A stretch of 64,000 nucleotides of DNA. Origin: Harriotta raleighana (Eukaryota). Below are positions 1-64,000 of this stretch, one piece after another; position 1 is the first letter of the stretch; each line of letters opens with the position of its first letter. Below the pieces are notes generated by a model. That model was not told the DNA's origin. It saw only the letters and a program-made list of their open reading frames with translations, and did not search any database. The stretch covers positions 4,622,753 to 4,686,752 of the forward strand of contig JBNZDD010013678.1 in assembly GCA_050575255.1 (NCBI GenBank), given 5' to 3'. Position numbers and translations under genes: made by a program.

Positions 1-67
1 ACCTTCCTTCTAAGAACAGTAACAGGTTTGACTTCTTCAACCACTGGTTTCTTAGGAACCTCCAGCA
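1..67 (-). CDS. TTN: PEVK exon, type B, truncated by window edge
   Basis: Acceptor TTAAAG, then (V)LEVPKKPVVEEVKPVTVLRRKV; paralogous to 1588-1671. Confidence 0.8.
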
Positions 68-3000
68 CTTTAAAGAATAGCGTTGTTTAAGAAAGGATTC
101 GCATAAGACATGTAAACCACAAAAACCAAGACAACAAGAAACATAACAGGAAAGCTTGTCAACATAAAGTGTTGTTACCCTGGACATGCTCTGGAAGTAA
201 TAGGGACTTTTTGCCTTGATAAGTTAGAAANCAGGGACTTTTTGCTTTGATAAGTTAGAAATTTGACTATAAATTACTCTACACTGCTGGCAATCGGGGC
301 TTCAGTGTTTCAGTGTTTCCTATGCTTTGCAATTCCATCCCGGAATCCCTCCCATTTACCCCTCCTTTGCCTACTTCAAGACCTGACCGAAGACCTTTTC
401 CTTTGACTGTGCATTTGGTCACCCACCCAACCCCNTAGGGACTTTTTGCCTTGATAAGTTAGAAATGTGACTATAAATTACTCTACACTGCTGGCAATCA
501 GGGCTTCAGTGTTTCTGCCCCTATGCTTTGCAATTCCATCCCGGAATCCCTCCCATTCACCCCTCCTTTGCCTACTTCAAGACCCGACCGAAGACCTTTT
601 CCTTTGACTGTGCATTTGGTCACCCACCCAACCCCTTGCCCTGCACTGTTGATTCCATCCACCAGCTGGAATACAAACACTTGACTGTCTAGCACCTTGG
701 AGCATCCATCTGAATTAAAAGGCACATTATAAATTTATTTTGATGTTTGTTTAATACGACATTAAATAATGCAGTGAGCCAACTGCAATCATTGGCAAAG
801 TCACCAATTGAGAATTATGAATTGGGTCTAACCTGACACCATATCAATATGTAAATATCCTGGTTGATATAGATTAATGTAACCAACTCCATCGGTGATA
901 AAGTCACCAATTTAAAGGGGTTTAGAAAATCACCACTCAATAAATTGACTACAAAATGTGTTGCACCAACATGACAGTAGTTAACTGAAATATATTAAAC
1001 TGTATGTTACAGTTACTGCATATGACAGCATGAAAGATATTCACAGACGTAAAACACAAACACATGGATGTCACAACATTGTAACAGAATAGAACTTGGA
1101 TGACTAAATATGGTGATGATTTATTCCACCACAACAAGAAGAATCAAAAGCAATATCTGGACAGTGATTGAGAAATGCCTGAAAAATGTAGACACTATTT
1201 TCATTCAAATGATGGAAACAGACAGCCAAACTGAGTATGAATGAAGATGTCATAAAATCTCTCTCTAGTGCTGTACCTTCAGTTGGAGGAATCTCCTTCC
1301 TCCTTGGAACAGTAACAGGTTTCATTTCTTCAACTACTGTCCTCTTAGGAGCCTCTGGCACTTTTAAGAATATTAGCATTTTAGGAAATGATTTATTCAA
1401 GAAAATACATATAACATTTAACACGTTAACGTCACAGACGAGACCAACTGACGCCAGACGAAGAACCAGAAGCTAGGGCTGGACAGAGTTTGTGAGACGA
1501 CAATGAAACATAGACACAGTTTTCAATCAATGATGCGTATGTGCAGCCACACTGTAAATATTTTAAAGTGTCCCATTGGTTTTGTACCTTCTATTGGAGG
1601 AGACACCTTCCTTCTAAGAACAGTAACAGGTTTGCCTTCTTCAGCCACCGGCTTCTTAGGAACCTCCAGCACTTTAAAGAATAGCGTTGTTTAAGAAATG
1701 ATTTGCTTAAGAATACACATAACATTGAAGGCACGTAAACCAAGATAACAAAGAAACATCACAGGAAAACGTACTCAAAATGACATATTGATGGTACGTG
1801 AAATGCATGAGTGAATCAAAAGTAAAATGACTTGTCAACATAGTGTTGTTATCCTGGACAGGATTGCCTCCTTCTGGAAATAACAGGGACTTTTTGCCTT
1901 CATAAGTTAGAAATGTGACTACAAATTACTCTACTTTACACAAATGCCAGTCAGGCCATCAGCGTTTCTGCCTCTACACTTGGAATTCCATCCCCAAATC
2001 CCTCCAGCTCGGCCCCTCATTTGCCTCCTTCAAGCCCTTTCTCTTTCACTATGCTTTTGGCCACCCACCCAAGGCCCTTGCCCACCACCCCCTATTGATT
2101 ATATGCCCCAGCTGGGACGCAAACCCTTGACTGTCTAGTGCTTTGGGACATCCACCTGAATTGAAAAGCACATTATAAATGTAATTTGCTGTTTGTTTAA
2201 TATTACATTAAACGAATAATGCAGTGAGCCAACTACAATCATTGGCAAAGTCACCAACTGAGATTTGTGCATGTTAAGGATCCGGGCCTGCTCTAACCTG
2301 ATACAATATCAATCTGTAAATTTCCGAGTCGATGGAGAGTAACGTAAACAACTCCATTGGTGATAAATTCACCAATTTATAAGTGTTCAGAAAATCACTC
2401 TCAATAAATTGACCAAGAAATATGTTGCACCAATGTGACAGTAATTAACTGAAATATACTAAACATTGCCCCTGATTATTACAGTTACTACATATGCCAT
2501 CGCCTTGGACGTCCTCCTGACGAGAAAGGCGCTCTATGAATGTAGTTTTATTGTTATTGTCGTTGTGAAAGATATTCAAAGACGTAAAACACAAACAAAG
2601 AATATTACAACACTGTAACAGAATAGAACATGGGTGACTGAATATGGTGATGATTAATTCCATAACAGGAACCAGAATCAATATGGGGACAGTGATTGAA
2701 AAATGGCTGAAAAATGTAGACACAAATTTCAGTCAAAAGATGAAAACAGACAGCCAAACTGAATATGAATGAAGATGTCATAAAATCTCTCTCTAGTGTT
2801 ATACCTTCAGTTGGAGGAATTTCCTTCCTTCTTGGAACAGGTTTCACTTCTTCAAGTACTGTCTTCTTAGGAACCTCTGGCACTTTTAAGAATATTAGCA
2901 TTTTAGGAAATGATTCATTCAAGAAAATACAAAGAACATTTAACACACTAACTTCACAGACAAGACCAACCAGACGAAGAACCAGAAACTGAGTCAAGAC

Positions 3001-6000
3001 AGAGTTTGTAAGACGACAATGAAACATAGACACAGTTTTTAATCTAAAGATGCGTTATTTTCAGCCACACTAAAAATATTATAACGTGTCCCATTGTTTT
3101 TGTACCTTCTATTGGAGGAGACACCTTCCTTCTAAGAACAGTAACAGGTTTGATTTCTTCAGCCATCGACTTCTTAGGAACCTCCAGCACTTTAAAGAAT
3201 AGCGTTGTTTAAGAAACGATTCGCTTAAGAATACACATAACATTGAAGGCACGTAAGCCAAGATAACAAAGAAATATCTAAGGGAAACTTACTCAAGACA
3301 ACATATTGATGGTACATGAAATGCATGAGTGAATCAAAAGTAAAATGTCAACATAGTGTTGTTATCCTGAACAATATTACCTCCTTCTGGAAATAACAGG
3401 GACTTTTTGCCTTCATAAGTTAGAAATGTGACTACAAATTACTCCACTTTACACAACTGCCAGTCAGGCCATCAGCGTTTCTGCCTCTACCCTTGGAATT
3501 CCATCCCCAAATCCCTCCATCTCGGCCCCTCATTTGCCTCCTTCAAGCCCTGACTCAAGTCCTTTCTCTTTCACTATGCCTTTGGCCACCAATCCAAGGC
3601 CCTTGCCCTCCACTGCCTGTTGCCTTGGACGTCCTCCTGATGAGAAAGGCGCTCTATAAATGTGGTTTTACTCTATAAATGTGTCGTTGTGAAAGATATT
3701 CACAGACATAAAACACAAACAAAAGGGTATCAAAACACTATAACAGAATAGAACAGGGGTGACTGAATATGGTGATTATTAATTCCATAACAACAGGAAC
3801 CAGAATCAATATGGGGACAGTGATTGAGAAATGGCTGAAAAATGTAGACACAAATTTCAGTCAAATGATGGAAACAGGCAGCCAAACTGAGTATGAATGA
3901 AAATGTCATAAAATCTCTCTCTAGTGCTGTACCTTCAGTTGGAGGAATCTCCTTCCTTCTTGGAACAGTAACAGGTTTCACTTCTTCAACTACTGTCCTC
4001 TTAGGAACCTCTGGCACTTTTAAGAATATTAGCATTTTAGGAAATGATTCATTCAAGAAAATACAAAGAACATTTAACACACTAACGTCACAGACAAGAC
4101 CAACTGATGCCAAACGAAGAACCAGAAGCTGAGTCTGGACAGAGTTTGTAAGACGAAAATGAAACATAGACACAGTTTTTAATCTAAAGATGCGTTATTT
4201 TCAGCCACACTAAAATATTATAAAATGTCCCATTGTTTTTATACCTTCTATTGGAGGAGACACCTTCCTTCTAAGAACAGTAACAGGTTTGACTTCTTCG
4301 GCCATCGGCTTCTTAGGAACCTCCAGCACTTTAAAGAATAGCGTTGTTTAAGAAACGATTCGCTTAAGAATACACATAACATTGAAGGCACGTAAACCAA
4401 GATAACAAGTAACATCACAGGAAAACGTACAAAAAACTACATATTGATGGTACATGCATGAGTGAATCAAAAGTAAAATTACTTGTCAACATAAAGTGTC
4501 ATTACCCTGGACAAGTTCTGGAATTAACAGAGACTCTTTGCTTGATAAGTTAGAAATGTGACTACAAATTACTCTGCTTTATACCACTAGCAATTGGGCC
4601 TTCAGCGTTTCTGCCCCTACACTTAGAATTCCATCTCAAAATCGCTTCATCTCACTCCATCTCGTTTGCCTCCTTCAAGCCCACCTAAAGACCTTTCTCT
4701 TTCACTTTGCCTTTGGCAATGTGCTTGCCCTCCACCCCCTATTGATTCCACNCAGCCACTCAATGTGCTTGCCCTCCACCCCCTATTGATTCCACCCCGT
4801 AGCTGGGATGCAAACCCTTGATTGTCCAGCGCCTTGGGGCGTTCATCTGAATTGAAGGGCAGTTTATAAATGTAATTTGTTGTTTGTTTATTATGATATT
4901 GAAAGAATAATGCAGTGAGCCAATTATAAACACTGGCAAAGTCACCAACAATAACAACAACAAAAATTATGCTTGTATAGTGCCTTTCATGTCAGGAGGA
5001 TGTCCCCCACTGATATTTATGAATGTTAAGGGTCCAATCCTGCTCTCAGCTGAAACTATATCAATCTGGAGGACATAGAGTAAGGTAACCAACCCCATTG
5101 GTGATAAAGTCACCAATTTAAAGGGGTTCAGAAAATCACTCTCAATAAATTAACCAAGAAATGTATTGCACAATGTGAACAGTAGTTAACTGAAATATAC
5201 TAAAAGTTTCCCCTGTGTGTTGCAGTTACTGCATATGACAGCATGAAAGATATTCACAGATGTAAAACACACACACATGGGTATCATAACACTGCAACAG
5301 AATAGAACATGGATGACTGAATATGCTGATGATTAATTCCAAAACAACAACAGGAACCAGAATCAATATCTGGACATTGATTGAGAAATGGCTGAAACAT
5401 GTAGACACTAATTTCAGTCAAATGATGGAAACAGACAGCCAAACTGAGTATGAATGAAGATGTCATAAAATCTCTCTCTAGTGTTATACCTTCAGTTGGA
5501 GGAATCTCCTTCCTCCTAGGAACAGTAACAGGTTCCATTTCTTCAACTACTGTCCTCGTAGGGGCCTCTGGCACTTTTAAGAATATTAGCATTTTAGGAA
5601 ATGATTCATTCAAGAAAATACAAAGAACATTTAACACACTAACTTCACAGACAAGACCAACTGATGCCAGATGAAGAACCAGAAGCTGAGTCTGGACAGA
5701 GTTTGTGAGACGACAATGAAACATAGACACAGTTTTCAATCTAATGAGGCATATGTGCAGTCACACTGAAAATACTACAAAGTGTCCTATTGTATTTGTA
5801 CCTTCTATTGGAGGAGACACCTTCCTTCTAAGAACAGTAACAGGTTGGACTTCTTCAGCCACCGGCTTCTTAGGAACCTCTAGCACTTTAAAGAATAGTG
5901 TTGTTTAAGAAACGATTCGCATAAGAATACACATAACATTGAAGACACATAAACAACAAACATCACAGGAAAACGTACTCAATACGATACATTGATGGTA

Positions 6001-9000
6001 CGTGAAATGCATGAGTGAATCAAATGTAACATCACTTGTGTTGTTACCTGGACAGGTTCTGAAATTAACAGGGATGTTTTGCCTTGTTAAGTTAGAAATG
6101 TGACTACAAATAACTACTTTATACCACTGGCGGTCGGGCCTTCAGTGTTTCTGCCCCTACCCTTTGGAATTCTATCCTGGAATCGCTCTGCCTCGCCCCC
6201 TACCTTGCCTCCTTCAAGACCCGACTCAAGACCTTTCTCTTTGACTGTGCCTTTGGCCACCCACCCAATCCCCTTGCCCTGCACTCCTGTTGATTCCACC
6301 CCCCACCTGGGATGCAATCCCTTAACTGTCTAGGGCTTTGGGGTGTCCATCCGAATTGAAAGGCACTTTATAAATGTAATTTGCTGTTTGTTTAATATTA
6401 CATTAAAATAATAATGCAGTGAGCTAACTACAATCAAATTAGATTTGTGAATGTTACAGGTCCAATCCTGCTCCCAGCTGACACCATATCAAAGTATAAA
6501 TTTCCTGATTGAAGAAAAGTAAAATCACTCTCAATAAATTGACTAAGAAATGTGTTGCACCAATGTGACAGTAGTTAACTGAAAAATACTAAACACTGCC
6601 CCTGTATGTTGCAGTTACTACATATGACAGCATGAAAGATACACACAGACACACAGACATAAAACATACAGGTATCACAACACTGTAACAGAATAGAACA
6701 TGAATGACTGAATATGGTGATGATTAATTCCACCACAACAAGATGAACCAGAATTGGAATCTGGACAATAATTGAGAAAAGGTTGAAAAATATAGACAGA
6801 ATTTTCAGTCAAATTATGGAAACAGACAGTCAAACTGAGTATGAATGAAGGTGTCATAAAATCTCTCTCTCGTGCTGTACCTTCAGCTAGAGGAATCTCC
6901 TTCCTTCTTGGAACAGTAACAGATTTCACTTCTTCAGTTACTCGCTTCTTAGGAATTTCTTGCACTTCAAAGAATATTTTTATTGTAAGAAAATGTTGAC
7001 TCAAGAAAATATATATAACTTTGAGAATTGATAAATTATCAGTCAGAACTCAAAGTAACAATGAAGACACATATAAGACATGACTGAACAAAGACAACAA
7101 ATATTTCTAAACATGAAATGAAAGCAGAAAACTGTTTTGCCAATAGTTGGAAATAAGTTATATTCAATGGTAGAATGTCAATTTGACTAGGAAATATTTT
7201 CAATGTACTATATTGTACTTTAATTTCTATTTTCTTCACAAATAATCATCACATTTTTGATTCGTCAATTTGTATTACTGATAACACTTATTTGGATTTT
7301 TATATTGAACTATATATATATATATATATAGAATCAGTGATTGGATGTTTCATGCTTACAATGGGAGTTTATTATGGGATTATTCTCTTCTCAGCCGCAA
7401 TGATTAGTCAATAGATTTACACAGTAAATGTACCGACTGGTGGGCAACCCTATCTTATAAAATCATTGCTTTTATTGATGTGCAGAAAATTACATCCCAT
7501 TAATTGACAGAGAGGATGCACTGCCCTAAATAGACAAATGGAAAAACATATTGTCCATTTTTCCTACATGTTGCACCTGTTAATTGTGACAATAATAAAA
7601 ATATTACTTGCATTTGATATAGCCTTCTAGACATCTCAAAGTGTTTCACAGAATGTACAGTAAAGTGAATTGACTGTATATTTGTGTGGGTGAATTTCTC
7701 ACAGCCAATTGCACAGTAATTGCACACAGCAGTGTCCCACAAACAGGCATGGATTGAAGTGACAAATTTCTTATTGTTTGTTTTTCAGGGATTATTATCA
7801 GTCATGTGGAGTAAGGAAACTTGGCCAAGGGTTCGCCCTGCTGGGAATCAAACCCAGGTCTCTTGAGTGACGAGTGCTCTAACCACTGACCTATGGATCT
7901 CCTCTGAAGACAATGTGAACAAGACACACAGTAAAACATAAATTTGAAACATCACAACAGAACTTTGATGAATACACACAATTGTGTTCAATTTCACCAA
8001 AACAAGAAGTACCAGAAGCTGAGTCTGGACAGTCTTTAAGAAACGATTGTGAAATGTAGTCACAGTTTTCATACCAATGATGGGAACGTGTAGCCAGACT
8101 GACTAAAGATTTTATAAAAACTCTTATTTTTGTACCTTCAATGGGAGGAGCCTCCACCCTTCTAGAAACAGCAACAGGTTTGACTTCTTCAGCCACCGGT
8201 TTCTTAGGAACCTCCAGCACTTTAAAGAATATTTGCGATTTAGCGAATAATTCTCTCAAGAAAATACACAGTACGTGGAATACAGAAGACAAGTGACTCC
8301 AAAGCACGTGAATATGACAGACAAATCCAGTCATAACAGTACATATTGAACATGACAACATTTAAAACAGAACATACCAATGAATAAATATAATAAGAAG
8401 AATAATAAGAAAGAACATAAAGAGAAGGTGGATAGAGTTGGAGAGAAGAGTGTGAAATATAGAACACAGTTTTCATTCTCATGGTGGGAACAGACAAGTA
8501 CATTGGTGAAGAACTCAGGCTTTATAAAATCTTTCTCTCTAGTTTTGTACCTTCAGTTGGAGGGGGCAACTTTCTTCTTGGAAGAGTAACTGGTTTGACT
8601 TCTTCAGCCACTGGCTTCTTAGGAACCTCTGGCACTTTAAAGAATATTATTGTTTCAATCGTTCAAGAAGAACATGTAATTTAGACAAATAAAGACCACA
8701 CAAAACACATACACAACAAATGAAACAAACAAGGGAACTACTAATTCCAAAGGTTAAGAACTCATGTGAATAATGTTAAGATATGTTTAAATGTAAATGT
8801 TTACCCTCAATCTGCATTGATCTTTGAATTATATATTTTTTTAAATCCTAAATGTTTCACTCAATATGTTGCAGGATCTAGTTTGCCCGAATTTTTAATA
8901 AAAAGTCCTGGTGATTTTCCAATGAAATAAACGTAATCACAGAGGTCATAAGCAACAGTCTTTGCTCTTTGCTCATCCACCACCACTCCCCTATGTTCTG

Positions 9001-12000
9001 CTATAGGTGACTGAGCTATATGTCATGTCTTCTAGAACTTCTTTTAATTTCTTCTTGACCTTTCCTCTCTTGTGCATGAAATCCCTCAATTATTGATCAA
9101 CATCAATCATTCTTTCCCTCTGCTTAGTGCTCTCTATCAAAGCTGTAAAGCTAGTCACGCTCTATGAAAGGTATGATTGCATAAGTAAAAGTTTTTAAGG
9201 ATAATTATCATTTCAATGATCATTTTCTAATTAAATTTGGCCAGGTCACCATGGGTGCTCTTTGATGTTTGTGCTCAATATTTGAAAGAGTTTTTCTTTC
9301 AATGTCAAACATACTGTGACATCAACACCGACAGACACATGTAATTTACAGCATAAACTCACAATACTATTACTGCACAAATGTATGAAACAGATATAAA
9401 GAGGCAAGCAAATAAGAATAGTATTGGATAAATATGCATCTTCTATACCTATTTCTGGTGCAGGCTCCTCTTTCCTTGAAACAATAACTGGCTTCACTTC
9501 CTCAGCCACAGGCTTCTTATGAATCTTGGGCACTTTAAGGAATATTAGAGTTTTATGAGAAAATTTACTCGAAGAAAATGTACATAAACATAAGCAACGA
9601 AACAATATAACACACACATGACAGAACATATTAATTCTACAAACAATTACATTTCTAAAATCCAATCAATGTACATGTATTGCCTTTGGGTAACTGAGTA
9701 TTAACTGATGATGATAATAATGATTACTATAATAGTAGGATGGTTTCTGAACTTATAATATTACATTGCTAAAATACTAAGCATTAGGGTGTTCAAAAAT
9801 AATCCATTTTCTTAATTCTGCAAATGCAATGATCTGTATTGGCATATAATTACCAAATTAGCAAAATACACCCATAAATCACTGACACTAAATGGTATCC
9901 TGTTCAAGTAATGTGGCTTCTAATATCTAGTTAAATGTAAATAGTTCCGATCAATTTGCAGTGATCTGTTAATTACAAAAACACTAATTGTTTTATTCAA
10001 CATGTTTCAGTGGTGGTGATGTTATGACAGGATAATGACCTGGTAGAATGCAAACACAACACATAGATTTTCAACACTTTTAACACACCATCCATACATT
10101 CGGGACACAAAGGTGTACAGTACATATTGCATCTGCAATAACAAGCAAGGCTTCAATCGAGATTTCAAGAGCTACCCGGACCAAAGGCATTCCACGCAAA
10201 TAAAGTCTGCAAAAATGCCCTTTGTAGATGTGTACCTGGAGTGATCTCTTCTTTTTGTTGAACAGTAACTGGCTTCACCTTTTCAGGAACTGGCTTCTTG
10301 GGAACTTCTGGCACTTTAAAGAATATGATTATTTTAAAACCAAATCAATTCAAGAATGAGTTTGTGTTGCTCAAGATTTGAAGAGGAAACACATACGACA
10401 ATGTGAAACGTACACAACAAATTGAATGAATAAAAGACAACATTTCCTCTGAAAAAGAATTATAAACTGAAAACCCAATGTAATATAGTGATATATATGA
10501 TAGGGGCTATTCTGGATGCTTGTTTTATCAAATGGCTTTTTCCTTTTATGCTTTCATTTTCTTTTATGTGTTGATGAGTGATTGAAAATTCAAGCAGCAT
10601 TTGGTAGTAACAGAAGATAACAATAAGAATATAATAAAAATCAAAGTAAGATCCTTCTCTAACCAATGTTGCAGTTACAAAACACAAAATACTACAAATG
10701 CTGGGAATCTGAAACAAACACAGAAGTTGCTGGGGAAACTCAGTAGGTCAGGCAGCATCCATGGAAAAAGGAATGTGAATCAATGTTTCCGGTCCACGAC
10801 CTTTCGGCTGAACTAAGGAATATTGGACCCGAAACGTTGACTCACTTTCCTTTCTCCATGGATGCTGCCTGACCTGCTGAGTTTCCCCAGCAACTTCTGT
10901 GTGTGTTTCAACAAATTGCAGTTAGTTATGTTTCCCATTAATTGTTATAATAACTTTCACTTTCCTCAATACAAACATCCAAGATAATAACTAATTAAAA
11001 TATTCATTTTACTCGCAGCAAACTGCATTCCATGTAGTTCCCAAGTCCAGCAAAGATCACACTCTAGTCTAATCAATATTGTTCATGTCTTGCAATCATA
11101 CACATTTTTCATGTATGTTAGAACTGTTGTTAAAATACATGCAACTTTTACATGGCTGTAAAGATTAACTAAAATAGTCTTCACATTCGATCTAATTAAT
11201 GCCTTTGCCACAAGCAGGGGCATCTTAAAACGCTTCATAGATTTTACTGCAATTTATACAACAATGTCCCCACAAATGGTCCTGAAGTGAATATCTGGGG
11301 ACTGTTAGCAGGAGACTGGGAGCAACTTCTGTCATGATGTTAGAACATCGGAACACAGAGGCAGACACAGACAAACAATTAAACAGAAGAATTACGTTAG
11401 AACAAGAGCCACCAGAAGAAAGGTTCTGATGAGGATTCAGGACAAAACCATGACGGGTAACAATAATGATAGCAATGGTTAAAATCGAGAAGCAATTCCA
11501 CACAAGAATTAGGCTTTGCTATTAAAAGCCCTTCTTTACCTTTAGTTGGCATAATCTCTTCTTTGGGTGGAACAGCTGTTGGTTTGACCTCTTCAGTCAC
11601 TGGCCTCTTAGGAACCTCTGGCACTTCAAAGAACATCATTGATTTAAGAAAAGATTCACACAAGAATACGCGTGGAACACTGATGATTCTAACCACAGAT
11701 CAACATGACATGAAACACATGAGAGACAAAACAGATAACATTTTCTCTCATTTGGAACAAACACAATCGTTCGATCAAAGGGACAATTTACAAACATCTT
11801 AAATATCCAGGTGTACAGAGAAAGTACACCTTTCTCTGTCTTGTTTTTCCAAATCAAGACACGAGTTAAATTTTTTTTTAAAAGTTCAAACTTATGAGCT
11901 TGATACTTTCTCTGAGGAAAGAAAAATCCATTGACCATCTTTTCTCTGATAAAGCTTTACAACATTGAATGAAACATTTTCGGTAGTTATTGAATAAAAA

Positions 12001-15000
12001 AGGGGACTTTTCCAATGATGTATTACAATATAATTTAAAAATAAAGTCACAATCATAATTTATTCAAATGCAATGATTCAGATCAGCTGGTGATCTCTGG
12101 TAAGAAAATATGCATATATTTCTAGGAAATTCAATGAACCACTTTTAATTTCAGAATAGATTTGGAGTATCAAGATGGCATTTGAATAACGAATATACCA
12201 AACACACTCGACAGCACAAACATGTACCATACATAAATGATAACATCACAATTAATGTATCGGACAAAGGCAAACAAGGTTTGAAAATGAAGCAGAAACT
12301 GTTTCCACCCTCAAAAGGTAAGAACAGGGTGTTGTATCATAAAGAATGAAGGGTGTATAAAACTCTCCGTAGTTTCTACCTTTGGCTGGTGTGACCTCTG
12401 CTCTTTTTGGGACGCCAGCGGGTTTAACCTCTTCAGCCAGTGGCTTCTTAGGCACCTCCGGCACTTCAAAGAATATTATTTAGTGTGATCAGAATTCAGT
12501 CAAGAAAATATATTTTGAAGATGTTTAGAAAGTAACTAAACACAAGAGGCTTTGGTTGGTTATTTTATGGGCATCTGGCACGTACAACATTGAAGCATGA
12601 GATTATATTTAAAACAATTGCTATGTTTTAAAGCTAAAATCACAAGATTAGTCTGGATGAAGAAGGCATCTCATCCCATCCCTCCCTCTCTATAGGCACT
12701 GCATTAAACTGCTTTTGTAAATGAGTAATAAACCTGGCTTCTACCATCTTTTCTGGCAAACCTTTCCAGTCATTGGTTACCCAGTGTGTAAAAAAAAAGT
12801 CCCAATATCTGACCTAAATTGTCCCTTATAACCCTAAATGGATATCCTCTTGTTTTACTGTATTGATACATCCTAAAGCAAAACATTAAATGCATGGTCA
12901 TTTATCCAGTGATCAGTACAGTTAATGAATTGCTGGTTCGATGTAATGCTTGGGATTGATTCAAGGTCAATTGGGAACCAAGTCAAACCAATGGCACTGA
13001 ATTCTGATCAAGATCAGAGAATTAATGGTAAGAACAGATGCCACACAACAGAAAGATAGCATTTGGTTTAATGAATTACCTTTGGTTGGAGGGATCTCTT
13101 GTTTTTGGGGAACAAGAACAGGCTTGACCTCTTCAGCACCTGGCTTCTTAGGAACCTCCGGCACTTCAAAGAATAGTTTAGTTTAAGACCAAAGTAATTC
13201 AAGAAATGTATTCAGCATTCAAGATGACAAAAAACACACATATGACAACAGGGTGACTAGTTCTGTACATCGTATGTTATGATTGGGGGTTGACTGATAA
13301 CAACAACAGCAGTTTGCATTTTTATAGCACCCTTCACCAGGGCAGCATCCCAGAGTGCTTATGATAATAATAATAATACTAATAAAAATAAGTGCTTAAT
13401 AATGGAGACCCAATGCCGAATAATGTAAATAACAAAAATAGTTTGTTACAAATTGGATCATATTATTCACTGTTTTNAATGGAGACCCAATGCCAAATAA
13501 TGCAAATAACAAAAATAGTTTGTTACAAATTGGATCATATTATTCACTGTTTTTGTTTCTAGTTTCCAAACTGAATTGTTTAATAACTGATTCAATAAAG
13601 TAATGAAATGAAATCAGATGATTAAAAATCCATAAAGTAGATATTTACTGAATTCAATAATATTAACTTCTTACAATAAATTTTGTATGAATTCAAATGT
13701 TCAAAAATGACTTATTATGTAAAAGAAATTCAAAGAATTTAAGGAATGCGATGGTGAATAAAATATTAAGGTGCTATTTGGTTATATCATAGAAGCAGAT
13801 ATAACAGCATAAGAGATGTAAGTATGGAAAACAAAGGCACGTATGAGCTCATTACACCTACACAGAGCAATACAAACACAAGGTTAATTGTAGACAAGGT
13901 GATAACATTTGTGTCACATCAAACATCCACAAACTATACACAAAACACAAAATACTGCAGATGCTGGGAATCTGAAAAAAACATAGAAGTTGCTGGGGAA
14001 ACTCAGCAAGTCAGGCAGCATCCATGGAGAAAGGAAAGTGAGCCAACGTTTCGGGTCCGAAGGGTCGTGGACCCGAAACGTTGACTCACTTTCCTTTCTC
14101 CATGGATGCTGCCTGACTTGCTGAGTTTTCCCAGCAACTTCTGTGTTTTTATCCACAAACCATGTCTGATTCAGACTAAAGAGAGAAACACAAAGAGAAA
14201 AAATCAGCATTATGACACTGATGTAAAAGCCATCGAGTTGTACCTTTTGCTGCAGGAGTTTCTTTTCTTTCAACAGTGACTGGTTTAACTTCTTCAACAA
14301 CTGGCTTCTTGGGAACCTCTGGCACTTTAAAGAACATCATTGTTTTAAAACCAGACACATTTCAGAAAAGCATACATCAGTGGTTGATTTGTCATTTAAG
14401 ATATTGTTAAGAAAGATATTGCTATCTTCCATGAGTTAGAATTTGAGCACCTTGGGATGTCATCCTGATGTGAAAGGTGTTATACAAATGTAATTTTTTA
14501 TTGTTGTTTCAAGGCTGAACTGTAATAATAATACTAATTCTTGCATTTCATATAATGCTTTTCACGTCTTGTCGACGTCTCAAAGTGCTTCACAGAATAT
14601 ACTGTAAAGTGAATTGGCGGTATATTTCTGGGAAAAACGCGGCAGCCAATTGCACACAGCAGTGTCCCACAAACAGTCGTGGATTGAAATGACCAATTAT
14701 TATTATTATTTTTTTAATGGATTATTATTAGGCATGTGGAGTAAGGAAACTTGCCCAAGGTTTCACCCCTGATCTGCCTGGATTCGAAACACAGGTCTCA
14801 CTCTTGTAAGGTGACTGCTCTAACCACTGAGCTAGAGGAGCTGTAACCTATTACCAGTGTTTAGTGTTATCAAGAACTAGATCACCTACAAAGTGATAAC
14901 TATGTTGCATTTAGTTCAGATTCTGATTGCATTGCAAAAATAACCAAATAATTTATTTGCATTTACATTTAATGATTTATGGATAAATGACAAGGTTTTT

Positions 15001-18000
15001 AATTCATTTATAGTCTCAACACCAGTTACGAAGAATGAGTTAGCAGAAATGCAAACATTTATATTGAGTATGAAATAGAGGTTTGTTGGTGGATTTATGA
15101 ATCCTTTCATTTGCCTCCTTACCCCTCAAATCAAGCACTGATGTACTTAACATCAAAGACAACATCAAATTAAAATGACGTGACTCACACATATGAAATA
15201 CAATGGGAGGTGATATTGTAAAGTTTTTAAACTGGTTCAAACATTTTAATGGTTAAATCAAAAAGTGACTCAAAATGTCAGATGCTCTGCAACGCAAATA
15301 TGGTAAATCAACTCCAATCTATTTATACTGTTAATATTAAACAGCATTAATAATTATTATTAATAGTTATTGTTATATAATTATTATATAATTATTATTG
15401 ATTATAATTAAACTGTTAGAGCACCTGTAATTACAGTAAGTGACTCCACCAGAATATGGATTTCCACCACAACATAACAGAATGAAAGACAACATTTAGA
15501 GACAAATAAACATACATTAAAACGCATGACACAGCTATTTGTATCAGAAGAAACAACCAGGAGCAAGATTAGAGATTATGAAATAGCTATAAAGAGAAGA
15601 GGCCTATCTTTCATTCCGATGAAATGAAGATGGGATTAAATGTAGAAGATTAAATGTTGCATGAAATCTTGCTTTATATTTTGTACCTTCTACTGGGGCA
15701 ACCACCTCTTTTCTTGTAACTTTAACAGGTTTAGGTTCTTCAACAATTGGCTTCTTGGGAACCTCTGGCACTTAAAGTAACATATTCTTTTTTAAGATTG
15801 GATTCATTGAAGAAAACATATAGAACTGAACACTGTATGTTCAACAAGATAATGCGCATGACAGACATGTCCCCTTGGAACACTTTCAAAATGACTACAT
15901 ATGTACAAGTGGCAACTTGAAGAACTTACCAAAGGGGGAATGTGTTTGCAATGATACAACAGTAATCTTCATTAAATAAAATATATTTAAAAATTTCGGC
16001 AGAGAAATTGTTTTCGCTGATTAGTGTCTTTCATGGTTTTTCAGCTAACATGATTAGAATTGTAAACGTTGATTCAAAATAAATTCAGAATGTACTGCAG
16101 GTATTTTTTATATAGATATTGGAATCAATGTCTATAAAATACCTAGACTCCAATCTAATTGATGTGTTACAAAAATATAACAATGTATGTATCTGCTGTA
16201 GTAACTAACATACATAATCTATACTTGTACAATGCATGAACAGGGACCGCAAGACTGAAACAAGACTGACACAGAACACAGGTTCGTGAACAGTAGAATA
16301 AGCAGAACAGACAAGCTCCTGGTTTGAATTGGGAAGTTAATGTGAAGACTAGTTATTGTTTCACTTCAAGTGCGAAAGCATCATAATGATAGACTCATCA
16401 TAAATGTGTACCTTTTTTCTTTGGAATAATTCCAGGCTCTGGTTTCTTTGGCGGCTCTGGCACTTTAAAGATATATATGTATTAGAAACTTATTTAATCC
16501 AACAGGAAATCACACTATACAAAGCACATACACACTCACACACACATACACTAAAGCACACCTTCCTTAGAAGCAGTGAGTAAATCAAAAATGCTTTCCT
16601 CTAAAAGCATTTTGTGGACACGTCACAAAGACGATTTCTTCCACATGCAAAAAGTATCGCTGAATTACAATGGTTACCAGAAATGTTTCTGTATAGCTAA
16701 CGTAAGATATTCATGATGATAAGATTTGCTAGCGACCAGTGTAAAATGTTAAATTCATAAGACTGAAGACTACATGATTTATATAGTGTCACAGAATGCA
16801 GTTAGCACGTAACCAAAAATGTATTCCAAGAATCAGCAAAGGAAAACTACCAGTAAGAATGTACAGTAGTTTGCATTGAATAATGTGTTGATTTCTGTAC
16901 CTTTCGCAGCTGCAACTTCTTTCTTGGTTGGAACTGGTTTCACTCCTTCAGGTACTGGTTTCCGAGGAGTCTCTGGGACTTTAAATAAGACAGTTTCATA
17001 TTTTTATGGAGAAATCGACAAATGCACTGAGAACATTTTAGCATGACAATGCAAACAGACCACCAATGGATGGATTATGCGTTATTCAACAACAAGCATT
17101 CATATAGCAGTCTTTACGTGGGGTAGCGTCTCGCATCATACAACGAGATAATGTAGCAATATTATTTNCTTGCATTCATATAGCAGTCTTTATGTGGGGT
17201 AGCGTCTCGCATCATACAACGAGATAATGTAGCAATATTATTTTAAGAGACGGATTTGAACACGAGAAACATTTTTAAAGGACGGACAACAGCAACAGCA
17301 TATTTATTAAGAACAATATTTATCTAAAAATATATTCAGATACAGTTGTCATTTTAATACCTGTTATTGCAACAAACTCTTCTTCTCTTGAAATGCCTAT
17401 ATGTTCTTCAACAAATCGTTCCTCATGCAATTCTGACACTGCAAAGAGCATTTTAAGTTTTAAATTTCAAGTCAAGCTTCTCATTGTCAATCAAAAATGA
17501 AAGCAGCCCATTGAATGAAAAAGACTTCTGGTTCAAGCAACACTGACTATTATTTAAATAATAACATCCTATACATTGCCACAGCAGGATAGAAAATTGG
17601 TATTCCCAAGAATAAGATGAATTAACGGGACAACCCAGTTCTTTTAGGCTAAGGATAAGATCAAAGGGCTATTGGGACACTTGCTTTTGAAATGTTATCT
17701 TTTATTATTTGGCTGTCCAAAGCGATCTTTCCCCACTCAAAAAAACCTCTGACCCCAAAAATGTACAAATTATGTTTGATCTAATAACTGTGGGACTGTG
17801 AGGGTTTTTTAGTGTTGAGTATTCGTTTTTTCAATATACAGTCATTGATAAAACAAACACACACAATAAGCAAGCATTACATTTGTTCCCAAAGGCAGAC
17901 AAAAACAGAAGGCAAGGCCAGTACAATACAATTAACAGTTACTACCAGAGAAATATAATGAAGCCAATGATATGACAATAAAAGCCCTTTTATCCGGCAC

Positions 18001-21000
18001 CCTCGGGACCTGGCCAATGTTGATTAAAAGGCTTGCTGAATATCCGACGGTGAAAACCCAACACAAAAAAAATTAACTTATTTTTAAACATACTATAGTA
18101 ATAATAGACTAAATAATAACAGAATATTGTATGTATACTTACCAATAAAGCAATAAATATCGATTACAGTCTATAAACACAGCACACAATCACAAAGCAA
18201 ACTTCTACAACGGCGGACGGTTGTGGCTTAAAGTGGTTCTGTCGGTTTTTCTTTTTATCTTTCTCTCCCTCCTTGCCCCTCTCTCTCTTTCATACATACA
18301 CACTCAGTCAGTCTGGCATTTCCATGGGTCCAAACCCAACCCCCCTCCACTTCTCTCATTTTCCATCTAAAATAATCAACTCACCCCCCCAACTCTCTCT
18401 CCCCTCCTTTCCCCCACCTCTCTCTCCCCCTCCCACTCCTCTCTCTTTCTCCTCCCACTCTTTCCCTCGCTTTCCCCTCCGCCCTCTCTCCCTGCCTCAC
18501 TCTCCTTCTCGCACACCACCCCCCCAATAAAACAGTATATAAATCCATGATACAGTCAGGCTACACAGGCAATACATAGTATCCGTCAGAGAGAGAGGGA
18601 GGGAGGGAAAGGAAGGAAGGAAGGGAGGGAGGGAAGGAGGGAGGGAGGGAGGAAGGAAGGAAGGAAGGAAGGAAAAAAAACAAAAGAAAGAAAAGGGAAG
18701 NCGAGGGAGGGAGGGAAAGGAAGGAAGGAAGGAAGGAAGGAAGGGAGGGAGGGAGGGAGGGAGGGAGGAAGGAAGGAAGGAAGGAAAAAAAACAAAAGAA
18801 AGAAAAGGGAAGAGATAGAAAGAGAGAGGCAGAGATAGAGAGGAAAGAAGGAGAGGGAGAGAGAGAAAGAAAAAGAGGGAGAGAGAGAAAAAGAAGGAGG
18901 GAGAGGAAAAACCGACAGTGCCGCTTTAAGAGGAAACACCGGAAGTGCCACTATCAACAACATTCAGAACTAATTGTACTGTACTCTCGAGCGACAATCG
19001 ACTCATTAAATGCGCTACCGTGAATGTGCCGGAGAAGAACCGGTTATTCAAATGGAGACCTTATTTTTGAGGTGCCAGTTATACAGAAGTTACGGTTGAT
19101 CGGGTCGCGGATAAACAGGCTTTTACTGTATTAACAGAGAGAAGCAAACTGCAAGCACATTATACCTCTTTGTGTCATGATCTCCTCTGTAATAGGAACT
19201 TTATCTGCAGCAATTTTTTCTGGTAGTTTTCCTGTCCTGCTTCTAATTTGAGACGCTGTAAAGATATTATCATTATTAATTAATGAAGATGCCACATATT
19301 GACAGAAGACACACAAATTTTTAACAGTGTATATCAGAAACACAGTATTCTCAATTTACCCAAAGTATGTCTAAAAGCCGAACAGGGAAACAAAAACATT
19401 GTTAAATGAATACAGTTTGGTGGAGCTGATATTTTATGCTGATTTTAAAATAATTCCATTGTGTTTCCAGAATTGGCAATCGATAATATCCCAATGAAAC
19501 CAGAATACAATTACTATTTGAAGGTATAAAGCATAAGGATACAGGGAATAAAAGTAACTCTAGTCTGGTTATTGCAATCAGTTCTACCAGAATAGCAAAG
19601 TAAAACTAACAGGTTAAAATGTAAAAGCTCTGTATGAAATCCTCAATGGCAAAACATTGAAGAATATGTTGCATACAAATGAATTGATTATGATCAAAGT
19701 TTCTTCAACAACAGACTTCCAATAACATAGACAAATGCAGAAAGACCCAAGTTTGTGTAACACTAGGGTAAAGAAAAAGATACTGAACTAAATAATTAAA
19801 TAATGATTTAAACAAGCAACTGTATATTACATTTAAAGAAAGGACTGCGTTATGGACAATAAGAATTTGACTTGTCAGAGGTAAAAAAAAAAGCAAAGTT
19901 GCCTTGCCATCTGTACCTTTGGTTGCCCAAATTTCTTCTTCAACAATAGCATAGGCAGTCGGTTCAGACACGGGCTTCTTGGGAGCTTTAGTAATGTTAA
20001 AGAATAATGTTTAAGTTAACGCATTGTTATTTCAGTAAGAAAGCAGTGAGAACGTATCCTTGCAGCAAATATACCACGGTCCAAAAAGCATTGAGATGCA
20101 ATACACACAATATTTACAAAGCAGCTTGAATTTATATAGCACCCTTCACACAAGGTGGCATCGCGAAGCGCATTTAGAAATGTATCAAAATTGTGAATGA
20201 AGCCTGCTGAAATAGGGTATGTTTTCTATTCAATGGCAAAGGGGGAGGCTTGTGGAGGGGAACAATTATGCTTTGGTTCGATCCTATCACTGCCTGAATA
20301 CTTTCTAAACAGGAGCCACCAGAGCATAATCAGATGTGGGAACCCTAGCTATTGCCTACCCTCTTCCTCGAACAGAGGAATGGTGTTAACTATTTCCATG
20401 GCTAAACTCAGCACTGACCACAGATCCGACCGACAGATACTCCTAGTACTGTATATATAGACTAATGGCACAATGCATGGTCCGCCTGCTAACTAGACCA
20501 TTTGGGAAACTGGTGAAAATGTAATTGCTTCAATTGTTTGGAGAGTGATTACTGATACCCCTTCGTTCACTTGTTTTTTTTCATGTTTAACACATCTCAA
20601 ACGTGATTGACCAGCAAAATTTGTACCTTTGATTTCTATGATCTCCTCTTCTTGTGTTGTTTCATAGAAAAACTCTTCATGTGTCTCTTCATATATCTCT
20701 TCATGATATGTTGTAACTATTGAAATATTCATATGTTATTAGTTTAAGTGCACGAACAGATTTTATTTCATTCAAGGAAATAAACCAAGCATTACAAGCA
20801 AGAAAAAAGTATGTATTTTTTGCAAGAAACATATTGTGTTCCACCAATTATATTATTATGTAAATATTACATTATAATGAATGAGAATGATGAAGAATAT
20901 TATGATATTTTTAGCACAGTAGATTTTGTTTTGTTAAGATACACTATTTAATCAAATATTTATTAAAATATTTATTGAGGTTGGGTACATCTCATGGAAT

Positions 21001-24000
21001 ACTGCATTTTTAAACTTAGCTCTGGAGTTTAGTAAAAACAGAAGCACAAAGTAACGTACCTTCCTCTTTTATGCGTTTTTGTTCNTGCTATATCTCATGG
21101 AATACTGCATTTTTAAACTTAGCTCTGGAGTTTAGTAAAACAGAAGCACAAAGTAACGTACCTTCCTCTTTTATGCGTTTTTGTTCTACTGTGAAATAGG
21201 GACGAACACAAAAGTATAAATAGCAAATTAAGATAGAGCTTCCAATTTATATAATCCAAAATAAATGATCCCCAAGATATCTCAGATACTCATCTGACAA
21301 ATTATATAAATCAATGAATTAATTCACCACATCAATTTAAAAATATTCTGACTAATAAACAGTAATTACAGTACTGAAAATTGTGAATTTGTTTGACCCC
21401 AAACTATTTTAGCAAAAAATAATTTTACAGAATCTTCAACACAGAGCTTAAGAGTCTTTACCTTGTACTGTTTCAACTGGAATTCCAATATCAGGAACAT
21501 CTGCAGAATACAAAAGAAGCCATAATTATTTCATGTCAACTAATCCTGAACAATCCAGAGATAGAATATAATTATAGAAAGATCAGGCTGCAGTCTTCTA
21601 GCAGTTTATTGCATATAATAAAGTGATCAAGTTGATATCATTACTATGAGGACCAATTTCATAGCAGTTCTTAATTATTATTTAAATCCCAAGGCTATGG
21701 GAACTGCATTACTGACATGTGAACTGAAGCAATGGGACCATATTTCTCAGGCAGATAAAAGGCAGAATCAATCGGAGTTGATCATTCTCATAATGCCAAA
21801 TGACCCACATGTTGAGGGAAATGTTGTTGTCAGACACTATTCTTTTAATTTCCAACCACATTGGGAGTATTGAGAGATGTGAAACAATTATTTCTTTAAA
21901 CTTACTGGGTTCCTCTGAGACGCTCTGGATTCAAATTTATACTCTCTGTCTACTCCCGACTGAACAATCTCTCCAGAATTTCTTCAGAAACCTTTCGATT
22001 TGTTTCCAGGTAAAGTCCGAATGGAAGTGCTTTCCTCTGGGATAATGATCACGCCGGCATATGCTTCTGAGCATTTCACCACACTGCTTGACTCTCTGAG
22101 TGTGTCTCAACATCCTGTTATGCTATGCTATGAATTTTTCTCCATCTTAAAAATTGGATGGCATTTTTCCGTTCAAAAAGCAAAATTGAGAGGAATCCAC
22201 TGGGCCTGAACATAGTTCAGTTAATTCCCCAGCGTTCCCCTCCCTCTGTAAAATGTTGATTATCAAATTGATCCAAGGACTGACTGCATCCTCAATGCTT
22301 CTTTATGTGCCTCTGAAACCCTCCCCACCACTTTTTCTAAACATAGTATGGATGGCCCTCTGATTCGCAATTCCCTTGGCTCAGGTCGTTAGCTGAAGTC
22401 ATAGAATCCTAGAGCACAAAAGGAGGCCATTTGATCCATTATTCCTTTAGTGTTTGGAAATAACCCTTATAATAAAGGAACTTGTGTAAAACATTAGCAA
22501 ATTTTTTTTCTCCACTAATTTTCTCCCCCCTCTCTCACCTCAATTCTCATTTCAATCGTAGTTTGTGGGACGCTGCTGTGTGCAATTGGCTGTCGCGTTT
22601 CGCCCACAAATATGCAGTCAATTCACGTTACAGTATATTCTGTGAAGCGCTTTGAGACGTCTAAAAGACGTGAAAAGCGCTATATCACATGCAAGGATTA
22701 TTATTATTTTCATTATTATGTACCCCTTGAATTGCTCCATGTGCAAAAATGCATTCTACATATAGCAAAACGAGCAGCATAAAAAAATACTAACAATGTT
22801 CAATTAATTAGAGCCCTTTTCAGATTCTACACTCTCTACTAACAAATTTCAAAGCTAAATTTTGGAGAGATGCACTGCATGAATTAGAGAGTTGGTAATC
22901 CCACTTAAATCACAGCATTATGTGATTGGTATCAGCATGTTGCAAGATAATACAGTGGATTACCTAATTATTCACTGTTTCATTCACATGAATGGAAACA
23001 TGAATTTTCACTCACACAGTCTGGTTTCTGCTGCTAAAGGTCAAATGCTTAACATTGTTATTTATTGGATTGCGCAAACCCCAAAAATACATAGTGGTGT
23101 TGTTTAAAATTTTGCTTTGAGAAGCAATTGTGAGAAAATGCTTGCTGACTTTCTGATATATTATGTAGAAACATATTCTAACACCGTGGGGTTAAAAATT
23201 CAGTTGTGGGTCATGAGGAAATCCCTTTGGTGGCGAGGATAATCATAATACTAATATAATAATAATCCTTGCATTTGAAACAGTGCTTTTCATATCTTCG
23301 AGATGTCCTAAAGCGCTTCACAGAATATACTGTAAAGTGAATTGACAGTATATTTGTGGGCGGAACGCGGCAGCCAACAACGGTGTCCTACTAACAGTCA
23401 TGGATTGAGTGAGCACATTGTTATTGATTTTTTTTTGAGGGATTATTATAAGGTCTGTGGAGTAGGGAAACTTGTATTTTTAGTTCAGAATAATTAATAT
23501 TTTTTCCCTACTGGGAATCTAAACCGGGTCTAACCACCGAGCTTCAGGACTCCAGGATCGTAATAGTTGTACAAAATGCTCAAAAGAATGTTCGTCCTAA
23601 AGTTTTACTACCCCTAAACAAAACTCTGTGGCCTGAACTTTTTGTTGCAGTATTAAAGTATTTTGAACAGGGGGCAATAGGCTCTTAAAGCTACCACTTA
23701 ACGCTATACTCACCAGGTTCCATTGGCTGCAAGACGACATCTATAATTAATAGATTTTAATGTTAGTGAAAACCAATAGAAGGAAACGTTCATTAAAGCA
23801 TTTTCAAATTATAATTAAGAGGTTCATTCATTCCACACATACCCACCTTTGCTCGATACATAGAGCTCTGCAGTACTTTTAGCCTCACCTCTTGGCTCAA
23901 GTTGAGCAATTACTGAATAGACACCTGAAAAATAAAATATTATAATTTCTTTTATACTAAAACGCTTTTGTTTTAGGAGCAGACAATTAATTTTTGCTGC

Positions 24001-27000
24001 AATAGAAAAGAAGAAACATGTTTGGCGTCTGCACTGAGCGTACCTTCATCTTCAGCAGCAACATTGTGGATAGTCATAAAATGACGGCGCCCAGTTCTTC
24101 TGAAGCTGTATTTTGGACTCTCTCGAAGTTCCATTGTGTCTTTGTACCAGGTTACTATTGCATCGTCAAAAGACACTTCACATTCAAACGTGGCTGACTC
24201 GTGTTCATTCACTACGATATCCTGTATTGCCTTTGTGAACTCGATCGGTTCAGCTTCAGAAAAGAAGGACAGGAAAGTTAGCTTCTCTGCCAACAGCTGA
24301 TCAGAAACAAATCCAAGTGGACAGAGATAATATTCTGAGAGCTACATACCTTCTACCCTCAGGTCAGCAGACGTCTCAAGGTTTTCAAACTTGCAGGTAA
24401 ATCTACCCTGATCTTCTTGTTTTACATCACTGATAGTCAGTTTTTGTGTTTTGTTTGACACGTGGATTGAATATCTGCCTCGTCCCTCGATCTGCCGACC
24501 ATTTTTAAACCATTCGGTTTTCAGGTTTGGGAGAGAGAACTGGCAGACCATGATACAGATCTGTCCTTCCTTGCCAGAAAGATGTTCAAGATGTTGTTCG
24601 ACAATGGGTTCTGGGGACAAGAGCAAATCCAAAGAGATCCCATGAGTAAAGGGAAAAATAGTGTTAACAATGCAAGAGTATAATTATTATTATATTAAGA
24701 AATGCTTACCAACAACGGTTAGTTTAGCACTTGAGATGTGTGGGCCACAGACAAGGCGGATGTTGCTTTGATCGTTCAATTCACAGCTTTTGACCTTTAA
24801 GCGATGTATGTCACCATCCACGGTAATCTCATACTTGTCATTTGATTCCAACTTTTCGGTCCCTTTATACCAGGACAGCTTGATTTCCGGGTAATTTATC
24901 TTTATGATGCATTCAAACATGGCATCCACTTTTGTGCGTACTGTTTGATCTTCAATATCCTTGATCAGTTCAACGGGCTGGACAGAGAAGGAAAAAAAAC
25001 AAAACATCAACGTTAGGTTTCAAACAGAACCACGTGGACATAGCTCATTGCTGATGCTATTTCAGCATCAAACAGACCCATGTTACCTCAACATTCTGCA
25101 TTTTTTGCTGAATATAATGGATGAGTTCATCAAATTCCTCTTCTGCAGGTCGCTCACGTGTTTCGATCTCCTGCAGAAAACACAGCCGGTGAATGACAGT
25201 AGCGAGCTTAATAATCAAGTGAAATTTTTGCATTTAAAAAAAAACTCTGTGTGATACGAGTGTTTTGAGAAAGAATGGGAGGGTAACTTACAACCCTGTG
25301 AGTCTCATCTTCTTTACTTGTTTTCAGTTGTTCCATAGCTTGAAGAAGTCCACGGAAATCAGTGATTCCATGCATACGGGCGTATTTCTCATATTCCTTT
25401 GGATCCACGTTTCTCAGCAGTTCAACAATATCGATCTCCTTGTCTGGTTCCTCTTCCTTTTGTTTGGAAGGCGTTCTTTCAGAAGGGAAAATAACAGAGC
25501 AACGTAATCACTAAAATGTAATCACTGAACCTAAAGTTCCTAAAATGTGAAACAATATTACACCAAAAAAATTTTTTGGGTCAAAACTGCCGGAAATAAA
25601 ACTAAAAGGGTAAATTGTATTAAACTGAACACTTCATCTTTGAGCCTTCAAATAGTCATCAGAAACCAAATTAAACCCTGCAATCCAAAGCCTTAAAAGG
25701 TAGGGTTGTCCTAGCTGGACAAGCAGAATGAAAGTTTGCCAGACAGCGCTCTCAATGGCAAGCTATGGGGTATTAGTTGGTTAGACACAGGCAGTTAACC
25801 CCAGCGCAGACTTTGGGGTCCCCAAGCCTTAGCTTTTGCCAACACACACCTAATGTTTCCAGGAATTAGATAAGCATTATGTGTCCCTTCAGGGAAAGAG
25901 TGTGTGTGTGTTCCAACTCAAAAAATGGCTCTGGAATTTTCACTTATAGGTGGGATGCATGGAATACTCAGTCTGGTTTGTAATCGTGGCAATGGGTTTC
26001 CACATGTGTCAGACACCCAGCTGATCAAAAAAAACAATCCAACTTGAGCAAAGACACTTACTTCTTCAGTTTTGCTCTGAGGTCTCCTTCAAAGCTAATT
26101 TCTTTCTTCTCCACAACCTCAACGTTTGCGCTGCATTCGAGTTCACCAGACTTGTTTGATGCGATGCACCTGTACTGTCCAGCATCAGATTTCACAATGT
26201 CTTTGATTTCCAGTTTGGCGTCTTGTCCCTTTTGTTGCACAGTAAACCTTCCACCATGGTTCAGTTGCCTCCATTTGCCTTTCATCCATTTAACATTTGG
26301 TATTGGGTCACCGCCAACTTTGGCCATGAACGCTGCTGTACTCTCTGAAACACACAATGTTGTTAAGTTCAATAATAATTACACTTTACCCATTTTGTCT
26401 CAATTTTCTCAGATCCTCTGGTTTTAGTGGCAAATGTGGCAATATTGCAGATTGCCTTTGAACCAGACTTCCTTAGAAATATTTGTGGGGACACTCCTGT
26501 GTGCAATTGGGTGCTGGGTTTCACCCACAAAATATACAGTCAATTCACTTTATAGTATAGTCTGTGAAGCACTTTGAGACGTCTAGAAGACATGAAAAGC
26601 GCTGTATCAAATGGAAGGATTATTATTATTATTTGTATTATTTTTTCCACACACGAATCTCTTTAACTCAATAAACAATAAAGAAAATACTTGAAGTGTG
26701 CTTACTTTCTGTTACTTTGGTGTTCTTTGGTTCCTCAATGAAGAAGATCTTGTTTGGATCTGGTGGAGTGGCCACTTTCATGGCTGGGGTGGTTTTTCCT
26801 AAACCAGAACAAGTAACAAATTAATTACAATTCAACTATTTTAGCATTTAAATAATGTGCGTGGTTTGGAACTTTCCATAAAGAATTGATCAGTAACTTA
26901 AGGTTTCCTTGACAACATTTAAAAGCTAAAAAATATAAAGAGTGTCACATATATTGTTTACTAATTAAGCAAACCTTTGGTCTGGATACATGTGGAATAG

Positions 27001-30000
27001 AAAATTTGCTTTTTGCCATGACAACTTTAAATAAATTAGAGTTGATTGGCATTTCAGTTTGCTTTCCAATATGTTCAATTTAGTTTTAAAGATCATTCCA
27101 GTATTTTAGTTCAGAATAATTCATATTATATTTCTCAACAATGTGTTAATTGATACCTGTTGTTGAACACTCCTGTTCATACAATAAATATAATCTATCA
27201 AGATGGTGCTTCCGATCACTGTTATGCGTGAGAAGAGTCCCCAATACTGGGGTGGGATACACACACACAACTGGGGCCTTTATTGATCATTGAATGGTTG
27301 AAATGAGGAACTTGATCAACATGCAGAGCACTTGGTTTAAGCATTCTTATCCATCTCCATACTTCCTCCCGAAATTCCCCTTGTGCAGCCCAGATCTCAT
27401 TTCCTGATCAACCATTTTTTTTTCTTCTGCTGACATAGGCACAAAAGCATGATAGACAAAATGGATTCACATACATGGGCACATTTGTCAGTGAGAACAG
27501 TTGGCTATAAAGGAAGAAAAATATACAAGCTTGCCCCACAACAATGGAGTTTGGACAAAATGCTTAAACGTATGACCAGGAGAAATTGCATTAAATGTAT
27601 GGTAATTCTCTCCCTATATTATTCTTACAGTGAACAAGAAACCTCTACGAATAACAATATAATATATAATATGTCAGCTTGTATACCTTGAACTGTTAAC
27701 TTGGCTTTGCAAGAGTCACTTCCAACCTCGTTTGTGGCTTTGCACAGATAGTCGCCACTGTCTGTTTTAATCACTGGTTTGATATCCAGGGCAGCTGTGC
27801 CACTGCTGAAGGTCAGTTTGAATTTGTCAGATGTTTTTATTTCTTTTCTGTCTTTAAGCCACTGGATCTTAATGGGTTCACCTCCGTGGACGTGACAGCT
27901 AAGCTGCAGTGACTCTCCTTCAGTTGCGGTCAGTGGTTTTAGAGGTACATCAAAGACAGGTGGCTTTTTAAGCTCTAGAGCAACAAAAAATACATGGTCA
28001 GCATTTCAAATGAAAATCTTATGTGGCCAAACTCTTTGTAAAATGCGGATACCTTGAAGCTATCTGTTGCTGCTTCTTACCCAATAAACTCCTACTTTTT
28101 TTAAACCAAGTAGGAACTGCATGATTAGTTAACAGAGCAGATACTTACCTCCCTCAGTCCACACACCGTTTAATCCAGTCAATTTGCCAAAATTTGGGTA
28201 ACCATGCCTCAAAAAAGAGGGTTCATCCGTTTAAATTAGTTTCATGTGATTTGAACTCTTTCCACACTGAACGGATACTTAGCGTAAGAATAATTAAGTA
28301 AGGTGAATGAAAAAGAAACACATCAAGATTGCAGAGACATTCTGTGAAATAAAACAGGCAACAGCATTTCGAAAGATTAAAATTCCCGGCCACTGTTATC
28401 ATGCACATTGATTAATAATTGCTTTGGTGACTAACCTTTGATGAGCACAGACACGGTAAATGTTGCAAATCCCACTTCATTGGAAGCCTTGCATGTATAA
28501 ACTGCAGAATCAATGGGAAGTGCTTTCTTCATGTTCAACAGCACCACATTATTCTTAAATGATATTTCATGCTCAGTTTGATGAATCTCCTGTTCATCTT
28601 TGAACCATGTTACAGACAGAGGTTGAGAACCAGAAATACGAGCTTCCAGTTTTACTGCCTTGCCTTCTGTATCCTGTATACTTTCAAGGGGCTTTTTCGT
28701 GAAGCTTGGTGGGATTTTACGTTCTGTAACAGATAGGCCCAGCAAACATAAATTTTTCTTCCAAGAAAGAAAAGAGTAAAAGCTTCGAAACATCCCTAGT
28801 GGCACAGTGCTCACATACGCTCTGCTCTCCTCTGGTTATGAATCCAGCCTAAGTACGATTGACTTCATGCTGAAGTCAGGAATTCATCATAAATTGGGTT
28901 TGGCAAGTCTCATCCCTTTTGGTAGAGGCTCAATCTCTCAGTTTCCCGAGAAAAGTGCTAAGGTTGGTCAGGGTATCAATTGAAATGTTGCCCAGACAAA
29001 GTAGAGGGTGTTCGAATTTGGAGCATTAAGTGCATTTTTTCAGACTAATTGTGTGACAAAAATCAAATCAACATTCCATTCAATAACATCTCCACTTGAG
29101 GAGTACAGATATTCACTGAGAACTCAAAAGAAATCCAAGTGAAACCACTGATATGTCCAGAGAAGATTTATCTGTATTTGTTGATTGATTTGCCTCAGAG
29201 GCCCTAAGAAATGATCTAAATGACAAGGAAATTTTTCAAGTCTTGTTTGGTAAATGCTTCATTTTCTCCTCTATTTGTCACTTCCCAAGAATAAATGCCC
29301 TGTTCTATGACTTCTAGTCATAGAAGACCATGACAATTGATGTGTTACCTTGAAAATATAACATGTGATATCTGTAACTATTTAATATTTCTCCCCTTGT
29401 TCATCAGTGCTACAAACACTTTCATATACAGTACACTGAAGCCCCTTGACTATTCTTTTCTTGCAAATGATGTAGCAATGATTTAAAATGTGCAACTCGG
29501 TACAGTCTATTAGACAGAAACAGTAAATTATTTGTAACTTTACATCAAATCTTACTAATAATGTGTTGATTTAGAATACCTGATGTATATGGCCATCACA
29601 CAAATAGTGTCAAAGAGTCTTCTGCTCTCATTCTACATCTCAAGGGCACATTTACCTCTGACTCACTACCCACCGTCTCCTTAGCTAGAACATTAGCTAA
29701 TGTTAATGTTGGGCCACTGTGTGCACATTATTCTCAAGGTTATTACATTTTTTCGCCTTGAACCGTTCCATTTTTACCTCTGGCATTTCGCTTTTGGTGC
29801 ATTTCAAACGGTGAATGTACAAAACAAAATCCTAAACATTCCTAATATTGTCCTGTTGAACACACTAGTGCACCCGACAGATTTTTCATATGGTTAAACA
29901 GCAACTCTTTAACCTTTACCTCATTAGTTAAAGAAAAAAGACAGACATTTGGAGAAAGACAGACATAAATGGGAGTTATTGAACAATACCTTTTGCAGTC

Positions 30001-33000
30001 ACCACTGCTGAGCAAGAGACTTTGCCGATGTCATTACTGGCCTGACAAGTGTATTGGCAAGAATCTCCCTTCTCTGCTTTCAGAATCGTCAAGTGAGGTG
30101 TATTGTCCTCAAAGGTCATCTTATAGATACCACCAGATCGGATCTCTCGGTTATCCTTCAGCCAGGTCACTTTGATAGGAGTAGAGCCAATTACATGGCA
30201 TTCTAGCTCTACTGGGTCGCCAGCTGTAACTTCCACTGCTTTTAGTGTTTTGTCAAACTCAGGAGCAACTCTGGCCTCTGAAAAGTCACAACATGTAAAA
30301 CAATTAATTTTTAATCATTGAATACTTCAGTTCTACGGGATCGACTTACTGCAAAGATAGGTACATGACATAGTAAATTCCAGAAAACGATAAAAAATAA
30401 GAGACTAAAATCTGCAGGCGATTGGTAATGTTTTAACCCAACAAACCTTTTATAGTTAGTTTTGAAGTACATGAGGCATCTCCAACCATGTTGGAAGCTT
30501 TGCAAGTATATTCACCGGCATCGGCCATTCCAACGTTGAGAATATTAAGAGTTGCTATCTTTTCTGTGAAAGACATTGTTACATTTTCTCCACTGGACAA
30601 ATTCACACCATCTATGAACCAAGAAATTTCAATTGGAGTCGAACCAGACAAGCAGCATTCAAGTGTCACTGGTTGATACACAGTTTTCTCCATGTTCTTC
30701 AATTTTCTTGTGAAAGAAGGTGGAGTTTTAAGTTCTGCAAAATAGATAGTCATAAAATAAGCATTTTAAAAGCCTTGGATTAACAAGATTTTATAAATAA
30801 ATAATTGCATTTTGGTACAGCGCTTTATCACGACATCTCAAAGAGCTTCACAGAATTTGCTGTGTAATGGAGTGACTGAGAATTTGCAGGCAATTGTGCA
30901 CATAGCAATGTCCCACAAACAGCCATGAAACATGACCAATTGTATTTGGGGGACCGTTGGTCAAAACACCAGGGGGGAACTCCCTTTTATTTTTAATAGT
31001 ACTGTGGGATTGTTAACATCCACTTGAAGAGAGACCTATGTTTAACATCTCATCCGAAGGACGGCAGGTCTGGCAATGCCACAGCGCCATATTGAAATGA
31101 CATCTTAAGACAATTATTTCCTGATGTGACCCCACAACCTTCTGCCTCAGAGGTGAGAGTGCCACCACTGAGCCAAGCTGACACACATTTTTGGAAGAAC
31201 AAAAAGATTAAGATGTCCAGACAAACAACTGAGTTTAGGGTAGACACATCAAACCACAAAGCAGCTTCACCTTGTACGGTCAGCATGGCCTTTGAGGAAC
31301 AGCTGCCAATTCTATTTTCTGCTTTGCAGATATATTCTCCACTGTCACTCAAAGATGTTTTCTTCAGTTCTAGTGTGGCCACATTGTTGTGAAACGTCAT
31401 CTCAATGTTAGTCATTGTTCTCAGCTTAGTGTCCCCTTTGTACCAAGACACTTTAATTTCAGAGGTTCCAGTCAGGATACAGGACAGAGATATTGCATCA
31501 CCGAGTGTGACTTCCAAAGGCACCAATTCATGGACAAATGTTGGTGGTTCTGTAATAATAACAATAACAATAAGAATTCTTACACCTTATCACATGTTCA
31601 AGACATCTCAAAGTGCTTACGGAAGTACTTCGATTAGACAAAAGCAATGAAAAGAAGGTGTGTGGATAAAATAGCAGAAAGCAGTTGCAAGTAGAAAACA
31701 TATAGATTTAACAAACCTAGTATAGTCACTTCAGCATGACAAATGTCCCCTCCGGCATCATTTTCCACCTCACAAGTGTATTTCCCACCATCATCACCAA
31801 TGCTGTGATGAATTTCTAATATGCAAGACTTATCGGTGGTGGTTATGGTATATTTTTCAGATTGAAACAATTCAAAATCATTTTTCTTCCAGATAACCTT
31901 GATTTCTGGGCTTCCCGAATAGGTGCAGTCCAGACAGACAGACTTGTTCAGTTCAATGCTGGAGTCCTTTAGTTTCTTCTGGAACACGGCTGGTTCTGGT
32001 AAAGACATACAAAAACCAAAGTGGTCAAAAAAGATCCCAGCAGAGCAATGTGAACTTTTATGGGGGATGGTTTGCAATTTGTACATTCACGAACCTTTCA
32101 CAAATAGATTTGTTGTGCAGGAATCTTTGCCAGCGTCATTGCTAACTTGACAGATATAGTCTCCACTTTCAGATGGTTCCACGTTCAATAGTTCGAGTAC
32201 TGCCACTGAGTCCGTCAAAGAAATATGACATTTTCTTCCAGTTACCAGTTCAGTGCTACCTTTGAACCACTTCACCTTCAGTGGGACAGTTCCAGTAACA
32301 ACAGAGGTAAATCTTGCTGTAGAGTTAGGTAAAACCATCTGAGATTCAGGCTTGCTCACAAATGAGGGTGGTTCTAAATGGGTCAAAAGAAAATAGTCCT
32401 CTGCATCATTAAGACATCCATTTAACTGATAAGAGATTTAACATTAGGCGTGAGCTGCATCTTCTCGCTCCAACTAAAAAAAAACTCTTCCTTTCAAATA
32501 AAAAATACATTTGTCCTCTTCTCTTCTAAAGGTGGTTTATCGTGCCTGGATACTGTTACACAGAATACCAATATTCCTCTGATATTTCATCCAAATGGTC
32601 CCTTTCTTTTTAAAAAAGGATTGTACCCAAGAAGGTGAGTTTCAGAAGAAGATTATTTAAACAGGGAAAGAGGGAGAGAGGAAATTGCAAACAAAATCCA
32701 ATCTTGACAGCTATTTAACATTCACATGTGTAGACTTCTAGCAGGCATTACTGACCAGTAAAGAACAGAGAGGGGACCCTGGTTGATTTTTCTCCTTTGC
32801 AAACTCAGAAGCTAATTTAGCATCTCACCCCTGCCCCCATCTTAGCGAGGCTGACCCCTCACAGATCAGAGACAGTATTTGACACCTCCCTGACCTGCAT
32901 TGCTCAATAGCGCACAACATGGATGAACTGAGAGCCCCCAACAAGTCACTCACCCTGAAAAAGTACAGCCACTGATATTTAAAGTAAATCATTACGCGTC

Positions 33001-36000
33001 GAGATGAAAAGAAAAGCCTTGATACCTGCAATGGGAAATCAACTGACCTTTCACTGTCAAGATACCACTGCATTCATCAGTTCCTGCCTCGTTTGTGGCT
33101 TTGCAGGTATAATTGCCAGCATCCAAGGTTTCCAGTGTGCTGATTCTCAAGCTACACGTGTTATCTGCAAAGGAGATGTCGTATTTTGCTCCAGGGGTGA
33201 TCTCCTGTGCGTCTTTGAACCAGGAGATGTGGAAGGGCGCTGATCCGGACAACTTACACTCCATGAGGATGGGAGAGGCCAGGAGGCCATCCGCTTGCTT
33301 TAGTTTCCTGGTGAACGTCGGCGGAATAATGCGATCTGTTTTTGCGAAGACACACCAACAACAGCCCAATGATTTACCAGAGTTTTCCTTTTCAACAAAA
33401 AACAACACACACACACACACACACACACACAGAGAAATAATTTAAGAATGCCTTGAAGAAAACAGGAGAGAGAATAAATGACAATTGAACCCAACCTAGC
33501 ACATTGATGGTGGCTTTGCAGCTGTCTCTGCCCACATTATTCTGGACTTCAAACGTGTACTGGCCCGAATCTTCCCTCTCTCCGCAAAGGAGCTTGAGGC
33601 TGGCGATCTTGTTGTGAAAACTGATCTTATACTTTCTGCCGGACACCAGCTCTTTGCCATCTTTGGACCATTTCACTTTGAGCTCTGGTGTCCCAGCCAC
33701 GACGCACTCCAGAAGCGTTGCATCTCCGGCAGTCACGCTGACAGACTCTGCCTTCTCCGCTATGCTGGCTGGCTCTGCAACACAAGAAAGAAACCCTTTG
33801 CGTTACGGACGCCTTTTGATGATGCGAAGGGAAACGATCAACTGGTTGTCCAAAGAAGTTGGTTGGTTCTCTTTGGGACAACTAGTTATGTGGTTGTAAC
33901 GTGATGGACGGTTGTAAACGTCGAAGGGGAACTGTTCTTGATGTTGTTTGTTGTTGTTTAAACCCCCACCCCCGCCCCCTGATCTTTTCCCCCTTTTTAT
34001 TCTTCTCCTTCCCTCTCTCCCTTTTCTCCCTCTTCCCCCTTACCCCCCTTTCTCCCTGGTTTTGCCTCCTACCCACCCTTCCCTCCCTCTTCCCACTTGC
34101 CAACATTTCTCCCTTTTTGCCCTCCCTGATTTCCCCCTTGTCCCCCTTTCTCCCCCCCCTTTCTTCCCTGATTTTACCCCACCCCGCTTTTCCCTCCATC
34201 TCTTCCCCCCTTGCCATTTCCCCCCCCCCCTTTTTCCCCCCATTTCCGTGTGTGTTTGTGGGACACTGCTGTGCGCAATTTGGCTGCCGCGTTTCGCCCA
34301 CAAATATACAGTCAATTTTTCCTACTCCTTGCCCTGAGCCCTCCCCACCCNCTCCAGATTGCTGACCTAGAATGAAGACTGTCGCGCTGGACTCTTGCAT
34401 TCCGGCATCATTTGTTATCCGGCAGGTGTAATGGGCGGCGTGGGCGCCTTCTGCTTCCGCGATGTGCAAAGCGACAAGGTTTTGTCCAAAGGATGTTGTC
34501 AGGCGCTCGGTCTCTCGCACTTCCTCCTTGTCCTTCAGCCAAGTGACGCGAATGGGCTCCGAGCCCTTGACGGCGGCCTCCAAAGTGACCGACCCTCCCA
34601 GGACCGAAGACGCGTCGGAAAGTTTCTTCACGAACGAAGGCGGCTCTGGAGATTGAAAGACAACAGAGAGAGGAGATTTACGGACGAGCTTCCCCTTGCG
34701 AATACCCCCCCCTCCCTCCCTCCCCACACACCCCCCAGGAAAACGCGCGAGAAAGCCAATGGGGTGGGAAGGAAAGATCAGACGAACCTTTGAGCGTCAA
34801 TGAGCCGACACAGCTGTCGCTTCCCACATCGTTGTTGGACGTGCACTGGTATTCCCCCACGTCCGCGGTTTCCACCTTGAGAATGTGAAGACAAGCCACG
34901 TGGTTCTCGTAAGTCATTTTGTATTTTTTCCCGGCTCGGATTTGCCGGTTGTCCTTGTGCCAAGTGACCACGAAGGGATCAGAGCCGGTGAGGGTGGCCT
35001 GGAGCGTGATGTCGGAGCCTTTCAGGACTCGGACCGACTGCAGCGTTTCAACGAAGGCGGGCGGCTCTGCAAAGGGAGAATTGGTGTCATTGGGTGTCAT
35101 TGATTCGTACGCGGGGCGGAGCAGCTCCAGAAGCTTGTGAGGCTTTGCGAGCGAACACAACGATAACAAGCCTTCCCACCTTTGACTGTGACCGCCACGC
35201 TGCAGCTCACGCTGCCTGCGTCGTTGTGGGCTTCGCAGATGTAATCCCCGCTATCCGGCAGGTCAGCCTCCCCGAGCTCCAGCACGGCCAGCGATTTATC
35301 GAAGGACGTTTTGTGTTTGTTGCTTGCTCTAATTTCGCTGTCGTTCTTGAACCAGGAGATCCTGATTTCGGGCGAGCCCGTCACTCTGCACTCAAAATGC
35401 GCCGATTCGCCCTTCTTCAGCACTCTGGTGGGCTCCAGCTTGTGGGTGAAGGATGGGGGTTCTAGGGAATCAAATGAGATTTGCACTTAGTGCAAAGGGT
35501 TGCCAACATATCCCTTGTTTGCGAATGGCTGAGGTTGTGAAACAGGGAAGAAAACGCACCGAGAAAGACCGAATAAAACAGCAAGAGAGAGAGAGAGAGA
35601 AAACAATTCAGTTTGACACTTACGTTATTATCAAATAAATGGTGGTTCACATAACATCACATTACATAAACGATTGACATATGAAAGAACAAATTTTAAA
35701 AGAAAGTATGCGATGAGGACGATAAGAGTCTAACGTAGAATGATTGTAATGAATAATACAATTAGAGAAACGTACTGAGATCATTCGGTAGCATAAAGAA
35801 ATGCGTAAAAGATAGGACAAACAAGACAGGTACCCAACAGATAACATGTACCAACACAACAACACAGAATTTCACACCTGTTACGGACAGTTTTGCAGTA
35901 CAAGTGTCTACGCCAGCATCATTGGCGACGTGACAAGTATAATATCCTGTATCAGAGGATTTCACTGAGCACAGCTCAAGAAAGCTGGAGGAAGTTTCCT

Positions 36001-39000
36001 TCACAATGATGCACGCAGCCTCAGCACTGAGCTCCTTGTCATCCTTAAACCATTTGAAAAAGAGCGGGAGAGTTCCTTGCGCAACACTGGTAAATTGCAC
36101 CCTCGAATCACGGGAAACTCCCTGTGAGACTGGCTTCACCACAAATCTTGGTGGTTCTAAAACAAAAAATTCATTGAAGAGAAATTGTGCATTTGAGACG
36201 AGAAGCGCCCGTGAAGATCCGCGGATTGCAGGAAGCTTACGTTTATGCTGCCGGCCGCACTAATTTCCGATAACGCGATTCGCGGAGTACTTATTTCAAA
36301 CTTCCGATCGATGCCGGATATTACAGCGGACATTTCACATAATTACTGGACACGTTTCACGTTAAAAGCATTGCAAAGACTGAGCAGAAAATAGTAAGGG
36401 ACTCTTTCCAACCTTTTACTGTTAGTGCCCCACTACATTCAGCACTTCCTGCGGGATTTGATACTCTGCAAGAATAAATTCCACCAGCTGCGACATCAAG
36501 TTGATTAATCTCCAAAGTTGACATGTTATCTTGCTGTGAGATTTTATATGTGCTGCTATCTGATAACTCTTTATCATCCTTATACCAATAAAAGCTCATT
36601 GGAAGAGAGCCAGCGATTTTGCACTCCATAGACACGGAGGACCCTAATACATTGCTCATCTTCTTCAATTTTTTCAGAAATGTCGGTGGAATTATTCGAT
36701 CTGCACGACATAAAGCACAACCAATCAGCTTTCAAACGTCAACTTTTCTTTTCACACACACTGAACACTGAAGAATATGTCTCAATTGTATTTCTTTACT
36801 ATCGAAATTTTCTAATGTTCCAATATATGGGAAAAAAAAACACCAACCTATTGCTGTCAATGAAGCTTTGCAACTGCTGACTCCAAAGTCATTTTGGACT
36901 TCGAAAGTATATTCATCACTATCCGTCTTCTCTACAGACATAATCCTTAGACTGGCCACCATTTTCTCAAAGCTTAGTGTGTAATGTCTGTCCGATGTCA
37001 GTTCCTTTCCATCCTTAAACCATTTTACTCTTAAGTCTGGTGTGCCAGTCACAGTACATTGCAAAATTGCCGGATTTCCAATAGTTACATTGCATGAATC
37101 TGCTTTTTCTATAATGTTTGCGGGTTCTGTTTGAAAAGAAATTGTACTGTAATGTTCACATACTTGACATTTTAATGCAGCTTTCTCTTGAATGCAAAAG
37201 CAAAGAGGTAATGTTTAAATTTATGCAACACACAATTGGAAGTATTGGATCCAGTGTGGGGCATCCTACTATAAAAAGGGGATCAAATTCATTGAGGGGG
37301 TAGAGTGGAGATTTACTAGGGAGAATGAGGGGTTATATGTAAAGTGGGGGAGACTTACAAAAGTTGGGACTATTTTTATAAGAACAGAAAAGATTAAAGG
37401 AGGACCTGATGGAGGCTTTCAAAAAGATGAATGGATGGAAAATGGGATGGAAAATGGATGTTGATTGGGCATAGAATGATCGACTATTTTCCTCTGTTTA
37501 AAGTAAATTGAACAGTATCAGTATTGAGCAGAAGAATGAAGGGATAAAAGTTAAGAAATATATATATATATATATATAATTTTACATAGACGGCTTTTGG
37601 ACACTGAGTCCATATGGCATTTCCAAGGGAATTGGGTAAATACGAGAGAGGAAATTAAAGGGTATGGAGAAAGAAAGAGCAAGGGAATGGGATTCGCTGT
37701 AGTTGGAGAGCACAGATGTGATATCTCTGCTATAATTCATGCCTTGTCCAATTATACTGCTGAATGCCAGCTACCAACCTGTTACTCTCAATGTAGCAAA
37801 ACATTTCTCAATCCCTGCATCATTTTTGGCCTGACAGGCGTATCTTGCACCGTGTTTTGCTTCAACAGATATAATTTGTAGGGCGGCCACATTATTCTCA
37901 AAAGAAATTATGACATTGTTATCCTCCTTGACTTCGTCCTGATCCTTCATCCAGTTTATGGATAAAGGCTGGGAGCCTTTTACCAGGCACTGAAACACTG
38001 CGGAATTCCCAGCAAAAGTTGTGACATTTTCAATCCTCTTTGCAAACGACGGTGGGTCTGGTTTAAGACAAACAGTCAGGAGATACGATTAAGTTCCCTG
38101 CTCCCTTCTTCTCCGAAATGCTAATCAAACGATGCTAGATCCCGTTAAGGGTGAGGTTTAAACTATCCTGCGCGGTGTCGCGGAACAAAATCCTTTTGGA
38201 TTTCAACTGACCTTTCAGTTTGAGACTGCAACTACAGACACAACTTCCCACATCATTTGCAACCGTGCACTTGTAGTCACCGGCGTCTGAGAAATCCGCC
38301 TTCAAAATGTGAAGGCTGACCAGAGCGTTTTGTGTGAGCATCTTGTACTTTTCGCTGGACGAAATCTGTTTGCTTTCCTTATGCCATGTCACGTCAAAGG
38401 GACCCGTACCCATCACCTCACACTCGAGAGTGACCTCGCAGGCTTTGACTACCTCAGTGGGCTGGAGTTTCCTCTTAAAAGAGGGGGGTTCTACGAAGCA
38501 ATCACAACGAAAGAAATACATGTCAACCAGAGTGCTGAGAGCAACAGTAACCCCTATCGGTACTGACAGGGAATAAATACTTTTGTCTAATGCACAGGTT
38601 GGTTTCTGAGTGAATCAGGGCGATGATGATGGCGATGATGATGCTTTTACAGACCTTTAACTTTCATTTCTGTGCTGCAGCTGTCACTGCCAGCTTCATT
38701 CCGTGCTTCACAGGCATAATGTGCACTGTCACTCAGATCGACCGCAAGGATCTCAAGAACTGCCATGGAATCATCAAACGACATCAAGTATTTCTCATCG
38801 GCATTGATTTTATGGCCGTTTTTGCACCAAGTAATTTTGATTTCAGGTGTGCCGGTCACAATGCATTCAAAGCGTGCAGAGTCCCCATCCCTCAGCACTG
38901 TAGAAGACTCCAGCTTTTTAATGAAGCTCGGAGGTTCTAGAAACCAAAATATAATCAGCTTAAATATACCGGTTATCTGAAGGCGACTAGACTTAGTGAT

Positions 39001-39167
39001 GAATATAAAAAGATACTGATAAGTAGCTAGAATTATTATTTTTTTTTTTTAAATCTCTTCTGCTCTAGAGAAAAGCAATGTCAAATTACTTCTTTTTGTG
39101 AATTGGTTTTAAGTATCTTCCTCCATCTTACTGTATTCCATCATGTTTCTTTATCTCGGGCTGCAGC

Positions 39168-39230
<63 letters not shown>

Positions 39231-42200
39231 NTATTCAGCTAACAAACGCCAACTTCTAAGGGTGTGGAGCTCTCTGCCAGTTCTTAAACGTCCCCCCGAC
39301 GTGAAAGACGCTGTATGAATTTAATTTTGTTGTTGTTGTTAAACGGAGTCCGATGTTCTGCTGCCAAGTAGGCAACTTAACAAAGACTAGCGAAGAACAA
39401 AGAATGACAATTTTTTTTAGTGTTACTGCAAACACTGAATTGAATGTATGATAGTCCCCCATCTCCACATCCCCTACACCTCTTGTATGAGTCTAACCTT
39501 CCAGCACTAGCACTCGCCCCAAAGATAAAATATGTTAACCCAATCCAATCTTTGAAGGCTGAAAAAAAAGCCTCACAAAGCTAGATCGTGATTGCAGCAA
39601 AGAAATCCAGAAATGCAGACCTTTAACAAACAATTTTGCTGCACAGGTGTCGGTACCAACATCATTGATGGCCTGGCAGCTGTAACTGCCCGCATCAGAC
39701 ACTTTGGCTGAGAAAAGCTCCAGGAAATGTGTTGAGCTTTCATTCCAAATGGAACATGACCCACCAGACGTCAATTCCCTGTCATCCTTGAACCACTTTG
39801 TGGAGAGCGGGGAATGTCCTTTTACAACGCTCCTAAACTGCACCGAGGAGCCAAGCACAACCTCTTGGGACATTATTTTGACCGTAAAACTCGGTGGCTC
39901 TAAAATTCGTGCGAAAAGAAGACATTCAATGAGATTAGCTCCGGATTCCAAACTCTTAAGAGATTGCAAGTAAAAGAATGCAGTGTTCGGAACTATGTCC
40001 TTTTTGATACATGAGTTGATGACAAACTAAAGAGAGCGTAATGTAATATATTCATTCACTGTGCTTATACGCACACACACCAAGTAAATGCAGAACATTG
40101 TTAGAAAAAAAGTGTATTTGCGATTCGCTTTAAGATTAAGTAACTGTATTAAAACGTAGGCTTTCAAACCTTTTACGGTTAAGGTGCCACTGCATTCATC
40201 CCTTCCTGCTGAATTTGTTGCTCTGCAGACATAAATCCCACCATCTGAAAAATCTAACTCAATGACGTCTAAAGTCAGTTCGTTGTCTTGAAATGACATC
40301 TTGTATTTGTTACTGTCTGTTATTTCTCTGTTATCTTTGTACCAAGAAACAGCCATGGGAATAGAACCAGACACTTTGCATTCCATGTGCATACAAGATC
40401 CTAAAACACTGTCCATTTCTTTCAATTTCCTTGTAAACAGTGGAGGAATTATTTGATCTGTCCAAGAAACGCACAAAAAAGAGCGTAAATCATCAAAAAG
40501 GGAAGCATTGTGAACGTTATGCCGAATTCTGTGTGTTTCTTAAAAAATATATATATATATATATAAAACAATGAAACCCTTTTAAAATGCAATTGAATCA
40601 CAAACCTAATACGGTCAAAGGGATACTGCAGCCACTTGTTCCAAATTCATTCTGGACCTCAAATGTATAGTCCCCAGTGTCATCCATTTTAACAGACAAG
40701 GTTTTTAGCCTGGCCACATTATTGGCAAAACTCGTTTTATATTTTGAATTTGATGCCAGCCTTTTCCCACTTTTGAACCAGGTAACTTTGAGTTCTGGTG
40801 TCCCAGCCACAGTGCATTCCAGTATGGCCGGATCTCCCATGGTCACTGTGAGTGACTCAGTTTTCTCTATGATTTTCGCAGGCTCTGAGGGAAAGAAAAT
40901 CAGACCGTTCACATCGGAACAACATGTTGGCCCGTGATTGAGACTTTCACGGAATAAGTTCCACGTGGAAACGGCAACTATTCCGAGACAGAGATCCTCA
41001 ATCAATTGTGAAAAAAAAATCGACACGATTTCAATAGTAATCATGCTGATTAATTCCTACTGACCCATGACTCTCAAAGTAGCAAAACATTGAGTTGCTC
41101 CTGCATCATTCTTTGCCTGACAAATGTATTTTCCACTGTGATTGTCTTCAACGTTAGTTATCTCCAATGTGGCAACATTATTCTCAAAGGACATTTTAAA
41201 CGTCTCGTCTTCCTTGATACAAGTGTCAGCTTTTATCCAGCTGATAGATATGGGAGTTGATCCTTTAACGAGACTTTGGAAAACTGCAGAATTTCCAGAA
41301 AATGTTGTTGCATTTTCTATTGTCTCAATGAAGGACGGTCGCTCTGGTTTGAAGTGAGCAGAATAACATTGTGTTATTTTACAGGAGCACAGGCGAAAAC
41401 ACTCAATATAGTTGATGGAAATGATGTCACCTCAGAGCACAAAGCAACTGACCTTTCAAACTGACTCCAGCACTACAGGCACAGCTGCCCACATCGTTCT
41501 TTACGCTACATTGGTATTCACCAACATCCGAAATATCAGACTTTAGTATGCAAAGGCTGGCTAGCGACCTCTCAGAGACCATCTTGTATTTTTTACTAGG
41601 GCGAATCTGTTTCTTGTTCTTATACCACATCACTCCAAAGGGACCTGTGCCAGTCACCTCACATTCAAGAAGGACATCACTCGCTTTCACTACCTCAACA
41701 GATTCAAGCTTCTTTGTAAATGAGGGAGGTTCTACAAAAGCAAAATATCAACGTGACAAATTGACACATCACAAGACACCACACATTTTTTTAAAGAAAA
41801 AAACAATGATTAATTATTCAGCTACGAAAACAATATTTCAGCGGCTTGTGGCTGATCATGGGAGTCAAGTCAGATTCCCTCTGTCACTAAATGCACAGAG
41901 TTATGTTGCTGAGATTGGTTTGCATTCAATGACAATTTTCAAAGGCACTAACATGCCTCAAAAATCAATTTGGGGCCAGGAATAGTTGATTCTAAACGGT
42001 AAGATTTGGGAACAAAATATTTTTTTAAATTGTGACATTGTCACATATTATTCTGAGTCACGGCGAATAATTTGTGAGGATAATTAATTAGTACAGACTA
42101 ATCACTTACAAATCTTATTGTAAGATTTACCAAATGAAATAATTTAGTAAAATCAAAGTTAAATCATCTTATATTAGCCCCCCCCCCCTCCCAATCCATA

Positions 42201-43322
42201 ATCACAAATAAAGCATTTGTCTTTTCAAAAGATCCCATGATGTCCAGGAGGAAACGTGAAACAAGGAATGTTTTACAAACCTTGAACTGTAACTTCAATG
42301 CTGCAAGATTCACTACCAGCTTCGTTCTGTGCTCCGCAAGAATATTTCCCGCTGTCAGCCAGACAGACATCAGTCATTTCAAAGATTGCCACAGAATCAA
42401 CAAATGATATTCTGTGTTTTCCATTGGCAATAATTGCACAGTTATTTCTGCACCAAGTAACAGTGATTTCAGGTGTACCCGTTAATTTGCACTCAAAGCG
42501 TGATGTCTCTCCTTGTTTTAACACTGTCGTTGGGTCTAACTTCTTAATAAAATACGGTGGTTCTGGAGAACAAAACATTTCGTCAGCTTCTTGCAAAGGC
42601 AAAAGACTGAATCAAAGCGAGATTGCACACCGGGGGCATTGGGAACGACGAAGACGCAAACAGAACAGATACAAACAGAACAGACATTCCAAGTAAGGAA
42701 CATGTAACGCGACATGGAGGAAAATAACATTTCCGAACAGCACTGTGATGTTTTGAGGATTGATAAAGAGACGGGACGGATTTTGAGAGTGACTGTTAAG
42801 AGTAAAAGAGTCCAACTGAAATGCACACCTTTGACAAACAGCCTTGTGGTACAAGTTTCACTGCCAACGCTGTTGCTGGCTTCGCAAGTATAGTCGCCGC
42901 AATCAGAAACTTTGGCTGAAAACAGCTCTAGCAAACTTGACGAGCCTTCATTTAAAATGAAGCATTCAGCTCCAGACATCAATTCCCTGCCATCCTTCAG
43001 CCACTTGATAGACAGGGGAGAAGATCCTTTGGCAAGGCTTTTAAACTGCACTGCTGAGCCAGGAATGACCTCCTGGGAATCAGGTCTTTCTATAAAACTT
43101 GGTGGTTCTAAAAATATATTGGGGAGGGAGGGAGGGAGGGGGTGGAAGAAAATGTTCAATAGAATTAGATTCCTTCCTGTTCCGAACCTTTTTTGTTGGT
43201 AAAATATCTGTCAACAATCATTTGCAAAGCGAGAATTGCAATTTACTGCAAAAGACATAAGAAATTGCAAATTCAACAAGAGAAGTCTCAACGACTTGAT
43301 AAGGAGCCATATCAAATGCAAA

Positions 43323-43356
<34 letters not shown>

Positions 43357-46300
43357 GTTTCAAATCAATGCGAGGAAAACAATGAAAATGGGAACAAATC
43401 TCTGATGAGAATGAGCTTAATTCGTGAAGATGATGGGTAGATTTGCCAAAGCTGTGAAATGCACTGAAATATAGTAAGTGAATCTCTCAAACCTTTTACA
43501 GTAAAGACATTGCTGCATTTGTCACTTCCCACTGAATTGGTTGCCTTACAAGCGTAAATCCCACCATCTGCAATCTCTAGTTCTGCAATCTCCAAAGCCG
43601 ATGTGTTGTGTTGGCTGGACAGTTTGCATCTTTCATTATCTGAGATTATTCTGTCATCTTTATACCATGAGAAACTGATTGGAAGAGACCCAGAGACTTT
43701 GCATTCCATGAGTATAACAGATCCTAAAACACTGTCCATTTTCCTTAATGTTCTGGTAAATACTGGAGGAACTGCTTGATCTGTCCAAGACAAAGTGACA
43801 AAGCACAACCAGTCAACCTTAACAACAAAATGGTGGGAGGGGCGGAAGTATTTCCCGGAACTTTACGCTTCAACGCTTTAGCTTTGATAGGAATTTTGTA
43901 ACTAGTAAGGAAAAAAAATCCCTGATCATAAGCAACTCTCGTGAAGCCCCCTGATACTGCAGTAGAAAAGTTATGAAACCAGTCCAAATTGGAGCTCATC
44001 TTTTAATTAAAATATCTCTCCCAGTATGATTGAAATCGACAGCTTAAGCAGCTCGGAATCGTTTCCTAAAATTCCACACAACGATTATGGGGGTAATAAT
44101 TCCTTCAAAATGTAAATTAAAAGTAAAAATAATGATGATTTGGGTACTCCATCTAGGACTGTTTTGGGGGGATGCTGCTGTGCACTTCCACCCACTATTA
44201 CGCAGCCAATCCACTTTACAATGTACTCTGTGAAGCTAAGTGATGTGATAAGGCGCTTTGATCAAATGCAATGACTAAATGACTATCGGCGTGAAGGTTG
44301 ATCGATCTTCTGTGATAACCTAATCATCAATGGGCTCAGGTACAGCCGCCGCCATCAGGGTTTTTTTTTGTTTCTCCTTCCATTTGCCACTTGCTGTCCT
44401 GCCCGAGAAAACTCCCACCAACTCCAGGCCTGTCAACGCGTGCTTTGCTCGTGCCATCGTCCCCCCACGCAAAGAAAATCACCAACCTAGGACTGTCAAC
44501 GACGCTTTGCATCTGCACGACGCAAAGTGATTCTTCACCTCGAACGTATAATCCCCACTATCCTCCTTACAAACGGATGGGAACGTTAGCCTGAACACGT
44601 TATCCTGGAAGCTGATGGTGCACTTCTTACTGGACACCATCTCCTTCCCATCCTTAAGGCATTTGACTGTTAATTCTGGTGTCCCGCTGACGGTGCATTC
44701 CAGATTGGCTGGATCGCCCACAGTAACGCTAAGCGAGTGGGCTTGCTCTGTCACTTTTGCTGGCTCTGTGAGGAGGAAACACACTCTCTTCAGGAAGGGA
44801 ACATCACGGCATTGGACAAGGACGTTGTTTTTCTTCTCTTTTTTTTTGATTTTGTTTAAAAAAAAAGCTTTGGGTCAATAAAGAAATCCCCATTTAATAG
44901 GCGGTAAAAAGCTAATCCCAACTCTCAAGTCCACTGACCTGCTACTAATAATGTGGCAGAACATTTCTCAGTTCCAGCATCGTTCGTGGCCTGACATATA
45001 TATTTCCCTGCATGTTTCTCTCCCGTGGTGTTTATTTGCAGAGAGGCAATATTGTTCTCAAAAGACAGGGTTACATCGCCGTCCTCCTTCACATCGCCTC
45101 TATCTTTTATCCAAGTTACGCAGAGAGGTTTGGAGCCTGTGACCAGGCATTGAAACACGGCGGGCTTCCCAGCGAACACTGTCATGTTCTCGAACTTCTT
45201 TGGAAATCCTGGGGGCTCTGGTTGAAAATGAACAGTCATGCGTTCAGGGTTGTGTGAAAAGATTTCACGCCCGCGACACCGAAAGGTCTCCTTAAGCGGA
45301 TTGGGAAACAGTTGGGGGGGGGGGCGGAATATATACTTTGACACTCTGCAGTTAGCTGCAATGCTTCAGCCACAAATAAAACACCCCCAGACAATCCATC
45401 TCCTTTGCAATATATTCTGTGAGCGCTTTGGGATGTCTTCACGACGTGATGAAGCGCGAAATATCAAATGGAAGGATTATTATTATTATTAATATCATCA
45501 TCATAACACAACTGACCTTTCAAACTGACTCCAGCACTGCAGGAACAACTGCCCACATCATTCTTTACTGTACATTTGTATTCACCAACATCTGAGAAGT
45601 CAGATTTTACAATGCAAAGGCTGGCTGATGAATCATCAGAAGTCATCAGGTATTTTTTACTAGGTCGAATGTGCTTACTGTCCTTATACCATGCAACTTC
45701 AAAGGGACCTGTGCCAGTCACCTCACATTCAAGAGGTACATCGTTTGTTTTCACTACCTCTACAGAGTCCAGCTTCTTGGTAAACATGGGCGGTTCTGAG
45801 GAGCAAAGACAGTGATTTACCAGAAAGCTCCAGAAACGCGGCCAGTGAAACGCTCAATGCTGGTGTTTGTGTTTACAAACCTTTAACTTGCAGCACAAAG
45901 TTGCAACCGTTGCTGCCAGCGTCGTTCTGGGCTTCACAGGAATAATCCCCACTGTCTTCCAGGCTTATCCCAGAGATTTCCAGCAGCGCCAATGAGTTTG
46001 CAAATGACATCCTGTGTTTCTCACTGGCTCTAATTTCACTGTTATTTAGATACCAAGTCACTGTGATGTCCGGGGTACCGGCTATTTTGCACTCAAAACG
46101 TCCAAACTCTCCCGTTTTTAACACCGCTGCGGGAGCCGGCTTCTGAGCAAAAGTCGGAGGTTCTGGAGGAATGAAATGCAATTAACCGGAGCCCCGAACT
46201 TACAGGTGGAATTGCAATCCACTCTCTTCAATATTCAGGTACCCGCATTGCGGGCAAAGAACATAAGCGACAGACAAACGACAAGACAGACAGACTGAAA

Positions 46301-49300
46301 CACCCACTTCAGACGGATACTTACCTTCCAACGCAACTAAGTGGTAAAGAGAGTTACACGAATCTCAGTCGCGAACTGATAAAAGAGTTCCAAACATGCG
46401 CACCTTTTATGAGCAGTTCTGCGTGGCAGGTGTCTGCACCCACGTCATTGCTGACTCTGCAGGTGTAAACACCAGCATCAGTCACTTTAGTTGAGATCAG
46501 TTCCATGAAGTGTGTTGATCCTTCATTCCACAGGGAACATGCCGCAGCAGACTTCAGTTCCCGGCTCCCTCTGAACCATTTCACAGCCAGTGGAAGAGTT
46601 CCTTTCACAACGCTCTTAAAATGCACGGTGGATCCAAGGATGCTACCTTGGGATACTATTTTTTCTACAAAGCTGGGTGGCTCTAATTCATTTCAGAGGA
46701 GGAGAGGAAAAAAAAAGAGTGAAATTAGCCGCAAGGAGAGAGAAAAAAAAGCTAGCGTTTGAAACGAAAACTCAATGTGCAATTCCAGCATCTTAAACCT
46801 TGAGCCAAATTTATCTAGCAAAAAATTTTTTAATGCAAAAGTAAAATATGGAAATGGAAACGGTATAGTTGCAGTTGCCAACAAAAAAAAACCAAGCAGA
46901 GGATTTTATCATTGGAAAATTAGCTTTCGGTGAGTGTTAAAGAAGAAGTGGAATGGGGGTGGTGGTAAATGTGGTCTTCAAACCTTTAACGGATAAGGAT
47001 CCACTGCATTCACAACTTCCAGCTTCATTTGTTGCTTTGCAATAGTAATTTCCATCATCCGCGATTTCAAGTTGAGCGATCTCCAACACTGATGTGTTGT
47101 CTTCAAATGATATTGTGTATTTGTCATTTGCCATTATCTCTTTGTTATCTTTGTACCAAGAAATGCGGATTGGATGAGAACCAGACACTTTGCATTCCAT
47201 GTGCATCAAAGCCCCTAATATGTCATCCATTTTCTTTAACTTTCTTGTAAATGATGGAGCAATCATTCGATCTGTCCAACACAGAGCAATAAAACAAAGG
47301 CCGTCAGCTGAAAGCAGCATATTTTTGCAATAGTTTGCAACGTTTTTCTTAAAGTACTTGTAATGTCCCATTAGCATTTCAAAGCATGAGCGTGGTGAAT
47401 GCGGACATGAAGAACTAAGGATATAATTATGGTTGTAGCTGATATCCTCAATGCCTATAGGCCAATCGACACTCAATCTGAATATTGATATTTTCTACTA
47501 CAAAAGGCTATAAGATAACAACAATATTCAGATATGATGCCAGAGCATTAGAGCATTTACAAGCCTTCATTAATTAAATTAGACTGGAAATGATTTATCT
47601 TGAAATGCATGTTTGATATGAGCAAAGCTTTCAATGCACAAATTCACCAACCTAGCACAGTCAAAGACGTTTTATAGCTCTCTTGTCCAAACTCATTCTT
47701 GACCTCGAAAGTGTACTCTCCACTGTCATCCTGATCAACAGACAGAACCTTCAGGCTGGCCACCTTATTCACAAAGCTTATTTTATATTTCCTGCTGGAT
47801 GTCACCTCCTCTCCATTCTTGAACCATTTTACTTTGAGTTCGGGTGTGCCAGCTACAACACATTCCAAACTTGCTGTGGTTCCTGAAGTAACATTTAGTG
47901 GTTCTGTTTTCTCTAGGATTTGTGCGGGTTCTGTGAGAAAAATCACACTACCTCATTAGAAGAAATAAGAACGAATGATTTGCATCTTTAAAGCCCAAAC
48001 CTCCTTAAACCCCATCACACCCTTCCTTGCTCCACTGGCTCACATTCACAAAACGGATCGATTTTAAGATTCTCTCACTCATTTTTGAATACCTTTTATG
48101 CTCTCGCACCTGCCTACCTATCCGATCAGCTCATCCCCAACTCCACCATCCTCTCTGCTCAGCTGGCTCCAGCCTCCTGTTTGTCCCTATTCCCTTCCGC
48201 TCTACCATCGGAGGCAGTGCCTTCAGCCACTACGCCCCAAAACTCTGGAACTCTCCCTCTTAATCCCTCTTCCTTTCTCCCTCACTTTCTACTTCTAAAT
48301 CCCATCTGAAGACCTTTCTTTTTGATCGTGCTTCCAATCACCTCCCGCCTTCCTCTGTGACACTGTCATAAGTGCTACATAAATGAAAGTCATTGTTGTT
48401 GTTCAATGAGTAACTGTAGTTAAATTAATTCAGTGACAAAGAATGATCCATCAACCTCTATATTTAGCCTCTCATACTAACCTGTAACTAACAAGGTAGC
48501 AAAACACTTCTCAATGCCTGCATCATTGCTGGCCTGGCATGTGTACTTTCCACTGTGACTGTGTTCAACAGCAGCGATTTGAAGTACAGCGATATTGTTC
48601 TCAAAAGAAATTTTAATGTTATCATCTTCTCGGATTTCATCCTTGTCTTTCATCCAGGTAACACTCAGAGGAGGCGAGCCTCTTACGCAGCCTTCAAAAG
48701 TGGTTGAATTTCCTGATAATGCCTTCACATTCTCAATCTTCTGCACAAATGAGGGGGGTTCTGATTTTGAAGTTAAAAAGTTATACAAATTCAAATGTTA
48801 GTGCACTGGATATTCTTTCGCAACATGAATCAAGCGAACACTAACAAAAATACTGCAAAATTGCAAACATCCCAAAAAAAGCGAATGGTCTGCAAACATC
48901 TGCTGAACTGACCTTTCAATCGAACTCCAGCAGAGCANAAATACTGCAAAATTGCAAACATCCAAAAAAAAGCGAAAAAAAGTCTGCAAACATCTGCTGA
49001 ACTGACCTTTCAATCGAACTCCAGCAGAGCAAGTGCAACTTCCCACATCACTTGCTACTTTGCACTTGTATTCACCCACGTCTGAGCTATCGATCTTTTG
49101 AATGTAAAGACTGACTAAGGAGCGTCTATCGAACATCTGGAATTTTTTACTAGGTCGGATTTGCTTATTGTCCTTAAACCAAGTGATGTCAAAAGGGATT
49201 GTGCCAGCCACTTCACACTCAAGACTCAGATCAGTGGCTTTTACCACATCGACTGCAACAAGCTCCTTTCTAAAAGAAGGAGGTTCTAAAAGAAAAAGAA

Positions 49301-52300
49301 CACACAACAAAAGGTTTCGGATATCAACCAAACTGAAAGATTTCTGAAGAAAATGACTTGCAAATACTTGTACCACATTGTTCGCAATAAGACACGAACC
49401 TTTAACTGTAACTGTGACAGTGCATCTGTCAGTGCCGGCTTCATTCTGCGCTTCGCAAATGTATTGACCACTGTCCTCCACACTGGCATTGACAAGCTCA
49501 AGCAAAGACACCGAATCAACATAGGATGTTCTGAACTGGTTAGTTGGTTGAATTTCAGTTTCATACTTGTACCAGGTAACTTTGATATCAGGCGTGCCTG
49601 TTACAGTGCATTCAAAAGATGCTGAATCTCCCCTTTTCAGCAATGCTGTGGGATCTGGTTTCAGAACGAAGGTTGGTGGTTCTACAAAGGCAAAAGTGTA
49701 TCGAAATTATTCCCAAGGAAAGCAATTGAGGTGTTCAAATACCTCATCTCAATACCTGAAAGCATGTTCAGATGAGATATTTGAGCAGTGATGGATGAGA
49801 CATGAAAAATAGGTTGTATGCTAAATAAAACAGAGTGTTGAGAAGCACAACAAAACCAAGCCATCATAATTGTTGCACTAAAAAAACAAATGTCAATCTA
49901 ATTTCTATTTTAAACTTGTCTATACTCAAAAGCCTCCTAATTTCCTGAACTGAACTCATATGTTGCACAAAGTCAAAAGCACATAGATGTCAAATGATCA
50001 GTAGCCATTGAATAGAATACATCCGGTACCTTGCAACATCAAGAAAGGCATTTTGATGGACTTTACATATCATTTGACAATATCAACAGGAAAATTACTT
50101 GCATCCTCTCCCCCCCCCCCCCCCCCCCCCCCCCNAGTACATCCGGTACCTTGCAATATCAAGAAAGGCATTTTGATGGACTTTACATATCATTTGACAA
50201 TATCATCAGGAAAATTACTTGCACCCTCTCCCCCCACCCCCACCAAAAATTTGTAAAAAATGATTTGACATGCTACAGTTGTATTTAAATCATTTGGAAT
50301 CCTTGATTTGTGCAACTAACATGATACTAACATATATGATTATATTTTATAATATACATAGACGTACAAATAAGTACTTACCTGAACATAAACCTCCTTA
50401 TGACTTCAGATGACACAACTCACCCACCCTTTGGGCTCATGAGTCACATAGTCTAATGTAANATGCTACAATTGTATTTAAATCATTTGGAATCCTTGAT
50501 TTGTGCAACTAACATGATACTAACATATATGATTATATTTTATAATATACATAGACGTACAAATAAGTACTTACCTGAACATAAACCTCCTTATGACTTC
50601 AGATGACACAACTCACCCACCCTTTGGGCTCATGAGTCACATAGTCTAATGTAGCAAATTTTCTTTCAAAAATATTATTTGACAATTTCCTACATAATCT
50701 CTTTATAAGTTTAAACCAAATCATTTCAAAATGTACCTCGTCAAATTATGCCAAAAAAACTTACAACATCTTAAAATTGCAAGTTTCCATTTTCTCTGAG
50801 AACAACAACGAATATTAAATAGCATCAATATGAAAACCAANACAAATTTTCTTTCGAAAATATTATTTGACAATTTCCTACATTATCTCTTTATAAGTTT
50901 AAACCAAATCATTTCAAAATGAACCTCGTCAAATTATGCCCCAAAAAACTTACAACATCTTAAAATTGCAAGTTTCCATTTTCTCTGAGAACAACAACAA
51001 ATATTAAATAGCATCAATATGAAAGCCAAGATTGTTCAGTTTGTGTGACAAGCAAAATCAATCAAACAAAGCCAGATCACAAAACAAGTAAACGCAGACT
51101 GGAATAGAAGGATAAGAAAGAGAAGAAGTTACAATGATTTTCGCAATAGAATTCAAAGAAAATTTACAGTGTTCGGTGGAAACACTAAGAGAAAAGTCAC
51201 ACCTTTCACAAAGAGTTTTGCGCCGCATGTCACTGTTCCAACTTCATTGCTGACTTGACATGTGTAGTCACCCGTGTCTGATACGCTGGCCGAAAAGAGC
51301 TGGAGCAAACTTGTTGACCCTTCCTTTGAAATGTAACACGATGGACTAGATATCAACTCCTTGTCGTCCTTGAACCATTTTGTAGTCATTGGAGGTGTTC
51401 CACTTACAACGCTCCTAAACTGCACTTTAGTGCCAGGCACTATGTCTTGGGACAGCGGCTTCATAGTGAAGTATGGAGGCTCTAAACATTTCCGGAGGAA
51501 AATTGCAAAAATGGCAATTAACATAAAGGTAAAATGAAGACAATGCTTTACTTTTAAAAGGTTGATCAAATGAAGGATGAAGCATGTCCCTAAAGCATTC
51601 CAACCATGTTTGGTTACCTAAGATGGAATGATAAGTTATGGTCGCGGTGATCAAACGGGTGTTAGCTAAGTTAAGAACTCTAGGAGGCACTTTGACAAGA
51701 CTGAATCAGAACAAGATCAAAATTCAAACCTTTTATAGTTAAGGCGCCACTGCACTGGTCACTCCCAGCTGCATTTGTTGCAGTGCAAGTGTACTTTCCA
51801 GCATCGTTCATCTCTAGTTGGTGAATTTCCAACTGTGCCATATTATCGTGAAATGAGATTTTATATTTTTCATCGGCTGTTATCTCTTTGTCGTCTTTGT
51901 ACCACAGCAAATTCATGGGAACCGATCCAGAGATCTTGCATTCCATCTTAACGAAAGAAGCTTTCAAGCCATCCATCGGCTTTAGTTTCCGCTTGAATGA
52001 TGGAGGGACTGTGCGATCTGCCCAACACATGGTAAAAATGCAACCGTTGTCATGTCTTCGAAGGAAAGATTACTGAACAAAATTGTTCTTTTGAAAGAGG
52101 CATCTGAGCAGCGCAATAAAGAAAACACTGATACCAACCTAATACTGTTACAGAAGCTTGGCAGCTACTACTGCCAACATCATTCTTCACCTCACAAGTA
52201 TATTCAGCGCCGTCTGCTTTCTCTGTGGCTAGAATCTTTAAACTAGTTACTTTATGAGTGCTACTAATTTTATATTTTCTACCAGACATCAACTCTGTGC

Positions 52301-55300
52301 CATTCTTAAACCATGTAGCTGTAATCTCGGGTGTTCCTGTGAAACTGCACTCCAGAGTTGCTGAATCTCCTGCAGTCACACTGATGGATTCTGCCTTCTC
52401 TATGATATTTGCAGGTTCTGTATCAAAAATAAGAGTGTAAGAACATGGCAATACAACACCATATTTAAGATAAATAAGAAAGAATAGAAGAACGCAAGTA
52501 TATAAAGAAAGGAAGAAATAAGAAAAGACCATTTCGGCCCATTTGGCTTGCTCTCTTTTGAGCTTTTATATTGAATTGATCAAAGAGCTTTATTTATAGT
52601 TTCACTAATCCCAGGTAGCTCAGTTTGTCGAGCACCAGATTTTGGACCCAGGGATCCTATGTACAAATCACAATGGGTCCATTCAACACTTTACCTTGTT
52701 GAGGTGGATAAAATAAGTTATGTGACTTACAATATCCTCCATGGGGTAAGTGGAGTCAGTCCAGGCACAGGTTTATTGTCAGCACCTTGGGACGTCCTCC
52801 CAACTTGAAAGCCACCATACAAATGGGATTTTTTTGTGGTTGTTGTTGAGTATTCAACAGTCTGTCAGACTTATTAATGAACCTCATAAGCATAGCAAAG
52901 CCCCAATGGGCCAGTCTTAGGTTGCCAACCGTTTACTAATGCTTCATAAATAATATTACCCTTTCATAACTCTACCCCTTAGAGATTTGCCTACAAAAAT
53001 TCACAGTCACCACACTTCATAGTAAATCCTGTGAAGTCCTTCAAGAAGTCCTCCTAATGTGAAAATGTTCTGTCAAATGCAAGGATGACTATTTTTAGAT
53101 TGTATGACTTGTTTTATATTCTAGAATGTAATTAGCCCTTCTAAGCAATTATTACACGCACATCCAATTATTACAACACTATATACACACAATTGCCTGC
53201 AGTAATTATAATATTAACTACTTACACAAATCATTATTTATGTTTGAATGACAATTCAACAACTAGCAAACAGTATACTTCTCTTCCATCTGAATATCTT
53301 AAATGCCTCTGCATAAACTCTCTTCCCTTCTTCACTTGGCTGAGTTACACTCACTAGGACCATCTTAAAATAATATTCCCTCAGTTTCAATAACTCTCCC
53401 CATTATTATGGTATTTCTCTTTCCCACTTAGTTATACTTATAGCTCAGTAACATTCACCAGCCCACATGATCACTTGACAAGCAAGAATCCAGCAACATT
53501 ATGTCACCATTTTCTTAACCTCTTATATCTTACATTATAAATAACAATAACATTCCTTGCATTTGATATGACGCATATGATGATTTCACTTCAGGTAGTT
53601 GTCTCGAAGAAGGGCTTTCTGTGAAGTGTATTGAGGGTATTTTGCAGGCAAATGCAGAAGTCAATTTGGACACAGCATTGTCCCACAAGCAGCCATGAAG
53701 TGAATGACCAGTTTATTATCTGGAGATTTTTGAATCAGGACACCAGGAGAAGATCCCCTTCTCTTTTCAATTGGTGCCAAAAGAGCTTTAACCTCCACTT
53801 GAGCAGGTAGATAGGACCTCAGTTTAATGTCGAATCGATGGATGGTTCTTCCAACTATGCAATGCTTTCCCCGCCTTGTGCTGGAGAGTCAGCCGAGATG
53901 ACGGGATTTCAAAATCATGACTTGAGGCTTTCAACGCCTTGGGACGTCCTCCTGACGTGAAAGGCACTATACAAGTGTAATTTTGTTGTTGTTTTTGAGG
54001 CTTGAACCCATAATGAGCCAGGCTGACAGCCAAGTTAATATCAAACTCAACTTTTAATTACATTGCATTTTAGATGTTTAAAAATTATAGAAAAGCTTAT
54101 GGTTCTCATTAAACCTGTGTTGATTTCTGTAACAATCTTCCAGATGATATTGCACTTCATTTGGATGCTTTACAACTGAATCACCCCCCGTACAGTTACA
54201 AACAACTGTTATTACATTTAGAGTGGTTGCCAAAGTTGAAAGATAACACACTTTATCCAATAATGTCTGAAACCAACCTTTCACTACCAAAGCTGCAACA
54301 CACTTTTGGCTTCCTGCGGCATTCTTTGCCTCACAGAGGAACTTTCCACTGTGATGGTTTTCAACGCATGCAATCTGAAGTGTGGCTACATTCTTCTCAA
54401 AAGAGATTTTAATGTTAGCATCTTCTCTGACATCGTCTTTATCTTTTTGCCAGGCTACGGAAATTGGGCTGGATCCTTTCACAGAGCACTGGAACACAGC
54501 CGAGCTTCCCAGCAGCACGGAAAGATTGTCAATCTTCTTAACAAACGACGGGGGCGCTGGGTGTGAAATAAAATACCAAGAGTAAGAGATTCGTCGATGG
54601 GTCCATTCCAGTAAAGAGTCATGCTACGATACTGAAACAAGAATTGTATTGCAACAGAAAGAAAGGCACTTGTTAAGTCTTCACCAACCTTTCAATGTCA
54701 CTGAAGAGCTGCACTCACAACTTCCTATTTCGTTAGACACCTTGCAATGGTATTCACCGGCATCTAAAGTGTCGAATGAAAGAACATGCAACCTAATGGA
54801 AGAGTCTTGACAGATTGTCTTAAACCTTTTGCTCGGTCGGATTTGTTTCTCTTCCTTGAGCCACATGATGTCGTAGGGGCCTGTACCAGTGACTTGACAC
54901 TCAAGAATGACTTCAGAAGCTTTCAACACCTCAAGACTTTCAAGTTCTTTGGTGAAAGATGGTGGTTCTACAAAGCAACACACGATAAATTCAATCAAAT
55001 AGGGTTCTGTAAACACTCAAGCATTCATCATCTCAGAGAGTTGTTTCCTGATTATGGAACATTAAAAGAAAGACAATGTGTGGACAGACCTTTAATTGTT
55101 ACGGTAACACTGCAACTCTGGCTCCCAGCTTCATTCTGGGCTTCACAAATGTATTCACCACTGAGTTCCACAGTGGCATTAAGAATTTCAAGAACTGGTA
55201 CAGAGTCAACAAATGACATCCTGTATCTGTCACTAGCCTGAATCTTCTCGTCATTCTTGTACCAGGTAACTTGAATTTCGGGTGTGCCAGTCACTTCACA

Positions 55301-58300
55301 CTCAAATCGTGCTGAATCACCCTGTTGAAGTAATTTTGATGACTCCAGTTTCCTGAGGAACACTGGGGGTTCTATAAAAATCAAGATATCAAAGAATAAT
55401 TCATGTAAAAGCTATATAAAAGAAGACACAGACGAAAACACAGACAAAAACATTCATGCCTGTTCACAGCGATTGATAATTTCAACTGCCAAATATATGT
55501 ACACACCAACAAATGTGCACCATTGGAAACATTTTGATACAACCAAAGGTAGAGAATAGCAAAAGGAAAGTTAGAAACTAGATAGCTCTCTTAGGAATTT
55601 GAACATAAAATCGCACCTTTCACAAAAAGATTTGCTGTACTTGAAATCGTTCCTGCATCGTTGCTGATTTCGCAAGTGTAGTCACCCATGTCAGAAGGTT
55701 TCACCGAAAAAAGTTCAATGAAAGTGGAGGTATTGTCCTTCATGATGAAGCAGCTGCCGCCAGTCACCAGCTCTGTGTTCCCCTTGATCCATTTGATTGT
55801 AAAAGGAGGTGTTCCATCCATGACAGCCTTGAACTTCACTGATGAACTCGGTATCACTTGCTCTGATATTGGTTTGACAAGGAAACTTGGGGGCTCTAAA
55901 AGACATTCAGGAAAAAAAAAGCAAATCAATAATAAACGAAAATGGGGCGAGCATGCTTTTTCCCATTAACTCTGCTTGAGGCATAAATAAAGGCAAGTTG
56001 CCATTTGTTTTGCTCAGAATCTATGTGAAAGCAAGAGCAACAACACATGGACACAATATGAACAAGATAGTCGTCAATGAAGAAACATATAGATGTTTCT
56101 ATTTGTAAAGAACATTTGCACGTTTTAAAAATGTTTACAGAAGCACCGAATAGATTTGATGAAGCTTTAAAACGAGAGGAGAAACGAAACAATGTGAGCA
56201 GCGTTCGAATTCATTGGAAATGAACGATTTCAAACCTTTGACAGCTAAAACCCCACTGCATTCATCCTTTCCCGCAGGATTTGTAGCTTTGCAGGAGTAG
56301 GTTCCACCGTCTGAAAGCTCCAGGTGACTAATCTCCAGGCTTGCGGTATTGTCGCGACATGTTATTTTGTATTTGTCACTGGCCGACAGCTCTTTTTCGT
56401 CTTTGTACCAAGAGGTGCTGATGGGAACCGAACCGGAGAATTTGCATTCCAGGTGTGACGAGCCGCCCAAGATGCCTGACTCCTTCCGGAGTTTTTTGGT
56501 GAATGAAGGGGCGATCATACGATCTGTCCAACACAAAGTAACCGAGTTATTGGAATCCAATCACAGAGGTACAGTATTTACATTCATAAGTCAAGGTGAC
56601 ATGGCAATGAAAATCGTGTAATGTTATACTAACCCAGCACAGTGATAGATGTTTCACAACTGCAACTACCCACGTCATTTTTGACTTCAAAAGAGTATTT
56701 CCCGCTATCGCTTTTTTCCACAGAGAATATCTTCAGGCTTGCCACCTTGTCCGAAAGAATGGTCTTGTATTTCCTTGGAGATAATAACTCATTGCCATCC
56801 TTAAACCACTTAGCTTTGAGTTCTGGAGTACCAGCTATAATGAACTCCAGAGTTGCTGGGTCGCCGGCGGTTACACTGATGGGTTCGGCTTTCTCTAGGA
56901 TTTTTGCGGGTTCTGTGACAAATATCAAATGGATACCAATAAGAGAACTCACCAGTTGAAGGCGTCACCGTGTTATAAAACAAGGATTCGTGAATGAACA
57001 CATTATAAAGATCGCCCAACTGACCTTTCACGGTCAGTATTGCGAGGCATTTCTGACTTCCAGCTTCATTTTCGATCTCACAGGAGAACTTGCCGCTGTT
57101 TCTCATCTCCACAGCGGCAATCTGAAGCGTCCCGACATTGTCCTCAAAAGTCATCTTGATATTGTCGCTCTGGGTGACAATATTTTTATCTTTCACCCAA
57201 GTGAGAGTGATGGGAGCCGAACCCTTGACGGTGCATTGAAACACAGCAACGCTCCCCAAAAGGGAAGTGACGTTTTCGATCTTCCTCACAAATACAGGGG
57301 GCTCTGAGTTAGAATCAACAAACACACACAGATGAAAATTTCTGCTAAAACCATCCAGACGCCCAATGGAGAATTCACAAGCTTCTCGTTACGGCAGGCA
57401 GATCAAAAAGTAATTTTGAATTTTTTTTTCCCCCTACCGAAACAAAAACGACGACGACAACGTGACCCACCTTTTATCTTCACTGAAGCACCGCATGAAC
57501 ATTTCCCCACTTCATTGGAGACTGTGCACTGATAGTCACCGACATCTGAGAACTCAAAGGAACTGATGTGCAGGGAAGCCCGAGTGTTCTGACAGATCAA
57601 CCTGTATTTCTTGCTGCTTCGAACCTGCTTTTTGTCTTTATGCCAGGTCACTTCAAAGGGAGGGGTGCCGAGCAACTCGCATTGAAGAGTGTGATTGAGT
57701 CCTTTGACGACCTCAGCTTCCTCAAACTCCTTGCTAAAAGAAGGAGGTTCTGTAAAGCAACACACGCACAAAAAGACAAACTCAAGATTCGAGTCAATTT
57801 GGAACCGCCGATCTAGTGTAAAAAGATTAAAGGAGAAAGCCACCAGAAATCTCTGTGACCATAGAATTAAATCGATATCAGCCAAAGAGAGATCTTACAG
57901 ACCTTTGATCGTGATGACACAGCTGCAGCTGTCAGTACCAGCTTCGTTTTGTGCTTCGCAAACATACTCCCCGCCGTCCTCGATCATCAGATCAGCTATA
58001 TCGAGGGCAGCTATCGCATCGATAAATGATGCTCTGCAGTTTTCTGAAGGGCTGAGGATGTTATTGTTCTTGTACCAGATCACACTAATTTCAGGTGAGC
58101 CCTTTATTTTGCATTGCAAGTGGAGAGAATCGCCTTGTTTCAACAGCAGAATTGGGTCTGGCTTCTTCACGAACGAAGGAGGTTCTGAAGAAAGGTTTGA
58201 AGAAACATTATAAGAGGCACTTCACGAAAGTTAAGTATCAGAAAAAGACAAGTGCGGTGTGAGTGAGCGAAAAAGAAAGCACTGAACATCAATAATCAGA

Positions 58301-61300
58301 AGAGGCTTATATCTACTAAATGTATATCATCTAAAGGTGAATGCTATACTCCCAACACCTTGAGACGTCCTCCTGATGTGAAAGGTGTTCGATAAATGTA
58401 AATTTGTTGTTGTTGTTGTATTTCCATTTAAGGAACAATTAATGGTACTTTAGTACCAATCAGATGACATTACATAACCACATTTATCTATGGTTTCCTA
58501 CAAAATACACAGTCAATGCACTTTATTGTGGATCCTGTACATTGGTTTAGAAGTCCTTCAGACGTTAAAGGCCCTAAATCAAATGTAATAATTGTTAATT
58601 ATTATTACATGGTTATATTTGAAAACAATATTATTCATAGGCATGTATTTAAATAGCTGGGGCTTTGCTAATGGATTTTGGAACTTGTCAAATTTTATCA
58701 ATAAGCCACACAATTAATAAATTACAAATTTGCTGCTGGAAAACTAGAATAGCATTATTATATATTTAAAAAGAGAATTGTCAGATACAAAGCATTAAAT
58801 GCACTATTATATCTATGGGCAGCACATTATTCTAGAATCTAGACCAAAAATCACATGCAAGCAAATTAAAACTCGTTGGTAGGCGAATTAAAACCTTTCT
58901 GGTTTTGAGAAGTACTGTTTCACAAGATCGCAAGAGAGATTCACATGAAGAAGGCTCTTCTTTATCCTTCCAAAATATCTTCCCGACCATTCACAGCATC
59001 AAACTGTTTAAATGAGTCCAATGTTCTGCCTCAACCACTCTTACTAACAAATCCTTCCAATCATTTCTTACTCTTCAGGTAAAGAAACACTTCCCGGAGT
59101 CTGTGCTGAAATTGCCGGTTACTACCCTAAACCTGTTCTGTTACCTTGGTGTGTTCAAAAGTATTGTTACCTACATTTAAACTGTTACATTACAAAAACA
59201 GGTCCTTTGCCTGTGCTTATCCAGCTAACAGCACCCTATTCATTTAGGCTCATTGGGATTATCAGGAGCTGAGTGGGGGAAATCCCTTGTCCACAATCAG
59301 TTTGCTATTTTTTGCTGCTACGAAAGGAACGTACTTTTAAAAAATAATCACATTCTAATAATAATATGACGCATAAGATAAGGTGAAACAATGAGAAGAG
59401 AAAGATCCTTATGTAAAGATGTGTAAAATATATGGCTGTTAAACAATTCAGCCGTTAATACTGTAATTATGAAGCCCATTGATGGAGAATATGATTCAAA
59501 CAGGATAAATCATCCCAATGTGAATCCAAGTGTTTTGTTTCCAAGTCTTCAGTGTAAACTCCATTGATTAAATTGGCATTGTAATCTTAGGCTTCACGAC
59601 CTTGCTTCTCTCCATGGATTGTTAAAATATAGCAAAAATATGATATTTTAAGGATTACAAGTGCTTTAAAGAAACATAGTAATATAAGTAGTAAGATTGT
59701 TTGTTGCCTGTGAACCAGGTAAAACAGCATTTAATACAATGCATGCACCATAAAATTGTGAAAGCACAGTTTACAGTTTGGGCTTTAGCTTGGGGAACTA
59801 TCGGGAGCTGAGTGGGAACAATCCCCATATTCTATATAAATTATATGGAAATTGCACTCATTTAGGGGTAAAAAGGGTTGATTTGAAGACTCTAAATGAG
59901 TAAGAGTACGAAAAGCAACACATTTAAAGATTTCCAGAAGAATTGTCTGTTCCTATATCACAGCCTCCAATCAATATGTTTGAATTGAATTGTTTACATT
60001 GAAAAGAATGTAACCTTTAAGATTAAGAAACTATATTAATTGTATGATAATTTATTTTCCATTTTCACTAACCCGAATCACTGGCTGACTAATCTGTATT
60101 AAGATATGTTACTTTTACTAACATCTTTACTACATCTGCAGGAATTACCAGGTTTTGCTTACAATTTTTCCACTAATCAGTACAGTAAATCTTACCTTTT
60201 ACTGTGACTAATGCTGAGCAGAAGGTACTTCCAGCTTCATTTGAAGCTGTGCACATATAATTTCCTGTATCTTTTAGCCTGCTTTTCAGGATTTCCAAAA
60301 CTGCTACTTTGTCTTCAAAAGTCATTCTATAATCTTTGCCTGGTCGAAGAATTTCTTCATCTCTCTTCCAAGCAATCTTGACTCCTATGTCTTCGTCCAC
60401 TTGGCATTCAAGACGCACATTGCTGTTAACTGTTGTCTTGATGGCTTTGAGACTCCTAGTGAAATGTGGTATGTCGACTACTGTCAGATGAGCACTGCAG
60501 ATATCAGTGCCACAGTGATTGGTCACCTTACAAGAGTAATCGCCCTTGTCTTCCAACTTCAAATGACTAATTTCCAGAATGCGTTTGTTTTCTTTGGATG
60601 AAATCTTGCAATTTTCTTCCTGAATTATGTCGACTCCGTTCTTCTGCCAAACGGTGTGGATCACAGGGGATCCAGTTACAACACACTGAAATTTCGCTGA
60701 TTTACCCAGAAATACTGTAACTGGATCTGGTCTAGTTACAAAGCTTGGCGGTAAGAGTTCTACAAAATAAACATCTTGGGTTAGATTTCCAATTTATATC
60801 ACTTAATGTCTAAGAATGCACACTACTAGGACTGGTATGTCGCCCTGATTTACTTAAAAGATAAAGACAAAGAGAGAGACCCAAAGAATTTGTAGGAAAG
60901 AGGGTTTACAACACCATCTATTGCTACCATTCAGGCAGTACTAACTGAAATAATTGAAAGCAACTTAATTTTAAGAACCCATTGTTTGGATGAGAAAATT
61001 GACTTGATCGTCAAAGTTCTTGAATAGCATTGCTACCATTCACTGTGCATTCAGGCACCTTGCAATAACCATACAAAGGTGATTCAGAAACATGCAAAGA
61101 TTATGAACCTTTGTATTGTTTAAAATCAAAGTTCAAAGAAGTTGATGTAAATGATATCTAAATAGTCTGTTATATAGTGATCATAAAATAGCCTTAGCCA
61201 CCTATTCATTTGCTGCAAAGGCCATAATTCTTTGGATAGACGCTATTTTATTAGTGAAGTGTGCTGGTTTTACTTGTCATAATACATATGAAACATGAGC

Positions 61301-64000
61301 AAAGCCTTAAAGGTGGTGAGTCGGCTCAATGAATCACAAAAATACCTTTGCAAAGAAACATTTTCCTTATTTATGCAGCTCTATTTTAACAGTAAAACAC
61401 GCCAAAAAATCTGTTATTTTTAGGAATGGAAGAGTCATTCTAGATGCACACATTGAGTAAAAAAAGATTTTTAAAAATTCTAAAGCCATCCACCAAAGAA
61501 GCCCACTACAACAATAAATGGAATACGACAATTAGGATGTGAGAGAATGCACTTACCAGTCACAAGCAATTTAGCACTACTGCTTACACTGCCACTTTGG
61601 TTTGATGCTGTGCAGGTATATTCACCACAGTCGATCAGTTGGGGCTTCAAAAGCTTCAAGGTGGAGATATACTTCTCGGTAACAATGGAGTACTTTTCAC
61701 TCTCGCGAAGTTCAGATGTTGCTCGAAACCACTGGAATCTCACATCGGAGACCGGTTCGACCTCACAGTGAAACTCAGCAATCTGTCCCAGTGTCACTTG
61801 CACTGATTCGATCTTCCTCTTGAAGGACGGAGGCACTGCAGGCGCAAATACAAAGGTTATTAGAGCACTGTCAACACTGTATTAATTTGTTTTGCAACAA
61901 TCACAAGGATTAGGAGTAGGTGTGACCACCTAAAAAGACCAATGGTGAAGGGTGACAGAAACTAACAATCCAAGGAGTGACTGTGGAGAAGAAATGAACG
62001 TGAAAAGATGTTAGCAAACCAGTGATCATGTCCAATGTAACAAACGGTGACATTTCAATGGAATTCAAGAATGATTGACATGTGGATGTGATGCCTCTAG
62101 ATTCTAGAAACATGCAAGGCATATCTTGATGCATCTATACTTCCTAGAAAAAAATGAATGAAACAAGGTGATAAAGGTTTAGGAAGAAATACATCAATCA
62201 GTTGCCTTTATGTGATGACAAAGTGGTGATCATGATCTAACTAGAAAGTGATCAATTCCTAAAACGTGGAATATGGGGAGTGGAGTGAAATTATTACTAA
62301 TTATATTAGATGAAACTTCAAACATGTGGCTGAATCAGGTTAGTGGAAATTGTTAGACTGCAAGTAAACTACAAAGAATAACATGGTAAGTTTTAAAACA
62401 GCATAGAATCCAAAACTTTTATCCGTTGATTATTTTCAACTATTTTTATCTTTTAGTATTCAAAACTGAACGTGGAAAATAATCCACAAGAAAAGCATGC
62501 TACGATCACATCAGATAATCATGACTCAATATATTTTTATCCTCTACCATATGAAATAAAATGAGGTTAAAATTGAACTTTTTGATAAAAATAATTATGA
62601 TATTAACTGATGTGATCCTATTTGGGTTGATTGTATTTTGTACAGATTGCTGGAAATTTAATTTTAAAGCAGAACTGTTTTTTAAAAAATCTTTTAAATT
62701 AGGTTTGATTAAATTAGAGCAAATAAATAAAAAGTGAAATAATAATCCTTGCAGTTGATACAGTGCCTTATCAAGTCTTCGAGGCGTCTCAAAGAACTTC
62801 ACAGAATATACTGTAAAGTGAATTGACTGTATATTTTGCGGGCAAAATCAATAAAAGAGCAACAGAAAGAGGAAAACAGATAGAGTTTAGTTATATTGAT
62901 CTATTAGGACAAGAATCTACCATTAAGCATTAAAGGTTATCTATGTGATTAGTCAGATTACATTTGGTTTCATAATTAATGTTAAAGAAGAATGTTATCC
63001 CCATAATCCAACCTCTTATAATAAGTTTTGCAGAAGTAGTTGCTTTTCCAGCTTCATTCAGTGCCTCACAGACATATTCTCCTTGATGTTCCTCTTTGCA
63101 TACTTTGTCGATTATAAGTGAGTAAGTGTCACCTTCTTGCAAACATTTGAACTCTTTTTTGGAAGCAATTTGCCTGGCATTAAGGTACCAATTTACCTTT
63201 TGAACTTTTGTGATCACTGTGCTAAATATTACTTCGCTCTCTTCATCTATTTCCATATCCGACAGCCCTTTAGTGATGAGTGGTGGAGTTTGGGCCTCTC
63301 TCTTTCTAGCTTTTTCTTTCTCCTTTTTGAGGTTCGCTGTTGGCTGTTGTACTGGGACAAAACCCTCTGCTTCAGTGGTTATCAGCAACTCTGTTTTCTG
63401 AGACACAGTGCAAGTTGACTCACTCAACATTGACTTATCAGACACAATTGCAGTGTTCGTAGGGGTGCTTGGTTCTGTCACTGCCTGAGCCTCTCTGCTC
63501 AGACAGGCCAGCAATGCCTTCTCTTTTATGAGGATGGGCTGCTCTTGGTGAATAATAGATTGCAACGCCGCTCTCAATTCCTCTCTCAGATCAGCTTTCT
63601 GGGGATATTCCCCTTCAAAGGCTAGAGTCACTTCTATAGAAGGACAGGTATTAGTGATCTGATAGGTGTACAAAGTGTACCGAGGTTCTTTCTGAATTTT
63701 TATCTCCTTAATCTGCACCTCGCCTACACTGCCCAGCAATTCTGAGGAAAGAACACACTGGTCACTTGCTAAGGCAGCTTGCAGTGCTTTCTTTATCTGT
63801 ACCTTTACATCCAGAGTGACTGCGTCGGGAGTTTGGACTACAAATGGGAGCTCTTTTGGAAACGCCTCACTCTCCTCTACGGCGTGAGCTTGCAGTTTCT
63901 GCTGTGACTGTTTCACTACCTTTAAGGAGGTTTCACCTGACCTCTCGACCGCCGAAGAATGTTCCTCTTGAATGAGCTGCTTCTCATGAAGCAGCAAAGG
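1..64000 (-). CDS. TTN: Titin, partial multi-exon gene (N2B end, I-band tandem Ig, N2A, proximal PEVK); both gene ends lie outside the window
   Basis: About 88 GT-AG exons that chain in frame. They encode I-set Ig domains, the UN2A motif DPKEYEKYARMHGITDFRGLL, I83 ...YSVIAQLEPRGEAKSTAELY, and VPEVPKKPV..EE.KPV PEVK repeats, in the order known for vertebrate titin. Confidence 0.98.
490..760 (+). mobile_element. L2-like LINE 3' fragment carried in each PEVK tandem unit (also ~1945-2200, ~3460-3690, ~4590-4895, ~6125-6395)
   Basis: Degenerate RAFSVSAPTLWNSIP...FKTRLKTFLF motif of the L2 ORF2 C-terminus, then tail GCCTTGGGACGTCC...GAAAGGCAC..TATAAATGTAATTT(GTT)n. Confidence 0.7.
1277..1360 (-). 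CDS. TTN: PEVK exon type A (84 nt)
   Basis: AG/GT, phase 1-1; VPEAPKRTVVEEMKPVTVPRRKEIPPTE. Confidence 0.87.
1588..1671 (-). CDS. TTN: PEVK exon type B (84 nt)
   Basis: AG/GT, phase 1-1; VLEVPKKPVAEEGKPVTVLRRKVSPPIE. Confidence 0.87.
2805..2882 (-). CDS. TTN: PEVK exon type A (78 nt, 6-nt in-frame deletion)
   Basis: AG/GT; VPEVPKKTVLEEVKPVPRRKEIPPTE. Confidence 0.87.
3106..3189 (-). CDS. TTN: PEVK exon type B (84 nt)
   Basis: AG/GT; VLEVPKKSMAEEIKPVTVLRRKVSPPIE. Confidence 0.87.
3933..4016 (-). CDS. TTN: PEVK exon type A (84 nt)
   Basis: AG/GT; VPEVPKRTVVEEVKPVTVPRRKEIPPTE. Confidence 0.87.
4245..4328 (-). CDS. TTN: PEVK exon type B (84 nt)
   Basis: AG/GT; VLEVPKKPMAEEVKPVTVLRRKVSPPIE. 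Confidence 0.87.
5490..5573 (-). CDS. TTN: PEVK exon type A (84 nt)
   Basis: AG/GT; VPEAPTRTVVEEMEPVTVPRRKEIPPTE. Confidence 0.87.
5802..5885 (-). CDS. TTN: PEVK exon type B (84 nt)
   Basis: AG/GT; VLEVPKKPVAEEVQPVTVLRRKVSPPIE. Confidence 0.87.
6881..6964 (-). CDS. TTN: PEVK exon, diverged type A (84 nt)
   Basis: AG/GT; VQEIPKKRVTEEVKSVTVPRRKEIPLAE. Confidence 0.85.
7310..7330. repeat. (TA)n microsatellite (also ~37558-37577 and ~40547-40565)
   Basis: Direct reading. Confidence 0.85.
7595..7900 (-). mobile_element. tRNA-headed Deu-type SINE
   Basis: Minus strand has A-box TAGGTCAGTGG, B-box GGTTTGATTCCC, body TGTGGGACACTGCTGTGTGCAATT...GGCTG and an L2-like tail. Confidence 0.75.
8136..8219 (-). 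CDS. TTN: PEVK exon (84 nt)
   Basis: AG/GT; VLEVPKKPVAEEVKPVAVSRRVEAPPIE. Confidence 0.87.
8551..8634 (-). CDS. TTN: PEVK exon (84 nt)
   Basis: AG/GT; VPEVPKKPVAEEVKPVTLPRRKLPPPTE. Confidence 0.87.
9449..9532 (-). CDS. TTN: PEVK exon (84 nt)
   Basis: AG/GT; VPKIHKKPVAEEVKPVIVSRKEEPAPEI. Confidence 0.85.
10236..10313 (-). CDS. TTN: PEVK exon (78 nt)
   Basis: AG/GT; VPEVPKKPVPEKVKPVTVQQKEEITP. Confidence 0.85.
10678..10915. mobile_element. Fold-back (inverted-repeat) element, Penelope-like terminal repeat derivative, copy 1
   Basis: Arms 10710-10795 and 10825-10910 are near-perfect reverse complements. Flanking direct repeat TTGCAGTTA at 10669-10677 and 10916-10924. The family call rests on the GGGTC..GACCCGAAACGTT motif. 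Confidence 0.75.
11540..11623 (-). CDS. TTN: PEVK exon (84 nt)
   Basis: AG/GT; VPEVPKRPVTEEVKPTAVPPKEEIMPTK. Confidence 0.87.
12380..12463 (-). CDS. TTN: PEVK exon (84 nt)
   Basis: AG/GT; VPEVPKKPLAEEVKPAGVPKRAEVTPAK. Confidence 0.87.
12640..12880 (-). mobile_element. Old CR1-like LINE 3' fragment
   Basis: Degenerate GCTTCTACCATC..CTGGCAAAC.TTCCAG....ACC...TGTGTAAAAAA motif typical of a reversed CR1 ORF2 end. Confidence 0.5.
13080..13163 (-). CDS. TTN: PEVK exon (84 nt)
   Basis: AG/GT; VPEVPKKPGAEEVKPVLVPQKQEIPPTK. Confidence 0.87.
13935..14150. mobile_element. Fold-back element, Penelope-like terminal repeat derivative, copy 2
   Basis: Arms ~13976-14058 and 14069-14150 with a 10-nt loop. 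Flanking direct repeat ATCCACAAAC at 13925-13934 and 14151-14160. Same family as 10678-10915. Confidence 0.78.
14244..14324 (-). CDS. TTN: PEVK exon (81 nt)
   Basis: AG/GT; VPEVPKKPVVEEVKPVTVERKETPAAK. Confidence 0.87.
14523..14841 (-). mobile_element. tRNA-headed Deu-type SINE, near full length
   Basis: Minus strand TAGCTCAGTGGTTAGAGC...GTTTCGAATCC head, TGTGGGACACTGCTGTGTGCAATTGGCTGCCGCGTTT body, (ATT)n tail. Confidence 0.8.
15687..15770 (-). CDS. TTN: PEVK exon (84 nt)
   Basis: AG/GT; VPEVPKKPIVEEPKPVKVTRKEVVAPVE. Confidence 0.87.
16412..16462 (-). CDS. TTN: Short PEVK exon (51 nt)
   Basis: TTAAAG/GTACA, phase 1-1; VPEPPKKPEPGIIPKKK. Confidence 0.8.
16901..16978 (-). CDS. TTN: PEVK exon (78 nt)
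   Basis: AG/GT; VPETPRKPVPEGVKPVPTKKEVAAAK. Confidence 0.85.
17361..17438 (-). CDS. TTN: E-rich PEVK exon (78 nt)
   Basis: TGCAG/GTAT, phase 1-1; VSELHEERFVEEHIGISREEEFVAIT. Confidence 0.72.
17976..19128. mobile_element. Non-autonomous Tigger/pogo-like DNA transposon with a low-complexity interior
   Basis: Imperfect TIRs CAATAAAAGCCCTTTTATCCG (left) and CGGATAAACAGGCTTTTACTG (right, followed by TA). No transposase ORF. Confidence 0.65.
18587..18910. repeat. (GGAA/GGGA/GA)n purine tract; a pyrimidine tract lies at ~18250-18525
   Basis: Direct reading; contains N at 18701. Confidence 0.85.
19166..19255 (-). CDS. TTN: PEVK-region exon (90 nt)
   Basis: TACAG/GTAT, phase 1-1; ASQIRSRTGKLPEKIAADKVPITEEIMTQR. 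Confidence 0.65.
19917..19985 (-). CDS. TTN: PEVK-region exon (69 nt; acceptor possibly shifted)
   Basis: TAAAG/GTACA, phase 1-1; APKKPVSEPTAYAIVEEEIWATK. Confidence 0.55.
20627..20716 (-). CDS. TTN: E-rich PEVK exon (90 nt)
   Basis: AATAG/GTACA; VTTYHEEIYEETHEEFFYETTQEEEIIEIK. Confidence 0.78.
21162..21188 (-). CDS. TTN: Micro-exon (27 nt)
   Basis: TTTCACAG/GTACG, phase 1-1; VEQKRIKEE. Confidence 0.6.
21462..21500 (-). CDS. TTN: Micro-exon (39 nt), PEVK start
   Basis: CTGCAG/GTAAA; DVPDIGIPVETVQ, resembling the P-D-I-P segment after I83 in mammalian titin. Confidence 0.65.
22561..22718 (+). mobile_element. Deu-type SINE 3' half (further partial copies ~26483-26640 +, ~34256-34320 +, ~44160-44275 +, ~45325-45490 +, ~62743-62848 -)
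   Basis: TGTGGGACGCTGCTGTGTGCAATTGGCTG..GCGTTTCGCCCACAAATAT...GTGAAGCGCTTTGAGACGTC...GCAAGG(ATT)n. Confidence 0.78.
23255..23555 (-). mobile_element. tRNA-headed Deu-type SINE
   Basis: Same family as 14523-14841, with degenerate head and (ATT)n tail. Confidence 0.7.
23714..23740 (-). CDS. TTN: Micro-exon after I83 (27 nt)
   Basis: TATAG/GTGAG, phase 1-1; DVVLQPMEP. Confidence 0.72.
23847..23924 (-). CDS. TTN: N2A Ig I83, C-terminal part (78 nt)
   Basis: GVYSVIAQLEPRGEAKSTAELYVSSK. Confidence 0.92.
24044..24253 (-). CDS. TTN: N2A Ig I83, N-terminal part (210 nt)
   Basis: AEPIEFTKAIQDIVVNEHESATFECEVSFDDAIVTWYK...AEDE. Confidence 0.93.
24350..24610 (-). CDS. TTN: N2A Ig I82 (261 nt)
   Basis: EPIVEQHLEHLSGKEGQ...ETSADLRVE. 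Confidence 0.93.
24710..24977 (-). CDS. TTN: N2A Ig I81 (268 nt, phase 0-1)
   Basis: PVELIKDIEDQTV...CGPHISSAKLTVV. Confidence 0.93.
25087..25170 (-). CDS. TTN: UN2A unique sequence, second exon (84 nt, phase 0-0)
   Basis: EIETRERPAEEEFDELIHYIQQKMQNVE. Confidence 0.88.
25292..25475 (-). CDS. TTN: UN2A unique sequence, first exon (184 nt, phase 2-0)
   Basis: TPSKQKEEEPDKEIDIVELLRNVDPKEYEKYARMHGITDFRGLLQAMEQLK...THRV. Confidence 0.93.
26062..26344 (-). CDS. TTN: N2A Ig I80 (283 nt, phase 1-2)
   Basis: STAAFMAKVGGDPIPNVKWMKGKWRQL...EGDLRAKLK. Confidence 0.93.
26706..26798 (-). CDS. TTN: Linker and start of I80 (93 nt)
   Basis: GKTTPAMKVATPPDPNKIFFIEEPKNTKVTE; GTAAG donor. Confidence 0.88.
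27687..27974 (-). CDS. TTN: Ig exon, I79-equivalent (288 nt; absent from the ORF track)
   Basis: ELKKPPVFDVPLKPLTATEGESLQLSCHV...DSGDYLCKATNEVGSDSCKAKLTVQ. Confidence 0.92.
28436..28723 (-). CDS. TTN: Ig exon, I78-equivalent (288 nt)
   Basis: ERKIPPSFTKKPLESIQDTEG... Confidence 0.92.
29990..30277 (-). CDS. TTN: Ig exon, 10-Ig repeat position 10 (288 nt)
   Basis: EARVAPEFDKTLKAVEVTAG... Confidence 0.92.
30447..30734 (-). CDS. TTN: Ig exon, 10-Ig repeat position 9 (288 nt)
   Basis: ELKTPPSFTRKLKNMEK... Confidence 0.92.
30800..31182 (-). mobile_element. Older, longer Deu-domain SINE (related copy ~53545-54030)
   Basis: Plus strand ...TTTAACATCTCATCCGAAGGACGGC...CACAACCTTCTGCCTCAGAGGTGAGAGTGCCACCACTGAGCCAAGCTGACA, i.e. 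a reversed tRNA head plus Deu-like core. Confidence 0.7.
31271..31549 (-). CDS. TTN: Ig exon, 10-Ig repeat position 8 (279 nt)
   Basis: EPPTFVHELVPLEVTLG... Confidence 0.92.
31717..31995 (-). CDS. TTN: Ig exon, 10-Ig repeat position 7 (279 nt)
   Basis: EPAVFQKKLKDSSIELN... Confidence 0.92.
32095..32373 (-). CDS. TTN: Ig exon, 10-Ig repeat position 6 (279 nt)
   Basis: EPPSFVSKPESQMVLPN... Confidence 0.92.
33048..33335 (-). CDS. TTN: Ig exon, 10-Ig repeat position 5 (288 nt)
   Basis: DRIIPPTFTRKLKQADG... Confidence 0.92.
33405..33431. repeat. (AC)n microsatellite
   Basis: Direct reading. Confidence 0.9.
33496..33774 (-). CDS. TTN: Ig exon, 10-Ig repeat position 4 (279 nt)
   Basis: EPASIAEKAESVSVTAG... 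Confidence 0.92.
33960..34250. repeat. C/T-rich low-complexity tract
   Basis: Direct reading. Confidence 0.8.
34367..34645 (-). CDS. TTN: Ig exon, 10-Ig repeat position 3 (279 nt)
   Basis: EPPSFVKKLSDASSVLG...NDAGMQESSATVFIL. Confidence 0.92.
34788..35066 (-). CDS. TTN: Ig exon, 10-Ig repeat position 2 (279 nt)
   Basis: EPPAFVETLQSVRVLKG...VGSDSCVGSLTLK. Confidence 0.92.
35180..35461 (-). CDS. TTN: Ig exon, 10-Ig repeat position 1 (282 nt)
   Basis: EPPSFTHKLEPTRVLKKG... Confidence 0.92.
35878..36156 (-). CDS. TTN: Ig exon, 6-Ig repeat 6, position f (279 nt)
   Basis: EPPRFVVKPVSQGVSRD... Confidence 0.9.
36413..36700 (-). CDS. TTN: Ig exon, repeat 6e (288 nt)
   Basis: DRIIPPTFLKKLKKMSN... 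Confidence 0.9.
36848..37126 (-). CDS. TTN: Ig exon, repeat 6d (279 nt)
   Basis: EPANIIEKADSCNVTIG... Confidence 0.9.
37195..37720 (+). mobile_element. Degraded CR1-like LINE fragment
   Basis: Decayed LEY..Q.W.P.YKK.I...E.V...FTR...LGLF..E.KRL..DL.E.FK motif of the CR1 ORF2 C-terminus. Confidence 0.65.
37779..38057 (-). CDS. TTN: Ig exon, repeat 6c (279 nt)
   Basis: DPPSFAKRIENVTTFAG... Confidence 0.9.
38212..38490 (-). CDS. TTN: Ig exon, repeat 6b (279 nt)
   Basis: EPPSFKRKLQPTEVVKA... Confidence 0.9.
38655..38936 (-). CDS. TTN: Ig exon, repeat 6a (282 nt)
   Basis: EPPSFIKKLESSTVLRDG... Confidence 0.9.
39621..39899 (-). CDS. TTN: Ig exon, repeat 5f (279 nt)
   Basis: EPPSFTVKIMSQEVVLG... 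Confidence 0.9.
40170..40457 (-). CDS. TTN: Ig exon, repeat 5e (288 nt)
   Basis: DQIIPPLFTRKLKEMDS... Confidence 0.9.
40606..40884 (-). CDS. TTN: Ig exon, repeat 5d (279 nt)
   Basis: EPAKIIEKTESLTVTMG... Confidence 0.9.
41065..41343 (-). CDS. TTN: Ig exon, repeat 5c (279 nt; absent from the ORF track)
   Basis: ERPSFIETIENATTFSGNSAVFQSLVKG...KYICQAKNDAGATQCFATLRVM. Confidence 0.88.
41453..41731 (-). CDS. TTN: Ig exon, repeat 5b (279 nt)
   Basis: EPPSFTKKLESVEVVKA... Confidence 0.9.
42281..42562 (-). CDS. TTN: Ig exon, repeat 5a (282 nt)
   Basis: EPPYFIKKLDPTTVLKQG... Confidence 0.9.
42829..43107 (-). CDS. TTN: Ig exon, repeat 4f (279 nt)
   Basis: EPPSFIERPDSQEVIPG... Confidence 0.9.
43323..43354. 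repeat. (GAT)n microsatellite
   Basis: Direct reading. Confidence 0.9.
43493..43780 (-). CDS. TTN: Ig exon, repeat 4e (288 nt)
   Basis: DQAVPPVFTRTLRKMDS... Confidence 0.9.
44487..44765 (-). CDS. TTN: Ig exon, repeat 4d (279 nt; core Trp replaced by Cys)
   Basis: EPAKVTEQAHSLSVTVG...PELTVKCLKDG... Confidence 0.85.
44939..45217 (-). CDS. TTN: Ig exon, repeat 4c (279 nt)
   Basis: EPPGFPKKFENMTVFAG... Confidence 0.9.
45517..45795 (-). CDS. TTN: Ig exon, repeat 4b (279 nt)
   Basis: EPPMFTKKLDSVEVVKT... Confidence 0.9.
45881..46162 (-). CDS. TTN: Ig exon, repeat 4a (282 nt)
   Basis: EPPTFAQKPAPAAVLKTG... Confidence 0.9.
46404..46682 (-). CDS. TTN: Ig exon, repeat 3f (279 nt)
   Basis: EPPSFVEKIVSQGSILG... 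Confidence 0.9.
46984..47271 (-). CDS. TTN: Ig exon, repeat 3e (288 nt)
   Basis: DRMIAPSFTRKLKKMDD... Confidence 0.9.
47652..47930 (-). CDS. TTN: Ig exon, repeat 3d (279 nt)
   Basis: EPAQILEKTEPLNVTSG... Confidence 0.9.
48005..48402 (+). mobile_element. L2-like LINE 3' fragment
   Basis: Frameshifted ITP..LHWL...KRIDFKIL...LAPAYLSD...AFSHYAPKLWNS...HLKTFLF, with a (GTT)n tail. Confidence 0.8.
48482..48760 (-). CDS. TTN: Ig exon, repeat 3c (279 nt)
   Basis: EPPSFVQKIENVKALSG... Confidence 0.9.
49007..49285 (-). CDS. TTN: Ig exon, repeat 3b (279 nt)
   Basis: EPPSFRKELVAVDVVKA... Confidence 0.9.
49400..49681 (-). CDS. TTN: Ig exon, repeat 3a (282 nt)
   Basis: EPPTFVLKPDPTALLKRG... Confidence 0.9.
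51203..51481 (-). CDS. TTN: Ig exon, repeat 2f (279 nt)
   Basis: EPPYFTMKPLSQDIVPG... Confidence 0.9.
51730..52017 (-). CDS. TTN: Ig exon, repeat 2e (288 nt)
   Basis: DRTVPPSFKRKLKPMDG... Confidence 0.9.
52139..52417 (-). CDS. TTN: Ig exon, repeat 2d (279 nt)
   Basis: EPANIIEKAESISVTAG... Confidence 0.9.
52613..52850 (+). mobile_element. Degenerate tRNA-headed SINE with L2-like tail
   Basis: GGTAGCTCAG head, central GAGGTGGATAAAATAAGT, tail CACCTTGGGACGTCCTCC...GAAAG...(GTT)n. Confidence 0.55.
53545..54030 (-). mobile_element. Deu-domain SINE with a nested plus-strand L2/SINE tail at ~53933-53998
   Basis: Homologous to 30800-31182. Insert CGCCTTGGGACGTCCTCCTGACGTGAAAGGCACTATAC...(GTT)n lies between two copies of TTGAGGCTT. 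Confidence 0.65.
54278..54556 (-). CDS. TTN: Ig exon, repeat 2c (279 nt)
   Basis: APPSFVKKIDNLSVLLG... Confidence 0.9.
54689..54967 (-). CDS. TTN: Ig exon, repeat 2b (279 nt)
   Basis: EPPSFTKELESLEVLKA... Confidence 0.9.
55090..55371 (-). CDS. TTN: Ig exon, repeat 2a (282 nt)
   Basis: EPPVFLRKLESSKLLQQG... Confidence 0.9.
55617..55895 (-). CDS. TTN: Ig exon, repeat 1f (279 nt)
   Basis: EPPSFLVKPISEQVIPS... Confidence 0.9.
56236..56523 (-). CDS. TTN: Ig exon, repeat 1e (288 nt)
   Basis: DRMIAPSFTKKLRKESG... Confidence 0.9.
56634..56912 (-). CDS. TTN: Ig exon, repeat 1d (279 nt)
   Basis: EPAKILEKAEPISVTAG... Confidence 0.9.
57025..57303 (-). CDS. TTN: Ig exon, repeat 1c (279 nt)
   Basis: EPPVFVRKIENVTSLLG... 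Confidence 0.9.
57471..57749 (-). CDS. TTN: Ig exon, repeat 1b (279 nt)
   Basis: EPPSFSKEFEEAEVVKG... Confidence 0.9.
57903..58184 (-). CDS. TTN: Ig exon, repeat 1a (282 nt)
   Basis: EPPSFVKKPDPILLLKQG... Confidence 0.9.
58925..59170 (-). mobile_element. Old CR1-like LINE 3' fragment
   Basis: GCCTCAACCACT.TTACT..CAAATCCTTCCA.TCATT...ACTCT...GTAAAGAAAC motif; similar to 12640-12880. Confidence 0.55.
60196..60759 (-). CDS. TTN: Double-Ig exon, I28-I29 equivalent (564 nt)
   Basis: ELLPPSFVTRPDPVTVFLGK...DICSAHLTVVDIPHFTRSLK...CSALVTVK; GTAAG donor. Confidence 0.93.
61557..61835 (-). CDS. TTN: Ig exon, I27 equivalent (279 nt)
   Basis: VPPSFKRKIESVQVTLGQIAEFHCEV...DCGEYTCTASN; GTAAGT donor. 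Confidence 0.93.
63013..64000 (-). CDS. TTN: 3' part of cardiac N2B exon (N2B unique sequence plus Ig I26)
   Basis: Open frame ending VNWYLN...FKCLQEGDTYSLIIDKVCKEEHQGEYVCEALNEAGKATTSAKLIIR, then a GT donor. Confidence 0.92.

Follow-up and report, generated by a model that had tools for sequence, protein, structure and literature searches.

The window analysed here is a 64,000-nt stretch of Harriotta raleighana DNA (GCA_050575255.1, contig JBNZDD010013678.1, positions 4,622,753 to 4,686,752) with the middle tandem-Ig segment of titin on its minus strand. Positions 58184-27687 (-) contain 48 titin Ig exons, all of them AG/GT-bounded, phase 1-1 and open in reading frame. A scan for splice sites and Ig motifs returned 44 exons, and a self-built HMM run over six frames returned four more, whose AG/GT ends were then placed; the HMM detected no further Ig exon within 58184-27687, where the remaining matches had E > 0.07. 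The exon sizes read (282-279-279-279-288-279)x7 followed by 279-279-288-288-288-288, an exact reproduction by scan and HMM of the 48 exons and the sevenfold 282-279-279-279-288-279 pattern in the original prediction. The best solved-structure matches are titin 3B43/2RIK and the best named homologues are vertebrate titin fragments, which assigns the exons to titin. The single-domain homologue search returned only one distant Dscam match, and the search of 50% representatives returned a few vertebrate middle-Ig fragments and not the full segment.

Upstream of the array, a long open reading frame at 63013..64000 (-) is the 3' portion of a long titin exon; it is truncated by the window end and terminates in an Ig domain (match at 63286-63014). 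From gene order, we take this to be the N2B exon with I26. It is followed by a 279-nt exon located by the Ig scan and equivalent to I27 (61557..61835, -) and by a 564-nt two-Ig exon equivalent to I28 and I29 (60196..60759, -), both domains of which match sturgeon fragment P0156 at 57%. The two-Ig exon and the 48 exons together encode the 50 Ig domains that had been counted from I28 to the I79 equivalent. The total of 51 domains consists of three upstream, 36 in six 6-Ig blocks, ten in one 10-Ig block and two closing domains. The 6-Ig blocks, all on the minus strand, are block 1 (e30-e35, 55617..58184), block 2 (e36-e41, 51203..55371), block 3 (e42-e47, 46404..49681), block 4 (e48-e53, 42829..46162), block 5 (e54-e59, 39621..42562) and block 6 (e60-e65, 35878..38936). 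The single 10-Ig super-repeat (e66-e75, 29990..35461, -) begins with a seventh six-domain block, homologous to the 6-Ig unit, and continues with four other domains. Four Ig domains and a unique exon at 23976..26378 (-; ends approximate), recognized from open reading frames and Ig matches, presumably form the N2A segment, a label that comes from gene order. With these labels, the array lies between N2B and N2A/PEVK with one phase 1-1 exon per domain. The two closing Ig exons, e76 and e77 (27687..28723, -), match sturgeon P0156 at 61% and 70% and are the equivalents of human I78-I79 (PMC12241362).

Period of six and contiguity of the array

Across the 42 block domains, a domain and the one six positions away are on average 54.8% identical; 10,000 shuffles gave 34.9 ± 1.4%, with a maximum of 40.8. 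Adjacent domains are 22-39% identical, and whole blocks are 48-60% identical to one another (54-60% among blocks 3-6). Each of the six position classes forms one side of a branch in a tree of all 51 domains; four of the classes are starred for support, and positions 1 and 4 have values of 80/82 and 74/17. The lag-six identity, the shuffle test and the position clades identify the repeating unit as a 6-Ig super-repeat with six position classes in fixed order. Copying in units of six domains would keep neighboring domains dissimilar.

The count of six plus one would be an artefact if N joins in the assembly concealed additional 10-Ig or 6-Ig blocks, or if blocks had been falsely duplicated. There are six N joins in the range, two join sites fall at block borders, and the flanks at 34351 and 39231 do not overlap. 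False duplication is contradicted by the low identity between blocks, and the flanks at 48938, 50135, 50462 and 50841 overlap by 90-191 nt, so these four joins duplicate sequence rather than hide any. Four runs (X1, X2, X5 and X11) were compared with the window over 27600-39100. X1 and X2 hardly differ from the window, and no piece bridging 34351 is among those listed in X1, X2 and X11. Record 18 of X5, an 8,113-nt contig from a relative that is ~90% alike, aligns on both sides of 34351. It has ~550 nt between the equivalents of window positions 33788 and 34810, with e68 absent from the listed aligned pieces. This distance fits e68 and two short introns only and leaves no room for hidden exons, which answers, by way of the relative's contig only, the concern that the N at 34351 hides more 10-Ig repeats. 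A high-copy interspersed repeat at 34253..34351, in the intron between e68 and e69, borders this join; it has several copies in the window, the depth peaks very strongly over it in each of the four runs, and it is the likely cause of the assembly break. Block 5 leads directly to block 6 in C. milii, Mobula and Mustelus proteins, block 2 leads directly to block 3 in a Mobula protein, and the accessible text of PMC12241362 gives the identical count from another genome and cDNA. We consider an assembly artefact highly improbable.

Block 7 and the 10-Ig type

The solved structure 3B43 covers titin I65-I70 (table in PMC3859903) and was used to place the domains of the seventh block. The motifs GSDSCVGS and KKLSD...NDAGMQE, from which the original prediction had recognized a 10-Ig type, fall within the second and third domains of block 7; their counterparts in 3B43 are domains 5 and 6, the best matches of e67 and e68, respectively. 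The 3B43 domains score higher against block 7 than against the matching domains of block 6 (108.9 versus 94.9 bits and 83.4 versus 75.2 bits). Exons e73, e74 and e75 are best on 3B43 domains 1, 2 and 3 with 78.8, 79.4 and 94.8 bits (runners-up 59.9, 58.2 and 65.5). Newt, lizard and Albula fragments map in order onto e72-e75, and the domains beyond the first six correspond to bony-vertebrate 10-Ig positions 7-10, in keeping with the proposal that the 10-Ig unit is a 6-Ig unit plus four domains.

Trees of whole blocks were built with bony-vertebrate blocks from a hand-picked subset of fragmentary gene models; domains were labelled by best match and order, some rows are composites of fragments, and full-length sequences from human, zebrafish, coelacanth and lamprey are absent from the trees. 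A branch with 100/100 in the 40-row tree separates block 7, the outermost member, and 12/12 bony-vertebrate 10-Ig blocks from all other blocks, and the same grouping has 100/100 in a 49-row tree. The ten tetrapod 10-Ig blocks form their own group (100/99) in the 40-row tree. The 51-domain tree likewise sets block 7 apart from blocks 1-6, at position 2 with 99/94 and at position 6 with 99/97. Judged by sequence, block 7 is of the 10-Ig type and blocks 1-6 are of the 6-Ig type.

A mammal-like ancestor, with blocks 4-6 as counterparts of tetrapod 10-Ig repeats, each shortened by four domains, would fit the total of 51 Ig domains, which is near the human total of 53, and the homology of a 6-Ig block to domains 1-6 of a 10-Ig block. 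Every 10-Ig block groups with block 7 only, and the 3B43 scores likewise favor block 7 over block 6. The tree that the original prediction had named as its own refutation, with repeats 4-6 paired one-to-one with mammalian 10-Ig repeats, was addressed by constraining blocks 4-6 to group with the tetrapod 10-Ig blocks; the constraint costs 162 lnL and is rejected within the limits of model and sampling (p-AU 1.3e-42). The chance that blocks 4-6 are shortened 10-Ig repeats is negligible.

Orthology and age of the 6-Ig blocks

Blocks 1 and 2 are the orthologues of bony-vertebrate blocks 1 and 2 in the 49-row tree (95/97 and 99/97). Every one of blocks 2-6 has a ray or shark partner at 100/98-100, including a Mobula block for block 3 (100/99), a Mobula block for block 4 (100/100), Mobula and Mustelus blocks for block 5 (100/100) and ray and shark blocks for block 6 (100/99). 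The ray and shark fragments P0163, P0164, P0167, P0218 and P0223 contain one-to-one partners of these five blocks, and their domains match those of the window at 55-79%. Exon e51 of block 4 has a Cys at the otherwise invariant core Trp position, and its Mobula partner has the same Cys. These pairs place the six-block state before the chimaera-elasmobranch split. Separately, Mobula hypostoma has two block-5-like stretches that are 80-87% identical.

Blocks 3-6 form a group restricted to cartilaginous fishes at 89/96 in the 49-row tree and 58/92 in a smaller tree, below the 95 bootstrap mark; the 89/96 group agrees with an increase from three 6-Ig blocks to six. At positions 1-4 the sister of this group is bony block 3 (87/76); at positions 5-6 that place is taken by block 2 together with bony block 2 (94/89). 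AU tests were chosen after inspection of the trees and their p values are uncorrected. On these terms, at positions 5-6, a group of blocks 3-6 with bony block 3 is marginally rejected (p-AU 0.038) and blocks 3-6 as a cartilaginous-only group are not rejected (p 0.17).

The disagreement between positions bears on whether four to six 6-Ig blocks were present in the jawed-vertebrate ancestor, some of which bony fishes lost, possibly out of register. Positions 5-6 pair block 2 and bony block 2 (95/92) and place the pair together with blocks 3-5 (93/92); restricting blocks 2-5 to a cartilaginous-only group, as a clean out-of-register model with one source would produce, is marginally rejected there (p-AU 0.024 and 0.049). 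A pairing of block 6 with bony block 3 is not rejected (p 0.47, 0.39 at positions 1-4, 0.11 at positions 5-6), and the mutual identity of blocks 3-6 is low (54-60%). Against ancestral loss, the best trees from all positions and from positions 1-4 (57/17) both contain the cartilaginous-only group of blocks 3-6, which is not rejected at positions 5-6; the tests on the side of loss were picked post hoc, and extra losses are required. Ancestral loss is quite unlikely. Also unlikely is the broader statement that the extra 6-Ig blocks either predate the cartilaginous/bony split or arose by out-of-register copying that joined block 2 positions 5-6 with block 3 positions 1-4. If the blocks are older, the ancestral spring would have been longer than the published 3+1 and shortened in bony fishes, and part of the 'convergent lengthening' would be retention.

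The preferred reading is gain by tandem copying. The jawed-vertebrate ancestor would have carried three blocks of the 6-Ig type and a single 10-Ig block, and one six-exon unit would have given rise to four copies (blocks 3-6) before the chimaera/shark split, probably by unequal crossing-over; tetrapods would have multiplied the 10-Ig block separately. Intron similarity between blocks, as assessed by self-BLAST, is confined to short stretches beside or between exons. A transposon at block borders has been raised as a possibility (PMC12241362, accessible text); in the window self-BLAST, short interspersed repeats are present in several introns and do not occupy equivalent block positions, and the block borders have no repeat in common; the idea gains no support. 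We assign a probability of about 0.85 to the reading that the window holds a titin middle tandem-Ig segment with six 6-Ig super-repeats followed by one 10-Ig super-repeat, that it comes from a chimaera that is likely not the elephant shark, and that the arrangement likely arose by early tandem copying of six-exon blocks in cartilaginous fishes. Convergent lengthening from a shorter spring, as originally predicted, stands as the best reading with a 3+1 ancestor; it is unproven, with 89/96 for blocks 3-6 and disagreement between positions 1-4 and 5-6. The companion claim, that this lineage reached its length with a different module than mammals, was correct in that the 6-Ig module was expanded here and too narrow in that 10-Ig multiplication also occurs outside mammals. 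Among predicted gene models, one from a lizard carries two consecutive 10-Ig blocks and one from a frog joins position 10 to position 1, which suggests that 10-Ig multiplication is tetrapod-wide.

Spring function and comparison with known titins

In titin generally, the I-band spring includes the tandem Ig chain; the folded chain straightens under stretch, and more Ig domains make a longer, softer spring. All exons of the array are phase 1-1, so any run of them could be skipped in frame and thereby set spring length. In elephant shark cDNA analyzed by PCR, i28-i69 are left out in heart and i36-41 in skeletal muscle (PMC12241362), the latter being exactly one block. The same source, in its accessible text, links neighbor dissimilarity to avoided co-aggregation and cites a figure of roughly 70% identity; neighbors in the window fall below it.

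The layout has a published counterpart in Callorhinchus milii, the elephant shark, with six super-repeats of the 6-Ig type (e30-65) plus a single 10-Ig super-repeat (e66-75) (Hanashima et al. 2025, PMC12241362). The window shares e27-29, the six 6-Ig blocks, the 10-Ig block and e76-77 with the same numbering and in colinear order (3 + 36 + 10 + 2 = 51). Seven of nine elephant shark primers match the same-numbered window exon with 0-3 mismatches; primer i51 matches only a paralogous exon with three mismatches, and primer i68 has no match. C. milii fragment P0166 is colinear with e59-e65, across seven domains, with 561/645 residues identical, and its block pairs with window block 6 at 100/99 in the 49-row tree. 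The two loci are not near-identical (87% amino-acid identity; 2/9 primers exact), and the sequence likely represents a second chimaera with the elephant shark layout. No report of the middle-Ig segment of a second chimaera was found in literature outside subscription papers.

The layout, the 6-versus-10 homology (domains 1-6 of the 10-Ig unit correspond to the 6-Ig unit) and the conclusion of independent lengthening from a 3+1 ancestor are all already in print in the accessible text of PMC12241362. The finding that two vertebrate lineages reached ~50 Ig domains by copying different modules, a convergent lengthening of a protein, was published in 2025. What the window contributes is a further animal with the 6+1 layout, likely a second chimaera, and ray and shark partners of five blocks that date the six-block state; unlike this analysis, the accessible text of PMC12241362 contains neither block-to-block orthology nor discussion of loss.

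Other titins differ in which module was copied and how often. The whale shark expanded the same module as the window and has two more 6-Ig blocks, eight with one 10-Ig (PMC12241362). Zebrafish connectin-a, which is outside our alignments, has three 6-Ig blocks and a single 10-Ig like the window, thus three fewer 6-Ig blocks (PMC12241362), and teleost blocks 1 and 2 are orthologous to window blocks 1 and 2 in the tree. Human titin has three of each (PMC12241362), and two extra human 10-Ig repeats are mentioned in the accessible text of PMC12198301. Human I27-I79 has the same six and ten position classes and the same flanking domains as the window. Its length, like that of other mammals, comes from copies of the 10-Ig block, which belong to the separate tetrapod group, and not from copies of the 6-Ig block as in the window.

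Divergence among the Ig exons

Of 51 domains, only the one encoded by Ig exon e51 lacks the Trp found at the core of the Ig fold. Its place is taken by a Cys codon at window 44659-44661 on the minus strand. The Mobula birostris orthologue likewise has Cys at the core Trp position. The substitution is an old change common to the window and Mobula birostris rather than an error of sequencing. The position-2 exons of blocks 4 and 5, e49 (45517-45795) and e55 (41453-41731), show 78% identity at the protein level and 82% at the DNA level, values clearly higher than those for other block pairs. Gene conversion or slower change may account for this closeness.

PEVK exons and assembly breaks

Many short PEVK-type exons lie at about 200-14400 as near-repeated intron-exon units, an array that is likely the product of recent tandem expansion. 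N joins with overlap occur within this stretch at 231, 435, 4752 and 13477, and mis-assembly of the region is possible. Poly-C runs of 62 bases (39169-39231) and 25 bases (50110-50135) each terminate at an N join and are the likely cause of the assembly breaks at 39231 and 50135.

Possible repeat expansion in other titins

Titin fragments from Knipowitschia (P0043), Fundulus (P0135) and Poeciliopsis (P0273) contain domain runs that best match position 7 of the 10-Ig block with low scores, including about nine such domains in P0043. These runs hint at a single-domain expansion in one teleost titin. The Mobula hypostoma fragments P0223 and P0163 hold two block-5-like stretches with 80-87% identity at positions 4-6, which point to an additional, younger six-exon duplication in rays. 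The eight blocks of the whale shark would suggest the same kind of extra six-exon duplication.
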